A DNA stretch of 64,000 bases from a bacterium (GTDB lineage: Bacteria; Patescibacteriota; Minisyncoccia; Phycocordibacterales; Phycocordibacteraceae), in contig JAJZTG010000003.1 of NCBI GenBank assembly GCA_021849125.1, positions 2,133 through 66,132 of the forward strand, written 5' to 3'. Made by a program: the position numbers and the translations under genes. Under the pieces are notes generated by a model. The model worked only from the letters and a program-made list of their open reading frames with translations. It was not told the DNA's origin and searched no databases. Numbering within the stretch: the stretch's first letter is position 1; every line of letters starts with the position of its first letter. Positions 1 through 64,000 of the stretch are shown one piece after another.

Positions 1-8
1 GCGCTACC

Positions 9-1340
9 ATGTTTTGCATGGATGTCTCGTCGTATTTCAAGGGAAAGAAGATAACTGTCATGGGGCTCGGCTTGCTTGGTCGAGGCGTGGGCGACGCGAA
101 ATACCTGGCAGAGTGCGGAGCAGAGCTCATCGTGACGGACAAGAAGACGCGCGAGGAGCTTGCGGAGTCGGTGGCACAGCTCGAAAATTTTCCGAATGTC
201 ACATTCGTGCTCGGTGAACATCGGCTTGATGATTTCCGCGGTCGCGACCTCATCCTTAAGGCTGCAGGTGTCCCGCTTGACTCGATATATGTCGCGGAAG
301 CGAAGAAGCACGAGACCCCGGTCCGGATGAGCGCGGACCTCTTTGCAGAGCTCGCGGGTATCCCGATCGTAGGTATCACTGGCACGCGCGGAAAATCGAC
401 GGTGACTCACATGGTACACGCGATCCTTGTGGCAGCAGGGAAGAAAGTGCTCCTCGGCGGGAACGTGCGCGGCGTATCGACACTCGCGCTTCTTCCTGAG
501 GTGACGCCAGACCATATCGCGGTGATGGAACTCGACTCCTGGCAGCTTCAGGGCTTTCATGAGGCGCGTCTCTCGCCGCATATCGCGGTCTTTACGACGT
601 TCTATCCTGATCACCAGAATTACTACAAGGATCAGCCGGAGGCGTATCTCGCTGACAAGGCGAATATTTTCCTTTTCCAAACGCCGAGCGATGCGCTCAT
701 CCTCGGTAAACAGTGTGCGGCGGCTGTTATCGAGAAGTATGGCGATCGGATCGATTCGCATACTCAGGTCGTCGACGAGCAAAAGCTTCCAGATATGTGG
801 ACGCTCAAGATTCCGGGCGTACATAATCGCTATGACGCTGCGCTCGCGCTTGCCGTGGCGCGCTCGCTCGAGATTCCTGACGAGGTGAGCCGCAAAGCGC
901 TCGAGACCTTCGGGGGTGTTCCAGGTCGGCTCGAGCTCGTGCGTGAGGTTAACGGCGTGAAGGTTTACAACGATACGACCGCGACAACGCCTGAGGCGAC
1001 GCTCGCTGCACTTGCGGCGCTCGATAACGGTAAGCGTCGCATCATCCTCATCATGGGCGGTGCTGACAAAGAGCTCGATATGAATACGCTCCTACACAAG
1101 ATCCCAGACTATACGAAGCGGGTGATCCTCCTTACGGGTACGGGCACGAATCGTGTGCTTGAATTTCTCCCCGGCGCATCTGTCTTCGACGATCTCGGTA
1201 ATGCGGTAAATGAAGCGTTTCTCACGGCAGAGTCGGGAGACATCATCCTCTTCTCGCCAGCTTTCGCGTCGTTCGGTATGTTCAAGAACGAGTACGACCG
1301 CGGCGATCGGTTCGACACGCTCGTGCAGTCTCGCACATGA
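9..1340 (+). CDS. murD: UDP-N-acetylmuramoylalanine--D-glutamate ligase (MurD)
   Basis: 443-aa ORF with the Mur ligase ATP-binding motif GITGTRGKST. Length and architecture fit MurD. The start may be the alternative M at 18. The 5' end sits close to the window edge. Confidence 0.85.
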   Translation: MFCMDVSSYFKGKKITVMGLGLLGRGVGDAKYLAECGAELIVTDKKTREELAESVAQLENFPNVTFVLGEHRLDDFRGRDLILKAAGVPLDSIYVAEAKKHETPVRMSADLFAELAGIPIVGITGTRGKSTVTHMVHAILVAAGKKVLLGGNVRGVSTLALLPEVTPDHIAVMELDSWQLQGFHEARLSPHIAVFTTFYPDHQNYYKDQPEAYLADKANIFLFQTPSDALILGKQCAAAVIEKYGDRIDSHTQVVDEQKLPDMWTLKIPGVHNRYDAALALAVARSLEIPDEVSRKALETFGGVPGRLELVREVNGVKVYNDTTATTPEATLAALAALDNGKRRIILIMGGADKELDMNTLLHKIPDYTKRVILLTGTGTNRVLEFLPGASVFDDLGNAVNEAFLTAESGDIILFSPAFASFGMFKNEYDRGDRFDTLVQSRT

Positions 1341-2095
1341 TCGGCATCTTCGACTCGGGGTCGGGTGGTCTTACCGTGCTTCGGGCGATCCGTGAAGACT
1401 TCCCGTCGGCCGACATTATCTATTTCGGTGACATCAAGAATGCGCCGTACGGATCGAAGTCGAACGCAGAGCTTTCGACGCTTACGGTCGACGCGATCGA
1501 CCGGCTCACGAAGCACGGCGCCACCAGTATCGTTTCCGCCTGCAATAGCGTCTCCGCATCGCTTGCGGTCTCGCTTGTCGATATGCTCGATCTCCCGCCC
1601 GGACACTTGATCGAGATGGTCGGACCGACGGTAGGCACGTTTCGGGGAAGCGCCGCGCGTGTCGTACTTGCGGCGACGCCGGCGACTGTTCGCGCCGAGA
1701 TTTATCAGAACGGGTTCCGCATGATACGGAAGGATATAACTGCGGTCGCGATACCTGATCTCGCTTCGGCCATCGAGTTTCGGGCGAGCGAGGATGAGAT
1801 GGAAAGGATTATCCGACAGGCTTTTGCAGGCGTCCCGCTTCGTCCAGGCGATACGCTTATCCTCGCTTGCACGCACTATCCGCTCGTCGCGCATGTATTC
1901 GCGCGGGTCTTCCCAGAGGTAATGCTGTTTGATCCGGCACATGCCGTAGCCGCACGGGTGAAGCGCGAGCTCTGGCCACGCGAGGTCGGGGAGGGGACGC
2001 TCCGCTTCATGATCACGAAGGATTCCGAACCGTTCCGAGAGAGGGTGAAGACCTTTTTCCCAGAAAGCGCCGACGCGGTCGTGGTGGTAGAGTAA
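1337..2095 (+). CDS. murI: glutamate racemase (MurI)
   Basis: N-terminal IGIFDSGSGGLTV motif and the second Cys motif LACTHYP. ATGA overlap with murD. Confidence 0.85.
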   Translation: MIGIFDSGSGGLTVLRAIREDFPSADIIYFGDIKNAPYGSKSNAELSTLTVDAIDRLTKHGATSIVSACNSVSASLAVSLVDMLDLPPGHLIEMVGPTVGTFRGSAARVVLAATPATVRAEIYQNGFRMIRKDITAVAIPDLASAIEFRASEDEMERIIRQAFAGVPLRPGDTLILACTHYPLVAHVFARVFPEVMLFDPAHAVAARVKRELWPREVGEGTLRFMITKDSEPFRERVKTFFPESADAVVVVE

Positions 2096-2099
2096 GAAC

Positions 2100-3380
2100 A
2101 TGAAAGAAGGGCAGAAGGCACATTTCGTAGGGATCGGCGGAATCGGGATGAGCGCGCTTGCGCAGCTTCTCGCGCATGATGGTGTCATCGTATCCGGTTC
2201 GGATCGAGACGCTGGGCCGACCACCGAGCTTCTTGAGTCGAAAGGCATCCACGTGCACATCGGACACGCGGCGGAGAACATCCCAGAGGATTGCGATGCG
2301 CTCATTTACAGTGATGCAGTACCCGCAGAGAACGCCGAACGGTCTGTCGCGGCCGAGCGCGGCATCCCGCAATTTTCATATTTCGAGATGCTCGGGAAAG
2401 TATCGGAGGGGCGTCGCACGATCGCGGTTTCCGGTACGCACGGCAAGACCACGACGACCGGCATGCTCGCGAAGATCCTTATCGACGCGGGTGCGAAGCC
2501 GACCGTCATCGTGGGTTCGATCGTGAAGGACTTCGGCAGCAATTACGTCGCCGGCGACTCAGGTCTCTTCGTCGTTGAGGCGTGCGAGTATCACGACCAT
2601 CTTCTCGAACTCTCGCCGGAAGTGCTCGTCATAAACAATCTCGAATGGGACCATACCGATTGGTTCCCCTCGCTTGCGGCGCTGCAGGATACCTTCCGGA
2701 AAGCGGTTGCGAAGGTACCGTCACAGGGCGTCATCGTGACCGATACCGAGAACCAGACTATCGCGCCGCTTCTTGAGAGCGCGCAAGCGCGTATCGTCGA
2801 CTATGTCCGTGAGCCCGCATTCGAACTCCAGCTCATCGGGACATTCAATCAGTCAAACGCGAAGGCTGCTGCGGCTGCCGCGCGCGCCGTGATGCCAGAA
2901 CTTTCCGACGAAGCGATCGCTACGTCGCTCGCGTCTTTTCACGGCACCTGGCGCCGTTTCGAATACAAGGGCGAAACGAAAGAGGACGCCGTCGTGTACG
3001 ACGACTATGCGCATCACCCGACGGCTATCAAGGAGACCTTGAAAGCGGCTCGTGCGCAGGCGAAGGGGAAACTTATCGTCGCGTTCCATCCGCACCTCTA
3101 CAGTCGCACGCGCGATCTCTTGAACGAATTCACCTCGGCGTTCGTCGATGCTGATGAGGTCGTGTTCGCGCCCATCTACGCGGCACGCGAAGCCGACGAC
3201 GGGAGCATCTCAAGCGAGATCCTTGCTGAGCGCGTGAGCGCGTCCGGCGTGCCAGCACAGGCGCTCGGCACTTTTGACGAGATCGCCGGATATCTCAAGA
3301 TGCATGCAGGGAAGGGCGACATGATCATCACCATGGGCGCGGGTGACATCTATAAGGTTGCGGACCAGCTCGTAGCTTAA
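2100..3380 (+). CDS. murC: UDP-N-acetylmuramate--L-alanine ligase (MurC)
   Basis: HFVGIGGIGMSALA N-terminus and GTHGKTTTT P-loop. 426 aa. Confidence 0.9.
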   Translation: MKEGQKAHFVGIGGIGMSALAQLLAHDGVIVSGSDRDAGPTTELLESKGIHVHIGHAAENIPEDCDALIYSDAVPAENAERSVAAERGIPQFSYFEMLGKVSEGRRTIAVSGTHGKTTTTGMLAKILIDAGAKPTVIVGSIVKDFGSNYVAGDSGLFVVEACEYHDHLLELSPEVLVINNLEWDHTDWFPSLAALQDTFRKAVAKVPSQGVIVTDTENQTIAPLLESAQARIVDYVREPAFELQLIGTFNQSNAKAAAAAARAVMPELSDEAIATSLASFHGTWRRFEYKGETKEDAVVYDDYAHHPTAIKETLKAARAQAKGKLIVAFHPHLYSRTRDLLNEFTSAFVDADEVVFAPIYAAREADDGSISSEILAERVSASGVPAQALGTFDEIAGYLKMHAGKGDMIITMGAGDIYKVADQLVA

Positions 3381-3886
3381 GGTTTCTCGAAGTGTTGCCA
3401 GTCTTTCCGGTCGGACCAATTCCCGCCCCATATCCAACCTCGGCTGATAAATAGGTCGGCAATCTCGGGTGTCACGGTACCTGGCTTGCGCGGGTCGTAG
3501 GTCGCGCCACGAGGTGCGACGTAATCGCCGCGTACATAAGGGTTCAGGCGCGGATTTATATCGACAGCTCGTCCGAACGCATGGTTTGAAAGTCGCTCAG
3601 TACCGGCGATAGTTCGATAGTTGAAAGCAGAAGAATTATTATCCTCCATCGAGACATCATCATCCCATCCATAAGCGCTGACCGGAATCATTTTTTCGAT
3701 AAGGAAGTGTTGCTCCGCAAGCGTGGCAAATATCTTACGCACATCGTTCACAAGATCTTTGTGGACGACTAGATATCCGGTTTCTTCTCGTTCTTCAAAT
3801 GAGAAATACGGTACGACAACGAGCTCGAGTGTCTTCCGGATGTCGGCGGGGATGTCCTTGTTGCGGAGTGCCTCATCGAGCGTCAT
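3377..3886 (-). CDS. M15 family D-alanyl-D-alanine carboxypeptidase (VanY-like)
   Basis: SNHAFGRAVD zinc-binding motif and a C-terminal GNWSDRKDWQHFE. Start trimmed to the internal M (MTLDEAL) so it does not overlap rsmI on the opposite strand. Confidence 0.65.
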   Translation of the reverse strand: MTLDEALRNKDIPADIRKTLELVVVPYFSFEEREETGYLVVHKDLVNDVRKIFATLAEQHFLIEKMIPVSAYGWDDDVSMEDNNSSAFNYRTIAGTERLSNHAFGRAVDINPRLNPYVRGDYVAPRGATYDPRKPGTVTPEIADLFISRGWIWGGNWSDRKDWQHFEKP

Positions 3887-3925
3887 GGAAACATTGTACT
3901 CCCGGTATGGTAGAGTGCACCCATC

Positions 3926-4609
3926 ATGGGAACCCTCTCCATCGTCGCGACGCCGATCGGCAACCTGGAAGACCTGACCTTCCGGGCGCTCAGGACGCTT
4001 GCTGAATGCGACGTCATCTACGCGGAAGACACGCGCGTCATCGCGAAGCTCCTCTCGCGCTACGACCTCCACAAGCCGCTCCAGCGGCTCGATGCCATGA
4101 CGGAAGCCGAACGCTCAGGAGATGTCATTGCGCGCCTTGAAGCAGGGGAGAAGATCGTGTACGTGAGCGATGCAGGGACACCGGGCATCTCCGATCCGGG
4201 CGCGCGGCTCGTCGCGCGGGTGCGCGAGGCTTTGCCGAAGGCGATGATAGAAGCGATCCCGGGACCTTCAGCGCTTACGGCCGCACTTTCGATCGCCGGC
4301 ATCGACCTTACTGGCGGCTTCACCTTCCTTGGCTTCTTGCCGCACAAGAAGGGAAGGCAGACGCTTTTGAAGAAGATCGCGGAAAGCGAGATCCCCGTCG
4401 TACTTTATGAGTCGCCGCACCGTATCGAAAAGCTTCTCGAAGAACTCTCCTCGATCGATGTATCGCACGTGACCGTCGCCCGGGAACTTACGAAGGTTCA
4501 TGAGGAGGTCCTCTCGGGAACCGCCGCAGAGCTCAAGGCGCATTTTGCCGCACACTCGAGTACGATTCGTGGTGAATTTGTGGTGATCATCGAAGCACAG
4601 CGTAGATGA
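3926..4609 (+). CDS. rsmI: 16S rRNA (cytidine1402-2'-O)-methyltransferase RsmI
   Basis: Tetrapyrrole-methylase fold with ATPIGNLEDLTFRAL and YESPHR motifs. 227 aa. Confidence 0.85.
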   Translation: MGTLSIVATPIGNLEDLTFRALRTLAECDVIYAEDTRVIAKLLSRYDLHKPLQRLDAMTEAERSGDVIARLEAGEKIVYVSDAGTPGISDPGARLVARVREALPKAMIEAIPGPSALTAALSIAGIDLTGGFTFLGFLPHKKGRQTLLKKIAESEIPVVLYESPHRIEKLLEELSSIDVSHVTVARELTKVHEEVLSGTAAELKAHFAAHSSTIRGEFVVIIEAQRR

Positions 4610-4644
4610 TCACCACCCTGTTAAATCCCTTCAAATCGGCCGCT

Positions 4645-4904
4645 ATGTTTTACACGTACGTTCTTCGCTCCGAAAAAGATGGGAAGTTTTATACAGGATT
4701 CACGTCAGATTTGAAGGGACGATTTGAGGAGCATAAGAAAGGGAGAGTGGAATCGACGAAAGACCGCTTACCGTTGTTTTGGCCTATTATGAAGCCTGTA
4801 TAAGCGAGAAAGATGCTCGTCATCGCGAACGGTATCTTAAAACGCACCACGGCAAGCTATTTCTCAGGAACCGCCTCAAATCGTATTTAACAGGGTTCGC
4901 ATAG
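4645..4904 (+). pseudogene. GIY-YIG nuclease family gene interrupted by a frameshift
   Basis: N-terminal MFYTYVLRSEKDGKFYTGFTSDLKGRFEEHKKG is a typical GIY-YIG core. The conserved C-terminus YYEACISEKDARHRERYLKTHHGKLFLRNRLKSYL continues in another frame after a T-run (ttgttttgg, ~4776). Confidence 0.5.
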
Positions 4905-4906
4905 TC

Positions 4907-4915
4907 TGGTAGACT
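4907..4915 (+). promoter_or_regulatory. extended -10 (TGGTAGACT) abutting the ATG; leaderless candidate
   Basis: TGnTAnnnT motif immediately before the ATG at 4916. Confidence 0.35.
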
Positions 4916-5146
4916 ATGCTCATGTCCCGCACAAGCACCACGATCATCCTCGGTATCCTCATCATCCTGACTCCGTTTTCAGGCCTTCCGGTCGCGATCC
5001 GCTCGCTTCTGCTTGTCGTTTTCGGTCTCGGCGTCCTCATGGTCGGCTTTTCGATGCGTAAGCATGAAGTCAGCTCGGCTGCTGCGCCGGTTATGCCAAA
5101 CGAACCGACGCCGGAACCCGCCGAACACCCGGTCGCGATGGGATAA
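4916..5146 (+). CDS. small membrane protein (2 predicted TM helices)
   Basis: Two hydrophobic stretches (IILGILIILTPF and LLLVVFGLGVLMVGF). Followed by a strong terminator. Confidence 0.4.
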   Translation: MLMSRTSTTIILGILIILTPFSGLPVAIRSLLLVVFGLGVLMVGFSMRKHEVSSAAAPVMPNEPTPEPAEHPVAMG

Positions 5147-5160
5147 CCGTTTTGTAATAA

Positions 5161-5192
5161 AGACTCGCGCACGAAACGTGCGCGAGTCTTTG
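5161..5192 (+). terminator. rho-independent terminator
   Basis: Perfect 13-bp stem AGACTCGCGCACG/CGTGCGCGAGTCT with an AAA loop, then TTTG. Confidence 0.65.
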
Positions 5193-5199
5193 CTATACT
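5191..5199 (+). promoter_or_regulatory. extended -10 box TGCTATACT
   Basis: Lies 7 nt upstream of the ATG at 5207. The identical 9-mer recurs at 31063 and 45418. Confidence 0.45.
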
Positions 5200-5206
5200 C
5201 ACTCAT

Positions 5207-7087
5207 ATGGATAACCCAGAGCGCGTAACGTACTTTGCGGCGACTGATGCGCGTGGCAAACGGATTCCTTTTGGTATCAAAGCGAAGGATCGCGACCGGC
5301 ACATGTACGTGATCGGTAAGACCGGCATGGGCAAGTCGACCTTGCTCGAGAACATGGCCATCCAGGATGTCCGGAACGGGGAAGGACTCGCGTTCCTCGA
5401 CCCGCACGGCTCCGCCATCGACAACCTGTTGAACTACATCCCTGAGGACCGCATCAAGGACGTGGTCTACTTCGCCCCGTTCGATATGGACCACCCCATC
5501 GCCTTCAACGTGATGGAGGACGTGGGATACGACAAGCGCCATTTGGTCGTGTCGGGTCTCATGGCGACCTTCAAGAAGATCTGGCAGGACGCCTGGAGCG
5601 CCCGCATGGAGTACATCCTCACCAACACGCTCCTTGCGCTTCTCGAGTATCCCGACGCGACTTTGCTCGGTGTGAATCGGATGTACACGGACAAAGCGTT
5701 CCGTCAGAAGGTCGTCGATAACGTGAAGGACCCGGTCGTGAAGGATTTCTGGGTGAAGGAGTTCGCGAACTATGGCGATCGCTATACGCAGGAGGCCACG
5801 CCGGCCATCCAGAACAAGATCGGCCAATTCACGGGCAACCCTTTGATCCGTAACATCATCGGTCAGTCGAAGTCTTCCTTCGACATCCGCAAGATGATGG
5901 ACGAGAAGAAGATCCTCCTCATCAACCTCTCGAAGGGTCTCGTGGGCGAGACGAACATGCGCCTCTTGGGCTCGATGCTCGTGACGCGCATCTTCCTTGC
6001 CGCGATGAGCCGTGCAGGTTCTTCAGCGGAGGAGATGGCGAAACTCCCGCACTTCTACTTCTATGTCGACGAATTCCAGAACTTCGCGAACGAGACGTTC
6101 GCCGAGATCCTCTCCGAATCGCGCAAGTACAAGCTCGACCTTACGATCGCGCATCAGTACATCGAGCAGATGGAAGAAGAGGTGCGCGACGCCGTCTTCG
6201 GCAACGTGGGTACGACCGTCACCTTCCGCGTGGGACCTTTCGATGCTGAGGTGCTCGAGACCGTTTTCATGCCCAAGTTCACCAAGGAAGACATCGTTTC
6301 CTTGGATAAGCGCCAGGTCTATCTTTCGCTCATGATCGACGGGGTGGGAAGTGCACCTTTTTCTGCGGTGACAATCCCGCCTATCGAGCCGCCGCCGGTC
6401 TCACACAAGGACGCGATCATCGAAGCATCGCGCACACAGTTTTCGATGCCGCGGGAAGGGATCGAGAAGTCCATCATGGACGAACTTATGGAAAGCGTGG
6501 CATCGGAGGCTCCGGCTGATGCACGCATGCGCCGGAAGCCCGCAGCGCCGATGGTGCGGGAAGGTATGCAGACGCCACGTCCTCCGCGTGGTGACATACC
6601 GCCACGGCCGCAGTACCCGCGTGAACCGCGTCAGGACTTCACACCTCGCCCGCAATCTCCGCGAGAAGAAATGCCGCCTCGTCGGGTGCCGGAAAATCGT
6701 CCGACGCAAGAGCACCGCCCTCTGCCTCCGAGGCGTGAAGCAGCCCCAGAGCGCCAGGCACCCGCAGCAAAGAGCCCTGATGAGCTCAAGGCGCTCCTGC
6801 GCTCCATGACCGCGAAGGTAACGGTTGAGAAGGAAGAGAAGAAGACTGAGAGCCAGCAATCGCTCAAGGGCGCCCTTGCGAGCGTGCTTGCAAAGCGCGA
6901 GGCACCTGCTCCACAGGAAAAGAGGGAAGTACCGCCACGCCCCGAAGTGTCGGCCCCGCCGAGGGTTGAAACACCACCTGCGCCACCAGTGCCTCCTACG
7001 CCTCCCGCACCGCCGATTCTCCCGGAAAAGAAACCCTTTGAGGTCCCAGAGGACGCGCTCCGTCGCGTGCTCAAAGGCGAAGAGTGA
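5207..7087 (+). CDS. AAA_10/TraG-TraD-VirD4-like P-loop NTPase with proline-rich disordered C-terminal tail
   Basis: Walker A YVIGKTGMGKST, Walker B YFYVDEFQNFA, and no N-terminal TM helices. The last ~200 aa are low-complexity and rich in P, R and E (PRPPRGDIPPRPQYPREPRQ...PPAPPVPPTPPAPP). Confidence 0.5.
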   Translation: MDNPERVTYFAATDARGKRIPFGIKAKDRDRHMYVIGKTGMGKSTLLENMAIQDVRNGEGLAFLDPHGSAIDNLLNYIPEDRIKDVVYFAPFDMDHPIAFNVMEDVGYDKRHLVVSGLMATFKKIWQDAWSARMEYILTNTLLALLEYPDATLLGVNRMYTDKAFRQKVVDNVKDPVVKDFWVKEFANYGDRYTQEATPAIQNKIGQFTGNPLIRNIIGQSKSSFDIRKMMDEKKILLINLSKGLVGETNMRLLGSMLVTRIFLAAMSRAGSSAEEMAKLPHFYFYVDEFQNFANETFAEILSESRKYKLDLTIAHQYIEQMEEEVRDAVFGNVGTTVTFRVGPFDAEVLETVFMPKFTKEDIVSLDKRQVYLSLMIDGVGSAPFSAVTIPPIEPPPVSHKDAIIEASRTQFSMPREGIEKSIMDELMESVASEAPADARMRRKPAAPMVREGMQTPRPPRGDIPPRPQYPREPRQDFTPRPQSPREEMPPRRVPENRPTQEHRPLPPRREAAPERQAPAAKSPDELKALLRSMTAKVTVEKEEKKTESQQSLKGALASVLAKREAPAPQEKREVPPRPEVSAPPRVETPPAPPVPPTPPAPPILPEKKPFEVPEDALRRVLKGEE

Positions 7088-7088
7088 C

Positions 7089-8351
7089 ATGACGTTGCTG
7101 AGCCGTACCGGAATCATTGCTGTCGTGGCTATGGCTTTCCCGGTTACGGCGTTTGCGTCGAGCGCTCCGACGCTTACGACCTACACTATTTCTGATACGA
7201 CGATCTATCCGACCGCTTCTGTCGGATCCGGCTTCGCGACCTCGACGACTATCGATATCGCGTTCTCCGAGAAAGTGAAAGCTTCGATCAAGCTTCAGTC
7301 ATCGGACGGCTCTACGCTCACGCTTTACTCGAGCTCAGGCGTTACGAACCCGAGTCCGAAAACGTGGGACGGGACGGACGGGAATGGCGCCGCTGTGGCA
7401 AACGGTACCTACACCGTCTTCATAGCGGCGACCTCGATCGCCACCGGTCTCGACATGAGCGATTCGTCGAAGACGATAATCGTGAGTTCATCATCGACCT
7501 CAAGTGCACCGACACCGACCGTTTCTGGGAGTGCGACGGTGTATGTACCTCCACCCTCAGCCCTTATCGTCTCCGCAGGAGCTGATCAATCGGTCATGGC
7601 TGAAGTCCCTGTATCGTTCTCAGTGAAGGTAACCGCAAAGGGTGGCGGCGAGGACTCTGCGGCGAAGGTCGTCTGGAGTTTCGGCGACGGTTCCTCAGCT
7701 GAGGGTAAGGCGGTTGAGAAAACATACCGATATCCCGGCACGTATCTTGTCGTCGTGACTGCCACAGACGGTTCGGCAAAGGCGACGGATGATCTTATCG
7801 TGAAGGTTACGCGTCCGATGGTGGGTATCACGTCGGTTGCAGGTGAGGGGATCACGCTCAAGAACGATTCTGATGACCGACTCGACCTTTCGAATTGGCG
7901 GATCGTCTCGGGTATCGCTACTTTCCGTATACCGCTTGGCATGACGCTTCTCCCGCATGCGAGCGTCATGTTCCCGTACACGATCACGAATCTGCCGGTG
8001 AGTTTCGATGCGGTACTCGAATACCCAAACGGTCTCGTCGCTGCGCGGTACGCACCGCAACCGGTCCCTGGGGCGGTTCTCGCGACAGTGCAACCTCAAG
8101 CGCCTGTTGCGAGTTCTCCTTTAGTGCAAGCGGTCGAACCGATTAGCAGTAGAAAGGCAGCCGTCAAGCCCAATGAACAAGCAGTAATCGCCCCCGCAGC
8201 AGCGATGGAACTCGCTGCTGCGGGGGCGGCCATCCCCGAGAGAGAAGAAGCCGTCTCGCAGTCTTCTGAGCGTAGCTTCTTCTCGTCGCCTTGGACCTAT
8301 GGGTTCCTTGGGGTCGTGGTGTTGGCCGCGGGCGCGTTCATTCTCTTATAA
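7089..8351 (+). CDS. surface protein: signal peptide + FlgD-Ig-like + PKD + lamin-tail-like domain + C-terminal TM anchor
   Basis: Signal peptide MTLLSRTGIIAVVAMAFPVTAFA. Motifs: WDGTDGNGAAVANGTYTVFIAAT (FlgD Ig-like), VVWSFGDGSSAEGKAVEKTYRYPGTYLVVVTATDGS (PKD) and LSNWRIVSG (LTD). Hydrophobic C-terminus FLGVVVLAAGAFILL. Confidence 0.65.
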   Translation: MTLLSRTGIIAVVAMAFPVTAFASSAPTLTTYTISDTTIYPTASVGSGFATSTTIDIAFSEKVKASIKLQSSDGSTLTLYSSSGVTNPSPKTWDGTDGNGAAVANGTYTVFIAATSIATGLDMSDSSKTIIVSSSSTSSAPTPTVSGSATVYVPPPSALIVSAGADQSVMAEVPVSFSVKVTAKGGGEDSAAKVVWSFGDGSSAEGKAVEKTYRYPGTYLVVVTATDGSAKATDDLIVKVTRPMVGITSVAGEGITLKNDSDDRLDLSNWRIVSGIATFRIPLGMTLLPHASVMFPYTITNLPVSFDAVLEYPNGLVAARYAPQPVPGAVLATVQPQAPVASSPLVQAVEPISSRKAAVKPNEQAVIAPAAAMELAAAGAAIPEREEAVSQSSERSFFSSPWTYGFLGVVVLAAGAFILL

Positions 8352-8363
8352 GATCGAGAACCG

Positions 8364-8398
8364 CCCCAGATGTGAAAGTCCGACTTTCACATCTGGGG
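8364..8398. repeat. perfect 17-bp-arm palindrome (REP-like / terminator hairpin), core AAGTCCGACTT
   Basis: CCCCAGATGTGAAAGTC-C-GACTTTCACATCTGGGG, 13 nt after the stop at 8351. It shares a 20-bp identity with the element at 61041..61064. Confidence 0.7.
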
Positions 8399-8436
8399 CG
8401 GAAAGGGTAGTTTTACGGTATGCTTTCATTAATTTC

Positions 8437-9294
8437 ATGGACAAACAGAAACTCATCGTAGTCACCGGCGGGGCAGGGTTCATAGGCTCGCACCTCTGCG
8501 AGCGCCTGGTGAAAGACGGCCACAAGGTCATCTCGCTCGACAACTACTTCACCGGAAGCCGGGACAACCACGTTCCTGGCGTCGAGTATCGTGAGGGGCA
8601 CACCAAAGACATCGAGAAGCTTATCCCAGAGACGCCGGATATCGTTTACCACTTGGGAGAGTACTCGCGTGTCGAGAAGAGTCTTGAGGAGCCGGCGCTC
8701 GTCTGGGATTTGAACAAGGACGGCACATTCGGCGTTGTCGAGTTTTGGCGGAAAAAAGGAGGGAAGTTAGTCTACGCCGGTTCCTCGACTAAATTCGGTG
8801 ACGGCGGTCTCGGTCGTATGCAAAGTCCCTACGCATGGAGCAAGGCGAGTAATACCGAACTCATAAGGAATTACGGTGCGTGGTACGGGTTGCCGTACGC
8901 GATAACTTATTTCTATAACGTATATGGTCCAGGTGAACGGGCCGGCACATACGGCACCGTTATTGAGATATTCCGTCAGAAAGTGCTCGCAGGCGAGCCG
9001 CTTGAGGTTACGTCGCCTGGAACACAGAAGCGCAATTTTACGCATGTCGACGACATCATAGATGGCCTTATCTTGGTTGGCGAGGATGGTATCGGAGATG
9101 ACTTTGGTATCGGAGATGAAAAAGCATATTCGATTATTGAGGTGGCACAGATGTTTGGGAAAGAGATTGTCATGAAGCCTGCGGCGGCCGGCAATCGTAT
9201 GGGTTCGGATATCGATACCAGCAAGGTGCAGGCTCTCGGGTGGACTCCAAAGAAACATCTCAAGGAGTACATACGAGAAACGTTCGGTGCATGA
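8437..9294 (+). CDS. NAD-dependent epimerase/dehydratase, UDP-glucuronate decarboxylase (UXS)-like
   Basis: VVTGGAGFIGSHLCERLVKDGHKVISLDNYFTGSRDNH closely matches the UXS N-terminus. YAWSK catalytic YxxxK motif. Confidence 0.75.
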   Translation: MDKQKLIVVTGGAGFIGSHLCERLVKDGHKVISLDNYFTGSRDNHVPGVEYREGHTKDIEKLIPETPDIVYHLGEYSRVEKSLEEPALVWDLNKDGTFGVVEFWRKKGGKLVYAGSSTKFGDGGLGRMQSPYAWSKASNTELIRNYGAWYGLPYAITYFYNVYGPGERAGTYGTVIEIFRQKVLAGEPLEVTSPGTQKRNFTHVDDIIDGLILVGEDGIGDDFGIGDEKAYSIIEVAQMFGKEIVMKPAAAGNRMGSDIDTSKVQALGWTPKKHLKEYIRETFGA

Positions 9295-10502
9295 AGCGCG
9301 TATTAATATTCTCCCTTACATATTATCCGCGCTTCGTGGGCGGCGCGGAGGTTGCCCTCAAGGAGATCACCGATCGCATCTCTCCTGAGGAGATCGAGTT
9401 CCATATGGTGACACTCAGACTCGATTCTGAGTTGCCGGAGGAGGAAAAGATAGGGAATGTTATCGTGCACCGGATCGGCCTGACATGGAAAGCGCCTACC
9501 ATCGCCGATTTGCAAAAGTTTCCACTCAAGCTCACGAAATATTGGTACCAGTTCTCTGCAGCTCGCGCGGCGGAGAAGCTGCATCAGCAGTATCATTTCG
9601 ACGGCATCTGGGCGATGATGGCGCACTCATGCGCCGTTCCTGCCGGGATCTTCAAGAAGTGGCATCCAGAAGTGAAATATCTCCTGACTCTTCAGGAAGG
9701 AGATCCTCCCGAGTATATCGAGCGTCTCGCACGCCCGGTATGGCCGCTCTTCAAACGAGGGTTTACGAGTGCGGATGCACTCCAACCTATTTCGACCTTT
9801 CTTCTTAATTGGGGGAGAAGGATGGGCTTTACGGGTGAGGCTGAAATTATCCCGAATGCGGTGAATACGGCGCATTTCTCACAAGCGATAACGCCAGAAG
9901 CGCGCAACTCGACTCGCGCGGCCATCGTTCTCAAGTCTGACGATGTCGCACTGGTAACGACCTCGCGTCTCGTCCACAAGAATGCAGTTGATGATGTCAT
10001 ACGTGCGATCGCACTTCTTCCGGAGAATGTGCACTTCGTCATTTACGGCATCGGTCCGGACGAGGCCATGCTCAAGAAACTTTCCAAAGAGAGTGGAACC
10101 GAGAGACGCATCCACTTCATGGGGCAGATCGGCCATGATGAAATGCCGCGCGCGCTCAAAAGTTGTGATATTTTCATCCGTCCTTCGCGGTCCGAAGGTA
10201 TGGGGAATTCGTTTATCGAGGCCATGGCGGCTGAACTTCCCGTTATTGCGACACAGGAAGGGGGTATTGCAGATTTTCTTTTCGATGCGAAACGTAACCC
10301 TGACAAAAAGCCGACTGGTTGGGCTGTCGATAAGGATTCCCCAGAACAGATTGCTGAGGCAGTTAAGGACATCATCGGAAATCCGCTAGCGGTTGCACAA
10401 GTGCTTGAAACGGCACGTGAGCTTGCTATAGAGAAATATGATTGGAATCTCATTGCTGCACGCATGAAAACACTTTTCGATCGGCTTCTCGAAAGCAGGT
10501 AA
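9291..10502 (+). CDS. glycosyltransferase family 4 (GT-B)
   Basis: C-terminal GT1/GT4 signature region SRSEGMGNSFIEAMAAELPVIAT. ATGA-coupled to the upstream gene. Confidence 0.75.
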   Translation: MKRVLIFSLTYYPRFVGGAEVALKEITDRISPEEIEFHMVTLRLDSELPEEEKIGNVIVHRIGLTWKAPTIADLQKFPLKLTKYWYQFSAARAAEKLHQQYHFDGIWAMMAHSCAVPAGIFKKWHPEVKYLLTLQEGDPPEYIERLARPVWPLFKRGFTSADALQPISTFLLNWGRRMGFTGEAEIIPNAVNTAHFSQAITPEARNSTRAAIVLKSDDVALVTTSRLVHKNAVDDVIRAIALLPENVHFVIYGIGPDEAMLKKLSKESGTERRIHFMGQIGHDEMPRALKSCDIFIRPSRSEGMGNSFIEAMAAELPVIATQEGGIADFLFDAKRNPDKKPTGWAVDKDSPEQIAEAVKDIIGNPLAVAQVLETARELAIEKYDWNLIAARMKTLFDRLLESR

Positions 10503-10511
10503 AATAATTGT

Positions 10512-11612
10512 ATGAAAATAGTCGTCGCGACGCCTTTGTATCCGCCTGAGCCGGGCGGGCCTGCCACGTACGCGAAAGCCCTTGAAGAAGGTCTTCCAGG
10601 GAAGGGCATCGAGGTCGTGCTCGTTAAGTTCGGCGAGGTGCGGCACTTGCCGAAGATCGTGCGGCATATCGCATATTATCTGCGCGTACGTCGTGCGCTC
10701 AAAGGAGCCGATCTCGTGCTTGCGCTTGATCCGGTCTCGGTCGGCCTGCCGGCCTGCCTTGCCGCATGGACGCTTCGGAAGCCGCTCGTCGTGAAGGTGG
10801 TGGGCGACTACGCCTGGGAACAAGGGCAGCAACGTTTCGGTGTCACAGCTACGCTCGACGATTTCGTCCAGCATGACGATGCGCCATTTATGGTCGGGCT
10901 CTTGCGCGAAGTGCAGAAGGGCGTCGCCGAGTATGCGGCGCGTATTATCGTGCCGAGCGAGTATCTCAAAGGGGTCGTCGTCGCGTGGGGCATCCCGAAA
11001 GAAAAAATCACGGTTATCTACAATGCGGTCCCGCAAGGGAGCGTGGGCGAAGTGCCCAAAGCAGTGGCGATGCTGCCGCGTCCGCTCGTGGCGACGGCTG
11101 GCCGTTTGGTCCCCTGGAAACATGTCGACAGCATCATCGATACAATCGCGGTGCTTCGCCAGCAGGGAAGCCATGTGTCGCTCGCTATCATCGGGAGCGG
11201 GCCAGAACAGGCGCATCTTGAAGCGCACGCAAAGAAAGCGCTCGGCGCGCACGTCGTATTCACCGGCGCCCTGCCGCACGAGGATCTCCTCGCGAGTCTC
11301 GCAAGCGCAGATGCCTTCGTGCTCAACTCTTCGTATGAGGGGCTCTCGCATCTGCTCATCGAAGCGCTCGCGCTTGGCGTACCTACGGTCGCGACTGATG
11401 TCGGTGGCAACCCGGAGGTCATCACGCACGGCGCTACAGGGCTTCTCGTACCAGCGGGGGATACGGACGCCCTCGCTGGAGCGCTTACACGCCTTCTCTC
11501 AGAAAACGATCTGCGGGAGCGTGTCGCGCGTGCGGCCAAGGAATCCGTCCACCGTTTCTCAAAAGGAACGATGATCGAACACACCGCTGAGCTGCTCGTT
11601 TCTTTTTCGTAA
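10512..11612 (+). CDS. glycosyltransferase group 1
   Basis: E-x7-E region NSSYEGLSHLLIEALALGVPTVATDVGG. Confidence 0.75.
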   Translation: MKIVVATPLYPPEPGGPATYAKALEEGLPGKGIEVVLVKFGEVRHLPKIVRHIAYYLRVRRALKGADLVLALDPVSVGLPACLAAWTLRKPLVVKVVGDYAWEQGQQRFGVTATLDDFVQHDDAPFMVGLLREVQKGVAEYAARIIVPSEYLKGVVVAWGIPKEKITVIYNAVPQGSVGEVPKAVAMLPRPLVATAGRLVPWKHVDSIIDTIAVLRQQGSHVSLAIIGSGPEQAHLEAHAKKALGAHVVFTGALPHEDLLASLASADAFVLNSSYEGLSHLLIEALALGVPTVATDVGGNPEVITHGATGLLVPAGDTDALAGALTRLLSENDLRERVARAAKESVHRFSKGTMIEHTAELLVSFS

Positions 11613-11615
11613 TCC

Positions 11616-12752
11616 ATGAAAGCCCTCTTCGTCTCAAACGACCCGAATATCTTCGACCCGAAAAGCGACGTGCGTGCGCGCATGCGCGCGTATGCGGAAG
11701 CGATCGGGGAGCTTCATATCATCTCGGCAGGACCGGTCTTTGCACGCGAGGAGCACGACGGGGCGCTCTACGTGCACCCGGTGTATGCGGGGAAGCTCTT
11801 TCGCATGAAGCTTCTCACACGTCGTGCCGTGGCGCTTATCCGCGAGTACGACATCGAGATCGTTTCCGCCCAGGATCCGTTCGAGCATGGGCTCGCCGCG
11901 CTTCGTGCGGTCGAAGCTGCCGGCATTAAGCTCCACGTCCAGGTGCATACGGACTTCCTCTCGCCCTGGTTCGTACGGGAAGGGAATTGGCGCAGCCCGA
12001 GCATCCGGATGCCACTCCTGAACCGTTGGCGGCGCAGCATCGCTGACCGCGTGCTCCCGAAAGCCGATGGTATCCGCGTCGTCTCGGAGCGTGTGAAGGA
12101 TTCGCTCATCGCGCGTTACGGGTCACGTATCCCGGAGCCGTCGATCATCCCGGTCGCGGTCGATGCGACCGTGCCCGAGAAGAAGCCGCTTCCGCCGCAT
12201 CCGTTTACCTTCGCGCTTCTTGCGGTCGGCCGTTTGGAGCCAGAGAAGCGTATCGAGGATATCCTTGCCGCACTTAAGCTCGTCATTCCTCAGTACCCGT
12301 CGGTCGGGCTTTGTATCGCAGGTGAGGGGAGGGAGTGGCGCAAGCTCGAGCGCATGGTTCGCAAACTCAAGCTCAAAGACCATGTGCTCTTCCTCGGGCA
12401 TCGAAGCGATGCGCGTGCGCTCATGGGGAGCGCTCAGGCGTTCATCCAGGCAAGTGCGTACGAAGGCTACGGCCGTACGCTCGTTGAGGCGGCACTCGCG
12501 AAGGTACCGATCATCACGACCGATGTCGGCATCGTCGGCGAGGTGTTCAAGGGGTACGAAGACGTGCTTGCGGTACCGGTGGCCGACCCGACCGCTCTCG
12601 CGCTTGCGATCGCTGGTCTTCTCGAAGATGGTGCCGTGCGTATCGAGTTCCCGCTTCATGCTGAGGCTGCCGCACGCGAGCATCTCGAGAGTATCGGCGA
12701 CCTCCCGTCGCGCATCGCCGAGGATTTCTCAGAGACACTGCAAAGGGCGTAA
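11616..12752 (+). CDS. glycosyltransferase group 1
   Basis: ASAYEGYGRTLVEAALAKVPIITTDVG. Confidence 0.7.
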   Translation: MKALFVSNDPNIFDPKSDVRARMRAYAEAIGELHIISAGPVFAREEHDGALYVHPVYAGKLFRMKLLTRRAVALIREYDIEIVSAQDPFEHGLAALRAVEAAGIKLHVQVHTDFLSPWFVREGNWRSPSIRMPLLNRWRRSIADRVLPKADGIRVVSERVKDSLIARYGSRIPEPSIIPVAVDATVPEKKPLPPHPFTFALLAVGRLEPEKRIEDILAALKLVIPQYPSVGLCIAGEGREWRKLERMVRKLKLKDHVLFLGHRSDARALMGSAQAFIQASAYEGYGRTLVEAALAKVPIITTDVGIVGEVFKGYEDVLAVPVADPTALALAIAGLLEDGAVRIEFPLHAEAAAREHLESIGDLPSRIAEDFSETLQRA

Positions 12753-12797
12753 CCTCCATTTCCTCACCCTGGTTATCCAAGGTATAGTGCGCTTAAT

Positions 12798-13643
12798 ATG
12801 ACGATTGGCTTCATCGGGCAGGGTTTCATAGGGAAGAACTACGCGGACGATTTCGAGGCGCGTGGCCATATGGTCGTGCGCTACGCGCTCGAGGAGCCGT
12901 ACGTGCAGAACGTTGATGCTATCCGCGAGTGCGACATCGTCTTTATCGCCGTCCCGACACCAACGACGCCTGAGGGATTCAGTACGGAAATTCTCGAGGA
13001 CGCGCTTACGCATGTGGGCGCAGGGAAGATCGCAGTCATCAAGTCGACCGTGCTGCCAGGTACCACCCGACGCCTTCAAGAAAAGCACTCGGGTCTCACG
13101 ATTCTCATGTCTCCAGAATTCCTGAGTGAAGCGACCGCAGCGTACGACGCGGCACATCCGTTCTCGAACATCGTCGGACTGCCTGTTGATGATGAGGTGC
13201 ACCAGAAGGCAGCAGAAGCGGTGCATGCGCTCCTGCCGGCTGCACCCTACGCGACGATGTGTACGAGCGATCAGGCAGAGCTCATCAAGTACGCGCACAA
13301 CGTGAGCGGCTATACGCAGATCGTCACGTTCAATATGCTTTACGAACTCTCGCAGTCTCTCGGGGCCGATTGGGCCCCGATCGAGCAAGCGCTCGATGCC
13401 GATCCGATGATATCGAGACGATATGCGCACCCGCTTCACAAGAGCGGTCGCGGTGCGGGCGGTCACTGCTTCATAAAGGATTTCGCGGCGTTGCGCGGTC
13501 TCTATGAGCAGGTGGTCAATGATCCGGCGGGGAAGGCGGCGCTTGTCGCATTCGAAAAGAAGAATATCGAGCTCCTCCGTAATACGCATAAGGATCTCGA
13601 TCTGTTGCGTGGCGTATACGGAGATGACGTGCCAGACGCATGA
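12798..13643 (+). CDS. nucleotide-sugar dehydrogenase (UDP-glucose/GDP-mannose dehydrogenase family), C-terminally short
   Basis: GxGxxG (IGFIGQGFIGKN), VPTPT, EFLSEAT and catalytic-Cys GGHCFIKD motifs. At 281 aa it lacks the usual C-terminal UDP-binding domain. Confidence 0.65.
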   Translation: MTIGFIGQGFIGKNYADDFEARGHMVVRYALEEPYVQNVDAIRECDIVFIAVPTPTTPEGFSTEILEDALTHVGAGKIAVIKSTVLPGTTRRLQEKHSGLTILMSPEFLSEATAAYDAAHPFSNIVGLPVDDEVHQKAAEAVHALLPAAPYATMCTSDQAELIKYAHNVSGYTQIVTFNMLYELSQSLGADWAPIEQALDADPMISRRYAHPLHKSGRGAGGHCFIKDFAALRGLYEQVVNDPAGKAALVAFEKKNIELLRNTHKDLDLLRGVYGDDVPDA

Positions 13644-14692
13644 AGCTTCTCATTACCACACAGGCAGTAGACCAGAACGATCCAGCGCTCGCGTTCTTTT
13701 TGCAGTGGGTGAGCGAGTTCGCTAAACATTGCGAACAGGTCACTGTCGTGTGCCTACGAGAGGGAAAGTACACGCTTCCGGATAATGTTCGCGTAGTCTG
13801 CATCGATCCGAGCCGTCGTTCCTCACGCATCAGTCGTGCAATACGCTTTATTTCGTTCATGTTCCGTGAACGCGCATCGTACGACACCGTGTTCGTGCAT
13901 ATGAATCCCGAGTACCTCGTACTCGGTGGTTGGTACTGGCGCTTGAGGGGTATCCGGAGCGGCCTGTGGTATACGCACCGGAGCGTCGACCTGAAGCTCC
14001 GTATCGCGACCCTTTTCGCAAACATCGTATTCACGGCATCTCCCGAAGGATTCCGCCTGAAGAACGACAAAGTCTGTGCCATGGGGCACGGTATCGATAC
14101 GGACCGATTCCATCGAGAGATCTCTGATCTCAAGCTGCACAAGCCACTCAACCTGCTCTGTGTCGGGCGCATTACGCCTATCAAGGATCAGAAGACCGCC
14201 GTCGAGGCACTCGCGCTCTTGAAAAAAGAAGGTGTCGACGTGCATCTTACGTTCATCGGCGTGCCAAGCGCGGTGGGTGATGATGCGTACGCACACGAGG
14301 TCAAGGAATTGATCGCGCAAAAAGGGCTCGAAGGGCAGGTGACCTTTGCCGGTGCCGTGACGTATGACGACATGCCGAAACAGTATGAGAACATGGATTT
14401 TTCCCTCAATCTTTGTCCGACAGGAGGACTCGACAAGGTCGTGTTCGAGTCAATGGCAGCAGGCGTACCGACGCTCGTCGCCAATACCGCATTCGCGAAT
14501 CTTTTCGGGCCGTATAAAGATCTACTTGTGTTCCGGCATGGTAATGCTCGCGATCTTGCGATGAAAATAGAAGCGATTGCCCGCTTGAGCGAGGAGAGTT
14601 TGCGCGATATCCGCATTGAGCTTGGCCGTACCGTGTGGGGGAAAGCTGATGTCAGCGCGTTAGTGACGAGCATTGTACAATACCTCATATGA
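13640..14692 (+). CDS. glycosyltransferase family 4
   Basis: GT-B C-terminal region CPTGGLDKVVFESMAAGVPTLV. Confidence 0.7.
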   Translation: MKLLITTQAVDQNDPALAFFLQWVSEFAKHCEQVTVVCLREGKYTLPDNVRVVCIDPSRRSSRISRAIRFISFMFRERASYDTVFVHMNPEYLVLGGWYWRLRGIRSGLWYTHRSVDLKLRIATLFANIVFTASPEGFRLKNDKVCAMGHGIDTDRFHREISDLKLHKPLNLLCVGRITPIKDQKTAVEALALLKKEGVDVHLTFIGVPSAVGDDAYAHEVKELIAQKGLEGQVTFAGAVTYDDMPKQYENMDFSLNLCPTGGLDKVVFESMAAGVPTLVANTAFANLFGPYKDLLVFRHGNARDLAMKIEAIARLSEESLRDIRIELGRTVWGKADVSALVTSIVQYLI

Positions 14693-15309
14693 AGCAGGTC
14701 GACCGTGGTGCCTATGCGTTCGAATGTTATAGCGGCGAGGATCGTTTCGCGAGTTATTATGTACAGCTTCGCGAAGTGTTTGCATGTGCACCATCCTCTG
14801 TACTGGAGGTCGGTACCGGAGAGCATGTGCTGGGGAATTATTTGAAGAACAACACGGACATCGCTTACACGTCGCTAGATATCGCCGAAGATCTCTCTCC
14901 AGATATCGTCGGTGATGTCCGGAAGCTCCCGTTCCCCGACAATTCGTTCGATGTCGCCTGTGCCTTCGAGGTGCTCGAACATCTGCCGTTCGATGATTTC
15001 GAGCAGGCAATCGGCGAACTCATGCGCGTATCGAAGAAGCAAGTCATCATAAGTCTCCCGCACTTTGGCCCCCCGATTAAATTTCTTCTCAAGGTTCCGT
15101 TTTTCCCCGAGGCCCGTTTTGCCTTCAAGATCCCGTTTCCGCGCAAACATATGTTCAATGGCCAGCACTACTGGGAGATAGGGAAGCGTGGCTATCCAGC
15201 GCACCGCATCCGAGCTATCCTTGCGCGTTTCGGGACACTACGGAAGGAGTTTACGCCATTCGGAAATCAGTACCACCACTTTTTTGTTCTTGAAAAGAAT
15301 CATGCGTAG
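14689..15309 (+). CDS. class I SAM-dependent methyltransferase
   Basis: Motif I VLEVGTGEHVLG, followed by an acidic post-I motif. Confidence 0.65.
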   Translation: MKQVDRGAYAFECYSGEDRFASYYVQLREVFACAPSSVLEVGTGEHVLGNYLKNNTDIAYTSLDIAEDLSPDIVGDVRKLPFPDNSFDVACAFEVLEHLPFDDFEQAIGELMRVSKKQVIISLPHFGPPIKFLLKVPFFPEARFAFKIPFPRKHMFNGQHYWEIGKRGYPAHRIRAILARFGTLRKEFTPFGNQYHHFFVLEKNHA

Positions 15310-16066
15310 TTGGTTTAAAAATATCGTTTTCGGCCTTCTTCCGAAGGCTCGACTCAAGGAAGACGAGGCAATCATTCTTATGTATCATTCGATAGGCGAT
15401 CGAAAGGATTATTTCTCATCTGTGTCAAAAAAGTCTTTCGTTCAGCAGATGGAATATCTGCATGCGGCAGGTATTCCGGTAATTTCGCTTCCCGAACTCA
15501 TTCGGCGTCTGAAGGATGGGCAACTGCTCGGTGGCGCCGTGGTCATTACGTTTGACGATGGATATGAAGATAATTATCTAGCCGCGTTTCCCGTACTCAA
15601 ACGATTTAATTTTCCCGCCACGATCTTCCTTACGACCGATCTTATCGGGAAGGAAGATAAACGTAATCTTAGCCGTTTGAACGGCGAACAAACACGAGAA
15701 ATGGCGCAATCGGGTTTGATTTATTTCGAACCCCACACGAGGTCGCATCCGCGGCTTTCGCAGCTACCTGAAGATGAGGTCCGAGAAGAAATAGTAGGCT
15801 CGAAAAAAGCCGTTGAAGAGCTGACGGGGAAGACGTGCAGCTCGTTTGCCTATCCGTATGGGGATTACAACCACGTTGCGAAGAGATTGGTGGAAGAAAT
15901 TGGTTTCGAGGCTGCCTGTACGGTGAAAGAAGGATTAATCCATCACGAGACGGACCCATTCCTTCTCAACCGGAATTCGATAGACCGCTCAACTTCATTC
16001 GTGCAATTTCGCGCAAAGGTCTCGAGGGGGATTTATATGTATGAGAAACTTAAGGTATGGAACTAG
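15302..16066 (+). CDS. polysaccharide deacetylase (NodB/CE4 family)
   Basis: ITFDDGYEDNY, FPATIFL and the HTRSHP His motif. Start trimmed to MRSWFKN at 15302. Confidence 0.8.
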   Translation: MRSWFKNIVFGLLPKARLKEDEAIILMYHSIGDRKDYFSSVSKKSFVQQMEYLHAAGIPVISLPELIRRLKDGQLLGGAVVITFDDGYEDNYLAAFPVLKRFNFPATIFLTTDLIGKEDKRNLSRLNGEQTREMAQSGLIYFEPHTRSHPRLSQLPEDEVREEIVGSKKAVEELTGKTCSSFAYPYGDYNHVAKRLVEEIGFEAACTVKEGLIHHETDPFLLNRNSIDRSTSFVQFRAKVSRGIYMYEKLKVWN

Positions 16067-16701
16067 CTTTTCTCGCGCAGCAGACATTAGATGGTAAGAC
16101 TATCGGTAGAGCGCTCTTCAATGCGCAAGTAAAACGTCATATGCGTGGTTTGTCTGGCAACACGCTCGATCTTGCCAGTGGCGGTTCGGCGGGGTATCTA
16201 CGCTACGCCCAGAGAGGGCTTCATGTTTTACGAACCGATGTGCATGACGGGGATGGAATAGATATGGTGGTCGATATAGATCAAAGATTGCCATTCCACG
16301 ACGGCGAATTCGATCATGTGCTCCTTTTCAATGCTTTGTACGCAATAAAGGATCCAAATCGCCTCCTCAAGGAGATGCGTCGTGTCGTACGAATTGGCGG
16401 ATCGGTGCTCGTAGCCTCCCCTTTTCTGAGTAATGAGATGCCAGAACCTCATGACTATAGACGGCTTACTTCCGAAGGACTCAGGGAATTGTTCGATGAA
16501 GTCGGATATTTGACCATACAAATCATCCCATACGGCGAACGTTTTTCGGTCATGGCGAATCTCCTGCATCCTTTTCTGATGTTTAATATCGTACGTTTGC
16601 CGATTTATCTACTCGCGTACGTGCTTGATGCTTGTATCCCTGAGAAAACTCGCACACTGCACCCGGCTCCTATCGGATATTTCTGCATACTCAAGAAGTG
16701 A
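16057..16701 (+). CDS. methyltransferase type 11-like
   Basis: TLDLASGGSAGY motif I, acidic residue, and FNALYAI. Confidence 0.6.
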   Translation: MELAFLAQQTLDGKTIGRALFNAQVKRHMRGLSGNTLDLASGGSAGYLRYAQRGLHVLRTDVHDGDGIDMVVDIDQRLPFHDGEFDHVLLFNALYAIKDPNRLLKEMRRVVRIGGSVLVASPFLSNEMPEPHDYRRLTSEGLRELFDEVGYLTIQIIPYGERFSVMANLLHPFLMFNIVRLPIYLLAYVLDACIPEKTRTLHPAPIGYFCILKK

Positions 16702-17804
16702 TCATGGTAAAGATTCTCTATATCGCCAACATACGTTTACCGACCGAGAAGGCGCACGGTATACAGATCATGAAGATGTGTGAAGCGCTCGCGAAGGCAG
16801 GAGCATCAGTCGAACTCGTAATCCCTACACGCAAGAACGCTATACAAGACGATCCGTTCTCGTATTATGCCGTACCAGCCACATTCCGAATCGTACGTCT
16901 GCCAATTATTAACCTGCTCGCTTGGGGTCCTTTAGGGTATCTCGTCTCCCTTGCTTGGTTTCTGCAAAGCGCACGCCGTCACGCAGAGCGATATCCAGGA
17001 GCATGTGTGTATACGCGCGAGCCGCTCGCCGCTCTCTTTATCCCAGATACCACGATTGAGGTGCATGTGCGTTCGAGCTCTCGTATCGCGCGATATGCGA
17101 TCCGCAAAGCAAGGAATATCGTAACGATAACCGAAGGCCTGAAACAAGCACTCGTGGACGATGGTGTTCCCGAAGGGAAAATAACGGTCTTGGCCGACGC
17201 GGTCGATATCGGGCTTTTCGATACTTCTCTCACGAAAGCTGAGGCTCGGCATCAGACCAGGCTTCCTGCTGAGGGAAAGATCGCATTGTATGCCGGTAGC
17301 TTCTCGCTCTATTCATGGAAGGGACTCGATACGTTTATCGCGGCTGCACGACAGCATCCCGAAATCCTGTTCGTATGCGTTGGTGGCACTGCAGAGGAGG
17401 CGGCACGGGTCGGCGGAAGATTGTCTTCGAACGTACGATGCATCGGTAAGGTGTCCTATGCTGAAGTGCCTCGTTACCTTCGCGCAGCAGACGTGCTCGT
17501 ATTGCCGAACAAGCCGGGGGATACGGTATCAGAGCGGTACACGTCGCCTTTGAAGCTCTTCGAATATCTTGCAAGCGGCACGCCGATGGTGGCTTCAGAC
17601 CTCCCAAGCATACGCGAGATAGTGAGTGAGAAAGAAGCGACATTGTTTATTCCGGGCGATTCCCAAGCGCTTGCTCAGGCGATAATCAGCGTATTTGCCG
17701 ATCGGGAGAGTGCAGCGGTACGCGCATCTGCAGGGAAAGAAAAAATGGAGAAGTATACTTGGGATGTGCGCGCAGCGCGTGTACTCGCTCTTCTCAAGAA
17801 TTGA
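16698..17804 (+). CDS. glycosyltransferase family 4
   Basis: VLPNKPGDTVSERYTSPLKLFEYLASGTPMVASD is the typical GT4 E-x7-E region. Confidence 0.75.
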   Translation: MIMVKILYIANIRLPTEKAHGIQIMKMCEALAKAGASVELVIPTRKNAIQDDPFSYYAVPATFRIVRLPIINLLAWGPLGYLVSLAWFLQSARRHAERYPGACVYTREPLAALFIPDTTIEVHVRSSSRIARYAIRKARNIVTITEGLKQALVDDGVPEGKITVLADAVDIGLFDTSLTKAEARHQTRLPAEGKIALYAGSFSLYSWKGLDTFIAAARQHPEILFVCVGGTAEEAARVGGRLSSNVRCIGKVSYAEVPRYLRAADVLVLPNKPGDTVSERYTSPLKLFEYLASGTPMVASDLPSIREIVSEKEATLFIPGDSQALAQAIISVFADRESAAVRASAGKEKMEKYTWDVRAARVLALLKN

Positions 17805-17810
17805 TAACCT

Positions 17811-18437
17811 ATGTTTAAACGACCCTGGGAAAGTTTCTTCGATGAACGGATAGGACGCATGTGCGCGACGTCTTCTCGCGTGCTTGATATCGGCGCCGGC
17901 TTGCGTATCTCTAAAGAATACGGGAACCGTGAAGATCCGACACGCGCATGGATAGGAGATATCGTGCAATCACGGAAGGTCGACTACGTGGTGTTGGATT
18001 ACGTCGACACGTATCATCCGCATATTGTGGGGGACATACAGGATCTGCCTCTTCCCGACGACTCCGAAGAGAACATTGTTTGTCTCGCGGTCCTCGAGCA
18101 TGTTGAGAACCCATTCAAATCGTTTGCAGAGCTCCATCGTGTCCTCAAGCCAGGAGGGAAGTGCCTTCTCTATGTCCCATTCCTGTTCTATTACCATGCC
18201 GAAGGAACGTACTACAAGGATTATTGGCGCTTTACTCCCGACTCATTGAGCACGCTCACGAAGCCGTTCTCGACGATGGAGTTGGCGAGCGTGCGCGGCG
18301 CATTCGAGACGCTCGTACGGCTCTCGCCATTGGGGCGATGGAATTTCTTCCTCGATATGGCTTTCTTACTGGATAAAATGACAGGGAAACTCGCTTCTAA
18401 ACAAGTAAGCGGCTATTACGTATGGCTCGTCAAATGA
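17811..18437 (+). CDS. SAM-dependent methyltransferase
   Basis: VLDIGAGL motif I and LKPGG. Confidence 0.6.
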   Translation: MFKRPWESFFDERIGRMCATSSRVLDIGAGLRISKEYGNREDPTRAWIGDIVQSRKVDYVVLDYVDTYHPHIVGDIQDLPLPDDSEENIVCLAVLEHVENPFKSFAELHRVLKPGGKCLLYVPFLFYYHAEGTYYKDYWRFTPDSLSTLTKPFSTMELASVRGAFETLVRLSPLGRWNFFLDMAFLLDKMTGKLASKQVSGYYVWLVK

Positions 18438-18454
18438 TGCTACGGATGCATGTG

Positions 18455-18463
18455 TGGTACACT
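18455..18463 (+). promoter_or_regulatory. extended -10 TGGTACACT
   Basis: Upstream of the FkbM gene, with a 43-nt leader. Confidence 0.35.
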
Positions 18464-18506
18464 TCGCTCACTACGAGCTGGCGCGCATTTTTGCATCAGG
18501 TAACCC

Positions 18507-19316
18507 ATGTCTATCCTTAAACGATTCGTCGAGAAGGTCAGAGAGAGCGTATTTCTCTCCTCAAAGCTTGGCGCGTCGCTCAGCACCAAGATCCTTTTAT
18601 TCATCCTTGTCTGGTGGTTTCCGTTACGCCGTGTTCTTAAGCTCCGAGCGCGAGCAACCGCGGTAAAGCTCAAGGCCCAAAGTGGGCAACAGTTCTTCTT
18701 TACGCTTAAGGACAGCACCGACGTAGCCGTACTTCGTGAAGTGTTTCTTGACGGGGAATATGTCGTGTCGCTCGAAGCTGAACCGAAGGTCATTTTCGAC
18801 ATAGGGAGCAACATAGGCGCTTCGGTCATCTATCTACATCTCAAATACCCATCCGCGAAAATTTACGCCTTCGAACCGAATCCGTATATCTTCGATCGTT
18901 TGCGTGAGAATACCCGTCAGTTCTCGGGAATCGAGATCTTCCCCTATGCCGTTTCTGATACGGACGGGACTATCGAATTTTTCGCATACCCCGACAGCCA
19001 TCTGTCCTCATCGGTGATACAAAGGACGGAAGGACAAAAGCCGATCTCAGTTCCTTCCCGTTCTCTCAGTTCACTCATGCGTGAATTATCGGTAGCGCAT
19101 GTTGATCTCATGAAATTTGATATAGAAGGGGGAGAGGGGCGCATGCTGCGCGACACAGAAGGGCTTAGTAAGATCGGTGCGCTCATCGGCGAGGTGCATT
19201 TCGATCTGATGGATGACACCAAAGAGTCGTTTGAGAAGCTTCTCTCGGGTTTTGACGCGACCTATCGGCCGATAAAACCGACTCGTGGTATCGTGACAGC
19301 ACGCAGCCTTTATTGA
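18507..19316 (+). CDS. FkbM family methyltransferase
   Basis: VIFDIGSNIGASVIYL, YAFEPNP and FDIEGGE are hallmarks of the FkbM fold. Confidence 0.7.
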   Translation: MSILKRFVEKVRESVFLSSKLGASLSTKILLFILVWWFPLRRVLKLRARATAVKLKAQSGQQFFFTLKDSTDVAVLREVFLDGEYVVSLEAEPKVIFDIGSNIGASVIYLHLKYPSAKIYAFEPNPYIFDRLRENTRQFSGIEIFPYAVSDTDGTIEFFAYPDSHLSSSVIQRTEGQKPISVPSRSLSSLMRELSVAHVDLMKFDIEGGEGRMLRDTEGLSKIGALIGEVHFDLMDDTKESFEKLLSGFDATYRPIKPTRGIVTARSLY

Positions 19317-19320
19317 CGAT

Positions 19321-19809
19321 ATGAGATTTTTTCGGAAGATTCACGAAGTCGATTCCTGGGTTATGCTCAGGATACGTACGCGTTATTGGCGTCTTGTGTT
19401 CAGCAGTTTTGGAAGAAGATCAGCAGTGCTTGGTCGAATCACCGTCGTCGGCCCGAGTCGTGTTCGCATCGGGGACCATGTAACCCTAAATGAGGGCGTG
19501 ATTATAAACGCGCAGCAGTCTCTCGACATCGGAAATCATGTCGCAATCTCTCCGGGAGCGATGCTCCTTACAGGAGGTCTCGTGTTTGAAGGCCGAATGC
19601 GCACCGACCGGCCACATGAACATAAGCCCATCGTCATCCGAGACGGTGCATGGATATGCGCGGGCGCGATTGTGCTTGGAGGGGTGACAGTTGGGGAAGA
19701 TTCTATCGTGGCCGCTGGCGCGGTGGTTCGCGAGGACGTGCCACCTCGGACACTGGTCGGTGGAGTACCCGCTCGCCCCATCAAAAGTCTGAATATTGAA
19801 ACGGTATGA
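19321..19809 (+). CDS. hexapeptide-repeat (LbH) acetyltransferase
   Basis: Left-handed beta-helix repeats: [27 protein letters not shown] and [30 protein letters not shown]. Confidence 0.75.
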
Positions 19810-21704
19810 GTACGAATTCTAGTGTCGGATATAACGAAGAGTACGCACGGTCGGTGGCCGAAACGGAGAAGTACTGGCAAGAGGCAGGGAAAAGGATTGA
19901 TTGGATTCGCCCGTACTCAAAAGCGGACGGATCTTCTTATGCGGGGAACGTGCAGATCAAGTGGTATGAAGATGGGACTCTTAATGTCGCTAACAACTGT
20001 GTAGATCGGCATGCGCGCGTACGACCCGATGCCCCAGCAATCATCTGGGTCGCGGATTCTGAAGGAGAGTCCCTTGTTATTTCCTACGAAGATCTGAGGA
20101 AGAATGTAAACAGGTTTGCCAACGTCCTGCGGATGCAGGGTGTAAAAAAAGGAGATCGCGTAACGTTATACATGCCTATGATCCCTAAGGCAGCGTATGC
20201 CATGCTTGCCTGCGCACGCATAGGGGCGGTCCATTCAGTCGTATTCGCCGGGTTTTCTGCCGAGAGTCTTGCTAATCGTATTGTTGACGCCGAGTCCCAT
20301 TTCATCATTACCGCTGATGAGGGTCGCCGCGGAGGGAAACGCATCCCGCTCAAGGAAACAGTCGATGAAGCGCTCAGGATTGCACGAATGGACGCGAAGG
20401 TGTTGGTCGTGAAGCACACGGGCGGGGATGTCAGTTTTTCGGAAAGACGCGATGTGTGGCTACATGATGTATGGGGGACTGTAGGTACAGAATGCGAGTC
20501 TGAGGAAATGTCCGCCGAGGACCCGTTTTTCATATTGTATACGTCCGGCTCTACCGGGAAACCGAAAGGGTTGGTTCACACAACCGGAGGATACCTCGTA
20601 TATGCGTCTATGACGCACGAGCGTATCTTCGCCTATCAGCCCGGGGAAGTGTATTGGTGTACGGCGGATATCGGTTGGATTACCGGACATAGCTATTTAG
20701 TGTATGGTCCGCTCGCAAACGGGGCGACGACGCTTATGTTCGAAGGTGTACCGAATCAGCCGACGCCGAAACGTATATGGGACATCGTTGATGAATGGAA
20801 CGTTTCCGTGCTCTATACCGCACCGACGCTTATCCGTTCTCTCATGGCGGCTGGAGATCGTTGGCTCGAAGGAACGAGTCGAAAATCTCTCCGTATGCTC
20901 GGCACGGTCGGCGAGCCAATAAATCCTGAGGCGTGGCGCTGGTACTACGAGAAAGTCGGCGACTCGCGTTGCCCGATTGCTGATACCTGGTGGCAGACGG
21001 AAACAGGAGGTGTACTCATAACCCCATTACCTGATACTGCGCCGCTGAAGCCAGGTGCCGCGATGAAGCCGTTTTTCGGGATAATCCCGGATATCGTTGA
21101 TGAGAACGGAGAGAGTGTACCACAGGGAACCCAGGGGAGGCTTTTGATACGAAGAAGCTGGCCGGGACAAGCACGTACGATACATGGTGACCATGCTCGC
21201 TTTATGGAGACATACTTTTCTGCTGTCCCCGGTGCGTATCTGACGGGAGACGGTGCGCATCGCGATGTCGACGGAGATTACTGGATAATCGGAAGAGTAG
21301 ATGATGTCGTGAACGTCTCGGGACATCGTTTCGGCACGGCCGAAATCGAGTCAGCGCTAGTAGCGCACCCTGCCGTCGCTGAGGCCGCTGTGATTGGCGT
21401 CCCGCATCCTATAAAGGGTCAGAGCTTGTTCTGCTTCGTCATTCTCCGTGATGGATACCAAGACGACGAGGGGCTTATTGCTCAATTGAAACAGCAAGTA
21501 CGAGCCGATATAGGCGCTATCGCGGTTCCAGATGATGTCGTTTGTGTCCCGGGCCTTCCCAAGACGCGTTCCGGGAAGATTATGCGCCGCATATTACGGA
21601 AATTGGTCGCAAGAGAAGATGATTTGGGCGATGTCTCGACGCTTGTCGATCCTCGTATCATCGAGGAGATCAAAACAGCATTGTCACTTAATCGGCAAGT
21701 TTAG
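19806..21704 (+). CDS. acs: acetyl-CoA synthetase (AMP-forming)
   Basis: 632 aa. [14 protein letters not shown]-binding motif, WWQTETGG, and a C-terminal [13 protein letters not shown]. Confidence 0.9.
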
Positions 21705-22941
21705 CAAACTGCCAGAGGGAGAGTAGAGCGCTAGTCGCCCGGAACAATCCTTGGGCTGCAATCGCGCCGGCCACTCCGTAGAAATATACGAGCGGGCCTA
21801 CCGAAACGATGAGTACGAGTGAGCCGATGTTCGTGATCAGGTACAGGGCGCGTGTTTTCTGATGTGCCTGGAGCACACTGGTGAGAATCGCGGTGATTCC
21901 GGTGAGGATTATGATAGGCGCGTACCACTGGGAGTAGGAGACGGCGCTCGTGTATACAGGGAAAAGCACCTTAAAGAGGTAGGGTGCAGCGAATATGTAG
22001 AGAACGCTCACGATGGTTATGCCGAGCGTGAGAATAGATAGTCGTCGCCAGAGCGAAGCACGTATTTCTCCGATAGGTCGAGCAGCGAATTTAGGCAACG
22101 AAAGCGATGCGGCATTCTTCGCGAGTGTCTTGATCTGCTCGGGTATGGCGATGGCGTACGCGTAGACCGCGAGCGAAGCCGGGCCAAGAAGCGTAAACAC
22201 GACGATGCTGTCTATACGATCAGCGAGCGTCGCGACGAACGTCATGATACTCAGGTGGGTACCGTAGGTGAACGTCTTCGGGTCGGTCGCGTCGTTGCGT
22301 ACTTGTTTCTTAGCGAGCAAATAGAACGCGATGCTTACCAACGCAGCCGTAAGAAAGTATGTAAGAACGAAGAGAATGGCGCGGTTCGTAAAGAACAGCA
22401 CAATGATGAGTGCTGCGGCGGACAGGAATGAACCGATGATGTTATAGATGCTGCTTCGTGCGAACTGTTTCTTGCCCAATAGAAAAGCATTGAAAAGTGA
22501 GAAGCTGTTCGTGAAAGGTAAGAAAAAAGCAACAAGGAGGAGAGCTATACCAAGAAAAGCGTTCTTGGCGACGAATAGATAGTACAGAGCGGTAGCTAGA
22601 GACAAGAGAATGACACCTCCGCTCCAACGGAGACTCAGTCGGAGGCCTTGCTTAAGAGACCCTTCATAGTCACGCGCAACTGCCCGAGTAATAGCAGTGC
22701 TGAGGCCAGTCAAGGAGAAGGCACCAAATATGGCGGCCAAAGATAAAACGTATTTATAGTTTCCGTACGCGTCTTGGCTTGCTAGGTGGCCGAACGCCAC
22801 AGCAAGGAGAAGTGCGAAAAATGATCCAGAAACCTGTTCGAGCACGAGCCAAAAGCCGCCACGGGATAGGTAGACCATGTCGGTCTTTGTATATTTTTCG
22901 CTCCAGCGGAGGAAGCGATAGAAACGGCTCTGGGAGTCCAT
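21688..22941 (-). CDS. polysaccharide biosynthesis protein / oligosaccharide flippase (Wzx/MOP superfamily)
   Basis: Roughly 12 hydrophobic segments. ATG start at 22941 is preferred over the TTG at 22968. The 3' end overlaps acs by 17 nt in a convergent arrangement. Confidence 0.75.
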
Positions 22942-23010
22942 GACTGTATATGAAGTATAACCGCCCAAGTTATCCCAGGGTAGCGTGGTTGTCCTTCTTG
23001 CCGGGAGAGG

Positions 23011-23016
23011 TATACT
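23011..23016 (+). promoter_or_regulatory. -10 TATACT plus SD AAGGA for the 23057 gene
   Basis: Divergent intergenic region 22942..23056. A TATACT on the opposite strand (22954..22959) serves the flippase. Confidence 0.35.
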
Positions 23017-23056
23017 TACAGGCGTTATTCCTAAGTAACCAATATAAGGATTTCCT

Positions 23057-23878
23057 ATGAAGGATTACATGAAAGTGATAGGTGGGGCAGCAGTTGCCGC
23101 AGCGCTCGCTGGCGCGCCGCTCGTTGCGCTCGCTGAGGACAATGGCGGAGATAGCGCGCAAGTAGAGGTGCAGACGACGGGTGCGACGGCTCCGACGGAG
23201 GTTCAGAAGATGAACCGCGAGCATGCGCGCGAAGTCGCTCAGCAGATACGTGAGCAGGCAAAGAGCCGCGCTGAAGACATGCGCGCTTCTTCGACCGATG
23301 GGACTGACGAAGCATCCATGAACGAAGATATGGAGCAGGAGGATATGCCTGATTTCCGCGAGAATGAGAATGTCTCTGCGGCTCGGTCATTTGAAGATCT
23401 CAAGAACAAGATCGAGATGCGCAAGCACGAGCTCGAGCAGGAGCTTGCAAGCAGCACCGAGAAGGAACACGGGGTAGTGGCGAATGCCAACCCGGTCCGC
23501 CTCGCGGTCCATACCCTCCTCGCCTCAAAGGACCTCCTGGGCGGCATCGGTAGCCAGGTCTCTGAGATCGCCAAGCACATGAACGACTCGGTGGCCTCGA
23601 CGACGGCGGCAGAGGAACAGATCCAGTCGCGCGGGTTCTTGAAGCGCCTTTTCTTCGGAGGCGACAAGGCCGCAGCGAACGCGATCGATAATGCCGTAGA
23701 GCAGAACCAGCAGCACATCGATGAGCTCACGAATGCTCTCAATCAGGCGAACGTCTCAGCGGAACTGAAGGCGACGCTCGAGGCACAGATTGCAGCGCTC
23801 AAGGATGCTCAGGAACATCTTCAGGAAGTTGCACAGAAGGAGCAGCGCACCTGGGGTATCTTCAGCTGGCGTTTCTAG
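23057..23878 (+). CDS. secreted coiled-coil protein
   Basis: Signal peptide MKDYMKVIGGAAVAAALAGAPLVALA. The remainder is charged heptad-like sequence. Confidence 0.55.
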   Translation: MKDYMKVIGGAAVAAALAGAPLVALAEDNGGDSAQVEVQTTGATAPTEVQKMNREHAREVAQQIREQAKSRAEDMRASSTDGTDEASMNEDMEQEDMPDFRENENVSAARSFEDLKNKIEMRKHELEQELASSTEKEHGVVANANPVRLAVHTLLASKDLLGGIGSQVSEIAKHMNDSVASTTAAEEQIQSRGFLKRLFFGGDKAAANAIDNAVEQNQQHIDELTNALNQANVSAELKATLEAQIAALKDAQEHLQEVAQKEQRTWGIFSWRF

Positions 23879-23900
23879 CCGGAGCTTCTCTTACGAGATA

Positions 23901-23940
23901 AAGAGCCGCCCCGCGCTTCGCGCGGGGCGGCTCTTTTCGA
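23901..23940 (+). terminator. rho-independent terminator
   Basis: 15-bp GC-rich stem AGAGCCGCCCCGCGC/GCGCGGGGCGGCTCT with a TTCG loop, then TTTTCG. Confidence 0.85.
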
Positions 23941-23961
23941 GTGTGGTATAGTCTCTGCATC

Positions 23962-26133
23962 ATGCAGGAGACCGGTACGGCCAAAGGGATCGCGCGATGG
24001 ATCGCGCTTGCGGCACTCTTCCTTATCCCGTTTGCGCCGCTCGTCGTCGCGGACACGTTCTTCTTCCCGTTCATTACCGGCAAGGCTTTTTATATCCGCG
24101 TGCTTATCGAGATCGCGGTCTCGGCTTGGGCTGTCCTTGCGTTCCTTGATAAAGAATACCGGCCGCGTTTCTCGTGGGCGGGCGTCGCGGTCGTCGCATT
24201 CGTCGCCTGGATGGGGTTCGCTGACCTCTTCGCCCTGAACGTCGCAAAGGCTTTCTGGAGCAATTTCGAGCGCATGGAGGGGTGGGTGTTCCTCGTGCAC
24301 CTGCTCGGCTTCTTCTTCGCGGCAAGCGCGGTACTGCGAGCTGAGAAGAAGTGGCGCGCGTGGTTCCTCACGTCGCTTGGCGTCTCGCTCGTTGTCGTAG
24401 GCTACGCGCTCCTTCAGCTTGATGGAGCACTCGCGATCCATCAGGGCTCGACACGTATCGACGCGACCTTGGGCAACTCCGCCTACCTTGCGATCTACTT
24501 CCTCTTCAACGTGTTTATCGCGCTCTGGCTCGCGCTTACCGAGCGCCGCGCCTGGCTCAAATGGGCGCTTCTCGCGCTCGCGCTTCTCGAGGGCGTGCTC
24601 ATCTTCTTTACCGAGACGCGCGGTACCGTGCTCGGTCTGGTCGGCGCGCTCGCGCTTGCGGCCGCGCTCACCGCATTTACGGCAGGGAAGCGCGCTCGCC
24701 AATGGGCCGCGCTTGCCCTTACCGCGATCATCATTCTCGCCGGTGGTTTCTATCTCGCGCGCCAATCGTCATTCGTGCAGGACAATCATGTGCTGCAGCG
24801 TATCGCTTCCATCTCGCTCGCTGATGGGCAGGTGCGCTTCACGATCTGGCATATGGCCTACGAAGGGATGCTGGAGCGTCCGATCCTCGGCTGGGGGCAG
24901 GAGGGTTTCAATTACGTCTTCAACAAGTATTATGACCCGTCCCTCTACAATCAGGAACCATGGTTCGACCGCGCCCATAACGCTTTCATCGATTGGCTCA
25001 TGGCGGGCGGCATCCCGGCGCTCATGCTCTACCTCTCGCTTTTCGGTGCTGCGGTAGCGCTGCTCTGGAGGAGCTCGGAGCTTTCGCGTCCGGAGCGCAT
25101 CGCGCTCACGGCCGCGCTTGCGGGCTATGCGGTGCATAATTTCTTCATCTTCGACAATCTCTACTCCTACATCTATTTCTTCGCGATCCTCGCGCTCATC
25201 GATTCGCAGGTCGCACGTCCTATAGCGCGTCTTGAGCAGCTTCCTCAGCTTGGAGCGGAAGAGGGTATGACCTATGCGCTCCCGATGGCTGCCGCACTCG
25301 CGTTCGTGCTCGTCTGGGTGGTCAATGTGCCAGGCATGCAGGCTGCAACGAAGCTTATCGTGGCGCTTTCGCCTGCAACCGGCACGACAGGGAACATTGC
25401 CGCGTTCGAAGACCTTGCTGCGCACCCGTCGTTTGCCGCGCAAGAGATCCGCGAGCAGATCGTCTCGTTCGCCATAGCGACGGTCCAGGGCTCGTCTGCG
25501 ACGAATGAGGAGAAGCAGCGGGCAGCAGCACTCGCCGTGCAGGAGATGCAGAAACAGGTTGCCGCGTATCCGCTTGATGCACGCGGCCGTCTTGAGCTTG
25601 CGCTTGCGTATCGCATCGCAGGGGATACGGAGCATTCTCTCAAGGAGTTCGAAGCTGCGGCGGAACTCTCGCCGAATAAGGAACAGATATGGGTTCAGAT
25701 GGGTCTTCTTGCTTGGAATACCGGGAACATCGAACGGACGCAATCAGCATTCAACGCCGCCTATACGCTCGGACCGCAATTTGAAAACCTCGCGGCCTAT
25801 GCCGCCGCGGGCGATATAGTCGCCGGTGATATTAAGGACGCGGATAAGATCCTTACCGATGTATACGGCACGACGCTCGTCGATAACGATATCCTCGCTT
25901 CAGCGTACTATCGTACGAAGAATTGGCCGCGGCTTATCGCGACCTGGAAGCTGCGCGCCGATAAGCCCGATGCGACGCCGAATGATTGGTTCGGCCTTGC
26001 TGCGGCGTATTACGCATCAGGCGACATGACGATGACCGTCCGTACGCTCCGTGAGACGTCCGCACGCTTCCCTGAAGCGGCAAGCGCGAGCGAAGAAGCC
26101 ATCTCACAGATACGCGCCGCGACGGGCCGATGA
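23962..26133 (+). CDS. Wzy_C/O-antigen ligase-like polytopic membrane protein fused to C-terminal TPR domain (candidate glycan ligase or O-oligosaccharyltransferase)
   Basis: About 12 TM helices plus the periplasmic loop typical of O-antigen ligase/PglL. C-terminal TPR-like helices. ATG at 23962 is preferred because the extended -10 TGGTATAGT lies at 23944. Confidence 0.65.
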   Translation: MQETGTAKGIARWIALAALFLIPFAPLVVADTFFFPFITGKAFYIRVLIEIAVSAWAVLAFLDKEYRPRFSWAGVAVVAFVAWMGFADLFALNVAKAFWSNFERMEGWVFLVHLLGFFFAASAVLRAEKKWRAWFLTSLGVSLVVVGYALLQLDGALAIHQGSTRIDATLGNSAYLAIYFLFNVFIALWLALTERRAWLKWALLALALLEGVLIFFTETRGTVLGLVGALALAAALTAFTAGKRARQWAALALTAIIILAGGFYLARQSSFVQDNHVLQRIASISLADGQVRFTIWHMAYEGMLERPILGWGQEGFNYVFNKYYDPSLYNQEPWFDRAHNAFIDWLMAGGIPALMLYLSLFGAAVALLWRSSELSRPERIALTAALAGYAVHNFFIFDNLYSYIYFFAILALIDSQVARPIARLEQLPQLGAEEGMTYALPMAAALAFVLVWVVNVPGMQAATKLIVALSPATGTTGNIAAFEDLAAHPSFAAQEIREQIVSFAIATVQGSSATNEEKQRAAALAVQEMQKQVAAYPLDARGRLELALAYRIAGDTEHSLKEFEAAAELSPNKEQIWVQMGLLAWNTGNIERTQSAFNAAYTLGPQFENLAAYAAAGDIVAGDIKDADKILTDVYGTTLVDNDILASAYYRTKNWPRLIATWKLRADKPDATPNDWFGLAAAYYASGDMTMTVRTLRETSARFPEAASASEEAISQIRAATGR

Positions 26134-27155
26134 CAGTAGCGGAGAACGTCATACTTGCACCCTATACGACCTTCGGGATCGGCGGTCCTGCCGCAGCGTA
26201 TCTCGAGGTACGTACTGACGATGAGATAAAGGCCGCGCTCGCGTATGCTCGCGAGCGCGGCCTTTGCGTACGCGTGCTCGGTGCGGGGAGCAACCTGCTC
26301 GTTCCTGATGAGGGCATCAAGGCGGTCGTGCTCCGTATCGTGCCAGATGAAGTCTCGTTTGAAGAGAAGGACAGCGAGACGCTTCTCATCACGAGCGCAG
26401 GACTCCCTTGGGAACGGGCTGTAGATGCTGCTGCCTCCGAGGGGCTCTACGGCATCGAACTCCTTGCAGGTATCCCGGGGACGATAGGCGGCGGAGCCGT
26501 GCAGAACATCGGCGCGTACGGTGCCGAGCTTTCAGCCGTGTTTGCCTATGCGGACACGATCGACCTGAGAAGCGGGGAGCGTCGCCGAGTGTCGCGTGAG
26601 GAGGCTGCGTACGGATACCGCACGTCATATTTCAAGAATCACCGGGAACTCATCATCACGCGCGTCGCGCTCGGGCTCTCGCGTACGCCGCGCAGCGCTC
26701 CTGACTATCCGGATATAGCGCGCGCACGTGAGACGGGCGTCCCGCTCGGCACGCCGCGCGAGATAGCAAGCGCCGTGCGACAGATCCGCAGAGCGAAGTT
26801 CCCGCGTCTTGAAGAAGAGGGCACGGCAGGCTCGTTCTTCAAGAATCTTGTCGTACGAGAGACGCAAGCTGCAGCGCTTAAGGAGCGTTTCCCTGAGCTC
26901 CCGGTCTTTCCGCAAGAGGATGGGATGGCGAAAGTGTCGCTTGCATGGATTCTCGATCATGCGCTCGGTCTCAAAGGGTACGCGATAGGAGCGGCACGTC
27001 TCTTTGAGAAGCAGCCGCTCGTGCTCGTCGCGCGACGTGGCGCATCATCTGCTGATGTCGATCTCCTTGCGCGCGACGTGCAAGCGCGCGTGCATGCCGC
27101 GACCGGCATCATGATCGAACGTGAAGTCGAGACGTTTGCATGCGATGCGTCATAA
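26130..27155 (+). CDS. murB: UDP-N-acetylenolpyruvoylglucosamine reductase (MurB)
   Basis: FAD-binding TTFGIGGPA and LGAGSNLL, plus the C-terminal MurB domain. 341 aa. Confidence 0.85.
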   Translation: MTVAENVILAPYTTFGIGGPAAAYLEVRTDDEIKAALAYARERGLCVRVLGAGSNLLVPDEGIKAVVLRIVPDEVSFEEKDSETLLITSAGLPWERAVDAAASEGLYGIELLAGIPGTIGGGAVQNIGAYGAELSAVFAYADTIDLRSGERRRVSREEAAYGYRTSYFKNHRELIITRVALGLSRTPRSAPDYPDIARARETGVPLGTPREIASAVRQIRRAKFPRLEEEGTAGSFFKNLVVRETQAAALKERFPELPVFPQEDGMAKVSLAWILDHALGLKGYAIGAARLFEKQPLVLVARRGASSADVDLLARDVQARVHAATGIMIEREVETFACDAS

Positions 27156-27320
27156 AAATTTTTCTGAAAATTTTTTCGTGAGTTATCCACACATATTTAT
27201 TTTTTGATACATAAAAAGTTTTTTTACGCGCAATAATATTGTGTAGAACATTTGTGTATGAAAATATTTCACGCGCAGATGGGTCGACATATAAACCAAC
27301 ACTTCTAATTCACCACCACC

Positions 27321-27464
27321 ATGGCAACGAAGAAGCGCAAGGCAGTCAAGAAGACCGCAAAGAAGGCAGTCAAGAAGGCAGCCAAGAAGGCCGTCAAGAA
27401 GACCGCAAAGAAGGCAGTCAAGAAGGTTGCGAAGAAGCGCAAGGCAGCAAAGAAGCGCGCATAA
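27321..27464 (+). CDS. lysine-rich histone H1-like small basic protein (47 aa)
   Basis: MATKKRKAVKKTAKKAVKKAAKKAVKKTAKKAVKKVAKKRKAAKKRA. Absent from the ORF track because it is under 60 aa. Flanked by an AT-rich promoter region and a canonical terminator. Confidence 0.6.
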   Translation: MATKKRKAVKKTAKKAVKKAAKKAVKKTAKKAVKKVAKKRKAAKKRA

Positions 27465-27472
27465 GCTTCAAA

Positions 27473-27506
27473 AGAAAAATCCCGCTTCGGCGGGATTTTT
27501 CTTTTT
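27473..27506 (+). terminator. rho-independent terminator
   Basis: AAAAATCCCGC-TTCG-GCGGGATTTTTCTTTTT. Confidence 0.9.
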
Positions 27507-27522
27507 AGGCGGAGAAAGCTTT

Positions 27523-27531
27523 CCGTGGTAT
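27523..27531 (+). promoter_or_regulatory. extended -10 TGGTATAGT
   Basis: 11 nt upstream of the secA ATG. Confidence 0.4.
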
Positions 27532-27542
27532 AGTGCAAGTCC

Positions 27543-30059
27543 ATGTTCAGTCTCTCTGCTCTCTTTTCTAAGAATCAATCCGCGGCCTTCCTGAAGGCCG
27601 CGGCGCCTACGGTGGCGAAGGCGAACGCCTTTTCCGAAGAGCTCAAAGAGCTCTCGGATGCGGAAGTCCGCGCGCGTTTTTCCGAAGTCCGTTCCCGCGC
27701 TCTTGCGGCAGGCGGCGCGTCGAAGGATGACTTGCCGCTTGTCTTCGCGCTTACGCGCGAAGCGTCGCGCCGCACGCTCCGCCAACCGCATTTCGACGTG
27801 CAGTTCCTGGGCGGTCTCGCGCTCCTTGAGGGAAAGATCGCCGAGATGCGTACCGGCGAAGGCAAGACGCTTGTCGCGACATTACCTGCCACTTTCCATG
27901 CTCTGGCAGGGAAGGGCGTGCACGTCGTCACGGTAAACGACTATCTCGCTCGTCGCGACAGCGCGTGGATGGGGCAGGTCTACGATTTCCTCGGGCTTAC
28001 GGTGGGCGTGGTCACGAGCTCGGGAAATTTCCTGTACGACGCCTCGCATGTCGCCAAAGAAGAGGACGCCGAGCGTGACGCAGAAGGCTCCTTCAAGGTC
28101 TTCTATGATTTCCTGCGCCCGGCGGGGAAGAAGGAGGCGTATGCTGCCGATATCACCTACGTCACGAACAACGAGCTCGGTTTCGACTACCTGCGTGACA
28201 ATACCGCCTACGACCTTTCTCAGATCGTCCAGCGTGGACACCATTTCGCAATCATCGATGAAGTCGACTCTATCCTGATCGACGAAGCGCGTACCCCGCT
28301 TATCATCAGCGGCCCTTCGGGCGACTCGGAGAAGCTCTACGAGCGCTTCGCCGATATCGTCCGCTCCCTGAAGGAAGGAGATCACTATACGGTCGACGAG
28401 AAACAGAAGGCGGTCCAGCTTACCGAAGACGGCATCCGTGCCGCTGAGAAGGCGCTCGGCCTCGAAAATCTCTACGCAGAGGGCGGCATGAAATACGCGC
28501 ATCATCTTGAGACGGCCGTGCGCGCCCAAGCGCTTTTCCATAAAGATAAGGAGTACATCGTCCGCAACGGCGAAATCATCATCGTCGACGAGTTTACCGG
28601 GCGCTTGCAGCCTGGCCGTCGTTGGTCGGAAGGACTCCATCAGGCGGTCGAAGCCAAAGAACGTGTCGAGGTAAAAGAGGAGACCCGTACCTACGCGACC
28701 GTCACGTTCCAGAACCTGTTCCGCATGTATGAGAAGCTCGCGGGCATGACCGGTACCGCGCTGTCTTCCGAGGAAGAGTTCTTCACCGTATACGGACTCG
28801 AAGTCGTCGTCGTTCCCACGAATCGTGCGGTGTCGCGCAAGGACTTCGACGATCTCATCTTCCAGACCGCTGCGGGGAAATATCGTGCCGTCGCGCGCGC
28901 GGTGAAGGAGCGCTACGAGAAAGGACAGCCGGTCCTTGTCGGTACCGTCTCGATCGAAGATAACGAGATCGTGAGCTCCTTCCTCACGCAAGCGGGAGTC
29001 CCGCACGAGGTGCTGAACGCAAAGAACCACGAGCGCGAAGGCGAGATCATCGCGGATGCCGGCGGGGCAGGGAAGGTTACGGTCGCGACGAACCTTGCCG
29101 GTCGCGGTGTCGACATCAAGCTCGGCGGCGCGCTCGCGACGGAAGAGTCGCGTGCGGACGTGCTTTCTCGCGGCGGCCTGTCGGTCATCGGTACCGAGCG
29201 GCATGATGCGCGACGCATCGACAATCAGCTGCGCGGCCGCGCAGGTCGTCAGGGCGATCCCGGCGAGACGAGATTCTACGTCTCTCTCGAAGATAAGCTC
29301 ATGCGCGTCTTCGCTGCGGATACCTTGAAGAAAGTCATGGGACGTTTCGGCATCCCTGAGGACGAGCCTATCGAGAGCGCGATGATCACACGGTCCCTGG
29401 AGACCGCGCAAAGCCGTATCGAAGGCTTCAATTTCGATGCGCGCAAGCAGGTGCTCGCGTATGACGACGTGATGAACACCCAACGTCTTGCCATATATAA
29501 GGAGCGCCGTACCGCACTCGAGGGCGACGCGGAGACGCTTGAAGCGCTCGTACGCTCCTATATCGGGGGAAACGAGGATGCAGTGATGCTTTTTGAAGCG
29601 AAAAAGAGCGTGCTCGGCGAATCGTTCGTCCCGCTCTTGCGCCACCTCCTCTTGCAGATCATCGACCTCTTCTGGCTCGAACACCTCGAGACCATGGACT
29701 ACCTGCGTCGTTCCGTCTCGCTCCGCGCATATGGCCAACGTGACCCGCTTATCGAGTACCGTCGCGAAGGCCTTTCACGTTTCCGGACGCTTGAAATGAA
29801 CATCGCTTCGGCGGTCGTCGAAGCGTTGCCGCGCCTCGCGAACATGCAGGATGCAAACATCAGGGCGGAAGAGGAGAAGACACGAGCTGCGATCATGGCA
29901 GCAGGGAAGGAGGCAGGGGCTGCTCCGGCTCGTGCGGCCAAGACGCATGGGCGTAACGACACGGTAACCATCCGTAAAGGAGAAGAGACGAAAGAGTTGA
30001 AATTCAAGAAAGCAGAACCGCTCCTTAAGGATGGGTGGGTAATCGTCGAATCGAACTGA
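27543..30059 (+). CDS. secA: preprotein translocase subunit SecA
   Basis: 838 aa. DEAD-like motor motifs MRTGEGKTLVATLP and DEVDSILIDEARTPLIISG. Confidence 0.95.
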   Translation: MFSLSALFSKNQSAAFLKAAAPTVAKANAFSEELKELSDAEVRARFSEVRSRALAAGGASKDDLPLVFALTREASRRTLRQPHFDVQFLGGLALLEGKIAEMRTGEGKTLVATLPATFHALAGKGVHVVTVNDYLARRDSAWMGQVYDFLGLTVGVVTSSGNFLYDASHVAKEEDAERDAEGSFKVFYDFLRPAGKKEAYAADITYVTNNELGFDYLRDNTAYDLSQIVQRGHHFAIIDEVDSILIDEARTPLIISGPSGDSEKLYERFADIVRSLKEGDHYTVDEKQKAVQLTEDGIRAAEKALGLENLYAEGGMKYAHHLETAVRAQALFHKDKEYIVRNGEIIIVDEFTGRLQPGRRWSEGLHQAVEAKERVEVKEETRTYATVTFQNLFRMYEKLAGMTGTALSSEEEFFTVYGLEVVVVPTNRAVSRKDFDDLIFQTAAGKYRAVARAVKERYEKGQPVLVGTVSIEDNEIVSSFLTQAGVPHEVLNAKNHEREGEIIADAGGAGKVTVATNLAGRGVDIKLGGALATEESRADVLSRGGLSVIGTERHDARRIDNQLRGRAGRQGDPGETRFYVSLEDKLMRVFAADTLKKVMGRFGIPEDEPIESAMITRSLETAQSRIEGFNFDARKQVLAYDDVMNTQRLAIYKERRTALEGDAETLEALVRSYIGGNEDAVMLFEAKKSVLGESFVPLLRHLLLQIIDLFWLEHLETMDYLRRSVSLRAYGQRDPLIEYRREGLSRFRTLEMNIASAVVEALPRLANMQDANIRAEEEKTRAAIMAAGKEAGAAPARAAKTHGRNDTVTIRKGEETKELKFKKAEPLLKDGWVIVESN

Positions 30060-30060
30060 T

Positions 30061-31038
30061 ATGGCATTTGTCGATGAGGCGCGAGTACATGCGGAAGCAG
30101 GAAAGGGTGGCGATGGGGTCATCCGGTGGCTTCGTACCAAAGAGACCGCACGCGGCGGACCGTCGGGTGGCGATGGCGGGAACGGCGGCGACGTCGTGAT
30201 GGTCGGCGTACGCGACCTTGCAGCTCTTGCGCACTATCGATACGAAAAGAAATTCCGTGCAGAGAACGGTGAGGCGGGACGGAACGAACTGCAGCATGGG
30301 GCTAACGGCAAAGATGTCGAGCTCAAGGTCCCGGTCGGGACGGTTGCGCGAGTCGTCGATACGGGCGAAGAGTACGAGATCACAAAAGAGGATGAACGAA
30401 TCGTCCTCTTCAAAGGGGGGCGTGGCGGTCTCGGCAACGCACAGTTCAAAAGCTCGACCAACCAGAATCCGTTCCAGCAGACGCCGGGGAAGCCCGGGGA
30501 AGCGGGGGACGTCGAATTCACGCTCAAGATCATCGCTGACGTCGGTTTCGTAGGGCTCCCGAATGCCGGTAAGTCATCGCTCCTGAACGCGCTCACTCGA
30601 GCAAAATCGAAGATCGGCGACTACCCGTTTACGACACTCGAACCGAACCTCGGTGATTTTTATGGATATATCCTTGCTGACATTCCCGGTCTCATCGAAG
30701 GCGCCTCGTCCGGGCGAGGTCTTGGTACGAAATTCTTGCGGCATGTCGAACGTACCGGATTCTTGCTGCATCTCGTCTCGGCTGACCAAGAAGATCCTCT
30801 TGCAGCGTATAGGGAAGTAAGGAATGAGATAGAAGCTTTCGGGAAAAGCCTTTCCGAGAAGCGCGAGATCCTCGTTCTTTCCAAGATGGACCTTGTTCCC
30901 GAGGAATCTTGGGCGGCCTTGACCCTTAAGATGGCGACCGAGACGGGCAGGGAAGTGCTCGCTGTCTCGGTCGAAGACCCTGACTTGCTCAAGGCATTTT
31001 CAGACAAGCTTACGATGCTTCTTTCCGGTCGGGCCTAG
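30061..31038 (+). CDS. obg: GTPase Obg/CgtA
   Basis: Glycine-rich Obg fold (GGDGGNGGDV). G1 GLPNAGKSSLL and G3 DIPG motifs. Confidence 0.9.
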   Translation: MAFVDEARVHAEAGKGGDGVIRWLRTKETARGGPSGGDGGNGGDVVMVGVRDLAALAHYRYEKKFRAENGEAGRNELQHGANGKDVELKVPVGTVARVVDTGEEYEITKEDERIVLFKGGRGGLGNAQFKSSTNQNPFQQTPGKPGEAGDVEFTLKIIADVGFVGLPNAGKSSLLNALTRAKSKIGDYPFTTLEPNLGDFYGYILADIPGLIEGASSGRGLGTKFLRHVERTGFLLHLVSADQEDPLAAYREVRNEIEAFGKSLSEKREILVLSKMDLVPEESWAALTLKMATETGREVLAVSVEDPDLLKAFSDKLTMLLSGRA

Positions 31039-31062
31039 GGTCGGTTTTGAGCCCGCTTTTTG

Positions 31063-31078
31063 CTATACTGAAGGAGCT
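31063..31078 (+). promoter_or_regulatory. extended -10 TGCTATACT followed by SD GAAGGAG
   Basis: Immediately upstream of the gatB ATG at 31081. Confidence 0.5.
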
Positions 31079-31080
31079 AT

Positions 31081-32499
31081 ATGGAATATCGTCCGACTAT
31101 AGGGCTCGAGATCCACGCGGAACTCAAGACCAAGACCAAGATGTTCTGCGACTCTGCGAACGATCCGGACGAGACTCGGCCGAACGTGAACGTCTGCCCG
31201 GTGTGCATGGCGCACCCTGGTACGCTTCCGGTCATAAACCGTGAGGCAGTCCGTCACATGCTCCGTATCGGTACGGCGGTCGGCGGGAAGATTGCCGACT
31301 TCAGCGAGTTCGACCGCAAGAGCTATTTCTATCCGGATATTCCGAAGGGATATCAGATCTCGCAATATGAATACCCGCTCATCTCGGGCGGTGAGCTGGC
31401 GGGCGTCGCGATCACACGCGTGCATCTCGAGGAAGACACGGCACGTTCATCGCATGAAGGCGGGAAGAGCCTCGTCGACTTCAACCGTGCGGGCATACCG
31501 CTCATGGAGCTCGTCACCGAGCCGGTGATCCACGACGCCGAGACGGCCGGACGTTTTGCACGCGAGTTGCAACTCCTCTTGCGTACGCTCGGTGCCGGCG
31601 AAGCGAATCTCGAGAAAGGTGAGATGCGCATCGAGGCGAATATCTCCGTTTCGAATGAAGAGGGTGTCTATGGGACGAAGGTCGAAGTGAAGAACCTGAA
31701 CTCGTTCCGTTCGGTCGAACGCGCGATCGCGTTCGAGATCGATCGTCAGGTCGAGCTCATCAAGTCCGGAGGGAAGGTGGTGCAAGAGACGCGCGGGTGG
31801 GATGAAGGGAAGCAAGTGACCTTCCATCAGCGCTTCAAGGAGGGAAGCGCCGACTATCGTTATTTCCCGGAACCCGACCTCCCGAAACTCACGCTTTCCG
31901 AGATACCGGAGTTCTCGACAGAAGCGATCCGTGCGACGCTCCCCGAGCTCCCGTGGGATCGCCGCGCACGGTACGCAGAGTCGTGGGGACTCAAAGAAGC
32001 CGATATCGCTTACCTCTCTGATCCGGACCGAGCCTCGTTTTTCGATACGGTGATCTCAGCACTCGGCAGCGACATCAAGCTCATCACGCTCGCTGTAAAC
32101 TACATCGTGTCCGATCTCGCGGGCATCTTCGCGAAGAACGGTAGCGAAGACTATGCGTCGATCGATCCCTCAGCATTCGCAAAGCTCATCACGCTCGTCG
32201 GGAACGGCGACCTCTCTTCACGCGGTGCGAAGGATACGCTCGCACTCTTCGTTGAGAAGGGTGGCGATCCAGAGACGCTTGCGAAGGAGGCAGGCCTTAT
32301 CCAAGTCCACGACACGGCAGCTCTCAAAGAGGCGGTGAACCAGGTCGTTACAGAAGAGGCTAAGGCAGTCGAGGAGTATCGGGCTGGCAAGGAGGCTGCG
32401 CTCCAGTATCTCCTCGGGAAGAGCATGAAGGCTACCCGTGGAGCAGGGAACCCGGCGGTCCTGAAGGAGCTCCTTATCGAGGCTCTCTCGGGTATCTAA
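31081..32499 (+). CDS. gatB: Asp-tRNA(Asn)/Glu-tRNA(Gln) amidotransferase subunit B
   Basis: IGLEIHAEL, CPVCMAHPGTLPV and the C-terminal GatB/YqeY domain. 472 aa. Confidence 0.9.
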   Translation: MEYRPTIGLEIHAELKTKTKMFCDSANDPDETRPNVNVCPVCMAHPGTLPVINREAVRHMLRIGTAVGGKIADFSEFDRKSYFYPDIPKGYQISQYEYPLISGGELAGVAITRVHLEEDTARSSHEGGKSLVDFNRAGIPLMELVTEPVIHDAETAGRFARELQLLLRTLGAGEANLEKGEMRIEANISVSNEEGVYGTKVEVKNLNSFRSVERAIAFEIDRQVELIKSGGKVVQETRGWDEGKQVTFHQRFKEGSADYRYFPEPDLPKLTLSEIPEFSTEAIRATLPELPWDRRARYAESWGLKEADIAYLSDPDRASFFDTVISALGSDIKLITLAVNYIVSDLAGIFAKNGSEDYASIDPSAFAKLITLVGNGDLSSRGAKDTLALFVEKGGDPETLAKEAGLIQVHDTAALKEAVNQVVTEEAKAVEEYRAGKEAALQYLLGKSMKATRGAGNPAVLKELLIEALSGI

Positions 32500-32521
32500 A
32501 CTCGAACGGTAAAGTGCGTCA

Positions 32522-32554
32522 GACAAGAGGCCCTAGCGGCCTTTTGTCTTTTCC
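32522..32554 (+). terminator. rho-independent terminator
   Basis: GACAAGAGGCC-CTAGC-GGCCTTTTGTC, then TTTTCC. Confidence 0.7.
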
Positions 32555-32609
32555 GATAGAAAAACGTGCGGTTATGCACATGACTCTTCTTTCCGAGCCG
32601 AGATAGCCT

Positions 32610-32615
32610 TATAAT
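32610..32615 (+). promoter_or_regulatory. -10 TATAAT 7 nt upstream of ATG (leaderless candidate)
   Basis: TATAATCAAAGGC-ATG, with no SD. Confidence 0.4.
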
Positions 32616-32622
32616 CAAAGGC

Positions 32623-33420
32623 ATGGATGAAATAATTATTGAAGAAAAGAAATACGTATCGTCTAAGCAAGCTGCAAAGATAACCGGCTATGCGAAAGAT
32701 TATGTAGGGCAACTATGCCGAGAAGGTCGTGTACCGGCTCGTCTCGTCGGGCGTAGTTGGTATGTGCTCGAGTCGGCTATCCAGGATCATCGTTTCGGAG
32801 CGCCTGAGCTATCGGAAGAAGCTTCTAATGAGCCGATTCCGGTCTCGGTAGAGACCCAGGTCATCTCGACTCGCTATGAAGCGGTGGAAACGCCTGTATT
32901 GCCTTCTATAAACCGCTTGCGTGAGGATGTTCCGAGTATGCAGGACCAGGGTGAAGATTCGGAGGATTCAAAATCGCAAGATCTCCGTGATGCCTGGAGC
33001 AATTGGTTTAATGAGCTTCCGGTAGAGGAAAAGTCTGAGGCTGCTACTGAAGCTCCTGAGCCGATAGCGCCAGCAGAAGAAACCTCTCAGGCTATGATGG
33101 AAGAGCTTGAGGAGCCTGCAGCGCCAGTTCCAGAGGAAGAGTCTACTCAAGAGTCTGTATCTATACACATTCTTGATCGTACGTATCGTCCTACACTTGA
33201 GACGCTTGCTCCTCAGCAAGAAGAGTACCCAGCAGCGCCTGTGCGGAAGGATACACAGAAGGGTGCCCCTACTATAAGCCGCGCCGTCCGTGCTTCAGCG
33301 GTCATCATAGCGGTGATTACCGTAGTGCTTGCGGCATTCGGTACAGGTTACTTCGATACATATCTAACCTCGAATAGCCAAGCAGCATACTTAGGAGGAA
33401 TATCTATTTACAATAAATAG
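32623..33420 (+). CDS. membrane-anchored protein with N-terminal excisionase-type HTH (HTH_17) domain, acidic linker and C-terminal TM helix
   Basis: SSKQAAKITGYAKDYVGQLCREGRVPARLVGRSWYVLESAIQDHR matches the HTH_17 pattern. An E/P-rich linker follows. TM helix AVIIAVITVVLAAFGTGYF near the C-terminus. Confidence 0.6.
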   Translation: MDEIIIEEKKYVSSKQAAKITGYAKDYVGQLCREGRVPARLVGRSWYVLESAIQDHRFGAPELSEEASNEPIPVSVETQVISTRYEAVETPVLPSINRLREDVPSMQDQGEDSEDSKSQDLRDAWSNWFNELPVEEKSEAATEAPEPIAPAEETSQAMMEELEEPAAPVPEEESTQESVSIHILDRTYRPTLETLAPQQEEYPAAPVRKDTQKGAPTISRAVRASAVIIAVITVVLAAFGTGYFDTYLTSNSQAAYLGGISIYNK

Positions 33421-33433
33421 CTTATATACTTGT

Positions 33434-33470
33434 AATCTCGCCTCGTGATAACGAGGCGAGATTTTTGTGC
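33434..33470 (+). terminator. rho-independent terminator
   Basis: AATCTCGCCTCG-TGATAA-CGAGGCGAGATTTTTGTG. Confidence 0.85.
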
Positions 33471-34046
33471 CACCAAGATACCATTGGATTTCTCTTGCGG
33501 AGGAAACAGGTACGCAAGAAGTATAAGGTTATCAGTTACGACATCAGGATGGTTGCTTGCTGACGTTTAAAACCACAGATGATCGCCTGCGCGATACACC
33601 AACCTGTAAAAAATAGCCTGTTTACGCAAATAAGAAGATATTCATATATATACATATATATAGCTATATACGGGGACATCTCTCTTTTTTACTAAAATCA
33701 GCCGAACTATCTATAAGATACATAGTTTGTTCGTTTAAACGGAGTATCAATCTCTAGATGAAGAGCCTTTTGGGGCATTTTGGTGTTATTTTGGCCGAAC
33801 TTTCGTTGACGAGAGCTTTCGGAAACGTTCGTGAGGCTCCATAAGACCGTTTGAAGTTGCTTTTTAAGCAGTTCGCGATGCGCATAGTGTCGATCAACGA
33901 ATCTTTCCGAGATATCTGGTCGCTTGTACGAGTGCGCTTCAAGAAAGATTTTTTAGAACCGATACGGTGCATCGATATTATCCACATTAATATGGTTCTT
34001 AATGTCGAAATCCTAAGTTATTATTTAGTTAATTCGGATATCCGAC
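33471..34046. other. AT-rich (~40% GC) intergenic island upstream of giant gene
   Basis: Composition is strongly atypical for this window. Contains an (AT)n/TATATA tract at about 33640..33670. The only ORFs are short and look spurious. Confidence 0.5.
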
Positions 34047-37000
34047 ATGAACTCTCCATTACAAAATCTCGTAACGACAAAAGAGGCAAGTGAGTCGTCG
34101 GGGTACACGTCGGACTATCTTGCGCGACTTGTCCGTTCTGGAGAAATCGAAGGAAGAAAGATCGGCCACAACTGGTTCGTCGATCGGGTGTCGCTCGAAG
34201 AGTTTCGCGACAAGCAGCGGAGTCGAAAGCTTGACCGTGCCCGTGAGCTGAGCGATACGCGCTCGCGTGAATATCACGGGAATCTTCAGGATGCGGGAGC
34301 GCCCGCACGGACCGTCCCTAAGGAGCTCATCCGGAAGACCGCGCTTCCTGCGGCAGAGGTGAGTCTTGCGCCGGTTTCGTTCGCTTCGCACCTGGTCGCT
34401 TTTACCGCAGCGCTTGCGATCGTGGGTGGCGGTGCGTTTGTCGCGCAAGCGAGCGTGGGCATACAAGCTGCAGGCCGCGTCGTTGCATTCGCGCAAGAAG
34501 CCGCAGATGGTTTCAAGATTGCTTTCGGTGATGCACCAGCACAGGTCGCCGCTCGTTTCGCGAATGTTGATACGATGATGCGCACGAGTGCCGATCGTGT
34601 CGCGATGAATGCTGCTTCGGCAGAAGCGGCGTATGCATCGCTACCGCTTGCACAGGTCACGCCGGCGACCATGCGCTCTTTCCTCGTGAAAGGATACGAG
34701 ACTCGTCAACGTGCGGTGTTCGCACAAGTGCCGTCATACAAGACTTCAACGTACGATCCGATCGATTGGGCTACGTTCGGACATGACACATACGCGTTCG
34801 TCACATCGCCGTCACGTATCCATGACGTGCTCAGTAACGCTTATCTCTCGGTAGGCATGAGCGCGTATCGCGGTATCGAGTCCGCGTTTTCCGCCTACGA
34901 AGCGTTCGTGAACCATGCGGGACAAGAGATGCTCGTGCTCGGCACCGCAACACGCGACGCGCTCGTTGCGTCGCCAAGCAAGGTCTCTCGAGCGGCAGTC
35001 GCGCTCGGCGAAGCTGTGCAAGATCTCACGCATGCGGCCATCCGTGCCGATGTTGCGCTCGCGTACGGCACCGCGGAAGCGGCGCCGGCAAGCGCGCGCG
35101 CGGTCGTGGCATTCCTCGGCTCTACGGGAAGTACGCTTGCGAATACGACGGAGCAGATCCCGCATGCGATCGCGGATGGATATCTCGCGGCTGCCGCATG
35201 GCCAGCTACCGCAGGGCCGCAACTCGCGTCGAGCGTATTCGGGCTTGAGTATCAGGCGGCACACCGCTTCGTCACGTTTACGGACGATCTATCGAGCCGA
35301 TACCTTGCCGTAGTCGAGGGCGCCGGAGCGTTTGCGTATGGTGCGACCGAGCATGCGAAATCGGCGGGCAGCCTGCTCGCCGTCGTTCCTGAGTGGCTCA
35401 CTTCAGACTCGCTCGCGCGTACGCATATTCCGCAGGCAGTCGCTGCAGTCGTAGCGGCGGTACCGGATCTCTCGGCGGGTCAACAAGCGGCACTCACGGT
35501 GTACCAGACCGTGAGCGGATTCCTCGGGGCAGCAAAGCATTTCATCGCATCGCTTATCCCGGCACCTCAGAACGTCGCGGTGCAGACGCCGGCACCGGCG
35601 GTCGCGACGACCACCGAGCGTATCATCACTGTTCCGCAGAACGTGACGACCTATCCGACCTACACCACTGTCGTGCGCGGCGCATCGCAAGAGTACGTCG
35701 CGCAGTCGATCTCATCGCTTCGAGCGGAAGTGCTCGCGACGGTCGCGAACATGATTGCTCCGATCGCGCATCAGACCGCGACCAACATCACGACGATCCA
35801 GCAGGTAAACCGCATCCAGGACCTCTCCGATCTCATCGTGCGCAACGGCGACTTCCGCGGCGGTACGTTCGACAACGGCAGGATCACGAACGGCATCTCC
35901 GTATCGGCAAACACGGGAACCTTCACGACGCTTTCGGGAGGGTCGACCTCGCTTGCAACAACGACTATCACTGGCAATCTTACGCTTAACGGTAATCAGA
36001 CGATATCTGGCTCACTCACGATCGGAACGACGACCATCACCGGACCACTTTCCACTTCGGGGACTATTACGGGCACCTACTTTGTCGCCACGAGCACGAC
36101 CGCTACTTCGACCCTTGCCGGTTCGCTTAACATCGATAGTGGGGGCTTCGTATATGCGACGTCGACACGCAACGTCGGCATCGGGGTGCTCTCGCCAGCC
36201 GCGCTTCTTGCTATACAGAACAGTACGTCGACGCAGCCGATCTTTACGGTCAAGAATGCGGCAGGTACCGAGGTATATCGCATCACGGACTCAGGATTCG
36301 TCGGCATCGGCTCCACGAGCCCTACCTACAATCTCGCGGTCGAAGGTACTTCTTCGCTCGGCAACAACGCGATTGCGGGTTACTTCACGGCCACGTCGAC
36401 GACCGCGACTTCGACCTTTGCAGGAGCGCTTGCGGTAGGCACGACTTCTCCCGTCGCAGGTGCGCTCTTCACTGTAGGCACTTCGACGCCACTGCTCCAC
36501 ATCTCAAGCAATACGGGCTACATCGGCATCGGTACGTCCTCTCCCGCGGTCGCTCTCGATCTCTACGCGACGACCGCGATGCGCATCCCGGTCGGTACGA
36601 CCGCCCAGCGTCCTTCTGGCGACGTCGGGTACATCCGCTACAACACCACCACGCATCAGTTCGAGGGTTACGGTGACAATTCCGTCTGGCAAGGGCTTGG
36701 CGGCGTCATCAATGCTGCGCAGACGACCTACATCACGGCCGGTACCGACGACTTCCTTCGTTTCGTTACCTCAAGCGTCGAACGCATGACCATCACCGCC
36801 GCAGGCCTAGTCGGCATCGGCTCCACAAGCCCGACGTACAACTTCTCGGTCGAAGGCACCTCTTCGCTCGGCAACAACGCGATTGCGGGTTACTTCACGG
36901 CCACGTCGACGACCGCGTCGCAGTTCCCCTACGCTTCCACCACGGCGCTTTCCGCCTACAACTCTCTCTTTGCCGGAAGCACGGCTACCTCAACCATCGC

Positions 37001-40000
37001 GGGTGACTACAATGCCTCAAGCATCCGCGGCGCGCTCACGGTCTACGGCAATACGACTTCCGGCTCAGCCAGCTCGCTTACGCTCCAGAGGGGAAGTACG
37101 AACGGTGACAACACGCTCGCCTTCAATGATCAGACCGGCTCGCCGCTCTTGAAGCTCTATACGAGCGCCAATACCGGCTACAGCTACCTCACTGGTTACC
37201 AGAGCTATCTTTCTCTCGGCACGAGTCTCGGTGGGCAGGTGTTGCGTATCGACACCTCGGGGAACATCACCACTACCGCGAACGTCATCCCATCGGCAAA
37301 CCAGACCTACAATCTCGGCTCACCGGCTGTTTACTGGAACAATGCGTACATAAACAACATCGTCGCGAACAACCTCTCCTCAGCCTCGACCTCGATCGCC
37401 GGCACGAACACGAGTTCTTTCAGCATCTATTCGAACAATCCGACCACTGACACTCAGGACATCTCGCTCATCTTCTATCGCGGCGCAGGCGCGTCTTCAA
37501 ACGGCGTCCTCGCATGGAACTCGACCTTGAAGCGTTTCGATCTCAATCAGAACCTTCACATCGTGAATGACTCGACCGCACCCGCTTCGACGACCCTCGT
37601 AGTCCAGGGCGTGTCGGGGCAGACGGGGCCGCTCACAAGCTGGCTCAACTCAGCTGGCGAATATCTCGCCACGCTCACCTCCAGTGGCTCCTTCGGCATC
37701 GGCACATCCTCGCCCTATGCGAGCCTCTCTATCGCAGGCTCGGCGGGAGGCACCTCAAGCCTCTTCGCCATCTCGACCTCGACCGCTGGATACGCGACCA
37801 CCACCGCGCTTTCGGTAGACCGAAACGGCAACCTATCGCTCCTAAACGGCGCGAGCCTTACGGTCTCCGGTACGACCAGTTTCTCTGGCTCATTTAGTCC
37901 GAATGTCGGCAGCAATGTTCTTCTCTCGACCAATGCCTCTGGCAACATCGTCGCGACTTCCTCACCGACGGCGGATTACTTCACCGCGACCAGCACAACC
38001 GCCTCGCAATTTCCCTATGCATCGACCACGGCGATTACAGCAAGCGGTACCGGATACTTCGGTTCTTTGGGCGGTGCAGCCTTCTCCTCGCTTACCACAA
38101 ACTACCTGCCGAAGTGGGGAAATGGTACGTTCTCGAATTCGCTCATCTTTGACAACGGCACCAACGTCGGCATCGGGACGACGAGCCCCTCCGCACTTCT
38201 TTCTATCCAAAACAACGTCTCTACCTCTTCGCCCGTTGTCTCGCTCTTTGATTCAACTGGTGCAACGTCGCTCGAGTTGCGTGCTTCGACCTCGACGCTC
38301 AACAATACCTTCATCGGAGTGAATGCTGGCGCCGTGAACACCACCGGTTCTGCTAATACTGTAATCGGGTACGGATCTTTTCCGGTGAATACCACGGGTT
38401 ATTCGAACGTCGCTGTCGGTTTTAATACGCTCTTTTCAAACACGACCGGATATTCGAATACCGCTCTTGGCATTAATGCGCTCTACACGAACACGTCCGG
38501 GTATGAGAACGTATCTGTCGGTCGTGCTTCTCTCTATTCAAATACAACCGGCACTTGGAACAGCGCCACAGGCTATCGAGCCCTCTACTCAAACACCACA
38601 GGGGTATCAAATACCGCAAATGGTTGGGGTGCTCTCAATAAAACCACGACGGGTTCCTATAACAGCGCCATTGGCGATTCCTCACTGTACTTCAATACGA
38701 CGGGCGCTAGTAACGTCGCTGTGGGCGCAGGCTCGCTCTACTACAATAACGCCGCCACTTCTTCCGTCGCAATCGGTCGTCAAGCCGGTCGCGGTACCGC
38801 CGCCTACGCGAACCAAGGCGGCGTGTACGTGGGCTACCGGTCAGGCTACAGCGCCGCCACCGGTTCAGATTTCAATACGTTTGTAGGCTACACAGCTGGC
38901 TACAACACCACCACAGGCACCTACAACATAGCGAATGGTGCCTATGCTCTCTATTCAAATACAACCGGCAACTTTAACAGTGCTCTTGGTGTGAGTGTCC
39001 TTTATGCCAACACCACCGGCTCGTACAACGTTGCAGACGGTTTTAACACACTTCGTTACAACACCACCGGCTCGTACAACGTTGCAGACGGTACAAACGC
39101 ACTCTTCTCGAACACTACTGGTGCCAACAACGTCGCTGAAGGAGCGAGTGCCCTTTACTACAACGCCTCCGCGACTTCTTCTGTCGCAGTAGGCTACGCC
39201 GCCGCTTCAGGCGCTGCCGCCTACGCGAACCAAGGCGGCGTGTACGTGGGCTACCAGTCAGGCTACAGCGCCGCCACGGGTTCAGATTTCAATACGTTTG
39301 TAGGCTACACAGCCGGATACAATACCACCACAGGCACCTACAACATAGCGAATGGTGCCTATGCTCTCTATTCAAATACAACCGGCAACTTTAACAGTGC
39401 TCTTGGTGTGAGTGTCCTTTATGCCAACACCACCGGCTCGTACAACGTTGCAGACGGTTTTAACACACTTCGTTACAACACCACCGGCTCGTACAACGTT
39501 GCAGACGGTACAAACGCACTCTTCTCGAACACTACTGGTGCCAACAACGTCGCTGAAGGAGCGAGTGCCCTTTACTACAACGCCTCCGCGACTTCTTCTG
39601 TCGCAGTAGGCTACGCCGCCGCTTCAGGCGCTGCCGCCTACGCGAACCAAGGTGGCACCTACCTCGGCTACCAGTCTGGCTATTCCGCAGCCACCGGTTC
39701 CGACTACAACACCCTTGTTGGCTACCAATCCGGCTATGGTATCACCACGGGCTCCAACAACATTTGGATCGGTGCTGCCACTTCTTCAACCGCCATTGCC
39801 AATCTCACTACCGGTTCGCAGAACATCCTTATCGGTAACAACATCTCTCTTCCCAGCGCCACCGCTTCAGGTCAGTTGAACATCGGCAACATCATCTTCG
39901 GTACGGGTATCACTGGAACCGGCTCAACCGTTTCAACGGGAAACATCGGGGTGGGGACGGCGGGGCCGGGGGCGAAGTTGCATATATACGACGGAGGTAC

Positions 40001-43000
40001 TGGAACATCCGACAGCGACCTCTTACGCCTTCAAACCACTTATGGCACCAATTCGGCGAAGAAATCCATCAGTTGGTATGACACGACAAATGTTACGGGA
40101 CAAATTGATACCCGATATGATGGAACCACCGTAGATATGGTTTTTGGCAGCTTGTATAACACCACCGATTTATATAATTCTACGGCCAGAATGGTGATTA
40201 AAGGAAACGGCAACGTCGGCATCGGGACGACCGCGCCCTCCGCGCCACTCACGATTCAAAACAACGTTGCGACCTCCTCGCCGATTCTCTCATTCCTTGA
40301 CTCGACCGGCGCGACCTCACTCGAGATCCGCGCGTCCACCTCGACGCTCCTCAACACCTTTATAGGTACGAGTGCGGGTGCGGCAAACACCACTGGCTAC
40401 TACAATACTGCTACCGGTTATGGTGCCCTCTACTCAAACACCACTGGTTACCAAAACGTCGCAAATGGTATCGCCGCTCTCTACGCAAACACGAGCGGCT
40501 ACCGTAACGTTGCCACCGGTGGGAACGCGCTTCGCTACAACACTACCGGTAATAACAACGTCGCAAGTGGCGACGCGGCGCTCTTCTCCAACATCACCGG
40601 TACTTCAAACGTCGCGCTCGGCAGCACCGCGCTCTACTACAACGCCTCCGCAACTTCGACGGTGGCAGTCGGTTTCAATGCCGCCGCCGGCACCGCCGCG
40701 TACTCCAACCAAGGCGGCGTGTACGTGGGTTACCAAGCCGGCTACAGCGCCCAGACCGGTTCCGACTACAACACGCTCGTTGGTTATAGTGCCGGCCACG
40801 ATGTAACGACCGGTACCGCAGAAGTGGCCCTTGGGGCAAATGCACTTCTTCACACCACTACCGGCAATCACAACGTTGCGATTGGTATTAGCGCTTTGCA
40901 ATCAAACACCACCGGGGGTGCGAATGTCGCGATCGGCAGCTCAGCTTTACAAAATGACGTATCAAGTGGCGGTAGTACCGCTGTCGGGTATCAAACGCTC
41001 AGTGCAAACACTACGGGTGCCAACAACGTCGGTCTCGGTTACTATGCACTCGTCAATAACAAGACGGGTTCCAACAACGTCGCATTGGGTGGGAATTCCC
41101 TCCAGTCGAACATCACCGGCTCTGAGAACACTGCTGTCGGTTTGGGGGCGCTTTACTACAACGCTTCCGCCACTTCTTCGGTCGCAATCGGGCGTGCTGC
41201 CGCCCAAGGCACAGCCGCCTACTCCAACCAAGGTGGTGTGTACGTGGGCTACCTGGCTGGCTACAGCGCCCAGACGGGTTCCGACTACAACACATTCGTG
41301 GGCTACACGGCAGGTTACAACACCACTACCGGCTATTGGAACGTTGGAAATGGTTATGAATCCCTGTACTCAAACACCACTGGTGATCAGAACATTGCCC
41401 TCGGTCCAAAAGCGCTCCGCTCCAACACCACAGGAAGGTTTAATTTCGCAGGAGGTGCGTACGCGCTTTATTCAAATACCACCGGTACTTCAAACGTCGC
41501 GATCGGCAATCAGGTCGCTTACTTCAACTCGTCCGCCACATCGACCGTCGCTATTGGCTATTACGCAGCTCAAGGCACCGCCGCATACTCAAACCAAGGT
41601 GGTGTGTACGTGGGCTACCTGGCTGGCTACAGCGCCCAGACCGGCTCGGACTACAACACGTTCGTGGGCTACCAGTCTGGCTATTCAGACACCGTTGGTT
41701 TTTACAATACAGCTTCTGGGTACACAGCGCTCTACTCAAACGCTGGGGGTTCTTATAATAATGCCTACGGTAGCGCTGCGCTCCAGAACACGACAGGATC
41801 TCAGAATACGGCAATTGGATCGGGCGCAGGTAGCGGCATCACAAGCGGTTCCAACAACATTGCTATCGGCTATAACGCCCAGGTGCCGACACCGACCGCT
41901 TCGAACCAGATTCGCCTCGGCGATGCGAATATCACTTACGCGGGTATCCAGGTGTCGTGGACGGTGACATCCGATCGCAAGTACAAGACCGACATCAAGC
42001 CGGTTGCTTTCGGCCTCGACTTCGTGAATCAGCTTCAGCCAGTCGACTACTTGCGCGTGAATGATGCAAGCGGCGGCAGGGAAGCCGGCTTCGTGGCGCA
42101 GGACGTGAATCAGACGCTCCTCTCTGCCACCTCGACCGCCTATGGGCTCATAAGCTACGACCCGACGGCCGCTGCTTACTCGCTCCGCTACAACGACTTC
42201 ATCCCGATCCTCACCCGCGCAGTGCAGCAGCTTGATACGAAGGTAAACCTTATCGCGAGCTCGACCGCGTCGACGACGCAGATCTTCGTCGACACCACGG
42301 GTAACGTCGGCATCGGCACCACCAGTCCGAATCATACTTTGACGATCGCGGGCGACGTGGGTGCGATCGCCTTCGTGAACACTTCGACGCGCACGGCAAA
42401 GACCGACATCAGCTATGTCGGCGAGTCGGCAAGCGACGAGATGTATGACCAGCTTCTCAAGATCAAGGTCGCGAACTACCGCTACAAGATCGAGCCCACG
42501 AGCGATCCGCTCCGCCTCGGCTTCATCGCGGAAGAGGTGCAGCAAGTAGCTCCTGAGATCCTCTCGCCCGATGGTAAGGGCGTCGACCTCTACAAGCTCG
42601 CGACCTTCACGCTCTCGGGCGTGCAGACCTTGGCCGGGAAGGTCGACGCGCAGGGCGTGCGGCTCGCCTCGCTTGAGGACCGCGTCGCCAAGCTCGAGAG
42701 CGGGGACGTCTCGGTGGCAAGCGGCTCGCCGGTGAGCTTCTCCTCAGCATCGCTTGCAAGCGCGCTTAGCGGGTTCGGCGTGCTTATCGACAAGGGCATC
42801 GCGCAGTTCAATACGCTCGTCTTCCGCACGCTCGTGGCAAGCTCGGATGCCGATGGGACCAGTAGCGCGGGCAGCGTGACGATCCTCACCGGCAATACCG
42901 TCGCCCAGGTGAATAATGCGCTCGTGAAGCCTTCGACCAAGATCTTCGTCACCTTCAACGCGCAGCTTACGGGCAGCTGGTGGGTGAGCGACAAAGCCGA

Positions 43001-43754
43001 CGGCTCCTTCCGCGTGGTGCTCTCCGACCCTCAGACGGGCGACGTCTCCTTCGACTACTTCCTCGTCCAGACGGAAGGCCAGATCGCGACCCCGACGGCA
43101 AGCGGCTATCAAGGCATCTCGCAATCGAGCGGGCCGGATACGGTCGCGCCGGTGATCACGCTCCTCGGCGATAACCCGGTGTACCTCTCGGTCGGTGGTA
43201 CTTTCACGGAGCCGGGGGTCACCGTGACCGATAACGCCGACGGCACGGATCCGTACAAGACCTACGTGAACGGTATCGAGCAGGCGGCGGACGCAGGGAC
43301 CATCGATACCTCGAGTCCGACGACTTACATCATCACCTACACCGCACGAGACGCGGCAGGAAATACGACCAGCGCGCACCGCTCGGTAATCGTCGGCAAT
43401 CCGGACGGTACGGTCTCGGCTGACAGCGGAAGTCCGACTTCCACAGACACGACCGCACCGGTCGTGACCCTGAACGGCTCTGCGGCGATGGAACTTGTCC
43501 AGAGCGGTACCTTCACCGACCCGGGCGCGACCGCCACTGACGATACCGATGGCGACCTCACTGCAAAGGTCGTGGAGACGGGCAGCGTGGATACTGCGAC
43601 GACAGGCCTCTACACGCTCACGTACTCGGCTACCGACGCGGCGGGGAACACGGGCAGCGTCTCGCGCGTCGTTTCGGTCGTCGCGCCGGCGGCGGCCACG
43701 ACGACCGAGACGACGGCCACTGGCGGCACGGCCTCCTCCACCCCGGCACAATAA
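34047..43754 (+). CDS. giant (3235 aa) membrane-anchored fibre/adhesin: N-terminal HTH_17 + TM, phage-tail-fibre-like NTTG 17-residue repeats, two Peptidase_S74 intramolecular-chaperone domains, two DUF5011 Ig-like domains
   Basis: One uninterrupted ORF. N-terminal TTKEASESSGYTSDYLARLVRSGEIEGRKIGHNWFVDRVSLEEFR (HTH_17). TM helix LVAFTAALAIVGGGAFVAQ at aa ~108-128. Repeats of xxNxAxGxxALYSNTTG. S74 motif TSDRKYKTDIKP...GFVAQDV (~41.9-42.25 kb). Second S74 STRTAKTDI...VANYRYK...LGFIAEEVQQVAPEI (~42.3-42.7 kb). DUF5011 motifs DTVAPVITLLGDNP and DTTAPVVTLNGSAAMEL...TDDTDGDLTAKV. Confidence 0.85.
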   Translation: MNSPLQNLVTTKEASESSGYTSDYLARLVRSGEIEGRKIGHNWFVDRVSLEEFRDKQRSRKLDRARELSDTRSREYHGNLQDAGAPARTVPKELIRKTALPAAEVSLAPVSFASHLVAFTAALAIVGGGAFVAQASVGIQAAGRVVAFAQEAADGFKIAFGDAPAQVAARFANVDTMMRTSADRVAMNAASAEAAYASLPLAQVTPATMRSFLVKGYETRQRAVFAQVPSYKTSTYDPIDWATFGHDTYAFVTSPSRIHDVLSNAYLSVGMSAYRGIESAFSAYEAFVNHAGQEMLVLGTATRDALVASPSKVSRAAVALGEAVQDLTHAAIRADVALAYGTAEAAPASARAVVAFLGSTGSTLANTTEQIPHAIADGYLAAAAWPATAGPQLASSVFGLEYQAAHRFVTFTDDLSSRYLAVVEGAGAFAYGATEHAKSAGSLLAVVPEWLTSDSLARTHIPQAVAAVVAAVPDLSAGQQAALTVYQTVSGFLGAAKHFIASLIPAPQNVAVQTPAPAVATTTERIITVPQNVTTYPTYTTVVRGASQEYVAQSISSLRAEVLATVANMIAPIAHQTATNITTIQQVNRIQDLSDLIVRNGDFRGGTFDNGRITNGISVSANTGTFTTLSGGSTSLATTTITGNLTLNGNQTISGSLTIGTTTITGPLSTSGTITGTYFVATSTTATSTLAGSLNIDSGGFVYATSTRNVGIGVLSPAALLAIQNSTSTQPIFTVKNAAGTEVYRITDSGFVGIGSTSPTYNLAVEGTSSLGNNAIAGYFTATSTTATSTFAGALAVGTTSPVAGALFTVGTSTPLLHISSNTGYIGIGTSSPAVALDLYATTAMRIPVGTTAQRPSGDVGYIRYNTTTHQFEGYGDNSVWQGLGGVINAAQTTYITAGTDDFLRFVTSSVERMTITAAGLVGIGSTSPTYNFSVEGTSSLGNNAIAGYFTATSTTASQFPYASTTALSAYNSLFAGSTATSTIAGDYNASSIRGALTVYGNTTSGSASSLTLQRGSTNGDNTLAFNDQTGSPLLKLYTSANTGYSYLTGYQSYLSLGTSLGGQVLRIDTSGNITTTANVIPSANQTYNLGSPAVYWNNAYINNIVANNLSSASTSIAGTNTSSFSIYSNNPTTDTQDISLIFYRGAGASSNGVLAWNSTLKRFDLNQNLHIVNDSTAPASTTLVVQGVSGQTGPLTSWLNSAGEYLATLTSSGSFGIGTSSPYASLSIAGSAGGTSSLFAISTSTAGYATTTALSVDRNGNLSLLNGASLTVSGTTSFSGSFSPNVGSNVLLSTNASGNIVATSSPTADYFTATSTTASQFPYASTTAITASGTGYFGSLGGAAFSSLTTNYLPKWGNGTFSNSLIFDNGTNVGIGTTSPSALLSIQNNVSTSSPVVSLFDSTGATSLELRASTSTLNNTFIGVNAGAVNTTGSANTVIGYGSFPVNTTGYSNVAVGFNTLFSNTTGYSNTALGINALYTNTSGYENVSVGRASLYSNTTGTWNSATGYRALYSNTTGVSNTANGWGALNKTTTGSYNSAIGDSSLYFNTTGASNVAVGAGSLYYNNAATSSVAIGRQAGRGTAAYANQGGVYVGYRSGYSAATGSDFNTFVGYTAGYNTTTGTYNIANGAYALYSNTTGNFNSALGVSVLYANTTGSYNVADGFNTLRYNTTGSYNVADGTNALFSNTTGANNVAEGASALYYNASATSSVAVGYAAASGAAAYANQGGVYVGYQSGYSAATGSDFNTFVGYTAGYNTTTGTYNIANGAYALYSNTTGNFNSALGVSVLYANTTGSYNVADGFNTLRYNTTGSYNVADGTNALFSNTTGANNVAEGASALYYNASATSSVAVGYAAASGAAAYANQGGTYLGYQSGYSAATGSDYNTLVGYQSGYGITTGSNNIWIGAATSSTAIANLTTGSQNILIGNNISLPSATASGQLNIGNIIFGTGITGTGSTVSTGNIGVGTAGPGAKLHIYDGGTGTSDSDLLRLQTTYGTNSAKKSISWYDTTNVTGQIDTRYDGTTVDMVFGSLYNTTDLYNSTARMVIKGNGNVGIGTTAPSAPLTIQNNVATSSPILSFLDSTGATSLEIRASTSTLLNTFIGTSAGAANTTGYYNTATGYGALYSNTTGYQNVANGIAALYANTSGYRNVATGGNALRYNTTGNNNVASGDAALFSNITGTSNVALGSTALYYNASATSTVAVGFNAAAGTAAYSNQGGVYVGYQAGYSAQTGSDYNTLVGYSAGHDVTTGTAEVALGANALLHTTTGNHNVAIGISALQSNTTGGANVAIGSSALQNDVSSGGSTAVGYQTLSANTTGANNVGLGYYALVNNKTGSNNVALGGNSLQSNITGSENTAVGLGALYYNASATSSVAIGRAAAQGTAAYSNQGGVYVGYLAGYSAQTGSDYNTFVGYTAGYNTTTGYWNVGNGYESLYSNTTGDQNIALGPKALRSNTTGRFNFAGGAYALYSNTTGTSNVAIGNQVAYFNSSATSTVAIGYYAAQGTAAYSNQGGVYVGYLAGYSAQTGSDYNTFVGYQSGYSDTVGFYNTASGYTALYSNAGGSYNNAYGSAALQNTTGSQNTAIGSGAGSGITSGSNNIAIGYNAQVPTPTASNQIRLGDANITYAGIQVSWTVTSDRKYKTDIKPVAFGLDFVNQLQPVDYLRVNDASGGREAGFVAQDVNQTLLSATSTAYGLISYDPTAAAYSLRYNDFIPILTRAVQQLDTKVNLIASSTASTTQIFVDTTGNVGIGTTSPNHTLTIAGDVGAIAFVNTSTRTAKTDISYVGESASDEMYDQLLKIKVANYRYKIEPTSDPLRLGFIAEEVQQVAPEILSPDGKGVDLYKLATFTLSGVQTLAGKVDAQGVRLASLEDRVAKLESGDVSVASGSPVSFSSASLASALSGFGVLIDKGIAQFNTLVFRTLVASSDADGTSSAGSVTILTGNTVAQVNNALVKPSTKIFVTFNAQLTGSWWVSDKADGSFRVVLSDPQTGDVSFDYFLVQTEGQIATPTASGYQGISQSSGPDTVAPVITLLGDNPVYLSVGGTFTEPGVTVTDNADGTDPYKTYVNGIEQAADAGTIDTSSPTTYIITYTARDAAGNTTSAHRSVIVGNPDGTVSADSGSPTSTDTTAPVVTLNGSAAMELVQSGTFTDPGATATDDTDGDLTAKVVETGSVDTATTGLYTLTYSATDAAGNTGSVSRVVSVVAPAAATTTETTATGGTASSTPAQ
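38811..39644 (+). repeat. near-identical 417-bp tandem duplication (2 copies, ~98.8% identity) inside the giant gene
   Basis: Units 38811..39227 and 39228..39644 differ at 5 positions. One of these is a CGG/CAG Arg/Gln change. A diverged third copy begins at 39645. Each unit encodes 139 aa ending ...AAYANQGGVYVGYQSGYSAATGSDFNTFVGY. Confidence 0.9.
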
Positions 43755-43764
43755 TCAAATCACT

Positions 43765-43789
43765 TGGAAGTTGGACTTCCAAGTCTTCT
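43765..43789. repeat. REP-like palindrome CTTGGAAGT-TGG-ACTTCCAAG
   Basis: 11 nt after the giant-gene stop. Member of the GAAGTCCGACTTC palindrome family. Confidence 0.55.
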
Positions 43790-43883
43790 TCCAAGCAGGC
43801 GAGTGCTAAGATATATAAACGAATGAGAAAGACGCCTTTCGAAGTTTCGACCATGACCGCAACGACCATATACACATAAAGGT

Positions 43884-44417
43884 ATGCGGAAAAAAGAAAA
43901 CAATTACGCTTTCATAGACAGCCAGAACTTGAACCTAGGTATACAGAGGCTCGGCTGGGGTCTTGACTACAAAAGATTCAGAGTGTACCTAGCTGAGAAA
44001 TACGGCGTTACGCGAGCGTATATGTTCATCGGCTTCGTGGCGCTAAATCAATCACTCTACGACAATTTGCAAGAAGCAGGGTTCATCTTGAAGTTCAAGC
44101 CTACGATTCCCGATATGGAGGGGAAAATTAAAGGGAACATAGATGCTGATCTTGTCTTGCGTGCCGTCCTTGAGATTGGCGAGTATGATACCGCTGTCAT
44201 TGTCACGAGTGATGGCGATTTCTATTCGCTCGTTCAGCATCTCTACGAAAATGGGAAATTGAAAGCCGTCCTGAGTCCGGATATACATATGGCTTCAAGC
44301 TTATTGAAACAAACCGCAAAAGAGAGAATCCATTTTATGAATGATTTGCGGGGTTTGCTGGGGTACAAAAGAAAAGCACCGCGAGGGGACGGAACCCGAC
44401 GCAGTGCCTTTCCCTAG
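43884..44417 (+). CDS. NYN-domain (LabA/DUF88-like) protein, putative RNase
   Basis: YAFIDSQNLNLGI ... RAYMFIGFV ... VIVTSDGDFYSLVQHL is the NYN/PIN-like acidic-residue pattern. Confidence 0.65.
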   Translation: MRKKENNYAFIDSQNLNLGIQRLGWGLDYKRFRVYLAEKYGVTRAYMFIGFVALNQSLYDNLQEAGFILKFKPTIPDMEGKIKGNIDADLVLRAVLEIGEYDTAVIVTSDGDFYSLVQHLYENGKLKAVLSPDIHMASSLLKQTAKERIHFMNDLRGLLGYKRKAPRGDGTRRSAFP

Positions 44418-44454
44418 AAATACCTAATCATGCTAGCAAACACCGAAAGGAAGT

Positions 44455-44600
44455 CAATCGGATATGGGCACAACCGCAACTTCTTCAACCGCTAGCGCCG
44501 CCGCACCAGCGCAATAGCCTATGTTGTGGAAGTCCGACTTCCACAGACACGACCGCACCGGTCGTAACCCTGAACGGCTCTGCGGCGCTTGAGCTCACCC
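44455..44600 (+). pseudogene. fragments of a giant-fibre paralog (C-terminal tail remnant plus DUF5011-start remnant)
   Basis: 44461..44516 encodes MGTTATSSTASAAAPAQ*, comparable to the giant-gene end ...TGGTASSTPAQ*. 44519..44590 is ~85% identical to 43434..43500 (GGAAGTCCGACTTCCACAGACACGACCGCACCGGTCGT.ACCCTGAACGGCTCTGCGGCG). Confidence 0.5.
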
Positions 44601-44618
44601 AGGGCGGCACGTACCAAA

Positions 44619-45372
44619 TTACCAAGGTCGGACCTTGGTAATTAACGGTCAGGACATGTCTTTCGCGTAATCGCGTGCATCCGCGAGCATCGTGTCGAAA
44701 GAGGGTCTCTCTTCAACAAGTTCTAGTATCGAGTCAGTATCAGTGACACCTCTAAAATCCGAACGGTCGCTTATATAATCATTAAGGCTTGAGAAAGGGT
44801 ATTCTTGCAATTTCATGCGGAGCATCTTCTCATCAGAGACAAGACCTTCTTTCCACTTCGGTTCGTATAATTCCGCAGGATTCGCGTGGATATAGTTCAC
44901 GACTCTGCGTAGATATGAGTCATCCGCAACATGCTTCGCTTTGAATTTTCCGGAAAAGAGCGCCCCGGTACGATCGTACTTTTTATTGAAATACATCGTA
45001 TAGCCAGTACCCAGCTTGCGCATGAATGCCGTGATACCGCCCTCAATACGCTCGCGGATAAGAAGATGGTAGTGGTTAGGCATGAGCGCGTAGGCACCGA
45101 GATCAACAAAGGCATCGTTACGCTCCAGTCCAATAACTTTCTCCAAGGTCGGACCTTGGTTAAGTTGTTCGCGGAATGTGCTTAGGTGGAGAGGGGAGCT
45201 GCTGTTTGAGACGTAGAGAAGCATTTGGAATCGTTCGTAATCGCGGCGGTCCATGAAGATCGTGCGCTTATCGACACCGCGGCTGTAGCAGTGGAACCAT
45301 TCGTCCGGGGCAAAGGCGATTGCGCGCTCCATGTGCATAGTTTACCAAGTTACCAAGGTCCGACCTTGGTTT
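44619..45372 (-). mobile_element. RAYT (REP-associated tyrosine transposase, IS200/Y1 HUH family) unit with flanking REP palindromes
   Basis: Transposase CDS 44649..45338 (minus strand). HUH motif NHYHLL and catalytic-Tyr region NYIHANPAE. Perfect palindrome TTACCAAGGTCGGACCTTGGTAA at 44619..44641. Related copies ACCAAGGTCCGACCTTGGT at 45349..45372 and CCAAGGTCGGACCTTGG at 45143..45159, the latter inside the CDS. Confidence 0.7.
44649..45338 (-). CDS. REP-associated tyrosine transposase (IS200-like TnpA, Y1 HUH)
   Basis: 229 aa. FMDRRDYERFQMLL ... AYALMPNHYHLLIRE ... YLRRVVNYIHANPAE. Confidence 0.75.
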   Translation of the reverse strand: MHMERAIAFAPDEWFHCYSRGVDKRTIFMDRRDYERFQMLLYVSNSSSPLHLSTFREQLNQGPTLEKVIGLERNDAFVDLGAYALMPNHYHLLIRERIEGGITAFMRKLGTGYTMYFNKKYDRTGALFSGKFKAKHVADDSYLRRVVNYIHANPAELYEPKWKEGLVSDEKMLRMKLQEYPFSSLNDYISDRSDFRGVTDTDSILELVEERPSFDTMLADARDYAKDMS

Positions 45373-45417
45373 TGGGACGGTAAGTTAAAGAGTGGTGGAA
45401 AGGGGGTGAGGGGCCGG

Positions 45418-45426
45418 TGCTATACT
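45418..45426 (+). promoter_or_regulatory. extended -10 TGCTATACT upstream of gap
   Basis: Same 9-mer as at 5191 and 31063. 36-nt leader. Confidence 0.4.
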
Positions 45427-45462
45427 TATATATGTATTTGCTAACCTAAATCTCGTTTCATC

Positions 45463-46473
45463 ATGGCTATTCGCGTCGCAATTAACGGATTCGGTCGTAT
45501 CGGTCGCGCTTTCGCGCGTCGCTCGGCAGGGAGGGGTATCGAGATCGTCGCAGTGAACGACCTCGGTTCTCTTGAGAACCTCGCCTACCTCTTGAAGCAC
45601 GATACGGTCTACGGCAAAGCGCCGTTTGAGGTCGAAGCGAAGGACGGCAGTCTCTTTATTGACGGAAAAGAGGTGAAGTTCCTCTCGGAGAAGGAACCGG
45701 CGAACCTTCCGTGGAAGGAGCTCGCTATCGACGTGGTCGTCGAATCGACCGGCTTCTTCACACACTACGAAGACGCGCAAAAGCATGTGCAGGCGGGCGC
45801 CAAGCGTGTGGTCATCACCGCCCCGGCGAAAGGTGACGAAGCGCTCGGCGCGACGATTCTCATGGGGCTCAATGAGGACCGCTTCGCGGCGCATACGGTG
45901 ACGAGCAATGCTTCCTGCACCACTAACTCCGCAAGTCCGATCATCGCGATCCTCGACGAAGCGATCGGCATCGAGAAGGCGGTGCTCTCGACGACGCATG
46001 CCTACACGGCAAGCCAGTCGATCGTCGACGGCCCGTCGAAGAAGGATATGCGCGAAGGGCGCGCCGGCGCGGCAAACATCACGCCGACTTCGACCGGCGC
46101 CGCGATCGCCGTGACCCAGGCGTATCCGGCGCTTGCCGGAAAGTTCGACGGTATCTCGCTCCGTGTCCCGGTACCGGCCGGGTCAATCGCGGATGTCACG
46201 TTCATCGCGAAGCGCCCGACGACGCGCGATGAGGTGAATGAGATACTGCGCGGCGCCGCAGCGGCGCCGCGCTGGGAGGGCATCTTTACCGTGACCGAAG
46301 AGGAGCTCGTCTCAAGCGACATCGTCGGCGCGCCGCACGCATCGATCGCTGATCTCGGCATGACCCGCGTGGTCGACGGCAATCTCGTGAAGGTGCTCTC
46401 TTGGTACGATAACGAGATGGGGTACACCGAAGCGCTCGTGCGCCACGTGCTTGCGGCCGCTAAAAATGCCTAG
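45463..46473 (+). CDS. gap: glyceraldehyde-3-phosphate dehydrogenase
   Basis: INGFGRIGR NAD-binding motif and the catalytic SNASCTTN motif. 336 aa. Confidence 0.9.
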   Translation: MAIRVAINGFGRIGRAFARRSAGRGIEIVAVNDLGSLENLAYLLKHDTVYGKAPFEVEAKDGSLFIDGKEVKFLSEKEPANLPWKELAIDVVVESTGFFTHYEDAQKHVQAGAKRVVITAPAKGDEALGATILMGLNEDRFAAHTVTSNASCTTNSASPIIAILDEAIGIEKAVLSTTHAYTASQSIVDGPSKKDMREGRAGAANITPTSTGAAIAVTQAYPALAGKFDGISLRVPVPAGSIADVTFIAKRPTTRDEVNEILRGAAAAPRWEGIFTVTEEELVSSDIVGAPHASIADLGMTRVVDGNLVKVLSWYDNEMGYTEALVRHVLAAAKNA

Positions 46474-46474
46474 G

Positions 46475-46662
46475 ACTCATAGCGAAAATAACCGCATGAT
46501 TGAGGTCAGGAAAATATCAGCTTGGCGCCAGAATCGGCAAAAATCCTACTGCGACCCAGCTTCGGTCATTTCTCCGTATCACCAATACGCAGAAATGCCC
46601 TCATTGAGTCTCGTCACGGATTTTTGCCGATTCTATTCGCCATTATTTTCGCTATGAGTCCC
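46475..46662. repeat. ~190-bp long imperfect hairpin / MITE-like palindromic element
   Basis: Outer 19-bp perfect inverted repeats GGACTCATAGCGAAAATAA (46475..46493) and TTATTTTCGCTATGAGTCC (46644..46662). Inner 17-bp inverted repeats AGAATCGGCAAAAATCC and GGATTTTTGCCGATTCT. Near-palindromic centre at ~46578. The right arm overlaps the rpiB start codon. Confidence 0.55.
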
Positions 46663-47142
46663 AAGATCTACTTCGCCGCTGATCACGCCGGTTTCGCGCT
46701 CAAGCACGTGCTTGTCGAAGCGTTGCGTTCTCTCGGCTACGAGACGGAAGACCTCGGAGCCCACGCGCTCTCGCCGGAGGACGATTATCCTGACTTCATC
46801 ACGCCGTGTGCCGAGAAAGTGGCGAGCGAGCCGGGCGCTTTCGGGGTGGTGATCGGCGGAAGCGGACAGGGCGAAGCGATGTGTGCCAATCGCGTAAAGG
46901 GCGCGCGCGCAGCGGTCTTTTACGGGCCAAGAAAAGCGGTCGGCGAGCTCGAACGCGAGGGCAGCGCAGCGGTGGACGGTTTCGATATCGTACGGCTCGC
47001 GCGGGCGCACAACGACGCGAACATCCTTTCGATAGGCTCACGCTTTGTGTCCAGTGAAGAAGCGGTCGAGGCTCTCGAGCTTTTCCTCTCGACGCCATTC
47101 TCTAGCATCGAACGCCACACGCGCCGCATCGCGAAATACTAG
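46654..47142 (+). CDS. rpiB: ribose-5-phosphate isomerase B
   Basis: KIYFAADHAGFALKHVLVEALRSLGYE, GVVIGGSGQGEAMCANR. Start trimmed to the ATG at 46654. Confidence 0.85.
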   Translation: MSPKIYFAADHAGFALKHVLVEALRSLGYETEDLGAHALSPEDDYPDFITPCAEKVASEPGAFGVVIGGSGQGEAMCANRVKGARAAVFYGPRKAVGELEREGSAAVDGFDIVRLARAHNDANILSIGSRFVSSEEAVEALELFLSTPFSSIERHTRRIAKY

Positions 47143-47144
47143 CT

Positions 47145-47876
47145 ATGAGCCGTATCGTCCCCGCCGTCCTCCCGGCTTCGCATAAGAACTTCGACGATAC
47201 GCTCGCGCTTCTTTCGCTTATTCCCAATGTCTCACGCATTCAGATCGACGTGGTCGATGGGCATTTTGCTGCGCCGGCATCCTGGCCCTACACCGCGCCG
47301 CATGAGCTGCGCGACATGGTGGCGCGCGGCGACATGCTCCCCTCGCTTGACCGTATCGCGTACGAGGTGGATCTCATGTGCCTCGATCCTGATCGCGCGG
47401 CCGAGGCGTGGGTGGCGCTCGGCGCGTCACGGCTCACGGTGCACGCCGAGAGCACGACGGACTTGCCGCGTCTTCTCACTACGATGCGCAAGCACTACGG
47501 CTGCGATCTCATCTCTTGCGACCTGGTCTCGATAGGCGTGGCCCTCAACATCGAGACGGATCTGTTGCTCGTCGAGCCGCACCTCGACAAGGTCGACTAC
47601 GTGCAGTTCATGGGCATCGCGCGTATCGGACGACAAGGAGAACTTTTCGACCGTCGCGTGGTCGACAAGGTGCGTTCCTTCCATACGCGTCACCCGAAGA
47701 TCGACGTACAGATCGACGGCGGCGTTTCGCTCATACATGCGCATGAACTCTCTGCACTCAATGTCTCCGCGCTTATCGCTGGCTCTTCGATCCTTCGTTC
47801 GGCCGATCCGCGCGCGGCGTACGCAAAACTCGAAGAAACATTCAACGATCTTCCGAAAGGGCATAGGGTATACTAA
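47145..47876 (+). CDS. rpe: ribulose-phosphate 3-epimerase
   Basis: IVPAVLPASHKNFDDTL ... IQIDVVDGHFA ... VQIDGG. Confidence 0.85.
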   Translation: MSRIVPAVLPASHKNFDDTLALLSLIPNVSRIQIDVVDGHFAAPASWPYTAPHELRDMVARGDMLPSLDRIAYEVDLMCLDPDRAAEAWVALGASRLTVHAESTTDLPRLLTTMRKHYGCDLISCDLVSIGVALNIETDLLLVEPHLDKVDYVQFMGIARIGRQGELFDRRVVDKVRSFHTRHPKIDVQIDGGVSLIHAHELSALNVSALIAGSSILRSADPRAAYAKLEETFNDLPKGHRVY

Positions 47877-47883
47877 AGGACAC

Positions 47884-48741
47884 ATGGCACTCACCGACGA
47901 GAAGATCGCCGAGCTCGAGCAGACTGCGGAAAAGATCCGTGAGACCATCATCGGCATGCTCGTAGCCGCCGGAAGCGGTCACACGGCAGGGCCTCTAGGC
48001 ATGGCGGATATCTTTACCGCTTTTTATTTCCATATCCTGAAACACGACCCGAAGAACCCGGACTGGGAAGAGCGCGATCGGCTCGTGCTCTCGAACGGTC
48101 ATATCGTGCCGGTGCGTTACGCGGCGATGGCGCACGCCGGGTACTTTCCGATTGAAGAGTGCGCGACTCTGCGCAAGTTCGGCAGCCGGCTCCAAGGGCA
48201 CCCGGAGCGTATCCGCCTGCCGGGACTCGAGACGACCTCCGGGCCGCTCGGCGAAGGTCTCTCGCAGGCGACCGGCATGGCCTACGCTTTCCGTATGGAC
48301 GGCCGCCGAGAGCGCGTGTATTGCCTCGTAAGCGATGGTGAGCAGGAAGCAGGGAATACGTGGGAGGCAGCGCTCTTTGCCGGCAAGCACAAGCTCTCGA
48401 ATCTCACGGCGGTCATGGATCGCAACAACATCCAGATCGACGGCATGACCGAGGACGTGATGCCGCTCGAGCCGATCGCTGACAAATACCGCGCTTTCAA
48501 CTGGCATGTGATCGAAGTGAACGGACACGACATCCCGGCATGCATCGCGGCCGTCGAAGAGGCGCAAGCGATCTACGAGAAGCCGACGATGATCATCGCG
48601 CACACGATCCCTGGGAAGGGCGTGCCGGAGATAGAGTTCGATTATCGCTGGCACGGCAAACCGCCTACGGCGGAAGAGGGCAAGCGCTTCCTCAAAGAGC
48701 TGCGCACGCTGCAGGGCAAGGTACCGAACGAGTATGCGTAA
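47884..48741 (+). CDS. transketolase, N-terminal subunit (split form)
   Basis: TPP-binding GSGHTAGPLGMADIF and GHPE motifs. 285 aa. The C-terminal half is encoded separately at 49368. Confidence 0.85.
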   Translation: MALTDEKIAELEQTAEKIRETIIGMLVAAGSGHTAGPLGMADIFTAFYFHILKHDPKNPDWEERDRLVLSNGHIVPVRYAAMAHAGYFPIEECATLRKFGSRLQGHPERIRLPGLETTSGPLGEGLSQATGMAYAFRMDGRRERVYCLVSDGEQEAGNTWEAALFAGKHKLSNLTAVMDRNNIQIDGMTEDVMPLEPIADKYRAFNWHVIEVNGHDIPACIAAVEEAQAIYEKPTMIIAHTIPGKGVPEIEFDYRWHGKPPTAEEGKRFLKELRTLQGKVPNEYA

Positions 48742-48744
48742 TCT

Positions 48745-49059
48745 ATGCACATAATTTATTTACCAAAAGCCGCTGATTTTGTCGCAAATCTCGACGATCC
48801 GCTTGTTGGGCGGGTGCGACGTACGGTGAAGCTTCTGGAGACTCTGGGAAGCGGGTTGCGAATGCCATTCTCGAAGCCGGTCGAGCATGGCCTCTTTGAG
48901 TTACGTATTGTAGGAGCTGTCCATGTCAGATTGCTGTACTTTTTCTATAAAGGAGAGGCAGTAGTCGTACATGCGTTTGCTAAAAAAACTGAGCGGTTAA
49001 GCCGTGGAGATATCGAGTATGCGCTTTTGGCACGGAATACCTTCATTGCAGAGGTATAA
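48745..49059 (+). CDS. type II toxin, RelE/ParE superfamily (HigB/Gp49-like)
   Basis: 104 aa. LFELRIVGAVHVRLLYFFYKGEAVVVHAFAKKTERLSRGDIEYA matches the Gp49/HigB-like pattern. Followed by an XRE-HTH partner. Confidence 0.65.
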   Translation: MHIIYLPKAADFVANLDDPLVGRVRRTVKLLETLGSGLRMPFSKPVEHGLFELRIVGAVHVRLLYFFYKGEAVVVHAFAKKTERLSRGDIEYALLARNTFIAEV

Positions 49060-49073
49060 CGTATACGTTATAC
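49054..49073. promoter_or_regulatory. perfect 20-bp palindrome GTATAACGTATACGTTATAC (candidate antitoxin operator)
   Basis: Overlaps the toxin stop codon. 9 nt upstream of the antitoxin ATG. Confidence 0.5.
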
Positions 49074-49081
49074 TTGCGAGT

Positions 49082-49381
49082 ATGAAAAAAATAAAGGTTA
49101 TCACGCAAGAAGAGCTTGACCGCCGGCTCATGAAAAAGCCTGGCTTCAAAAAGGCCTATGATGACCTTGAGCTCGAGTTCGCGATTATTGAGGCTTTGAT
49201 TCATGCTCGTATGAAGCGCGGCATGACGCAGGAGAAGCTTGCGAAGAAAATCGGCACGAAACAATCCGCCATCGCTCGCTTCGAGTCGGGACGTTCCAAT
49301 CCGACCTTCGCCTTTGTTCAGAAACTTTCCGATGCACTTGATCTGAAGATTACCGCTACTCCCCGCTATGCAAAACGCTAA
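49082..49381 (+). CDS. XRE-family HTH antitoxin (HigA-like)
   Basis: MTQEKLAKKIGTKQSAIARFESGRSNPTFAFVQKLSDAL is a Cro/C1-type HTH. Confidence 0.75.
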   Translation: MKKIKVITQEELDRRLMKKPGFKKAYDDLELEFAIIEALIHARMKRGMTQEKLAKKIGTKQSAIARFESGRSNPTFAFVQKLSDALDLKITATPRYAKR

Positions 49382-50360
49382 CGCACATCTGTCGGAAAAA
49401 ATATTTTCTTCTGACATCGAACAGGCGCCGACGCGCGACGGTTTCGGCACCGGTTCGGTGGAAGCAGGGAAGTCTGACGCGCGCGTGGTCGTGCTTTGCG
49501 CCGACCTTGCCGAGAGCACGCGCGCGGAGAAGTTCCAGAACGAATTTCCCGATCGATTCGTCGAAGTCGGCGTTTCCGAACAGAACATGGCCACGCTTGC
49601 AAGCGGCATGGCAGCTGCCGGCAAGATTCCCTTCATCGCAAGCTATGCCGCCTTCAGTCCGGGTCGCAACTACGAGCAGATCCGTACGACCATCGCGCTC
49701 AACGAGATGCCCGTCAAGGTCTGCGGCATGCACGCGGGCGTTTCGGTGGGGCCGGACGGCGCGACGCATCAGATGCTCGAAGACATCGGCCTCATGCGCA
49801 TGCTCCCGGGCATGACGGTGATCGCACCGGGGGACGCAGAAGAAGCGCGTAAGGCGGTCGTTGTGGCTGCAAAGACGAACGGCCCGGTGTACATCCGTTT
49901 CGGGCGTGCAGCGACACCCGTCTTCACGACTGCCGATACGCCCTTTGAGATAGGGAAGGCGCTCATGCTCTGGGAGAGCACGGAACCGAAAGTAGCGATC
50001 CTTTCGACCGGCTCCTTGAGCTACGCGGCACTCGCCGCGGCACAGCAGCTCGAGCAAGAAGGCGTGGGCTCCGTTGTGCTCCATGTGCCGACCATAAAGC
50101 CGCTCGATGCGGAGGCTATTATCAGCGCCGCGTCGCGTGCCGGCCGCGTCCTTACGGTCGAAGAGCATCAAGCTATGGGCGGCTTCGGGAGCGCCGTCGC
50201 GGAACTCCTTGCTGAGCGCCATCCGGTACCGATGAAGATACTCGGCATTGCTGACGAGTTCGGCCAGTCGGGCGAACCCGACGAACTCCTCAAGCACTAC
50301 GGCCTCGATGCGGGAAACATCGCTGATGCGGCGCAAACGCTCATCGCTCTGGTATACTAG
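49368..50360 (+). CDS. transketolase, C-terminal subunit (split form)
   Basis: Pyrimidine-binding and C-terminal domains: FVEVGVSEQNMATLASGMA and the IRFGR region. 330 aa. Confidence 0.85.
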   Translation: MQNANAHLSEKIFSSDIEQAPTRDGFGTGSVEAGKSDARVVVLCADLAESTRAEKFQNEFPDRFVEVGVSEQNMATLASGMAAAGKIPFIASYAAFSPGRNYEQIRTTIALNEMPVKVCGMHAGVSVGPDGATHQMLEDIGLMRMLPGMTVIAPGDAEEARKAVVVAAKTNGPVYIRFGRAATPVFTTADTPFEIGKALMLWESTEPKVAILSTGSLSYAALAAAQQLEQEGVGSVVLHVPTIKPLDAEAIISAASRAGRVLTVEEHQAMGGFGSAVAELLAERHPVPMKILGIADEFGQSGEPDELLKHYGLDAGNIADAAQTLIALVY

Positions 50361-50369
50361 GGACAACGC

Positions 50370-50534
50370 ATGAAAAGCAATCTCGCTTCATTTCTCATAG
50401 CGCTTGGCATCCTTTTTCTCAGCTTCGGAGCCATGTGGCTCATCCTCAAACTCGCAAGCCCGCAGGTGACGTTAAAAGTGGGCGGCAACGAGGCGACCTA
50501 CTCCGACCTTCAGCAGTCGATCCTGAAACAATAG
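50370..50534 (+). CDS. small membrane protein (54 aa), candidate
   Basis: MKSNLASFLIALGILFLSFGAMWLILKL.... Preceded by the extended -10 TGGTATACT (50350..50358) embedded in the transketolase 3' end. Absent from the ORF track because it is under 60 aa. Confidence 0.35.
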   Translation: MKSNLASFLIALGILFLSFGAMWLILKLASPQVTLKVGGNEATYSDLQQSILKQ

Positions 50535-50538
50535 ATTC

Positions 50539-51522
50539 TTACAGGGTCGTGACCTTGTAATCCGCAGGCGCTTCCGCAAGGAGCGCCTCGAGCTTTTCGC
50601 GCGAGAGGAGTCCCTTCTGGGCGCCGACTTCCTGGACGACGGCCATCGAGTTTACCGGGCCCCAGAGGAGCGCTTCATGAAGCGGCTTTCCGAGCGCGAG
50701 CGCGGCAACTACGGTCGAGGTGGTAGCGTCGCCCGCCCCGGTGCGATCAAGAGGAGGCTTCGGGTCAGGGTACATCGGGACTTTGAACATGGAGCTGCCA
50801 TCGGAAGCATAGGCGCCATTTGGGCCATCGGTGATAAGGACGATCTTCGGGCCGAGCGCGTGCATCTTTTCAAGCAGTACCTTGATAGCGGTCTCGCCGA
50901 GCTCAAGGATGCGCTCGGCTTCTTCTTTGTTGCAGGCGACAAGCTCGGTCTCTCTGTAGAGTGCGGCAAGCTTCTCTTTGCCCATCGACATCTGGAAGGT
51001 GCCTGGCTGGAACGCAAGCTTCGTTTCCGGATGTTCCTTGAGCCACGCGGCGAGGTCGAGATGGAACTGTTCCGAGTTCTCTCCGGCAGAAGAGAGATAG
51101 ATCCATTCGGGCGGCGTGAAGCCTTCCGGGATCACGTACGGATACGCTTCGTGGCGGATGAGGATCGTGCGCTCGGCTTCGTACCAGAGTACGTAGTGGT
51201 GGTTGGTCGGGATACCGTCGTTCACCTGGATGTGCGCCGTATCGACGCCTTCACGCTTGAACATCGCGAGGATCTCCTCGCCATAGCGGTCATTGCCGAC
51301 ATTCGATACGAAACCGGAGGAGAGGCCGAGCCGCGCGGCCGCAACGGCCGCATTCGCCGCATTACCTACGCCCGGGACGAGCACCGAAAACTCGTACGGG
51401 ATCTTGTCGCCCCACTTCATCGAGATGGTGCATTCTTCAGCGTTAATCTGGCAGCTGACATCGGCTTCCTTAAGGCGGATAAATTCGTCGACGGTAGTGT
51501 CACCGATAGCTATGAAGTTCAT
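50539..51522 (-). CDS. PfkB-family carbohydrate kinase (ribokinase-like)
   Basis: N-terminal GDTTVDEF/GG dinucleotide region and C-terminal DRTGAGDATTSTVVAAL (anion hole/GAGD motif). Confidence 0.8.
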   Translation of the reverse strand: MNFIAIGDTTVDEFIRLKEADVSCQINAEECTISMKWGDKIPYEFSVLVPGVGNAANAAVAAARLGLSSGFVSNVGNDRYGEEILAMFKREGVDTAHIQVNDGIPTNHHYVLWYEAERTILIRHEAYPYVIPEGFTPPEWIYLSSAGENSEQFHLDLAAWLKEHPETKLAFQPGTFQMSMGKEKLAALYRETELVACNKEEAERILELGETAIKVLLEKMHALGPKIVLITDGPNGAYASDGSSMFKVPMYPDPKPPLDRTGAGDATTSTVVAALALGKPLHEALLWGPVNSMAVVQEVGAQKGLLSREKLEALLAEAPADYKVTTL

Positions 51523-51567
51523 GTGGGGATTTTACCATGTCCGGTGACCGCGTCGCGCCGGCATCGC

Positions 51568-51576
51568 ATGCTAAAA
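51568..51576 (+). promoter_or_regulatory. extended -10 TGCTAAAAT
   Basis: 7 nt upstream of the fba ATG. Confidence 0.4.
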
Positions 51577-51583
51577 TAGCGGC

Positions 51584-52576
51584 ATGACTGATCTCGTTTC
51601 CATCGCACGCTCGTTATTCGCGTCCGGCAAAGGCATCTTGGCTGCCGACGAGAGCGTGCACACCGCGACCGCACGTCTCGCGTCTTACGGTGTCGAAGCA
51701 GGAGAGGAGATGCGTCGCCAGTATCGCGACCTTTTCTTCGGCGCGGAAGGCGTCGAGCAGTATCTTTCAGGCATCATCCTCTTCTCGGAGACGCTTGCGC
51801 AGAAAGGGGATGACAAGAAACGCTTCCCGGAGTCGCTTTCCGAACGCGGCATCGCGCCGGGCGTGAAGGTCGACCTTGGTACCGAGCCGCTTCCGACGAG
51901 TCCGGAAGAGCTTATCACCCAGGGTCTCCTCGACCTCAGCGAGCGCCTCCAGGAATACAAGAAGCAGGGAGCTGTCTTCACCAAATGGCGCGCGGTGGTC
52001 CGTATCGACGGGGATCAGCTTCCTTCTGCAGCAGCCCTTCACGAGAATGCGAAACGGCTCGCGGCATACGCCAAGGAGGTGCAAAGCGCGGGGCTCGTAC
52101 CGATACTCGAGCCGGAAGTGCTCTATGCAGGGAAGCATAGCCGCATGCGTGCACGCGCGGTCTTGAGCGAGACGCTCGGTACCCTCTTCTCGCTCCTTGA
52201 GGAGACGGCGGTCGATCTTGGAAGCGTCATCCTCAAGACCTCCATGGTGCTTTCGGGCAGCGAGAGCGGGAAGAGCGACACGCCCGAGGAGGTCGCTGCC
52301 GATACGCTCACGGTACTTCTCGAGCAGGTGCCTGCCGAGGTCGCCGGTATCGTATTCCTCTCGGGCGGCCAGACGCCGGACCAGGCGACTGAAAACTTGC
52401 GTGCTATCGCAGCGCTTGCGAAGAAGGAGAACGCCCCTTGGCCGCTCACGTTCTCCTACGCCCGTGCGCTCCAGGAGGAGGCGCTTGCGCTCTGGAAGGG
52501 CGAACCAGAGAACGTTCCGGCGGCGCGCGCAGCCTTCCTCAAACGCCTCGAGAAAGTGTCCGCGGCGCTCGGGTGA
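51584..52576 (+). CDS. fba: fructose-bisphosphate aldolase, class I
   Basis: GKGILAADES, and the Schiff-base lysine region ILEPEV...LKTSMV. 330 aa. Confidence 0.8.
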   Translation: MTDLVSIARSLFASGKGILAADESVHTATARLASYGVEAGEEMRRQYRDLFFGAEGVEQYLSGIILFSETLAQKGDDKKRFPESLSERGIAPGVKVDLGTEPLPTSPEELITQGLLDLSERLQEYKKQGAVFTKWRAVVRIDGDQLPSAAALHENAKRLAAYAKEVQSAGLVPILEPEVLYAGKHSRMRARAVLSETLGTLFSLLEETAVDLGSVILKTSMVLSGSESGKSDTPEEVAADTLTVLLEQVPAEVAGIVFLSGGQTPDQATENLRAIAALAKKENAPWPLTFSYARALQEEALALWKGEPENVPAARAAFLKRLEKVSAALG

Positions 52577-52612
52577 TTGCTTTTCCGCGCCGTTTCCCGT
52601 ATATTGAGGCCC

Positions 52613-53242
52613 ATGCTTACTCTTGAAGTCACGAAGCGCGACGGCGCCACGACCCTTTCCGCGCTCCGCAAGGCGGATAAGGTTCCGGCTATCGTCTATG
52701 GCGCACACCAGGAGGCGACGCCGATCACGATCGACGGACGCGCGTTCGACAAGGCGTTCCGCGAAGCGGGCGAGGCGACCATCGTGTCGCTTACCGGCCT
52801 CGGCGCAGCGATCCCTTCGCTCATCCACGATATCTATCGCGATCCGATCACGGGTGCTGCCTGCCACGTAGACTTCTACGCGGTCACCAAAGGCGAGAAA
52901 GTCGAAGTCGCGATCCCGCTCGAGTTCGTCGGCGAATCGGATGCGGCGAAGGCCGGCGCTAACGTCGTGAAGGTTCTCCACGAAGTCGAGGTCAAGGCGG
53001 ATCCGATGCAGCTCCCGCACAACATCGAGGTCGACCTCTCCGCGCTCGCAGCGATCGATGACCGCATCTGCGCGAAGGACCTCAAGCTCCCGTCGGGCGT
53101 CGAGCTCATGCTCGATCCGGAAGAGGTCGTCGCGCTCGCGCAGGCAGTCGTCGAAGAAAAAGAAGAGGCTGCACCAGCCGATATCTCCTCGATCGAAGTC
53201 GAGAAGAAGGGCAAGGAAGAATCCGAAGAAGCTGCTGCATAA
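52613..53242 (+). CDS. rplY: 50S ribosomal protein L25/general stress protein Ctc
   Basis: LEVTKRDGATTLSALRKADKVPAIVYG... plus an acidic C-terminal tail. Start trimmed to the ATG at 52613. Confidence 0.8.
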   Translation: MLTLEVTKRDGATTLSALRKADKVPAIVYGAHQEATPITIDGRAFDKAFREAGEATIVSLTGLGAAIPSLIHDIYRDPITGAACHVDFYAVTKGEKVEVAIPLEFVGESDAAKAGANVVKVLHEVEVKADPMQLPHNIEVDLSALAAIDDRICAKDLKLPSGVELMLDPEEVVALAQAVVEEKEEAAPADISSIEVEKKGKEESEEAAA

Positions 53243-53257
53243 GCCGCAATCGACGCA

Positions 53258-53266
53258 TGGTACACT
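53258..53266 (+). promoter_or_regulatory. extended -10 TGGTACACT
   Basis: 8 nt upstream of the ATG at 53275. Confidence 0.4.
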
Positions 53267-53274
53267 AACCGGAC

Positions 53275-54663
53275 ATGCGCCGGTTTTTTCTTTTTGTGCT
53301 CATAGGAATCATCGTCATGCCGTCTGCCGTTTTCGCGCAGAATGCTGCTCAGGCGGTATCGGCTCGCCAGCAAGCGTTGCAGAATCAGCTCTCCGCGATC
53401 GAAGGCCAGATCGCCGAACAGCAGAGGCTCCTTGATGTCGCACAGAACCAGCATCAGACGCTTCAATCGCAGATAGACGCTTTCAACGCCGAGATCAAGA
53501 AGACACAGCTCCAGATCCAGGCGATCAATCTCACCATCACCAAACTGAACGGCGATATCGACGTGCATGATAAGACGCTCACGCAGCTTTCCGCGCAGCT
53601 CGAAGCGGGGAAGGAGTCGCTCGCGCAGATCATGCGCCAGACGCAGATGCTCGATGACTACTCGATAGTCTCGGTGGCGCTCGGGTCAGAAGATGTGTCC
53701 GGTTTCTTCAGCGACCTTGACGCGTTCACGTCGATCAAGAGCTCGCTCGCAACTTCATTTTCTAGGATACGGCAAACCAGCGCTTCGACGGAGACGGAGA
53801 AACAAGCGCTTCAAGCGCGCCTTGCCGAGCAAGAACAGCTTCGAACCATCGCCCAGCTTGCAAAGCAGGCTGTGCAGAATCAGGAGGCCGAGAAACAGAA
53901 GCTTCTCAAACAAACCAAAGGCATCGAAGCGAACTACCAGAAGCTCATCGCGGGTAACCAGAAGACGGCGGCACAGATACGCTCCGAGCTCTTCATGCTG
54001 CGCGACACGGCGGCGATCCCGTTCGGTACCGCGCTTTCGTATGCGCAGGCTGCAGAACGCGCGACCGGCACGCGAGCTGCGGTGACTCTGGGAGTACTCA
54101 AGCAGGAGACCAATCTCGGTGAGAATGTGGGTACCGGTACGTGGCGAGCTGATATGTCACCGACGCGCGACCGTCCGGTCTTCGCCTACATCACGCAAAC
54201 GCTCGGACTCGACCCGGACAAGATGCCGGTCTCGAGGAAACCTTGGTACGGGTGGGGCGGCGCGATGGGCCCGGGACAGTTCATCCCGTCGACCTGGGCC
54301 TGCTACGGAGGGTTCGTAAACGTAAATACCGGCACCTGCACGCCGACTTCTTCGGTAGGCGGCAATGCTTTCTGGCAAGGGCCGTGGAAGTATGTCGCGA
54401 GCAAGGATCGTGTGCGCAAGCTTCTCGGCGCGAGCGTGCCGAGCAATCCGTGGGACGCGCGCGTCGCGATCATGGCGACCGCAATGCTCATGGCCGATAA
54501 TGGGGCGTCTGCACAGACGCCTGCAGCCGAGCGGCTTGCGGCGCTCCGTTATTTCGCCGGCTATGCGGGCGCGAAAAATCCCGCCTATGCCTTCTATGGC
54601 GACGGCGTGATGCAGTTCGCTTCGCAATTCCAACAGGACATAGACCAGTTGAGAGGGTACTAG
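53275..54663 (+). CDS. secreted coiled-coil protein with C-terminal MltB-like lytic transglycosylase domain
   Basis: Signal peptide MRRFFLFVLIGIIVMPSAVFA. Q/L-rich coiled coil. C-terminal GVLKQETNLG...WGGAMGPGQFIPSTW resembles the MltB AGAMGxxQFMPST motif. Confidence 0.55.
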   Translation: MRRFFLFVLIGIIVMPSAVFAQNAAQAVSARQQALQNQLSAIEGQIAEQQRLLDVAQNQHQTLQSQIDAFNAEIKKTQLQIQAINLTITKLNGDIDVHDKTLTQLSAQLEAGKESLAQIMRQTQMLDDYSIVSVALGSEDVSGFFSDLDAFTSIKSSLATSFSRIRQTSASTETEKQALQARLAEQEQLRTIAQLAKQAVQNQEAEKQKLLKQTKGIEANYQKLIAGNQKTAAQIRSELFMLRDTAAIPFGTALSYAQAAERATGTRAAVTLGVLKQETNLGENVGTGTWRADMSPTRDRPVFAYITQTLGLDPDKMPVSRKPWYGWGGAMGPGQFIPSTWACYGGFVNVNTGTCTPTSSVGGNAFWQGPWKYVASKDRVRKLLGASVPSNPWDARVAIMATAMLMADNGASAQTPAAERLAALRYFAGYAGAKNPAYAFYGDGVMQFASQFQQDIDQLRGY

Positions 54664-54736
54664 CGCTTTCCGGTGTCGGATTATCCCCATACGCGCGACC
54701 AAAGGTTGCGCGTAAGAGGGGTATACTGAACTCATT

Positions 54737-55492
54737 ATGATGACTACGCACACGAAGATCGCTTGGACAGGTATAGCAGCCATTATCATTCTTGCAGGGG
54801 GGTCCTATGTTTATTACCGACTTTCGCATAAGCCAGTAGCTCCGGGAAGCGTTTCGACTACGCAGCAGATCAAAGCCCCGCGCGTTTTCCTCGGGTCTAT
54901 CGCATCGGTCTCTACTGACGGATCGCAGGTTACGGTGCAGGGGTTGCCGGATACCAAAGACCCATTCACTCATGTGGCGATGATCCTCCCCTCGACGCAC
55001 ATTGAGAAGGTCGTCACTCAGACCGGTCTCGATGGGAAGCCTGAGAAGCAGCTGGTCGTCGAAGTCGATACGAGCGCACTTACGAAAGGGCAGAAGGTGA
55101 CCGTCGAGTATGCTGGCGATACTGAAAATGCTAGCCGCATCTCGTTCCTCGTCGAAAACAACATCGATGCGTACATCAAAGAGGCTTCTCAAGCAGAAGC
55201 AAGCCCCTACCTCAAGGGTCGTATCATCGCAGTCGATGCAGCTGCGAAGACGATCCGTTACTATCCGTACACCTTCGGCAAGGTCGAAACGAAAGAGATG
55301 ACCGTAGCGGTTCCTGATGGCGTAAAGATATACACAGTCGACGATCCGGTACGCATCGCGATCACGCACGCGTGGGTACCCGCAACGGCCGCTGCGCTCC
55401 AGGTGAACGCGACCTTCTTCATCGCGGCCGATCCAAAAGCGCTCAAGAACAGCAAAGTCGTCGCACAGGCGTTCATCGTTTCTCAGAAATAA
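54737..55492 (+). CDS. N-terminally membrane-anchored hypothetical protein
   Basis: TM helix IAWTGIAAIIILAGGSYVYY. -10 TATACT at 54721. Confidence 0.5.
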   Translation: MMTTHTKIAWTGIAAIIILAGGSYVYYRLSHKPVAPGSVSTTQQIKAPRVFLGSIASVSTDGSQVTVQGLPDTKDPFTHVAMILPSTHIEKVVTQTGLDGKPEKQLVVEVDTSALTKGQKVTVEYAGDTENASRISFLVENNIDAYIKEASQAEASPYLKGRIIAVDAAAKTIRYYPYTFGKVETKEMTVAVPDGVKIYTVDDPVRIAITHAWVPATAAALQVNATFFIAADPKALKNSKVVAQAFIVSQK

Positions 55493-55510
55493 CCGCTCTC
55501 ATCTAAGCGT

Positions 55511-56632
55511 ATGAAATCCCTCCGGCTCCAGGCAACAAAACTCTCTCTAGGATTCCTCGTGCTTGCAGGTGCGTTTGTGGGTTTTGCCGGTGTCGCGGAT
55601 GCAGCGACGACGACCTGTACGAATCAATGCGTTGGCGGGTATGAGACGCAGTCGTACTCTTGCGTAACCGATTCCGGTACGGCTTGTTCCAGTACAAGCT
55701 TCTATTGGGGTGGCGGTTGCGGGTATGGGGCGGGGACGTACGGTCCTGGTTGCTATCCATATACCTGCTACGGTACCTGCACCCAGCAGGTCTGGAACAG
55801 CTGCCTCTCGACGACGCAGGTGTGTACGACCACCTATGCTTCTTGTTCTGGCTCGGGGACCCTGAGCTGGGGAGCGGGATGTTCTGCCACAGGCTCTTAT
55901 TCCGCGCCTAACGGCGGTTCAGCAACCGCGGATAATTCAGCCTCAGGATATACAGGCTCAATAACCTATTCTTGTTCGGATGGCGCTTGGGTCGGACCCA
56001 CGAGTTCTTCCTGTACCTCTTGCACCTCAACCGGTACTTTTGATTGCGCTCCAGTTGCCGGAACGTACGGAGTTCCAGTCGGTGCGACCGGTACAGGCAC
56101 CTATTCGTACAATAGCTGTACCGGAGCGATTACGTACACGGGAGGCTGCACTGTGCCGGTGAAAGCCCCGACGTCCGCGTCGGTATCGGCTTCGCCGAAT
56201 CCCGCCTATCTTACGGGTACGGTAGGCATATCGTGGAGCGGCAATAATGCTCCGACGAGCTACAACGTGACAGTGGGCGGTACAACCTACCCGGTCGGTG
56301 CGCTCACTTCCTGGTCGGGACTCGTGACCGATCTTATCTCTACGATAGGTACCTATCCGCTTGGCGTTCAGGCTTGCAATACGGCAGGATGTGCAAGCGG
56401 TTCCGGCTCGCTTACGGTAAGCGGTCCGAAGATCAACACCTTCTCTGCAAGTACCGCGACGCTTCCGAAGGGTGGGGGTACCGTGACTCTTACCTGGGAT
56501 AGTGCGGGTGCGAAGACCTGCACGGCATCAAATGCGCTCGGTTCCGGTAACTGGTCCGGTCCGGTTTCGATCTCGGGTACCATGACCGTCTCGACGACTG
56601 ATACCAATACTTACTATTTGACGTGCAACTAA
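55511..56632 (+). CDS. secreted Cys/Gly/Thr-rich protein with Ig-like Trp-Cys domains
   Basis: Signal peptide ending ADA. About 30 Cys in the N-terminal half. C-terminal domains with the ISWSGNN...TGT and LTWDSAGAKTCTAS...TYYLTCN pattern. Confidence 0.55.
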   Translation: MKSLRLQATKLSLGFLVLAGAFVGFAGVADAATTTCTNQCVGGYETQSYSCVTDSGTACSSTSFYWGGGCGYGAGTYGPGCYPYTCYGTCTQQVWNSCLSTTQVCTTTYASCSGSGTLSWGAGCSATGSYSAPNGGSATADNSASGYTGSITYSCSDGAWVGPTSSSCTSCTSTGTFDCAPVAGTYGVPVGATGTGTYSYNSCTGAITYTGGCTVPVKAPTSASVSASPNPAYLTGTVGISWSGNNAPTSYNVTVGGTTYPVGALTSWSGLVTDLISTIGTYPLGVQACNTAGCASGSGSLTVSGPKINTFSASTATLPKGGGTVTLTWDSAGAKTCTASNALGSGNWSGPVSISGTMTVSTTDTNTYYLTCN

Positions 56633-57876
56633 ACAAACAAACATTCGTAAGCGTCGCAACGACAATACTTGCTGCCGGGGCATTTCTTGTGCCGCTTTCT
56701 GCAGGCGCACAACCTGCTGTACAACCTTTAGCAAGTGTTACGAACCTCCACATCATCGCGCAAGACTCACAGACACTCCAAATAGCTCTTGATGTTTCTG
56801 TGGGGGAAGGATCTACGCAGCAAGATCTTCAAGTCGGTCTCAAAGCCTTCGTGCAAGGCTCAAAGACCGCCGATACCGCTCTCGTTGAATCGACGGTCGA
56901 TGACTCGCTGTTCACTGTGTCGGCAAATAAGATTGTCCACCGGGATATCGCCTATGCTATCAGCGATCTTCCAGATGGGGATTACTATGTGCTTCCAGTC
57001 GTATATCGAAATGGCAACATAATCGCCGTTGGCAAACAGGTTCCTTTTACTGTTACCGGTTCGGAAAAGTCATTACTTATACTGCGCGATACCTGCATGC
57101 TCTTCACGAAGGATGGGTATGCGCACAGCCTGGGAGAAAATGTCCCGGTAGAAGCAGGGCAACCGCCACTGCTATCCTGTTCTGTCCGCAACATGTCTAA
57201 ATTGGCCGTCAGCGCTTTCCCTGTATTTTGGGCGCAGGAAGCTACATTTAACGGGAGGAATCTTGCGGTGGTCCAGCAAGACCTTCAGTACGTAAACTGG
57301 AATCCCGGAGAACAGAAAGCAGTACTTCTCAATACCCCACCGATAGGAGAATCGAAGCAATACGACACGTATGCCCTAACCGTGCATTTTTCCGGCCAGA
57401 AGGGAACTTCGGTTTCAGGGCCGATCCGTCTTTTGTATGGGATTAAAGGTGGGGAAGTCTCTGTCGCGCAGGCAGTTTTTGACAAGTCATCGTACATGAA
57501 AGGCGATACGATACGGGTGTCTGGAAATGTGCACGTAGATGGAGAAACGCCGCCAGAAGGAACATTTGCGGTTACTGCAGTTGTGCATAGTGCCGGAGAG
57601 ATCTGTGCTTCCTCGTCGTCTACCCCTCTTAAAGTAAGCAGACTATCCTCTCGGTTCAGCCTAACAGTTACAGCACAATCTGATTGTCAGAATCCCGAAG
57701 GTGCCGTGCTCATTACAGGGAACGGAAGAGTAACCGCGAGCGCGCCGATCAGTCTGACTGCGGGGTGGAGGAGTGACAGTTCGTTCACGGGTCGTATCTT
57801 GCTTGCGGCGGGGGTTGTCGCCGTTCTACTCCTCGTAGTATTTCGAAAGCGTATGATAATCAAGGAAAAAATATGA
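56623..57876 (+). CDS. secreted protein with C-terminal TM anchor (paralog of 58907 gene)
   Basis: Signal peptide ...LVPLSAGAQPA. C-terminal TM helix LLAAGVVAVLLLVVF then a basic tail. Shares DKSSYMKGDTIRVSGNV with the EKSRYERGDTAYVSLLW segment of the paralog. Confidence 0.55.
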   Translation: MQLNKQTFVSVATTILAAGAFLVPLSAGAQPAVQPLASVTNLHIIAQDSQTLQIALDVSVGEGSTQQDLQVGLKAFVQGSKTADTALVESTVDDSLFTVSANKIVHRDIAYAISDLPDGDYYVLPVVYRNGNIIAVGKQVPFTVTGSEKSLLILRDTCMLFTKDGYAHSLGENVPVEAGQPPLLSCSVRNMSKLAVSAFPVFWAQEATFNGRNLAVVQQDLQYVNWNPGEQKAVLLNTPPIGESKQYDTYALTVHFSGQKGTSVSGPIRLLYGIKGGEVSVAQAVFDKSSYMKGDTIRVSGNVHVDGETPPEGTFAVTAVVHSAGEICASSSSTPLKVSRLSSRFSLTVTAQSDCQNPEGAVLITGNGRVTASAPISLTAGWRSDSSFTGRILLAAGVVAVLLLVVFRKRMIIKEKI

Positions 57877-58838
57877 AAACAACCCTTCAAACAGGACTCG
57901 CTCTCGTTCTTCTAGGAGTGTTCCTGGTATCAGCTCCTGCGGCGTATGCGGTTGCACCAGCGGCTACGCTTACGGGCCCAGATATTACCAGCCCTATTGC
58001 ACCTGGGACTCCGATCATCCTACTTGGTCAATGCACGAATACGACGAGTGCTTACCTTAGTAACTATGGAAGCCTTACGCTTACTTCCGGAGGAGGATTC
58101 AGCGCAGGTGTCGTCCCGCAGATTACGACGACTTACACGCTTACCTGTACCGGATCGGATGGGACAGCAACGGCAAGTTTTACAGTGCCGGTCGCAAGTT
58201 CTACATCCCAGCCGACCGCCGCAATGACTGTTCCGAGCGCACCGATTGATGCAAGTAATAGCGCGGTCTCCATATCTTGGCAGTGCACGAACTCGACAGC
58301 AGCTTTCATTACGAATGTCGGGGCAGTCTCTCTCTCGGGCCAACAGACTGTTGCGATAACTCCTCCTCAGACATTCACGCTCACCTGCACGGGTTCGGGG
58401 GGGACTGCCACGGCAAGCGGGACAGTGTACCCATGGCCGACGAGTTCCTCGGGAGTGACGAATCCGTCTATCGCGTTTGACGTGTCGCCCTCGACCATAA
58501 GTCCTGGGCAAAGTATTTCGGTCACGTGGGCCTGCTCCAATGCAACGAGCGCTTTGGTGAATGGTTCGGGGCTCGGTAGCGGCTGGACAAGTCTGAACGG
58601 GTCCACGACTGTACAACCGACAGTTTCGGTCGGAGATGTCCTTTTCTACCATGCTGGCTGCTACGCAACGAATCCGCAGACAGGAGGGACACTTTCGGCG
58701 CTTGATAATCGGTATGTGTACGTTGTCGCTCCCACGGTAACACCTCCGCCGAGTACACCAGGGTCGGTCACCTCCTCGATCACCGTCACGGTCTCGAAGC
58801 AGAAGCCCGGCATCAACCTCTACTTCACCTCGCCATAG
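57873..58838 (+). CDS. secreted Ig-like repeat protein ending in conserved tail TVTVSKQKPGINLYFTSP
   Basis: Signal peptide ...APAAYA. Repeated ISWQCTN.T...TFTLTCTGSGGTATASGTV domains. C-terminal 18 aa identical to those of the 60172 gene. Confidence 0.6.
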   Translation: MKTTLQTGLALVLLGVFLVSAPAAYAVAPAATLTGPDITSPIAPGTPIILLGQCTNTTSAYLSNYGSLTLTSGGGFSAGVVPQITTTYTLTCTGSDGTATASFTVPVASSTSQPTAAMTVPSAPIDASNSAVSISWQCTNSTAAFITNVGAVSLSGQQTVAITPPQTFTLTCTGSGGTATASGTVYPWPTSSSGVTNPSIAFDVSPSTISPGQSISVTWACSNATSALVNGSGLGSGWTSLNGSTTVQPTVSVGDVLFYHAGCYATNPQTGGTLSALDNRYVYVVAPTVTPPPSTPGSVTSSITVTVSKQKPGINLYFTSP

Positions 58839-58906
58839 GGAACAATTCGCGCTTTTGTTGATAATCGTTTCGGGAGTTTTTTAAAATCGGAGTATACTTC
58901 AGGTAT

Positions 58907-60175
58907 ATGAAATCCCGGCTCCTCATAACTTTCATTCTCGCCCTCTTACCGCTTTCGGCAGGGGCGCAGACGGCACAAGTCATCGCGGACGTTTCGCTGC
59001 AAGACTGTTCGTACACGCAAACGGGCGGACAGTTCGGCGTAAGCTGCTCGATAACCAACCGCTTTAAGGATCAGGGCGATATTCGCTATGCGGTTGAGCT
59101 CTTGAAGCGTACGGCGAGTTCGACAGTCGAAGTGGCGGACATGAAGGTTTATGATCCCGTCCTCTCACTCCGAGCTGAAGAAACCGTTTCCATCAAAGCA
59201 GACTACACGGCACCCGCATTCTTCTCGGGGAAGTATGAGCTCTGGATCGTCTCGAAGACCTCAGACGGTCTTGGGCTTTCTTCGCAGCAGCTCGGTACTG
59301 TTTCGCTCAAAGCGACCGATGTTTCGTATCTGGAAGTGAAGGACTGTGTTTTGTATGTCGCAGGAGAACCGGCTGCAAAGACGTATGTGCTTGGTCAGGG
59401 CGTAGATATAAATCCGGACGAGATTCTTGAGGGTTCTTGCACGGTTACTGCGCATACGACACAGGATATGTCTGTAACGCCTTCCTTTGCCACGCATGCG
59501 CAGAGCGTTTTCGGTACAGTGGTGCCTGAAGCGAGCGGTGCGCAGCCGGCAATTTCTTTCAAGAGAGGGGAGACAAAGACGTACGCGTTTACGGTTCCGA
59601 AATCCGTGACGCCGCAGGCGTACGATGCTCTGCTTACTTTCAGAGCAGGCGATGCAGCGCTCTCAAGCCCGATCGATATCCGTTATATCGTGCGCGGTCC
59701 GAGCGCGGTCATTCAGAGTGTTCTTCTCGAAAAGAGCCGCTACGAACGGGGAGACACCGCCTACGTCTCACTTTTGTGGAGCGGCTCGACGATTCTCGGC
59801 GGTGGGGTGCGCAAAGGGCCGCTCGCCGACACGGTTGCAAAGGTCGCTCTGTCGCTGAGCGACGAAAACGGTACAGCGTGCGCGGATGACACGACCTTCA
59901 CCATCGCAGCGAACGCGCCGGAACGTCACCAACTCACCGCCTATCCACTCAAGGTGAACCGTTTCTGTCTGAGTCCTCGTGTGACCGTAAAGTTCCTCGA
60001 CGCCTCAGGAGCAACACTTACGGAAAAGACGATCGCATTCGAGGGCGAACGTCTTGCCGGCGATGCGTTCCGCGTATTCCTTAGTGCCTACGGATGGTAC
60101 ATCGTCGCTGGCCTCATCGTCATCCTTGCGCTTGTCGGGGGTATACTTAAGAATCGTAAGTCCATAGCGGTATGA
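58907..60175 (+). CDS. secreted protein with C-terminal TM anchor (paralog of 56623 gene)
   Basis: Signal peptide ...LLPLSAGAQTA. C-terminal TM helix WYIVAGLIVILALVGGIL then KNRK. -10 TATACT at 58893. Confidence 0.55.
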   Translation: MKSRLLITFILALLPLSAGAQTAQVIADVSLQDCSYTQTGGQFGVSCSITNRFKDQGDIRYAVELLKRTASSTVEVADMKVYDPVLSLRAEETVSIKADYTAPAFFSGKYELWIVSKTSDGLGLSSQQLGTVSLKATDVSYLEVKDCVLYVAGEPAAKTYVLGQGVDINPDEILEGSCTVTAHTTQDMSVTPSFATHAQSVFGTVVPEASGAQPAISFKRGETKTYAFTVPKSVTPQAYDALLTFRAGDAALSSPIDIRYIVRGPSAVIQSVLLEKSRYERGDTAYVSLLWSGSTILGGGVRKGPLADTVAKVALSLSDENGTACADDTTFTIAANAPERHQLTAYPLKVNRFCLSPRVTVKFLDASGATLTEKTIAFEGERLAGDAFRVFLSAYGWYIVAGLIVILALVGGILKNRKSIAV

Positions 60176-60975
60176 AATCAAAACTCTCTCTCCTCGTCGG
60201 GTTTCTAGTCTTCGTTTCGGCGGCTCCGCTAGCTCACGCAACAACTTTTTCGGTCCCGTATACGTACCAACTTGATTATCTGGGTACTGGAGTTCTGCAA
60301 ACGTACAATACGAGTTTCGTGTTCGAAGCAAGTCTCGATAAGCAGGTGTATACACCTGGTGAGCGTATCTGGACACGCACCAACGTGATTAGTACGGGGA
60401 GCCCAAAAACGGGACAGAATTGGACTCAGAATATTCCGCCCTATGTGTTCCAAGATCGGTGTGGTGATCTAAGTCAGTCAACATCTGTTGTTTATGATTC
60501 AGGGTATCCGCCATTTATCGCAGGAGTAAAGGCAACCAATGTCTCGATGATATACCCTCTGTGCTCTCAAGTACTTACGCTCGACCATGTCATGGGTGCT
60601 AGTTGGGAAGGATATTATCCGAGTCTGTGGTTGTATGCTGAATCGTACGCAACGACCAATAGTATCAAGCTTTTTGCTGGTCTTGGTCCAAGCTCTATTT
60701 CCATGACGGAAGTAGGTAGTCTTCCATACTGCGTTTCCACCACTGGTTCATGTCCAGGTAGTACCCAAGGATGCGCCACGACCAAGGGCCAGGCATGCAC
60801 CTCGGCTCCAAACGCCTGTGGGGAAAGTACGACCGGCACTATCGCTTGCGACGGCTCCTGTAGTGCCATAACACCTGCAAACACGTGTCCGAATCCTGGA
60901 GGAGTCACGTCTTCTGTTACGGTCACCGTCTCGAAGCAGAAGCCGGGTATCAATCTCTATTTCACTTCGCCGTAG
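60172..60975 (+). CDS. secreted protein ending in conserved tail TVTVSKQKPGINLYFTSP
   Basis: Signal peptide ...APLAHA. Cys-rich C-terminal part. The final 18 aa are identical to those of the 57873 gene. The nucleotide sequences are only ~80% identical, so the protein sequence is under selection. Confidence 0.6.
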   Translation: MKSKLSLLVGFLVFVSAAPLAHATTFSVPYTYQLDYLGTGVLQTYNTSFVFEASLDKQVYTPGERIWTRTNVISTGSPKTGQNWTQNIPPYVFQDRCGDLSQSTSVVYDSGYPPFIAGVKATNVSMIYPLCSQVLTLDHVMGASWEGYYPSLWLYAESYATTNSIKLFAGLGPSSISMTEVGSLPYCVSTTGSCPGSTQGCATTKGQACTSAPNACGESTTGTIACDGSCSAITPANTCPNPGGVTSSVTVTVSKQKPGINLYFTSP

Positions 60976-60998
60976 GTTTCCACAAGACAGGGAAGAGA

Positions 60999-61040
60999 AA
61001 CGAAAAGAACAAGGTCAGACCTTGTTCTTTTCGTTTTTGT
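60999..61040 (+). terminator. rho-independent terminator (19-bp perfect stem)
   Basis: AAACGAAAAGAACAAGGTC-A-GACCTTGTTCTTTTCGTTT followed by TTG. The stem core AAGGTCAGACCTT resembles the REP core. Confidence 0.75.
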
Positions 61041-61064
61041 GGAAGTCCGACTTTCACATCTGAA
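61041..61064. repeat. REP-like imperfect palindrome GGAAGTCCGACTTTCACATCTG
   Basis: Shares 20 bp (AAGTCCGACTTTCACATCTG) with the palindrome at 8364..8398. Confidence 0.55.
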
Positions 61065-61112
61065 CGAAGAAAGCGTAACCCCGGAAGTCTTGGTTCTTGG
61101 GGAAAGGGGCTT

Positions 61113-61142
61113 GACAAAAATGCTACTATTGTAGTAGTATTT
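61113..61142 (+). promoter_or_regulatory. sigma70-like promoter TTGACA-18-TAGTAT
   Basis: TTGACAAAAATGCTACTATTGTAGTAGTAT. About 100-nt leader with AAAGGGAG 8 nt before the ATG at 61240. Confidence 0.45.
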
Positions 61143-61239
61143 ATCACAGGAAAGCGTGCAAATAGGCCCTAAAAGCCTTTGAGCGCGCGCCAAAAGTTCT
61201 CTGAAACCAACGCCCGAAGGGGCAGAAAGGGAGTTCATC

Positions 61240-62217
61240 ATGAACGCCAAAATCTTTGCCACCTTGGTGGCGATTGTCATGTCAATCGGCATCTTGCCCG
61301 CAAAGGCTGGTGTCGAGCTCAATCAAGTATCCACGGCGGGCATCTCTGTAAAGATCACTCCGCTTGCAAGCGAGAGTGGTACACAGAAGGTCTACATGGG
61401 TGCTTTCTTACCCGTTACGCCTGGTTCGGTGGATGGCAAGTGGTATCTGCGCGACACAGCTGGTAACTGGCTCTTCTATCAAGGGGGTCCGTTGCCGGTG
61501 GCGCTCAATATGCCTCTGCCTCCTCCATCGAACACCCCGTACTATGTAGCTTCGATTGCCGATATCGACATTTCGGCACTCGAAGGCTTGCAGGTGTGGG
61601 TCGCCTACGGCGCGTCGGAACAAGCCGCGCTTGCCGATGCCCAGCACGTGCAGAAGATCTATACCGTGCCGAGCAAGAAAGTCCTGCATTATACGGAAAA
61701 GGTGTATGCGCTATGGCCTGGGTACCCTGCTGCAGTGACTCAAAGCGGTGTAGCGAAGGTGACGAACCTTACGCCGTACACCACAGGCGCTCTCCCGCTC
61801 TTCAATTGCTGGATGGCTGAAAAGCCGCTTGCGGACGGCAAGGTGCTCGTCAATTGCCAGGACGCGGTGACGCTCAATCGCCACCTGTTGTACTTGGATC
61901 CGACCATCGATGCGCTCTATGAGTACGAAACGGCACCTCAAGTGTGGGATCCGACCGTCATCAACGGCAAGACCTGCGGCTGGTGCAGCATCGTCAATTA
62001 TCCGGCAGGCACGGTCTGGCAGGACTTTGGCAATCACAACCCCGCCAATCCCGCTTCTTGGGGTATGGAGGTGCGCGTGTCAGGCGGCTGGTACTTTACC
62101 AGCACCAATCGGCTGACCCTCAGCTTCCAACCCGACCAAGGTGGCGCAACAGTCATCAAGGCTGCGGATTATTCGACTGAGGGTACTTTCCACCTCCTGA
62201 TGACCTACTCGAACTGA
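61240..62217 (+). CDS. secreted hypothetical protein
   Basis: Signal peptide MNAKIFATLVAIVMSIGILPAKA. 325 aa with no recognisable motif. Confidence 0.5.
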   Translation: MNAKIFATLVAIVMSIGILPAKAGVELNQVSTAGISVKITPLASESGTQKVYMGAFLPVTPGSVDGKWYLRDTAGNWLFYQGGPLPVALNMPLPPPSNTPYYVASIADIDISALEGLQVWVAYGASEQAALADAQHVQKIYTVPSKKVLHYTEKVYALWPGYPAAVTQSGVAKVTNLTPYTTGALPLFNCWMAEKPLADGKVLVNCQDAVTLNRHLLYLDPTIDALYEYETAPQVWDPTVINGKTCGWCSIVNYPAGTVWQDFGNHNPANPASWGMEVRVSGGWYFTSTNRLTLSFQPDQGGATVIKAADYSTEGTFHLLMTYSN

Positions 62218-62304
62218 GCTAGCGTCTGCGGTCGTACAGAGCCTATCAACACTACGGTGTTCGATAGGCTCTTTTCTTTTACGCTTGGGTATATACTTGA
62301 ATAC

Positions 62305-63162
62305 ATGAATCTACGCACTATTTCCTTGAGCGTGCTCGCCCTGCTTTTTGTCGCTGGGATGTTTTCATACCACACGGATTCAGTTTCAGCAGGAGTATCG
62401 GTCACTGTGCCGCAAGGGAGTCCAGTGACGCTCCACTGGGTAATGACTGGCGGCGTAACTAGCTGTCAGGGCGATACCGACTACACCGATGCATCTATTG
62501 CGAATACATGGGTGTCTACTATCCATCGTGATGCCGATGTCCCATTTTCATTTACAGCAAATGAGGGGACCGGCACTTACCATTTTTCTTGTACAGACCC
62601 AATTACCGGAGGCACGAATGACGCGACAACACTCACCATCGTCGCGCCGTGTGGAGCAGGGACAGTCTGGAATGGTGCAACGTGCGTGCCTTCGGCACCG
62701 GCAGCCGGAACGCCTGGGGGAACACCATCAGCGGCGTGTACGCTCCCGTGGGGTGGCGTTATACAGAGCGGCGAGTCGGTTACGGCGTACCAGACCTCTT
62801 CGGTCGCTTCGCCAGCAACTTGCCAAGTACCCACAGCAGAGACGCGCACCTGTTTGAGCGGTGTCTTAAGCGGCAGCTATCAGTACCAGACCTGTACGGT
62901 GCAGGGTGGCCCTGCAACGGCATCCATAAGCGCTAGTCCGACCCGCGTCCGCTCTGGCGCCTCCTCGACCATCACCTGGAACGCCTCCGGCGTGACGAGC
63001 TGTACGGTCTCGGGACCGGGCCTCTCGGCAAGCACGAAAACCGGTTCGCAGCCAGTCACCATCACCCAGCAGTCGCTCTACACCCTCACGTGCCAGACGA
63101 GCGGCAACCCGGTCACCCAGACCGCGATCGTGAACGTCGTCCCGGGCTTCCAAGAATTCTAG
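62305..63162 (+). CDS. secreted Ig-like repeat protein (same Trp-Cys domain family as 55511/57873)
   Basis: Signal peptide MNLRTISLSVLALLFVAGMFSYHTDSVSA. Domains VTLHWVMTGGVTSCQGD...TYHFSCTD and ITWNASGVTSCTVSG...SLYTLTCQTSG. -10 TATACT at 62292. Confidence 0.55.
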   Translation: MNLRTISLSVLALLFVAGMFSYHTDSVSAGVSVTVPQGSPVTLHWVMTGGVTSCQGDTDYTDASIANTWVSTIHRDADVPFSFTANEGTGTYHFSCTDPITGGTNDATTLTIVAPCGAGTVWNGATCVPSAPAAGTPGGTPSAACTLPWGGVIQSGESVTAYQTSSVASPATCQVPTAETRTCLSGVLSGSYQYQTCTVQGGPATASISASPTRVRSGASSTITWNASGVTSCTVSGPGLSASTKTGSQPVTITQQSLYTLTCQTSGNPVTQTAIVNVVPGFQEF

Positions 63163-63314
63163 ACATACGAGGCTCTGCTCTCCTACACCAAAGAGTCGGA
63201 CGGGAGCGATTTCTTTAGCGTGCCACCTTCCCAGTGTTCTTAATCAAGAATGTGAGGAATAAAAATGGAGCCACAGCAAGAGGCTGTCGAGGCTCCATAG
63301 GATAAAAGATCTTC

Positions 63315-63815
63315 TTAGGCCGTCCGTGCGACCAGTTCCACGTAATCACAACGCACGCAGCTGATCGAGCTTGCTTTCAGCTTGCCTTGCTTTGCCAAAT
63401 GAACCCAGTGCTTGAGTTCTGGATGGAGAAGGTCGCCGTAAGTTGTCTGCAGAAGATCGATCGTGTATTCGATGCTGCCGCGCTTTTCTGCCTCTGCCGC
63501 CAGTTTAGAATCCAACGGGTTGTGATTGATGAATTTGCCGACGTGTTGGTTGCAAAAAGACGCGTAGTACTCGGTATTCAACACAAAGGCATGGAAAGCC
63601 CTGTCAACCGGACCGTGGAACATGACATAAGGTTTGTCATGTCGAGAGTGATTGGCGACAAGGAACCACTGCAGGAACGCCTCAACGAGTATCCTCGCCC
63701 GGGTTTCTGATTTGACCCAGCGCTCGCGCATCATGGTCATGATGATCGGCTGGAAGTCAGAGCTGTTCACTACCGTTTCCCACTTCTTCAGCGGGATGGA
63801 ATCAACGATATCCAT
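63315..63815 (-). CDS. hypothetical protein (lower-GC gene with canonical SD)
   Basis: 166 aa with no recognisable motif. Preceded on its own strand by AGGAGG plus a 6-nt spacer. GC content is visibly lower than the rest of the window. Confidence 0.4.
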   Translation of the reverse strand: MDIVDSIPLKKWETVVNSSDFQPIIMTMMRERWVKSETRARILVEAFLQWFLVANHSRHDKPYVMFHGPVDRAFHAFVLNTEYYASFCNQHVGKFINHNPLDSKLAAEAEKRGSIEYTIDLLQTTYGDLLHPELKHWVHLAKQGKLKASSISCVRCDYVELVARTA

Positions 63816-64000
63816 TTGAACCTCCTAATCTAAAAGGTACAGCACATGCCCGCGGAATTGCGAACAGTCATATTAAATTATATTTTTTAAAAAACGACAA
63901 GCTTAATCGATTTCCTTGCTCATTTTCAGGTGAGTTGTTTCAAAACCTTCTTTCCTCCAGAAAAGAACCGCCTCAGCGTTCCTCAGGTCTACTTGCAGAC

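Follow-up and report, generated by a model that had tools for sequence, protein, structure and literature searches.

Hypervariable surface-glycan loci occupy fixed positions, for example the O-antigen or capsule loci that lie between conserved flanking genes. Several enzymes of the Wzy_C family have been described. PglL, PilO (TfpO) and PglS of Proteobacteria use Und-PP-linked glycans from O-antigen-like loci and show relaxed glycan specificity (PMC3643930, PMC9829042). In LPS-free bacteria, slg clusters encode predicted O-oligosaccharyltransferases for S-layer proteins, namely WsfB in Paenibacillus alvei and WsaB/WsaA in Geobacillus stearothermophilus; these clusters combine glycosyltransferases, a methyltransferase step, and Wzx or Wzm/Wzt export. 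A C-terminal TPR motif is present in WsfB and PglL, and WsaB is partnered by a TPR protein, WsaA (PMC2943079). In Streptococcus pneumoniae, also LPS-free, the Wzy_C protein TacL (RafX), the lipoteichoic acid ligase, is needed for teichoic acid chains that were built on Und-PP to be attached to a glycolipid (PMC5727136).

The window analysed here, a stretch of 64 kb from a Paceibacteria/Kaiserbacteria-type genome (Patescibacteria/CPR), contains a region made up of two parts with different evolutionary behaviour: a variable, operon-like glycan-assembly island (8437-22968) and a core enzyme with Wzy_C and TPR domains. As in hypervariable surface-glycan loci, variable glycan genes with a GC dip over part of the locus occupy a fixed site next to conserved genes, although here the conserved flank is the putative ligase itself together with MurB and SecA, and the lineage is monoderm-like and has a reduced genome. 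The mix of glycosyltransferases, methylation, and Wzx or Wzm/Wzt export, found here and in relatives, resembles that of the WsfB/WsaB clusters. In contrast to these clusters, no S-layer gene was identified, and the Wzy_C-TPR gene lies by MurB and SecA rather than within the variable cluster.

Composition of the glycan-assembly island

Pfam/NCBIfam profile matches backed the gene inventory given in a preliminary description of this DNA, with four corrections. Both limits proposed for the locus, 8437 and 26133, coincide with real gene ends, and the ATG at 8437 is preceded by a hairpin, itself 3' of an upstream PKD gene. MurD, MurI and MurC are located a short way upstream of the island. Between 8437 and 21704 the genes are packed tightly head to tail, with several 4-nt overlaps, and form an operon-like cluster; a chance grouping was rejected. 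The island comprises the following features (Pfam/NCBIfam assignments unless otherwise indicated):

8437..9294, plus strand: extended SDR, 285 aa, epimerase/UXS-like
9291..10502, plus strand: first GT4 (GT-B) glycosyltransferase, start overlapping the SDR stop by 4 nt
10512..11612, plus strand: second GT4 (GT-B) glycosyltransferase
11616..12752, plus strand: third GT4 (GT-B) glycosyltransferase, consecutive with the first two
12798..13643, plus strand: 281-aa "mini" NDP-sugar-dehydrogenase-like protein (domain matches)
13640..14692, plus strand: fourth GT4 (GT-B) glycosyltransferase
14689..19809, plus strand: decoration module of lower GC (0.51), made up of the next seven genes
14689..15309, plus strand: Methyltransf_11
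15302..16066, plus strand: CE4 deacetylase
16057..16701, plus strand: Methyltransf_11
16698..17804, plus strand: fifth GT4 (GT-B) glycosyltransferase
17811..18437, plus strand: Methyltransf_11
18507..19316, plus strand: FkbM methyltransferase
19321..19809, plus strand: LbH/WcaF-like acetyltransferase
19806..21704, plus strand: Acs (acetate-CoA ligase; TIGR02188, 934 bits, above cutoff), start overlapping the acetyltransferase stop by 4 nt
21688..22968, minus strand: Wzx-type flippase (Polysacc_synt/MOP; Pfam), convergent with Acs

This is the ordinary gene content of a sugar-chain assembly cluster. The five GT-B glycosyltransferases reported earlier all belong to GT4, the four SAM methyltransferases comprise three Methyltransf_11 proteins and one FkbM protein, and both the CE4 deacetylase and the LbH acetyltransferase were matched. 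The genes had been described as co-oriented, which holds for 8437-21704, but not for the flippase.

Other assignments had to be revised. The first gene had been read as a UXS-like decarboxylase opening a UDP-Xyl branch, an identity that found no support: the SDR is equally close to GalE-type epimerases (4zrm, 8e-31) and human UXS (5e-29), and it carries S-S-T at the position of the UXS catalytic T-S-E, so that the catalytic Glu is missing and the protein looks epimerase-like. In the putative UDP-sugar dehydrogenase, the N-terminal domain, the central domain and the catalytic Cys in GGHCFIKD are all retained; what is missing is the nucleotide-sugar-binding domain at the C-terminus. A truncated gene was ruled out as the explanation, since the short form is a conserved family across Patescibacteria. 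The module GT4-GT4-GT4-miniDH-GT4 recurs in two related loci (L010 and L011). Acs is indeed embedded in the locus, as the preliminary description stated in proposing it as a source of acetyl-CoA, but it has no counterpart in any of 80 related loci; its link to the glycan locus is specific to the present genome.

A core Wzy_C-TPR gene beside variable glycan genes

The region downstream of the flippase gene contains the following features:

23057..23878, plus strand: 273-aa secreted protein with a signal peptide and no Pfam match
23962..26133 (ORF 23941), plus strand: Wzy_C-TPR protein, 723 aa from the ATG at 23962 (Wzy_C, 65.6 bits, cutoff 31.7; plus TPR)
26130..27155, plus strand: MurB, overlapping the Wzy_C-TPR gene by 4 nt; conserved core block
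27543..30059, plus strand: SecA; conserved core block
30061..31038, plus strand: Obg; conserved core block
31081..32499, plus strand: GatB; conserved core block, which spans 26130..32499
32623..43754, plus strand: two candidate surface proteins, syntenic in L003, L004 and L008

The Wzy_C-TPR protein had been regarded as a component of the present locus, a view that did not hold, as its gene belongs to the lineage-wide core rather than to the variable island. MurB is found directly 3' of it in 55 of 66 loci, where the MurB start codon frequently overlaps the stop codon of the Wzy_C-TPR gene, and SecA follows in 57 of 58. All relatives of the protein belong to Patescibacteria, with ~70% identity among close relatives (>120 clusters) and 40-55% across the class, the family comprising 2252 50%-clusters at E<=1e-30. 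The upstream glycan genes, in contrast, differ between genomes and are of Wzx type, Wzm/Wzt ABC type or PMT_2/GtrA type. Pfam annotation of 8 contexts showed glycan genes adjoining the Wzy_C-TPR gene every time, with a different content in each, and two of these contexts carry Wzm/Wzt ABC transporters. Of 63 species-level loci, 27 have a homologue of the Wzx-type flippase on the minus strand, no more than 4 kb 5' of the Wzy_C-TPR gene.

The earlier identification of a Wzy_C/O-antigen-ligase-family membrane protein with a TPR tail was borne out, Wzy_C scoring above the gathering cutoff. The protein is predicted to span the membrane with 13 TM helices. It has an external catalytic loop like that of WaaL and ends in a part of ~250 aa with TPR, which is predicted to be extracytoplasmic because it comes after the 13th helix. 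The invariant residues, all on predicted outer loops, include R227, R287, R299, H346, D343 and E110-R111-M112 (96-99 family members), and the Arg/Arg/His set, conserved on the large external loop, corresponds to R215/R288/H338 of E. coli WaaL and R224/R298/H349 of PglL (PMC3643930). When the family profile of the membrane domain was compared with PDB sequences, WaaL of Cupriavidus metallidurans (7TPG) was the sole match (6.5e-8), with an alignment spanning TRG, R299 and H346. Foldseek searches with AF2 models (pLDDT 96.3 and 94.9) also returned 7TPG as top match (1.4e-7, TM 0.52/0.59), and besides it FtsW alone. PglL_A (PF15864) and Wzy_C_2 were undetected even at E<=10, and the polymerase-specific families O-ag_pol_Wzy, EpsG and WzyE gave no match at E<=10.

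These data place the enzyme in the WaaL/PglL superfamily and show that it carries the Arg/Arg/His set of the ligases; regarding the proposed comparison with PglL and WaaL, this set and the sole significant solved relative agree with such a relationship, whereas the PglL_A motif, a marker of proteobacterial PglL, is missing. The protein differs from WaaL (E. coli WaaL/RfaL, 7TPG) in its low identity (~16% with 7TPG), its additional 13th helix and 250-aa external TPR domain, its membership of a large Patescibacteria family of its own, its location outside any waa/core cluster and its host lineage without LPS (PMC5220378). With PglL, PilO and PglS it shares the Wzy_C domain, the Arg/Arg/His residues and, as proposed here, relaxed glycan specificity, but it belongs to another phylum and envelope and has no adjoining pilin gene. 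Its Wzy_C plus C-terminal TPR architecture is the one published for the predicted WsfB enzyme (PMC2943079).

Proposed function and acceptor

On the basis of the genes present, the fold, the conserved residues, the topology logic and the synteny pattern, we infer a lipid-linked donor and propose, with a probability of about 0.4, that the Wzy_C-TPR protein is an en-bloc ligase of relaxed donor specificity that transfers glycan to a hydroxyl group of an acceptor other than LPS, secreted or surface proteins being favoured. Judging by their families, the cytoplasmic GT4 enzymes would assemble an oligosaccharide linked to polyprenyl diphosphate as carrier, the methyltransferases, CE4 deacetylase and LbH acetyltransferase would decorate it, and the Wzx-type flippase would export it. 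The ligase would then accept whatever carrier-linked glycan the adjoining genome-specific island provides and move it onto the acceptor, with the TPR domain recognising the secreted or surface protein(s). The outcome would be a general O-glycosylation system resembling the WsfB/WsaB S-layer systems. The absence of a priming phosphoglycosyltransferase from the 64-kb window counts against this reading.

Lipid A-core is an unlikely acceptor, as the preliminary description had anticipated, since a related Parcubacterium genome is reported to be devoid of lipid A/LPS genes, lpxC and kdsA among them (PMC5220378), and the window of this Patescibacteria host contains no lpx/kds/waa genes. A protein acceptor is favoured by analogy with the Gram-positive WsfB/WsaB systems and by the Ser/Thr-rich surface proteins encoded nearby. 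The two candidates at 32623..43754 are, in order, an HTH_17 membrane protein of 265 aa and a fibre-like protein of 3235 aa, which has an HTH_17-like N-terminus, two Peptidase_S74 and two Bact_surface_Ig-like domains. The Ser/Thr-rich motifs noted earlier in a neighbouring fibre protein are located in the latter, whose Ser+Thr share is 24.7% (~10% in housekeeping proteins of the window); secreted ORFs at 55511, 57873 and 62257 reach 28-31%. In the 273-aa protein, the N-terminal part is acidic, contains Ser/Thr and varies, and the C-terminal part is a conserved coiled coil ending in WGIFSWRF; the fact that only 8 of 72 loci encode this protein directly 5' of the Wzy_C-TPR gene counts against the proposed function. 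Evidence against a protein acceptor also comes from the missing PglL_A and Wzy_C_2 and from the lack of a pilin or recognisable S-layer gene adjoining the Wzy_C-TPR gene. TPR domains are known also from polysaccharide-export scaffolds, and their presence is therefore no proof of protein recognition.

The same ligase chemistry could act on a non-protein acceptor, either a membrane glycolipid (lipoglycan/LTA-like) or a cell-wall sugar, with the TPR domain as a scaffold to the wall-synthesis machinery. This possibility, compatible with the same data but somewhat unlikely, has a precedent in TacL, also a Wzy_C-family protein acting with an Und-PP-built polymer and a non-LPS acceptor, and the fold and catalytic residues suit any WaaL-type ligase. 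The pairing with MurB, together with MurD, MurI and MurC just 5' of the island, could mean a cell-wall-linked function, or mere conserved order in streamlined genomes. To our knowledge, there is no precedent for a WaaL-type ligase acting on peptidoglycan. Furthermore, TacL is a protein of ~400 aa (397 aa) without TPR and its donor is a phosphocholine teichoic acid (PMC5727136), whereas genes of teichoic-acid type (tag/tar/lic, glycerol or ribitol phosphate) are absent from the island.

An improbable alternative is a Wzy-type polymerase that joins Wzx-flipped repeat units into a surface polysaccharide, which another enzyme attaches or releases. Pfam Wzy_C includes polymerases too, a Wzx gene adjoining here and in related loci is also the pattern expected of a Wzx/Wzy pair, which speaks against the ligase, and the GT4-GT4-GT4-miniDH-GT4 module kept in other genomes could represent a conserved repeat-unit core permitting a conserved polymerase. 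A ligase is nevertheless the best reading, given a sequence conservation very high for a Wzy, the variable upstream glycan genes, including the two Wzm/Wzt contexts, and the lack of a Wzz/PCP gene in the window. Wzm/Wzt ABC export needs no Wzy polymerase, and the polymerase-specific families gave no match whereas the WaaL/PglL His (H346) is invariant. Least probable is an incidental adjacency, with the Wzy_C-TPR protein in a housekeeping envelope function and the island glycan handled by enzymes encoded elsewhere, as the priming transferase already appears to be: the conserved core block beside a variable island and the strongly kept gene order of CPR genomes would fit, but the persistence of glycan genes at this site in every inspected context, despite their differing content, is best explained by a functional link.

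This conserved ligase-like enzyme is a good lead to surface building in the poorly understood CPR bacteria.

Gene content of the island and its sugar-nucleotide enzymes

The plus-strand genes of 8437-21704 are tightly packed, with 4-nt overlaps between many neighbours, and this run and the genes that follow it are clearly no chance grouping. The preliminary description was right on gene content and largely correct as an observation. It had, however, placed the flippase in the same orientation as the other genes, whereas this gene lies on the minus strand.

Genes of the island and of the adjoining Wzy_C-TPR locus (ORF listing and Pfam/NCBIfam scans)
8437-9294, +, extended SDR
9291-12752, +, three GT4 glycosyltransferases
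12798-13643, +, NDP-sugar-dehydrogenase-like protein, 281 aa (miniDH)
13640-14692, +, fourth GT4
14689-15309, +, first Methyltransf_11
15302-16066, +, CE4 deacetylase
16057-16701, +, second Methyltransf_11
16698-17804, +, fifth GT4
17811-18437, +, third Methyltransf_11
18507-19316, +, FkbM methyltransferase
19321-19809, +, WcaF-like hexapeptide acetyltransferase
19806-21704, +, Acs (TIGR02188, 934 bits)
21688-22968, -, Polysacc_synt (Wzx-type) flippase
23057-23878, secreted protein, 273 aa, no Pfam match, directly upstream of the Wzy_C-TPR gene
23941 (GTG) or, more likely, 23962 (ATG) to 26133, +, Wzy_C + TPR protein

The start of MurB overlaps the stop of the Wzy_C-TPR gene, beginning 4 nt before it, and a hairpin lies 3' of the upstream PKD-domain gene, ahead of ATG 8437. 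A promoter and terminator scan of 8000-27600 was uninformative, its counts equalling the shuffled expectation; the only items noted from it were one promoter-like site (22989-23016) and one hairpin (23914-23929). GC content is about 0.51 over 14-20 kb, the stretch of the methyltransferase, CE4, FkbM and acetyltransferase genes, versus about 0.58 in the flanks. This dip at 14000-20000 suggests that the low-GC decoration module entered the locus independently of the GT4/dehydrogenase core module. No priming phosphoglycosyltransferase was found in the 64-kb window. Immediately upstream of the island lies a gene for a VirD4/TraG-like coupling ATPase (5207-7087), and a PKD/FlgD-Ig/LTD-domain protein (about 6825-8351) adjoins it on that side; a PKD-domain protein (1-794) likewise precedes the homologous GT4/miniDH module in L011, a related locus of another genome.

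The SDR had been read as a UXS-like decarboxylase feeding a UDP-Xyl branch. Its matches to GalE-type epimerases (4zrm, 8e-31) and to human UXS (5e-29) are equally good. UXS enzymes carry a catalytic Thr-Ser-Glu together with Tyr-x3-Lys; aligned to human UXS, the SDR keeps the YxxxK but has Ser-Ser-Thr opposite Thr-Ser-Glu, as GalE-type epimerases do. Neither a decarboxylase nor the UDP-xylose that it would make is supported. The proposed UDP-sugar dehydrogenase retains the catalytic GGHCFIKD (Cys) motif but lacks the whole C-terminal nucleotide-sugar-binding domain of the three-domain UGDH architecture. In Pfam/NCBIfam scans it comprises UDPG_MGDP_dh_N and the central domain only, scoring 123 against a TIGR03026 cutoff of 190. 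The same short architecture (277-300 aa, about 65% identical) is common to more than 120 clusters, all from Patescibacteria, and a truncated pseudogene was thus rejected. The family, Patescibacteria-wide, has the Cys/Lys/Asp catalytic motif despite the missing domain. The GT4-GT4-GT4-miniDH-GT4 module, with an SDR nearby, recurs in the related loci L010 (miniDH at 6001-6867) and L011 (6001-6861).

Acs had been described as embedded in the cluster, where it might supply acetyl-CoA. Its 4-nt overlap with the acetyltransferase gene suggests co-translation in the window, but no counterpart was found in the 80 related loci, nor in L007, the locus of a relative that is 88% identical and was recovered from the same sample. 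A conserved pathway role was rejected on these grounds, and the link is specific to the window genome.

A conserved Wzy_C-TPR gene beside a variable island

Synteny was counted on 80 related loci. MurB lies directly 3' of the Wzy_C-TPR gene in 55 of the 66 that have enough flank, and SecA comes after in 57 of 58; Obg, GatB, an HTH_17 protein and a giant fibre-like protein are usually downstream too. The TPR tail is kept in 72/75 loci. The protein is about 70% identical over more than 120 90%-identity clusters, its membrane domain matches 2252 50%-identity clusters at E<=1e-30, and the GTDB species-representative genomes contain at least 599 stretches that code for a relative. All homologues belong to Patescibacteria groups (Paceibacteria, Kaiserbacteria, Minisyncoccota or others), and an identical 723-aa protein (P0001) is recorded from NCBI and ENA contigs. 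Glycan genes were present upstream in all eight contexts inspected with Pfam (8/8), with differing content, and in 27 of 63 loci the opposite strand carries a Wzx homologue no more than 4 kb upstream.

Genes upstream of the Wzy_C-TPR gene in the window and in related loci of other genomes (Pfam)
Window: GT4s, methyltransferases, Wzx
L007: other GT4/GT2 genes, methyltransferases, Wzx
L003: Wzm/Wzt ABC transporter; GT1/GT2 genes, methyltransferase
L004: Wzm/Wzt ABC transporter; NeuB, two methyltransferases (one FkbM-type), SDR epimerases
L001, L002: full-length UGDH, SDR, GFO, PMT_2, GtrA
L008: PMT_2 with methyltransferases and Wzx; GT2, GtrA, FkbM-type methyltransferase
L009: PMT_2 with methyltransferases and Wzx; SIS-domain protein
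L024: GT4s, CMP-sugar cytidylyltransferase, NeuB, methyltransferases, Wzx

The picture is of a variable glycan island that occupies a fixed site next to a conserved enzyme, and the Wzy_C-TPR protein, first presented as the last gene of the locus, is better described as a class-wide core ligase adjoining that island. In L007 (12279-15739), MurB is separated from the first Wzy_C-TPR gene by an inserted PMT_2 (GT-C) gene and a second such paralogue; the Wzy_C-TPR gene also has PMT_2, GT2 and GtrA genes as neighbours in L001, L002, L008 and L009, and a weak Y1_Tnp match falls inside the conserved SecA-Obg block of L008.

Both the cluster logic, which is conventional, and the Wzy_C-TPR architecture are of already known kinds, and the protein already bears the database label "O-antigen ligase family". 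Literature searches on O-antigen ligases and Wzy_C in CPR (Patescibacteria) or Parcubacteria turned up no work on this family, and the Lipocone preprint had no bearing on it.

Fold, catalytic residues and relation to known ligases

Pfam recognises only Wzy_C (65.6 bits against a gathering cutoff of 31.7, residues 213-365) and TPR in the protein; PglL_A (PF15864), Wzy_C_2 and polymerase-specific families gave no match even at E<=10. In NCBIfam the only, sub-threshold, matches were IctB (45 bits vs 366) and the exosortase-associated O-glycosylation ligase (43 vs 188), and membership in either was rejected. PDB searches with the whole protein, by single-sequence phmmer and by profile, returned TPR proteins only, and the membrane domain was then excised; its profile gave a single match, the WaaL ligase 7TPG (6.5e-8), over an alignment spanning the TRG, VRxxIW and DRAHN segments. 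AlphaFold2 modelled the full-length protein with a pLDDT of 96.3 (membrane domain, 94.9), and Foldseek again placed 7TPG on top (1.4e-7, TM 0.52/0.59), followed only by the SEDS protein FtsW at about 2-4e-3.

Residues invariant in 96-99 family members are R227, R287, R299, D343, H346, E110-R111-M112, G178-N179 and F404-D405, and R227, R299 (also R287) and H346 align to 7TPG. R227/R299/H346 correspond to R215/R288/H338 of Escherichia coli WaaL and R224/R298/H349 of PglL, following published equivalences (PMC3643930). Topology, read from helix positions, the positive-inside rule and the secondary structure of the model, predicts 13 TM helices with the N-terminus inside and every invariant residue on an outer loop; the 13th helix would put the TPR domain of about 250 aa on the outer face, together with the catalytic loop. 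Near-invariant residues of the TPR, ascribed to its concave face, are E502, R548, P578 and Q581. By its domain score, its Arg/Arg/His residues and this predicted polytopic fold with a large extracytoplasmic loop, the protein is assigned to the Wzy_C/WaaL-PglL superfamily (PF04932). In the comparison with the PglL and WaaL subfamilies that the preliminary description had proposed, Arg/Arg/His is common to both, but no match (E<=10) was seen to PglL_A, a motif that separates PglL from WaaL and was defined on Proteobacteria only (PMC3643930).

Among described systems of bacteria without LPS, two kinds come closest, WsfB/WsaB and TacL. PglL has a pilin as adjacent acceptor gene in 21/31 cases; no pilin adjoins the Wzy_C-TPR gene, and the 273-aa secreted protein is its direct upstream neighbour in 8/72 loci. 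WaaL sensu stricto uses lipid A-core as acceptor; no lpx, kds or waa genes occur within the 64-kb window. TacL is a Wzy_C enzyme needed to link teichoic acid chains to a glycolipid (PMC5727136); it has about 400 aa and a teichoic acid pathway, while the Wzy_C-TPR protein has 723 aa with TPR and no teichoic-acid genes in the island, although analogous chemistry could be envisaged. Of the predicted S-layer O-oligosaccharyltransferases of Gram-positive slg clusters, WsfB combines Wzy_C with a C-terminal TPR and WsaB has the TPR protein WsaA; in their clusters GTs go together with a methylation step and with export by Wzx or Wzm/Wzt (PMC2943079). By description and architecture, these two are matched in Wzy_C + TPR, in a GT/methyltransferase/exporter cluster and in a host that probably has no LPS; no S-layer gene, the acceptor of that type, was recognised.

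Candidate acceptors and meaning for the cell surface

The window flanks encode MurD, MurI, MurC, MurB, SecA, Obg, GatB, a split transketolase and a class-I aldolase. In a related Parcubacterium the lipid A/LPS genes lpxC and kdsA are reported absent, and CPR/Patescibacteria envelope structure and biogenesis are still described as unclear (PMC5220378). Given this relative and the window genes, a lineage without LPS would require an acceptor other than lipid A-core. The earlier proposal of protein O-glycosylation rather than LPS is reasonable and partly supported, by the relative without lpxC/kdsA and the WsfB-like architecture, while the lack of a PglL_A match speaks against it. The transketolase is split into an N-terminal (47737-48741) and a C-terminal gene (49368-50360), with RpiB, Rpe, GAPDH and class-I aldolase alongside, consistent with a CPR-type reduced central metabolism.

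Abundant Ser/Thr-rich surface proteins are encoded nearby: a 3235-aa fibre-like protein with Peptidase_S74 and Ig-like domains contains 24.7% Ser+Thr, and nearby secreted ORFs, among them those at 55511 and 57873, 28-31%. These proteins and the predicted external TPR by the active site tilt the balance to a ligase with a protein acceptor, to which we assign a probability of about 0.40. The 273-aa secreted protein could be an acceptor or accessory factor; its N-terminal part is acidic, varies and contains Ser/Thr, its C-terminal coiled-coil part is strongly conserved and ends in WG(I/L)FSWR(F/L), and the gene lies directly upstream of the Wzy_C-TPR gene in only 8/72 loci, a subclade. This protein was rejected as a Wzz/PCP co-polymerase on its cleavable-looking signal peptide and lack of a C-terminal TM helix.

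Further surface-related genes were observed. The 265-aa protein (32623-33420) and the 3235-aa protein (34047-43754; 2x Peptidase_S74, 2x Bact_surface_Ig-like) share HTH_17-like N-termini, 31% identical over 49 aa and followed in both by a hydrophobic helix; such a DNA-binding-type, presumably cytoplasmic, motif is odd for a giant surface protein. The pair is syntenic in L003, L004 and L008. Just past the giant protein lie an NYN-domain gene (43884-44417) and an IS200/Y1-transposase-like gene (44649-45338, -). Eight consecutive plus-strand ORFs at 53275-63162 (251-462 aa, signal-peptide-like N-termini, no Pfam match, several with 25-31% Ser+Thr) may form a surface-protein cassette.

Transfer to a glycolipid or wall acceptor would be equally compatible with the very tight MurB linkage and with MurD, MurI and MurC across the island; nevertheless, this linkage may be no more than conserved gene order, and we regard such an acceptor as rather unlikely. 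A polymerase is improbable. Wzy polymerases vary in sequence with the repeat unit, are needed only in Wzx/Wzy pathways and partner with Wzz/PCP, whereas the Wzy_C-TPR protein is about 70% identical over more than 120 clusters, is kept beside Wzm/Wzt islands and has no Wzz/PCP gene in the window or polymerase-specific Pfam match. High conservation beside changing donor pathways is expected of a ligase, and the clearest argument for one comes from the ABC-transporter islands, whose glycan is finished in the cytoplasm. An unrelated housekeeping role is very unlikely.

As a ligase, the protein would have relaxed donor specificity, as do WaaL and PglL. A wider, and doubtful, proposal is that it serves as a general Paceibacteria (CPR) surface-glycan ligase, near-universal, donor-promiscuous and co-transcribed with MurB and SecA, that would couple the hypervariable, heavily methylated glycan of each species to emerging secreted proteins or directly to the cell wall; in these episymbionts it would then be chiefly the island that sets strain-specific surface identity, and through it host or phage recognition.

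CPR/Patescibacteria are attached to or dependent on other cells, which makes the surface central to their biology. A conserved WaaL-like ligase fixed between a hypervariable island and MurB/SecA offers a concrete handle on the CPR envelope, and an entry point with a single enzyme to study and, in each genome, a single glycan locus for comparison. With a protein acceptor, general O-glycosylation would be extended to CPR; with a lipid or wall acceptor, a new envelope polymer would be defined.

What the first reader, a model, noticed from the sequence alone, without database searches (positions are those of the whole stretch)
32623..34400. Two adjacent proteins share an N-terminal excisionase-type HTH followed by a TM helix
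The 265-aa protein at 32623 and the giant fibre at 34047 both open with a clearly homologous ~45-aa HTH_17-like segment: SSKQAAKITGYAKDYVGQLCREGRVPARLVGRSWYVLESAIQDHR versus TTKEASESSGYTSDYLARLVRSGEIEGRKIGHNWFVDRVSLEEFR. Each then has a linker and one TM helix. A cytoplasmic DNA-binding-type domain tethered to an extracellular fibre is an unusual architecture. Two readings seem possible. It may be a ToxR-like membrane-bound regulator paired with a self-regulating or anchoring module. Alternatively this small domain has been repurposed as a membrane-targeting or assembly module. The small protein could be a truncated paralog or a dedicated partner.
Basis: seen in the sequence. Interest (0 to 1): 0.7.

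Follow-up and report, generated by a model that had tools for sequence, protein, structure and literature searches.

The report
Membrane-tethered DNA-binding domains on a surface fibre
Two neighbouring genes of an ultra-small (CPR) bacterium, a small membrane protein and a 3,235-residue surface fibre built like a phage tail fibre, both begin with the same type of DNA-binding domain on the inner side of the membrane, a widely conserved but undescribed arrangement that may link the cell's attachment fibre to its DNA.

Summary
ORF-A (32623-33420) and giant ORF-B (34047-43754) both start with a Pfam HTH_17 domain (27.9 bits each). The family profiles match at E=1.6e-11. Each protein has one transmembrane (TM) helix with the N-terminus inside.

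The pair is syntenic (secA-obg-gatB-A-B) in about 70 of 80 Paceibacteria/Kaiserbacteria genomes. ORF-B-type N-termini define more than 500 protein clusters, with one to three HTHs.

ORF-A is not a truncated paralog. It is a separate tail-anchored family with a near-invariant HTH, an acidic linker carrying short conserved motifs, and a conserved 22-residue outer tail.

The HTH is a winged helix closest to the DNA-binding repressor TraN and to excisionases. Positions that contact DNA in TraN are conserved, so DNA binding at the membrane is the likeliest function.

Strongly conserved non-coding elements precede every HTH-TM gene. One is a perfect DnaA-box sequence, TTATCCACA. The other is specific to ORF-B-type genes. 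These are candidate operators, but DnaA is an equally good or better candidate for the box.

ORF-B's TM ends in a conserved AxA, so signal-peptidase cleavage cannot be excluded.

What the domains bind is not established. This is a new variant of membrane-tethered HTH proteins.

The parts
32572..32580 (+). Upstream box of the ORF-A promoter. It reads TTATGCACA in the window and mostly TGTGCAC(A) in relatives. It lies 27-29 nt upstream of the -10 hexamer.
   Evidence: The position is conserved in 82 aligned ORF-A upstream regions.
32610..32615 (+). -10-like hexamer of ORF-A: TATAAT here, TATACT in most relatives. It ends 7 nt before the ATG, so the mRNA is probably leaderless.
   Evidence: Sequence. 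Conserved block AGCCGAGATAnGGCTATACT plus 5-8 nt plus ATG.
32623..33420 (+). ORF-A, 265 aa, a tail-anchored bitopic membrane protein. More than 1,500 homologues, all Paceibacteria-type.
32653..32787 (+). ORF-A winged HTH (aa 11-55). Residues 1-59 are almost invariant across the family.
   Evidence: Pfam HTH_17, 27.9 bits. Invariant columns.
32800..33285 (+). ORF-A acidic, mostly disordered cytoplasmic linker (aa 60-221; 37 D/E against 11 K/R in aa 60-215; family median net charge -19). It carries short conserved motifs: PRYE, LPSxNR, LQDSWxAWFDR (predicted helix 114-131), VPIH and LLP.
33286..33351 (+). ORF-A transmembrane helix (about aa 222-243).
   Evidence: Kyte-Doolittle 2.42. AF2 helix 216-240 at pLDDT about 95. 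Positive-inside 4.2 vs 0.6.
33352..33417 (+). ORF-A conserved 22-residue extracytoplasmic tail (SGYFDxYIxSNSQ...G...YNK).
33434..33468 (+). Intrinsic terminator of ORF-A: a 13-bp hairpin followed by a U-run. It makes ORF-A and ORF-B separate transcription units.
   Evidence: Free energy -24.1 kcal/mol, z = -6.9. Sequence.
33978..33986 (+). TTATCCACA box (identical to the DnaA-box consensus), 61 nt upstream of the ORF-B ATG. It sits at a fixed position in 69 of 71 orthologous spacers.
34003..34046 (+). Conserved block that abuts the ORF-B start codon. Consensus: TGCCGAAATAnTAAGTTATTATTTAGTTAATTCGGnTATCCGAC. It includes a -10-like TATTAT at 34019-34024. The sub-motif TAGTTAATTCGG and its neighbours occur almost only upstream of ORF-B-type genes.
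   Evidence: 32 of 33 and 41 of 44 occurrences; no conserved RNA structure.
34047..43754 (+). ORF-B, 3,235 aa, a giant surface fibre with a single N-terminal membrane anchor.
34068..34292 (+). ORF-B cytoplasmic winged HTH (aa 8-58): beta strand, two helices, a beta-hairpin wing, then a long basic helix running to aa 82.
   Evidence: AF2 pLDDT 96-98. Foldseek TraN, Xis, RacA, BldC. PDB profile hit to TraN at E=1.9e-5. Conserved R27, R30, G40 and H/R41.
34380..34451 (+). ORF-B transmembrane or signal-anchor helix (aa 112-135). It ends in GGGAFVAQA, so a possible signal-peptidase I site lies at A135|S136.
34452..34571 (+). Conserved juxtamembrane ectodomain segment of ORF-B (IPQLA...A.E...GF..TFG.IPSRIA.RI in relatives).
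41970..42116 (+). Peptidase_S74 intramolecular-chaperone domain 1 (aa 2642-2690). It begins with SDRKYK.
   Evidence: 43.8 bits against a cut-off of 22. Similar to phage tail-fibre proteins.
42387..42557 (+). Peptidase_S74 domain 2 (aa 2781-2837).
   Evidence: 33.3 bits.
43155..43394 (+). Bact_surface_Ig-like domain 1 (aa 3037-3116).
   Evidence: 56 bits.
43467..43679 (+). Bact_surface_Ig-like domain 2 (aa 3141-3211).
   Evidence: 81 bits.

Best explanation
This is a conserved two-gene module of Kaiserbacteria-type Paceibacteria (CPR). Both products hold a TraN/excisionase/MerR-class winged HTH at the cytoplasmic face of the membrane.

ORF-A is a tail-anchored protein. It has a near-invariant HTH, a roughly 160-residue acidic disordered linker with short docking motifs, a C-terminal TM and a conserved 22-residue outer tail.

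ORF-B is a type II (N-in) anchored fibre. It has an HTH, a long basic helix, a linker and a TM. About 3,100 exported residues follow and end in phage-tail-fibre modules (two S74 intramolecular chaperones and two Ig-like domains). By analogy with phage fibres, the fibre would be trimeric and carry three HTHs at its base.

My committed mechanism is that the HTHs are working DNA-binding domains. ORF-A is the fibre's dedicated membrane-tethered partner. The two bind conserved operator-like DNA at the promoters of their own gene family, most plausibly the ORF-B-specific element at the start of ORF-B. Contact between ORF-A's TM and outer tail and the fibre's conserved juxtamembrane segment would couple fibre occupancy or state to expression of the 9.7-kb gene. 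This is ToxR-like in logic only, not in family membership.

Shown here: homology, fold class, topology signals, synteny, family size, and the conserved cis elements.
Inferred: DNA binding (about 0.6), autoregulation or feedback (about 0.35), the A-B contact, and trimer formation.
For: Homology and significance.
Topology.
Conserved pairing in about 70 of 80 species-level loci and in metagenome contigs.
Family size: 2,278 cluster representatives at E<=1e-3 and 500 at E<=1e-10 match the ORF-B N-terminus; among the best 150, the match spans HTH, TM and juxtamembrane segment, 136 have one TM after the HTH, and 28 have 2-3 tandem HTHs.
Fold: a confident winged-HTH model, pLDDT 96-98. The best structural and sequence relatives are DNA binders: TraN at Foldseek probability 1.0, 30-33% identity and profile E=1.9e-5, then Xis, RacA and BldC.
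DNA-contact positions: TraN contacts DNA through H82 and R86 on the recognition helix and through G100-K101 on the wing (PMC10877727, PMC6158623). TraN H82 aligns with ORF-B R27 (130 of 143 are R). The neighbouring K85 aligns with R30 (138 of 143). The wing pair aligns with G40 (138 of 143) and H/R/N/K41. R86 itself aligns with S31, which is not conserved as a basic residue. The HTH plus helix carries a net charge of +5.
Cis elements: TTATCCACA occurs 131 times in 1.22 Mb of loci against about 9 expected by chance. Sixty-one copies lie within 130 nt upstream of HTH-TM genes, including paralogous small and distal ones. The ORF-B-specific block occurs almost only there and has no conserved RNA fold.
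ORF-A's HTH is near-invariant although the proteins are only about 45% identical overall, as expected for a domain locked to a conserved ligand.
The C-terminal modules match phage tail fibres.
Against: No binding partner is demonstrated. TTATCCACA is the canonical DnaA box. It also precedes a Lys-rich H1-like gene (27183) and, as TTATCCCCA, a secreted-protein cluster (54681). So DnaA or another global factor may own it. The excisionase model TIGR01764 is not met, and HTH_17 is only just met. D23, invariant at the start of the recognition helix, is unusual for a phosphate-contacting position. ORF-A has no sensor ectodomain. MerR-fold domains can bind proteins, for example CbpM. The conserved AxA at the end of ORF-B's TM could mean that the HTH is cut off the fibre. 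The ORF-A model is of low confidence, mean pLDDT 58.
Confidence: 0.5

Rival explanations
1. The HTH has been repurposed as a protein-binding adaptor, as in RodZ (HTH binds MreB) or CbpM. It would dock the fibre base and ORF-A to each other or to a conserved cytoplasmic partner such as the cytoskeleton, the Sec machinery or a division protein. ORF-A would be a scaffold whose linker motifs recruit further partners. No DNA would be involved.
For: ORF-A's near-invariant HTH and several short linear motifs in a disordered acidic linker resemble a hub or scaffold protein. CbpM, a MerR-fold protein binder, is among the fold matches. The invariant acidic D23 lies in the 'recognition' helix. The gene neighbourhood is rich in envelope and Sec genes: murB, secA, wzy.
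Against: The closest relatives by sequence and by fold are all DNA binders. Basic residues at the recognition-helix positions aligned with TraN H82 and K85, and the wing Gly plus basic tip aligned with G100-K101, are conserved. The domain is net positive. It shows no similarity to the RodZ HTH (XRE type).
Confidence: 0.22
2. In ORF-B the HTH, linker and TM form an oversized, cleavable export leader. Signal peptidase I would cut after the conserved AxA (A135|S136). That would free the fibre and leave a 135-residue membrane-tethered HTH stub, which is either a by-product or a regulator produced once per exported fibre.
For: The end of the TM has the layout of a signal-peptide h and c region (ALALSVALLVV-SGAxxA[QRH]A). 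Strict AxA is found in 86 of 136 family members, and most of the rest have small residues there. The predicted secreted proteins of the same window end their signal peptides in the same AxA style.
Against: The n-region is about 110 residues long and contains a folded domain, which is unknown for Sec signal peptides. The fibre has no other anchor: no LPXTG, SLH or LysM domain and no second hydrophobic segment. S-G-A-x-x-A also reads as a small-xxx-small helix-packing motif, suited to a trimeric TM bundle. No signal-peptide predictor was available.
Confidence: 0.15
3. The HTHs bind DNA, mainly as a physical tether. They would attach the nucleoid or a specific chromosomal site to the membrane and fibre base, as the MerR-fold RacA anchors the chromosome, with no regulatory role. 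The conserved TTATCCACA boxes would belong to DnaA.
For: RacA is among the fold matches. The box is the exact DnaA consensus and is shared with a nucleoid-protein gene. There would be three HTHs per trimeric fibre, and up to three tandem HTHs per chain in relatives.
Against: There is no evidence for a repeated chromosomal target. The ORF-B-specific conserved block next to the start codon is better explained by gene-specific control.
Confidence: 0.1
4. Annotation artefact: the fibre starts at an internal codon, or ORF-A is a decayed fragment of a fibre gene.
For: None beyond the general uncertainty about start codons in MAGs.
Against: The HTH shows coding-type substitution. There is no in-frame Met before the TM, and the frame opens only 6 codons upstream. 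The non-coding conservation stops at the ATG. ORF-A is conserved over its full length in more than 1,500 homologues.
Confidence: 0.02

Closest known systems
TraN (ORF14, deposited as 'AM32') of Enterococcus plasmid pIP501; PDB 4P0Y, 4P0Z, 6G1T
   Same: It is the closest solved relative by sequence profile (E=1.9e-5) and by fold (probability 1.0, 30-33% identity). It is a winged HTH of the MerR/excisionase class. The recognition-helix position H82, the neighbouring K85 and the wing pair G100-K101 align with conserved R27, R30 and G40-H/R41. ORF-B relatives with two tandem HTHs mimic TraN's internal dimer.
   Different: TraN is a soluble 122-aa cytosolic repressor with two HTHs. The window proteins have one HTH each and are membrane-anchored. 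One of them is fused to a 3,100-residue ectodomain.
ToxR / CadC / TcpP membrane-bound one-component regulators
   Same: They are bitopic N-in proteins with a cytoplasmic DNA-binding domain, a linker, one TM, and often a co-encoded membrane partner (ToxS, TcpH). They couple events outside the cell to promoter binding at the membrane.
   Different: Their DNA-binding domain is OmpR-type (Trans_reg_C) and they have a periplasmic sensor domain. Here the HTH is Xis/MerR-type. ORF-A has only 22 outer residues, and ORF-B's 'ectodomain' is a giant structural fibre.
RodZ
   Same: It has an N-terminal cytoplasmic HTH, a linker, a single TM and an outer domain. It shows that a membrane-tethered HTH can bind a protein (MreB) rather than DNA.
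   Different: RodZ's HTH is XRE-type (HTH_25) and its outer domain is DUF4115. There is no sequence or family match here.
Phage tail fibres and tailspikes with a C-terminal intramolecular chaperone (Peptidase_S74)
   Same: ORF-B carries two S74 domains. It shares 30-37% identity with the C-terminal parts of phage tail-fibre proteins, and it has a repetitive beta-rich shaft and distal Ig-like domains.
   Different: Phage fibres attach to the virion through their N-terminus. Here that N-terminus is replaced by an HTH and TM anchor in a cellular chromosome. The region after the first S74 motif is about 590 residues long and conserved.
RacA (Bacillus subtilis) and excisionases (Xis of Tn916, Pukovnik; RdfS) / BldC
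   Same: They share the small MerR-like winged-HTH fold (Foldseek TM 0.58-0.72 normalised to the target). RacA links DNA to a membrane-associated pole complex.
   Different: All are soluble. RacA reaches the membrane indirectly through DivIVA. There is no significant sequence similarity.

Membership tests
Pfam HTH_17 (PF12728) | Score at or above the gathering cut-off of 27 bits | tested here: met
   ORF-A scores 27.9 bits. ORF-B's first 200 aa score 27.9 bits. Full-length ORF-B scores only 22.5 bits. So this is a marginal pass.
Excisionase family DNA-binding domain (NCBIfam TIGR01764) | Score at or above the curated cut-off of 28.8 bits | tested here: not met
   15.5 and 15.8 bits. The proteins should not be called excisionases.
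MerR/Xis-class winged HTH fold | Beta strand, helix, turn, recognition helix, beta-hairpin wing and C-terminal helix | tested here: met
   ORF-B AF2 model: E8-10, H11-18, H22-31, E36-39, E42-46, H47-82, with pLDDT 96-98. Foldseek matches TraN, Xis, RacA, BldC and CarH.
TraN-like T4SS repressors | Two winged HTHs in one chain forming an internal dimer that binds dsDNA | tested here: not met
   The window proteins have one HTH each. Twenty-eight of 150 ORF-B relatives have 2-3. DNA binding is not testable with these tools.
ToxR/CadC-type membrane-bound regulators | OmpR-type winged HTH (Trans_reg_C) | tested here: not met
   No Trans_reg_C hit. The domain is HTH_17.
ToxR/CadC-type membrane-bound regulators | Bitopic N-in topology with a cytoplasmic DNA-binding domain | tested here: met
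   One hydrophobic segment and a positive-inside bias. This is prediction only.
ToxR/CadC-type membrane-bound regulators | Extracytoplasmic sensor domain | tested here: not met
   ORF-A has a 22-residue outer tail. ORF-B's outer part is a structural fibre.
ToxR/CadC-type membrane-bound regulators | Binds and regulates target promoters while membrane-bound | not testable with these tools
   Only candidate operators were found.
RodZ | XRE-type HTH (HTH_25) plus TM plus DUF4115 | tested here: not met
   Neither family is hit in Pfam scans.
Tail-anchored membrane proteins (ORF-A) | Single TM within about 30-40 residues of the C-terminus, with the bulk of the protein cytoplasmic | tested here: met
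   TM at about 222-243 of 265. This holds across 120 homologues.
Cleavable Sec signal peptide (ORF-B residues 1-135) | Short basic n-region, 7-15-residue h-region, c-region with small residues at -3 and -1 | tested here: inconclusive
   The h and c regions and the AxA fit. The n-region is about 110 residues and contains a folded domain, which does not fit. No predictor was available.
Peptidase_S74 intramolecular-chaperone tail-fibre proteins | S74 domain above the cut-off of 22 bits | tested here: met
   43.8 and 33.3 bits. tblastn hits to phage tail fibres. Autoproteolysis at SDRKYK was not tested.

The most novel reading that the evidence does not exclude
The giant host-attachment fibre and its tail-anchored partner form an outside-in signalling or tethering device of a new type. 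Cytoplasmic TraN/Xis-type HTHs, three per trimeric fibre plus ORF-A's, would bind conserved operators of a small envelope and nucleoid regulon. That regulon comprises the fibre genes, their HTH-TM paralogues, an H1-like protein gene and a secreted-protein cluster. The state of the surface fibre (assembled, loaded, host-bound or cleaved at AxA) would then be read out directly at the DNA, without two-component systems, which these reduced genomes largely lack.
Probability: 0.2. Interest if true: 0.88.

Novelty: new variant of a known kind. Interest (0 to 1): 0.66.

Why it matters
CPR/Patescibacteria are thought to live attached to host cells, yet how their surface organelles are anchored and controlled is almost unknown. 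Here a lineage-wide module places a DNA-binding-type domain at the cytoplasmic root of the largest surface protein and on a co-conserved, near-invariant partner. There are more than 500 ORF-B-type clusters and more than 1,500 ORF-A homologues, always next to secA-obg-gatB.

If the domains bind DNA, this would be a direct physical or regulatory link between an attachment fibre and the chromosome. It would also be a new class of membrane-bound one-component regulator.

If they bind protein, the pair defines a new anchoring system for giant fibres in bacteria without sortase-type anchors.

Either way, the module supplies defined, testable parts: 60-85-residue domains and DNA elements of 9-40 bp. 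This is for organisms in which almost no regulator-operator pair is known.

Tried and rejected
1. The search for homologous proteins with ORF-B aa 1-200 found nothing, not even the protein itself. Repeating with a 24-sequence alignment found only 10 short fragments. The word index seems to miss the giant proteins. The exhaustive representative search solved this.
2. The idea that the AT-rich 600-bp A-B spacer is an origin of replication is rejected. There is only one DnaA-type box per spacer, at a fixed promoter-like position. The GC-skew change at 34-44 kb is the composition of the giant gene.
3. The idea that the conserved block before ORF-B is a structured RNA is rejected. Rfam finds nothing. 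RNAalifold on 64 orthologues predicts no pairs. The single-sequence fold is weak, z = -2.3.
4. 'Truncated paralog' and 'internal start' are rejected.
5. The ORF-A structure prediction has mean pLDDT 58. Only the TM and one helix are confident, so it was not used for fold search.
6. A single-sequence PDB search with the ORF-A HTH gave only a chance hit, ApaG at E=0.55.
7. NCBIfam gave only sub-threshold 'excise' hits and a faint MamR hit at E=0.17, which was ignored.
9. Literature searches for this architecture found no description. The terms covered HTH_17 plus TM plus CPR, giant CPR proteins, and Kaiserbacteria adhesins. The CPR pilus preprint and the giant-gene preprint do not mention it.
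10. The sigma-70 scan gave only one weak promoter-like site, which overlaps the box. It was not relied on.

Full report
**Context.** The window is a chromosomal stretch of a CPR bacterium of the Paceibacteria/Kaiserbacteria type. It contains murD-murI-murC, glycosyltransferases, murB, secA (27543-30059), obg, gatB (31081-32499) and gapdh. The identical ORF-A protein is on record from an NCBI/ENA contig, and its homologues carry Kaiserbacteria, Paceibacterota or Minisyncoccia names. ORF-A (32623-33420, 265 aa) follows gatB. A strong intrinsic terminator comes next (33434-33468; -24.1 kcal/mol, z = -6.9). Then comes a spacer of about 600 bp with low G+C, then ORF-B (34047-43754, 3,235 aa).

**Checking the observation.**
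- Both quoted peptides are present.
- Pfam HTH_17 is just met by both N-termini: 27.9 bits against a cut-off of 27.
- Pairwise BLASTP gives E=1e-9.
- In a six-frame search of the window, each domain finds only the other.
- Profiles of the two families align with 97.3% probability, E=1.6e-11.
- Each protein has exactly one hydrophobic segment: ORF-A at 222-243 and ORF-B at 112-135.
- Both families show a positive-inside bias (4.2 vs 0.6 and 1.8 vs 0.8 K+R), so the HTHs are predicted to be cytoplasmic.
- An internal start is excluded. The frame opens 6 codons before the ATG. There is no Met between the HTH and the TM. Third codon positions vary most in the HTH across 63 orthologues (entropy 0.84, 0.61, 1.54). 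A non-coding conserved block stops exactly at the ATG.

**ORF-A is its own family.** A database search returned 1,528 homologues. The best 120 are all 245-290 aa long, cover 100% of the query and are 40-47% identical. Alignments show these features:
- Residues 1-59 are almost invariant (MDEILIEEKKYVSSKQAAKxTGYAKDYIGQLCREGRVPARLVGRSWYVLESAIQDHRFG).
- The linker is acidic (family median net charge -19) and otherwise variable. It carries short conserved motifs: PRYE, LPSxNR, LQDSWxAWFDR, VPIH and LLP.
- A TM helix follows.
- The 22-residue C-terminal tail is conserved (SGYFDxYIxSNSQ...G...YNK).

AlphaFold gives confident helices only for the TM and the WxAWF motif and leaves the rest disordered. 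With its TM 22 residues from the C-terminus, ORF-A is a tail-anchored protein. It shares nothing with ORF-B beyond the HTH, so 'truncated paralog' is rejected.

**The pair is conserved.** Two metagenome contigs and 80 GTDB species-level loci were fetched using ORF-A. They show wzy-murB-secA-obg-gatB-ORF-A. In about 70 of the loci with enough downstream DNA, a giant ORF lies 400-700 bp further on, and its N-terminus matches ORF-B's HTH. In one case the called product is 1,839 aa with HTH_17, PTL_trimer and Bact_surface_Ig-like. A few loci instead carry an extra HTH-TM protein of about 240 aa and a more distal large HTH-TM gene.

**The ORF-B family.** An exhaustive HMMER search with ORF-B residues 1-200 found 2,278 cluster representatives at E<=1e-3 and 500 at E<=1e-10. 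In the best 150, the match covers the HTH, TM and juxtamembrane segment, and lengths reach 7,214 aa. Of those 150, 122 have one HTH, 27 have two and 1 has three. In 136 there is a single TM about 114 residues from the start.

The conserved layout, from the N-terminus, is as follows:
1. HTH: LITTKDAxELSGYTSDYLARLxRSGKIxGKRIGHSWLID..SL..F.
2. A basic helix: RKxDRARxLAxAR..EYR.
3. A variable linker.
4. TM: SHALALSVALLVVxSGAxxA[QRH]A.
5. A conserved juxtamembrane segment.

Downstream, the window protein has no other hydrophobic segment or wall anchor. It ends with two Peptidase_S74 intramolecular-chaperone domains and two Ig-like domains. This region is 30-37% identical to phage tail-fibre proteins. 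The N-terminal TM is therefore the only visible anchor of a fibre that, like a phage tail fibre, is presumably trimeric.

**What kind of HTH.**
- The ORF-B N-terminus is modelled with pLDDT 96-98 as a beta strand, two helices, a beta-hairpin wing and a long helix running to residue 82. A disordered linker and the TM follow.
- Foldseek ranks TraN of pIP501 first (probability 1.0, 30-33% identity), then Xis proteins, RacA, RdfS, BldC and CarH, and also CbpM.
- A profile of both families finds only TraN (deposited as 'AM32') in the PDB, at E=1.9e-5.
- TraN is a winged-helix repressor. Its recognition-helix residues H82 and R86 and its wing residues G100-K101 contact DNA (PMC6158623, PMC10877727).
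- In 143 ORF-B-family HTHs, H82 aligns with R27 (130 R), the neighbouring K85 with R30 (138 R), G100 with G40 (138 G), and K101 with H/R/N/K41. R86 aligns with S31, which is not basic. The domain plus helix is net +5. ORF-A has Q, R, G and R at the four conserved positions.
- The excisionase model TIGR01764 is not met. 'Excisionase-type' therefore describes the fold class, not the family.

**Conserved DNA around the genes.** The A-B spacer has a median length of 604 bp and 37% G+C, against 54% for the loci as a whole. Its last 75 nt or so are conserved at the nucleotide level across genomes whose proteins are only about 45% identical. The pattern is TTATCCACA, then 12-20 nt, then TAGG..TGCCGAAATAnTAAGTTATTATTTAGTTAATTCGGnTATCCGAC-ATG.

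TTATCCACA is the DnaA-box consensus. There is one box per spacer at a fixed position, so this is not an origin.

In 83 loci (1.22 Mb) the 9-mer occurs 131 times, against about 9 expected by chance:
- 61 copies lie within 130 nt upstream of HTH-TM genes of every type, including the small and distal paralogues.
- About 60 copies lie in the murB-secA spacer, upstream of a 47-aa Lys/Ala-rich H1-like gene (window box 27183; gene 27321-27464).
- At most 8 copies lie elsewhere.

ORF-A's own promoter carries a variant box (TGTGCACA; TTATGCACA in the window) 27-29 nt before a TATACT or TATAAT hexamer. That hexamer ends 5-8 nt before the ATG, so the mRNA is probably leaderless. The same box-27 nt-TATACT layout, with TTATCCCCA, precedes ORF 54737, which heads a cluster of secreted proteins. 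TTATCCCCA also replaces the box upstream of ORF-B in several relatives.

The block next to the ORF-B start codon is specific to ORF-B-type genes (32 of 33 and 41 of 44 occurrences). It has no conserved RNA structure and no Rfam match.

**Interpretation.** Firmly shown:
- The two proteins form a conserved partner pair.
- Both carry a cytoplasmic MerR/Xis/TraN-class winged HTH tethered by a single TM.
- One is fused to a phage-tail-fibre-like giant ectodomain.
- Their genes carry unusually conserved cis elements.

Inferred: the domains still bind DNA (about 0.6). This rests on the identity of all close relatives as DNA binders, on the conserved contact positions, and on the match between a near-invariant domain in ORF-A and near-invariant DNA elements.

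My committed model is a membrane-tethered partner pair working at the promoters of its own gene family. ORF-A's TM and outer tail would contact the fibre's conserved juxtamembrane segment to provide feedback (about 0.35).

The main caveat is that the shared box is exactly a DnaA box and also serves non-HTH genes, so DnaA may own it. The ORF-B-specific block is the better candidate operator for the HTHs.

Three alternatives remain open:
- The HTH is a protein-binding adaptor, as in RodZ or CbpM.
- The HTHs are a purely physical tether between nucleoid and membrane, as in RacA.
- Signal peptidase cuts at the conserved AxA at the end of ORF-B's TM, and the HTH-TM then acts as a giant leader. The same AxA style ends the signal peptides of the secreted proteins in this window. 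Against this, the n-region is 110 residues long and folded, and the fibre has no other anchor.

**Novelty.** No Pfam or NCBIfam model covers either family beyond the HTH. Source names are 'hypothetical' or 'helix-turn-helix domain-containing protein'. Targeted literature searches found no description. Bitopic HTH proteins are known (ToxR, CadC, RodZ). A Xis/TraN-type HTH at the root of a giant tail-fibre-like surface protein, paired with a tail-anchored HTH partner, is a new variant of that kind.

Noticed in passing
window 27183-27191, 32572-32580, 33978-33986, 54681-54689; loci L001-L084: A DnaA-box-like element marks a small set of promoters: all HTH-TM genes, a Lys-rich H1-like gene and a secreted-protein cluster. 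It reads TTATCCACA, with variants TTATCCCCA, TGTCCACA and TGTGCACA. The perfect 9-mer occurs 131 times in 1.22 Mb of related loci against about 9 expected by chance, almost all at two promoter classes. The regulator is unknown; DnaA or the invariant ORF-A HTH are candidates.
   Followed up: partly
window 27321-27464 (+): A 47-aa Lys/Ala-rich protein (MATKKRKAVKKTAKK...) resembling histone H1 or Hc1. It has its own conserved promoter and leader (27183-27320) and a terminator (about 27478-27505). It is conserved between murB and secA in the related loci. The mechanical ORF list shows a spurious overlapping 89-aa ORF (27239-27508) instead.
   Followed up: partly
window 32560-32625: The ORF-A promoter is conserved at the nucleotide level (TGTGCAC-AGCTCTTCCATACnAGCCGAGATAnGGCTATACT). 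The -10 hexamer ends 5-8 nt before the ATG, so the mRNA is probably leaderless.
   Followed up: partly
window 38841-39674 (inside ORF-B): An exact 139-aa (417-nt) tandem duplication (aa 1599-1731 and 1738-1870). It is absent from the database copy of the same protein (P0121, 3,109 aa). That copy also differs by a 13-aa indel in the Thr-rich linker near aa 3133. This is either repeat copy-number variation or assembly collapse.
   Followed up: partly
window 41970-41990 (ORF-B aa 2642-2647): The first S74 chaperone domain begins with SDRKYK, the usual autocleavage context of tail-fibre chaperones. If cleavage occurs, it would release the conserved C-terminal 590 residues or so, including both Ig-like domains. 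That would be unusual for this module, which normally sits at the very C-terminus.
   Followed up: no
window 43884-45338: A NYN-domain gene (43884-44417) and an IS200-like Y1 transposase gene (44649-45338, minus strand) lie between ORF-B and gapdh. In locus L001, gapdh follows the giant gene directly. This is probably an insertion.
   Followed up: partly
window 5207-7087 (+): A type IV secretion coupling-protein-like ATPase (T4SS-DNA_transf, TrwB_AAD_bind, TraG-D_C). It is notable only because the closest solved relative of the HTH, TraN, is a T4SS-associated DNA-binding protein. No link between them was shown.
   Followed up: no
window 53275-63162: A run of about nine paralogous-looking genes with N-terminal signal peptides ending in AxA. 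The run includes ORF 54737-55492, a TM protein with no Pfam hit that carries the TTATCCCCA box in its promoter.
   Followed up: no
loci L024, L028, L032, L046, L063 (two tandem HTHs); L029, L036, L039, L040 (extra HTH-TM protein of about 240 aa at about 11000-11760; distal large HTH-TM gene at about 18300): The HTH-TM module is modular. There are 1-3 HTH copies per chain, and the ectodomains range from about 100 to more than 7,000 residues. Each such gene is preceded by the same box. Intermediate N-termini (for example MDELVIDGKTFVSSKRASETSGYAQDYIGQLARGG) bridge the ORF-A and ORF-B HTH types.
   Followed up: partly
window 33469-33950: Most of the 600-bp A-B spacer is AT-rich and of conserved length (median 604 bp), but its sequence is not conserved. 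It includes a TATATATACATATATATAGCTATATAC stretch at about 33646-33672. Why so long a spacer is kept is unexplained. The 80-aa ORF at 33851-34093 overlaps the conserved promoter block and is probably spurious.
   Followed up: no

Follow-up and report, generated by a model that had tools for sequence, protein, structure and literature searches.

Two Peptidase_S74 chaperone domains in tandem within a giant, probable surface-fibre protein of Patescibacteria

Peptidase_S74 domains, or intramolecular chaperones (ICA), are folding chaperones that are built into a protein and then remove themselves, and all the characterised cases that we know of are single-copy. Patescibacteria are episymbiotic bacteria whose apparatus for host attachment is largely unknown. 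Among chromosomally encoded bacterial fibres, the S74 domain of Bd3182 from Bdellovibrio bacteriovorus, a mosaic adhesive trimeric (MAT) fibre, cleaves itself by way of an SDxxxK motif (PMC10769870). MAT fibres are about 1000 aa long, begin with a signal peptide and a conserved beta-rich N-domain of about 130 aa, carry capping loops of the form V-G-G/N-x-x-x-P-x-x-x-L along a beta-helix shaft, and end in either one terminal S74 domain or a beta-sandwich/lectin tip, with mosaic swapping of tips (PMC10769870). For the internal ICA of MyRF (7dc3), cleavage requires assembly into a trimer, which a C-terminal coiled coil brings about (PMC8326128), and in a phage fibre the S74 domain and the coiled coil downstream of it are missing from the mature form (bioRxiv 10.1101/2024.10.28.620165). 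In the full-text literature that we searched, where absence is not proof, we found neither a protein with tandem or multiple S74 domains described nor the Patescibacteria fibre family to which the present protein belongs.

The window analysed here, a stretch of 64,000 nt taken as a whole, encodes two complete S74 domains in tandem in one 3235-aa open reading frame (ORF; Table 1). The sequence-only reading that drew attention to the locus had quoted two motif blocks, and the sequence has both of them letter for letter (aa 2622-2733, nt 41910-42245, and aa 2776-2867, nt 42372-42647) in that one frame, which is open throughout. PF13884 (Peptidase_S74) matches the whole protein in two stretches at 67.1 bits, and the boundary check proposed for the claim bore it out: scanned separately, each half exceeds the gathering score of 22 bits, copy 1 with 44.2 bits (E 2.4e-11, model positions 1-52 of 58) and copy 2 with 33.7 bits (E 4.5e-08, model positions 2-55 of 58). 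An unfiltered (--max) six-frame S74 HMM search of the window returned precisely this pair of domains (i-E 1.5e-31 and 5e-29) and gave no further or degenerate S74 copies below E=1.

Table 1. Features of the giant ORF, with positions numbered from the first nucleotide of the window.
Feature	Residues (aa)	Position (nt)	Strand	Remarks
Giant ORF	3235 aa	34047..43754	+	329.7 kDa; no Cys; Thr+Ala+Ser+Gly = 49%
HTH_17-like domain, N-terminal	8-58	34068..34220	+	24.7 bits, below the Pfam gathering score of 27
Hydrophobic segment	~105-140	34359..34466	+	only place in the protein with Kyte-Doolittle 19-aa windows >1.6
N-terminal region	1 to ~930	34047..36836	+	conserved among orthologous giant genes, 24-41% identity
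Variable repeat-rich fibre body	~931-2599	36837..41843	+	not conserved in orthologs
Fibre end	2600-2641	41844..41969	+	'...SNNIAIGYNAQVP..NQIRLGDANITYAGIQVSWTVT'; inherited together with S74 copy 1
S74 copy 1	2636-2737	41952..42257	+	dyad Ser2642/Lys2647 at nt 41970-41987; GFVAQDV at 42087-42107
Linker	36 aa	42258..42365	+	one 'GNVGIGTTSPNHTL' beta-helix capping-loop unit, nt 42300-42341
S74 copy 2	2774-2869	42366..42653	+	dyad Ser2780/Lys2785 at nt 42384-42401; GFIAEEV at 42519-42539
Long predicted helix, out of S74 copy 2	2848-2886	42588..42704	+	start of the most conserved cassette
Beta-sandwich domain	2909-3011	42771..43079	+	pLDDT 90-97
Bact_surface_Ig-like (PF16403) domain 1	~3035-3117	43149..43397	+	Pfam
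Bact_surface_Ig-like (PF16403) domain 2	~3138-3211	43458..43679	+	Pfam

The Ser...Lys dyad noticed in both copies is indeed there, as S2642-D-R-K-Y-K2647 in copy 1 and S2780-T-R-T-A-K2785 in copy 2, with the lysine five residues past the serine. Across the three S74 subtypes that we aligned, no column is invariant except those of these two residues and of G and A in 'GFIAQ'. Two further motifs attributed to both copies hold for one each: GF(I/V)AQ(D/E)V describes copy 1, whereas copy 2 reads GFIAEEV, and a GNVGIGTTSP segment lies ahead of copy 2, whereas '...SNNIAIGYNAQVPTPTASNQIRLGDANITYAGIQVSWTVT' stands before copy 1; the protein has 'GNVGIGTT' at just two places, aa 2055 and aa 2752, the latter 20 aa upstream of the copy 2 serine. 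The tandem had also been described as standing in place of one terminal copy, yet neither copy is terminal because 366 aa come after copy 2; copy 1 ends 498 aa ahead of the C-terminus. For phage S74 domains the extreme C-terminus is the typical place, but it does not strictly define the family, as the internal ICA of MyRF shows. The two halves were modelled with AF2 as monomers and folded separately, the double region having been given up because MAFFT twice (alignments A2 and A3) placed copy-1-type homologs on copy 2. The ICA fold is made of strands that form a 'donut' and a C-terminal helix that contributes to a triple coiled coil. The copy 1 model reaches pLDDT 78-96 across the domain, and its first ten PDB matches in Foldseek have probabilities of 0.92-1.00, with the MyRF ICA 7dc3, endoNF 3gw6, 3gud and T5 pb1 4uw8 at the top. 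Copy 2 is modelled at pLDDT 35-68 over its S74 part, with its C-terminal helix alone reasonably modelled, so its fold is assigned from sequence: it aligns with the MyRF ICA 7dc3 at E 0.004, including the Ser and Lys positions and a Y-R-Y (aa 2809-2811) that aligns with MyRF Y615/Y617.

The remainder of the protein suggests a surface fibre that appears to be anchored through its N-terminal HTH and a single transmembrane segment. The HTH_17-like domain is presumably cytoplasmic, and the hydrophobic segment is presumed to be the single membrane anchor, with everything beyond it extracellular. The whole-protein Pfam scan found neither a Pfam match nor a repeat family in the fibre body, and a PDB sequence search with aa 1381-2621 of it returned no matches; the body does contain a tandem repeat of 417 bp at 38799-39763 (2.3 copies, 93% matches). 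Downstream of the fibre lies a cassette that consists, in order, of a capping-loop turn, S74 copy 2, a long helix that is probably a trimeric coiled coil, a tailspike-tip-like beta-sandwich resembling the distal domains of phage tailspikes and of the R2 pyocin fibre, and two Ig-like domains. The C-terminus of the ORF is thus formed by Ig-like domains, in contrast to the beta-barrel translocator at the C-terminus of trimeric autotransporter adhesins. We rejected a YadA-like autotransporter, since the whole-protein Pfam scan at E<=1 gave no YadA, Hep_Hag or anchor match, and likewise a phage or prophage origin, because Pfam matches are missing and housekeeping genes flank the gene (SecA, Obg and GatB upstream; GAPDH, RpiB, Rpe and transketolase downstream) in a neighbourhood that is syntenic with other Patescibacteria. 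Scans of the 64,000-nt window for tRNAs and Rfam families returned no matches.

What had been presented as the peculiarity of one gene proved to be an architecture conserved across a whole protein family: the S74-linker-S74-cassette layout recurs in dozens of related genomes. All 58 cassette-bearing loci that we found in GTDB species genomes are from Patescibacteria, and 30 of them have an adjacent S74 pair within one ORF; the linker between the paired copies has a median length of 34 aa. A profile census of 1.84 billion proteins showed two or more complete S74 domains in 136 of the 143 best new clusters (among the best 150 of 234,795 profile hits). In some relatives the S74 domains are more numerous, three to five per protein and about 460-1400 aa apart (P0121, P0124, P0137, L049 and L001), and in others an intein, contiguous or split, sits exactly between copy 1 and the cassette, which indicates that covalent continuity of the precursor matters. 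Gene pairs of the L002, L061 and L062 type are candidates for trans-splicing, NYN and PD-(D/E)XK proteins are candidate site-specific nucleases, and the window sequence around nt 42270-42300 represents the allele that lacks the intein. The giant protein is a mosaic, in which a conserved N-terminal region of about 930 aa and the C-terminal cassette, the most strongly conserved part, frame a variable fibre body: orthologs match the window protein from aa 1 to about 700-930, are unrelated to it in the middle, and match again from aa 2632-2642 if they bear the tandem or from aa 2723-2764 if they have a single S74 domain. Copy 1 together with the 40 aa upstream of it can be aligned over its full length to 14 proteins whose corresponding S74 ends 6-56 aa short of the C-terminus, and this unit of fibre end and copy 1 elsewhere forms the C-terminal end of standalone tail-fibre-like proteins. 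These alignments indicate that copy 1 belongs to the variable fibre body and is inherited with its last ~40 aa, and that copy 2 opens the conserved cassette.

Taking these observations together, we think it probable that the window encodes two genuine, distantly related S74 chaperone/autoprotease domains near the C-terminal end of a giant and probably trimeric Patescibacteria surface fibre, and that both cleave themselves. The sequences show the identity of the domains, their dyads, how widely the pair is conserved and the mosaic layout; we infer trimerisation, the order of folding and both cleavages from endoNF, T5 pb1, Bdellovibrio Bd3182 and MyRF, and the membrane topology from hydropathy and an HTH match that falls below threshold. 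In this scheme copy 2 and its extended helix would bring three chains into register at the C-terminal end, copy 1 would thereby be positioned and would template the C-to-N folding of the long fibre, and each trimerised S74 domain would then cut ahead of its own serine, at T2641|S2642 and T2779|S2780. The predicted products are a membrane-anchored mature fibre (aa 1-2641, 268.5 kDa), copy 1 plus one beta-helix turn (14.7 kDa) and copy 2 plus the cassette (46.5 kDa), and cleavage would lay bare a new fibre tip. Since both catalytic dyads are intact, two autoproteolytic events are the natural prediction for this ORF. The dyads point the same way across the family: every S74 copy keeps S..K in 122 of the 136 multi-S74 clusters and one copy has a substituted dyad in the other 14 (both counts among the best hits), so the dyad is not structurally obligatory, and its retention accordingly points to catalysis. 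Two points speak against this reading: a cut at copy 1 should by itself detach all that lies downstream, which leaves a second cut without an evident purpose, and the cell would build a tip-like beta-sandwich with two Ig-like domains and then discard them.

In an alternative that we regard as unlikely, one copy alone cuts, most probably the fibre-attached copy 1, and the other serves as a trimerisation or registration module for the cassette. Copy 1 by itself suffices for release of the fibre, the 14 clusters with a substituted dyad are compatible with a single cut, and relatives of the P0024/25/27/78 and L061/L062 type have lost the N-terminal half of copy 2 together with its dyad while keeping its last strand, the helix and the cassette, which marks the C-terminal helix as the indispensable part of copy 2. 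However, wherever the N-terminal half is present, copy 2 keeps its Ser and Lys: both dyads are intact in 32 of 32 adjacent pairs (the 30 GTDB loci, L001 and the window), the two residues are near-invariant in alignment A5, and the Y-R-Y adjoining the scissile site is kept as well.

We consider it quite improbable that both sites are cut and the pieces are held together non-covalently, as in GAIN/SEA autoproteolysis, with the cassette as a working adhesive tip that is possibly shed by force. Such a role would suit a beta-sandwich like the receptor-binding distal domains of tailspikes and pyocin fibres, PF16403 Ig-like domains, which are typical of surface adhesins, and a cassette that is the best-conserved part of the protein. 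However, we identified nothing that could keep the pieces together, and the cleaved products of endoNF and T5 pb1 come apart. The same holds for the fibre and chaperone species of Bd3182 (PMC10769870) and for the N-terminal trimer of MyRF, which is released (PMC8326128), and the mature phage fibre is without its S74 region (bioRxiv 10.1101/2024.10.28.620165).

The wording of the sequence-only reading, a duplicated chaperone, would imply recent local tandem duplication of one terminal S74 domain, which we hold to be very improbable. The domains are adjacent and homologous at the profile level (hhalign, 97.6%, E 2.8e-12), and the 417-bp repeat shows that recent tandem duplication has occurred elsewhere in the gene, but BLASTP yields no alignment between the copies and their identity by hhalign is 24%, too divergent for a recent event. 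Moreover, copy 1 shares 50-57% identity with S74 domains at the ends of 'tail fiber domain-containing proteins', two of them named from Bacteroidota, whereas copy 2 shares 46-75% with Patescibacteria cassette proteins, and dozens of species have kept the pair while their copy 1 varies independently; these comparisons effectively refute recent duplication of S74. An assembly chimera, or two neighbouring genes read as one, has a negligible chance of being the explanation, even for a highly repetitive gene from what is probably a metagenome-assembled genome, given that the frame is unbroken, that an identical protein from an NCBI assembly (P0264) and two close variants are on record, and that the layout occurs in at least 30 independent assemblies.

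Two conserved copies, up to five in relatives, with nearly all dyads kept, would imply that very large surface proteins process themselves in nested or sequential steps. Tentatively, and as a possibility rather than an expectation, serial S74 domains may serve to process giant CPR precursors, each a 'poly-fibre' polyprotein, into several separate trimeric products, with the copy-2 cassette as a portable folding primer. The cassette, a 'chaperone for the chaperone', would have to be joined covalently to the upstream fibre module, in some genomes by protein trans-splicing; it would be cut off after registration of the chains and possibly act as a free lectin-like trimer; and relatives with 3-5 S74 domains would yield several fibre segments per gene. 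That relatives carry an intein between the copies argues independently for a precursor that has to be a single chain. The giant protein is a candidate for the long surface fibres that Patescibacteria cells may use for host contact, and its modular construction, a variable body with a conserved N-terminal region and cassette, is relevant to how host specificity might vary.

The S74 domains of phages (endoNF/K1F 3gw6, 3gud and the T5 L-shaped fibre pb1 4uw8) share their Pfam family and the Ser-x4-Lys dyad with both window copies and their fold with copy 1, and the presumed role is alike, namely to trimerise, to template the upstream fibre and to remove itself. The spacing of the dyad in endoNF (S911/K916) and in MyRF (S587/K592) equals that in the window copies. 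The phage proteins, however, have one S74 domain at or very near the C-terminus, whereas the window protein has two in series followed by 366 aa of folded domains, and a search of 50,697 phage records, of limited sensitivity, found none with one place covering both copies. In three relatives (P0084, P0089 and P0090) Peptidase_G2 (PF11962), which we take to be the phi29 gp12-type autocleaving chaperone, stands upstream of the Patescibacteria cassette; this family is distinct from S74 and absent from the window, and it would take the place of S74 there as another module for self-processing.

MAT fibres resemble the window protein in being chromosomally encoded and in having beta-helix units with 'GNVGIGT..P...L' capping loops, and the 'GNVGIGTTSPNHTL' stalk segments match the MAT structures 8ojn, 8ond and 8ol4 in phmmer, all weakly (E 0.05-0.6). 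The window protein differs from them in its 3235 aa, in uniting a beta-sandwich/Ig tip and two S74 domains within a single chain, and in an N-terminus made of an HTH_17-like domain and one hydrophobic segment, which argues against membership of the MAT group. With MyRF, whose ICA 7dc3 is the best PDB sequence match of copy 2, it shares a non-terminal S74/ICA domain in a membrane-tethered protein and a capping-loop motif just upstream (PMC8326128, PMC3742443). MyRF has a single ICA, is anchored C-terminal to it and releases a transcription factor, whereas the window protein has two S74 domains, an N-terminal anchor as predicted, and a putative fibre as its product.

Both S74 motif blocks (aa 2622-2733 and aa 2776-2867) lie in the single, uninterrupted frame of the 3235-aa giant ORF, and a whole-protein Pfam scan detected Peptidase_S74 (PF13884) in two stretches. 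Scanned as separate protein halves, block 1 (44.2 bits, E 2.4e-11) and block 2 (33.7 bits, E 4.5e-08) each cover nearly the full model; since each exceeds the gathering score of 22 bits alone, two regions score as S74 rather than one, and the tandem pair proposed in the sequence-only reading is borne out. Domain limits (see table) come from an HMM trained on three S74 subtypes; scanned in six frames over its full 64 kb, the window showed no S74 domain beyond copies 1 and 2. The catalytic dyads are S2642/K2647 (SDRKYK) in copy 1 and S2780/K2785 (STRTAK) in copy 2; across S74 subtypes, invariance is limited to the columns of this Ser and Lys and to G and A in 'GFIAQ'. Profile score and dyad place both copies in the Peptidase S74/ICA family. 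Two finer points of that reading are incorrect: 'GNVGIGTT' occurs in the giant protein solely at aa 2055 and aa 2752, so that it directly precedes copy 2 and not copy 1, and the GF(I/V)AQ(D/E)V motif ascribed to both blocks is replaced by GFIAEEV in block 2.

Features of the giant gene, its protein and related loci (nucleotide positions refer to the window, aa to the giant protein, and L numbers to loci of relatives)
Feature	Position	Strand	Basis or remark
Giant ORF, 3235 aa, uninterrupted	34047..43754	+	ORF reading
HTH_17-like domain	aa 8-58	+	Pfam, weak match
Sole strongly hydrophobic segment	aa ~105-140	+	Hydropathy
Fibre body, Thr/Ala/Ser/Gly/Asn-rich repeats	aa ~931-2599	+	Composition
Tandem DNA repeat, 417 bp (139 aa), 2.3 copies, 93% matches	38799-39763		Within fibre body
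S74 copy 1	aa 2636-2737	+	Three-subtype HMM
S74 copy 2	aa 2774-2869	+	Three-subtype HMM
Helix, ~37 residues	aa 2848-2886	+	Continues last helix of copy 2
Beta-sandwich	aa ~2909-3011	+	Structure model, pLDDT 90-97
Two Bact_surface_Ig-like domains (PF16403)	C-terminus, after beta-sandwich	+	Pfam
SecA, Obg, GatB, HTH protein	Upstream of giant gene		
265-aa ORF	32623-33420	+	Just upstream of giant gene; starts with HTH_17 (27.9 bits)
NYN-domain gene, IS200-like Y1 transposase, GAPDH, RpiB, Rpe, transketolase	Downstream of giant gene		
NYN-domain gene	43884-44417	+	Directly downstream of giant gene
IS200-like Y1 transposase homolog	44649-45338	-	Between fibre locus and GAPDH
Split-intein regions	L002:20-4804; L061:4300-9545; L062:1-4973		

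The structure model of copy 1, built with 20 homologs (pLDDT 78-96 over the domain), has as its top PDB matches the MyRF ICA (7dc3), endoNF (3gw6), 3gud and T5 pb1 (4uw8), with a probability of 0.92-1.00 for the first ten and solved S74 chaperones as the best, confirming the S74 fold at the level of a model and for copy 1 only. The monomer model of copy 2 is of low confidence (pLDDT 35-68); its sequence aligns to the MyRF ICA structure (E 0.004), including the dyad positions and a Y-R-Y that in this alignment adjoins the predicted scissile bond, and mutagenesis of MyRF has shown that the dyad and Y-R-Y residues matter (PMC8326128). The two copies align with hhalign (97.6% probability, E 2.8e-12, 24% identity) and give no BLASTP alignment with each other, indicating homology at the profile level only. 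Recent duplication of one S74 is effectively excluded by this absence of a BLASTP alignment and by the 24% identity, and an assembly artefact as the source of the pair is likewise effectively excluded.

Orthologous giant genes match the window protein from aa 1 to ~700-930 (24-41% identity), and the match resumes at aa 2632-2642, the exact start of copy 1, in tandem-bearing orthologs, and at aa 2723-2764, within the linker or where copy 2 begins, in those with a single S74; the ~1700 aa between the two conserved ends are unrelated among orthologs. Within them, the fibre body has no Pfam match in the whole-protein scan, and aa 1381-2621 returned zero matches in a PDB sequence search. Two near-identical database proteins (P0123 and P0265) measure 3109 and 3096 aa against 3235 aa in the window, and fibre length is therefore polymorphic. 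GC skew is strongly negative (-0.11 to -0.18) over window positions 36001-42000, confined to the giant gene, probably reflecting the codon content of the Thr/Ala/Ser/Asn-rich repeats. Copy 1 and the preceding 40 aa align over their whole length with 14 proteins (50-57% identity), two of them named tail-fibre-domain proteins of Bacteroidota (Winogradskyella, Aureibaculum); because in 14/14 the S74 ends 6-56 aa from the C-terminus, copy 1 is, judged by these homologs, the usual terminal chaperone of a variable fibre module. Copy 2 is the element with which the constant cassette of the family opens; the cassette proper begins at '..DGKGVDLYKLATF..', which forms the last strand and helix of copy 2. 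The modelled beta-sandwich of the cassette resembles distal domains found in phage tailspikes and in the R2 pyocin fibre, with matches including Pam1, K64-1 S2-4, Sf6 and phi297 (probability 0.96-1.00). In other members (database proteins P0024, P0025, P0027 and P0078) the cassette follows a complete S74 of another subtype, in P0084, P0089 and P0090 a Peptidase_G2 domain (PF11962) rather than S74, and in some family members an intein. If PF11962 is, as we take it to be, an autocleaving chaperone of the phi29 gp12 type, an unrelated self-processing module fills the S74 slot in those three proteins.

A search for the cassette in GTDB, with each species represented by a single genome, yielded 58 loci, every one in Patescibacteria. 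An adjacent S74 pair within a single ORF is present at 30 of the 58 and, in addition, at L001 and in the window, and none of the 32 pairs has lost either dyad. The linker (median 34 aa, range 27-80) comprises one 'GNVGIGTTTPNHTL' unit; the sequence of copy 1 varies (SDARLK, SDERLK, SSIRFK, SDRKYK and others), and copy 2 is conserved (FVNTSTRxAKTDI). Across the genomes compared, the tandem pair is a trait of the family. A census by profile search, covering 1.84 billion representative proteins, retrieved 234,795 S74 proteins, headed by multi-copy proteins because the search ranks by summed score: 136 among the best 143 new matches carry at least two near-complete S74 domains (two in 124, three in 11, five in one). 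Among these best-ranked proteins, S..K is present in every copy in 122/136, the last two copies are adjacent in 87 of the 135 classified by layout, and 57 of those 87 have a C-terminal tail of at least 150 aa. Searching 50,697 phage records by tblastn, with limited sensitivity, gave 44 matches, none spanning both copies. Some relatives have three to five complete S74 domains (P0121, of 5473 aa, P0124, P0137, L049:1938-8387 and L001:9097-11920), the non-adjacent copies ~460-1400 aa apart and the last two adjacent in most, P0137 excepted; if all copies cut, several fibre segments would arise from one gene. At L011 (Paceibacterota), two tandem pairs in separate ORFs (~600-1700 and 2006-11434) lie within 11 kb, both with the conserved linker and copy 2, which points to paralogous fibre genes with a common cassette.

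The giant protein is identical to database entry P0264, and its close homologs with a source name are all from Patescibacteria, including Kaiserbacteria, Paceibacteria and Parcubacteria. These homologs, the surrounding housekeeping genes and a gene order also found at L001, L002 and L062 rule out a prophage origin; the giant gene belongs to the chromosome of a CPR bacterium. The hydropathy of its protein suggests an N-terminal membrane anchor with the remainder outside the cell. The 265-aa ORF upstream opens, like the giant protein, with an HTH_17-type domain and may encode a paralogous anchor or partner protein. A Y1_Tnp gene occupies the equivalent position at L062; judging by this, the Y1 transposase homolog of the window seems to be conserved and may have been domesticated, and does not look recently inserted.

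Relatives, unlike the window, have a class 1 intein (Cys1 ... TxxH ... HN|T) exactly between copy 1 and the cassette. At L026 (~1000-2500), one ORF encodes copy 1, the intein (Intein_splicing, 67.2 bits) and copy 2 with the cassette. At L002, L004, L019, L020, L061 and L062 the halves of a split intein are encoded by separate genes: the giant gene runs through copy 1 into an N-intein ('Q|CV.GDT.L...TTANHPF') and there meets a stop codon, and after ~2-3.2 kb of other ORFs, including PD-(D/E)XK nuclease-like, NYN and PemK, a second gene opens with a C-intein ('...THNFVGNDIFAHN|T') fused to the cassette. Such an arrangement has the appearance of a naturally split intein within a CPR surface-fibre gene, and the apparently intact sequence blocks of the intein suggest that fibre and cassette must be joined into a single chain, which fits a cassette acting in cis on the precursor. 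The window linker '...ASTTQ|IFVDTTGNVGIG' resembles a spliced junction, so the window may represent an intein-free allele. The L026 intein has a nested NYN domain (56.1 bits) in the usual place of the homing endonuclease, and free NYN genes lie in the gaps of L061 (5628-6161) and L062 (576-1208), suggesting an intein-associated NYN nuclease. Of the ORFs in the L002 gap, one (844-2409, 521 aa) encodes a zinc-finger-like CxxC motif and matches a PD-(D/E)XK nuclease family marginally, at 22.2 bits against a gathering score of 22; the other (2413-2880, 155 aa) has no Pfam match. At L061 and L062, ORFs of comparable length (432-438 aa and 156-159 aa) lie in this position.

Characterised S74 domains cut only once trimerised, at the bond immediately N-terminal to the catalytic Ser, and separate from the mature protein after cleavage (PMC10769870; PMC8326128; bioRxiv 10.1101/2024.10.28.620165); in a tail-fibre atlas, the mature fibre lacks both the S74 domain and a coiled coil downstream of it (bioRxiv 10.1101/2024.10.28.620165). 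From these properties and the anatomy of the giant protein we infer an order of events in which copy 2 with its extended helix would nucleate the trimer, the capping turn and copy 1 would fold onto it, copy 1 would template the long fibre, and both Ser-Lys sites would then cut. The predicted products are aa 1-2641 (268.5 kDa), an anchored fibre whose tip is newly exposed, and fragments of 14.7 kDa (aa 2642-2779) and 46.5 kDa (aa 2780-3235). Alternatively, the fragments may remain associated, with the cassette as the working tip, or only one of the two sites may cut.

S74 lies at the C-terminus of phage, contractile-injection-system and Bdellovibrio fibres and has an internal position in MyRF (PMC10769870; PMC8326128; bioRxiv 10.1101/2024.10.28.620165), and a full-text literature search found it described only as a single domain. 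The S74 domains themselves are ordinary. What seems not to have been described before is their arrangement in series, which is conserved and occurs widely among CPR genomes, and which would gain interest if serial domains do process giant precursors into several products. Trimeric autotransporter identity was rejected. Membership of the MAT family is unlikely, because the N-terminus of the giant protein appears to differ from that of MAT fibres. By analogy, the giant protein would share the self-processing trimeric mode of phage or MAT-type fibres, and its ICA domains are internal, as in MyRF.
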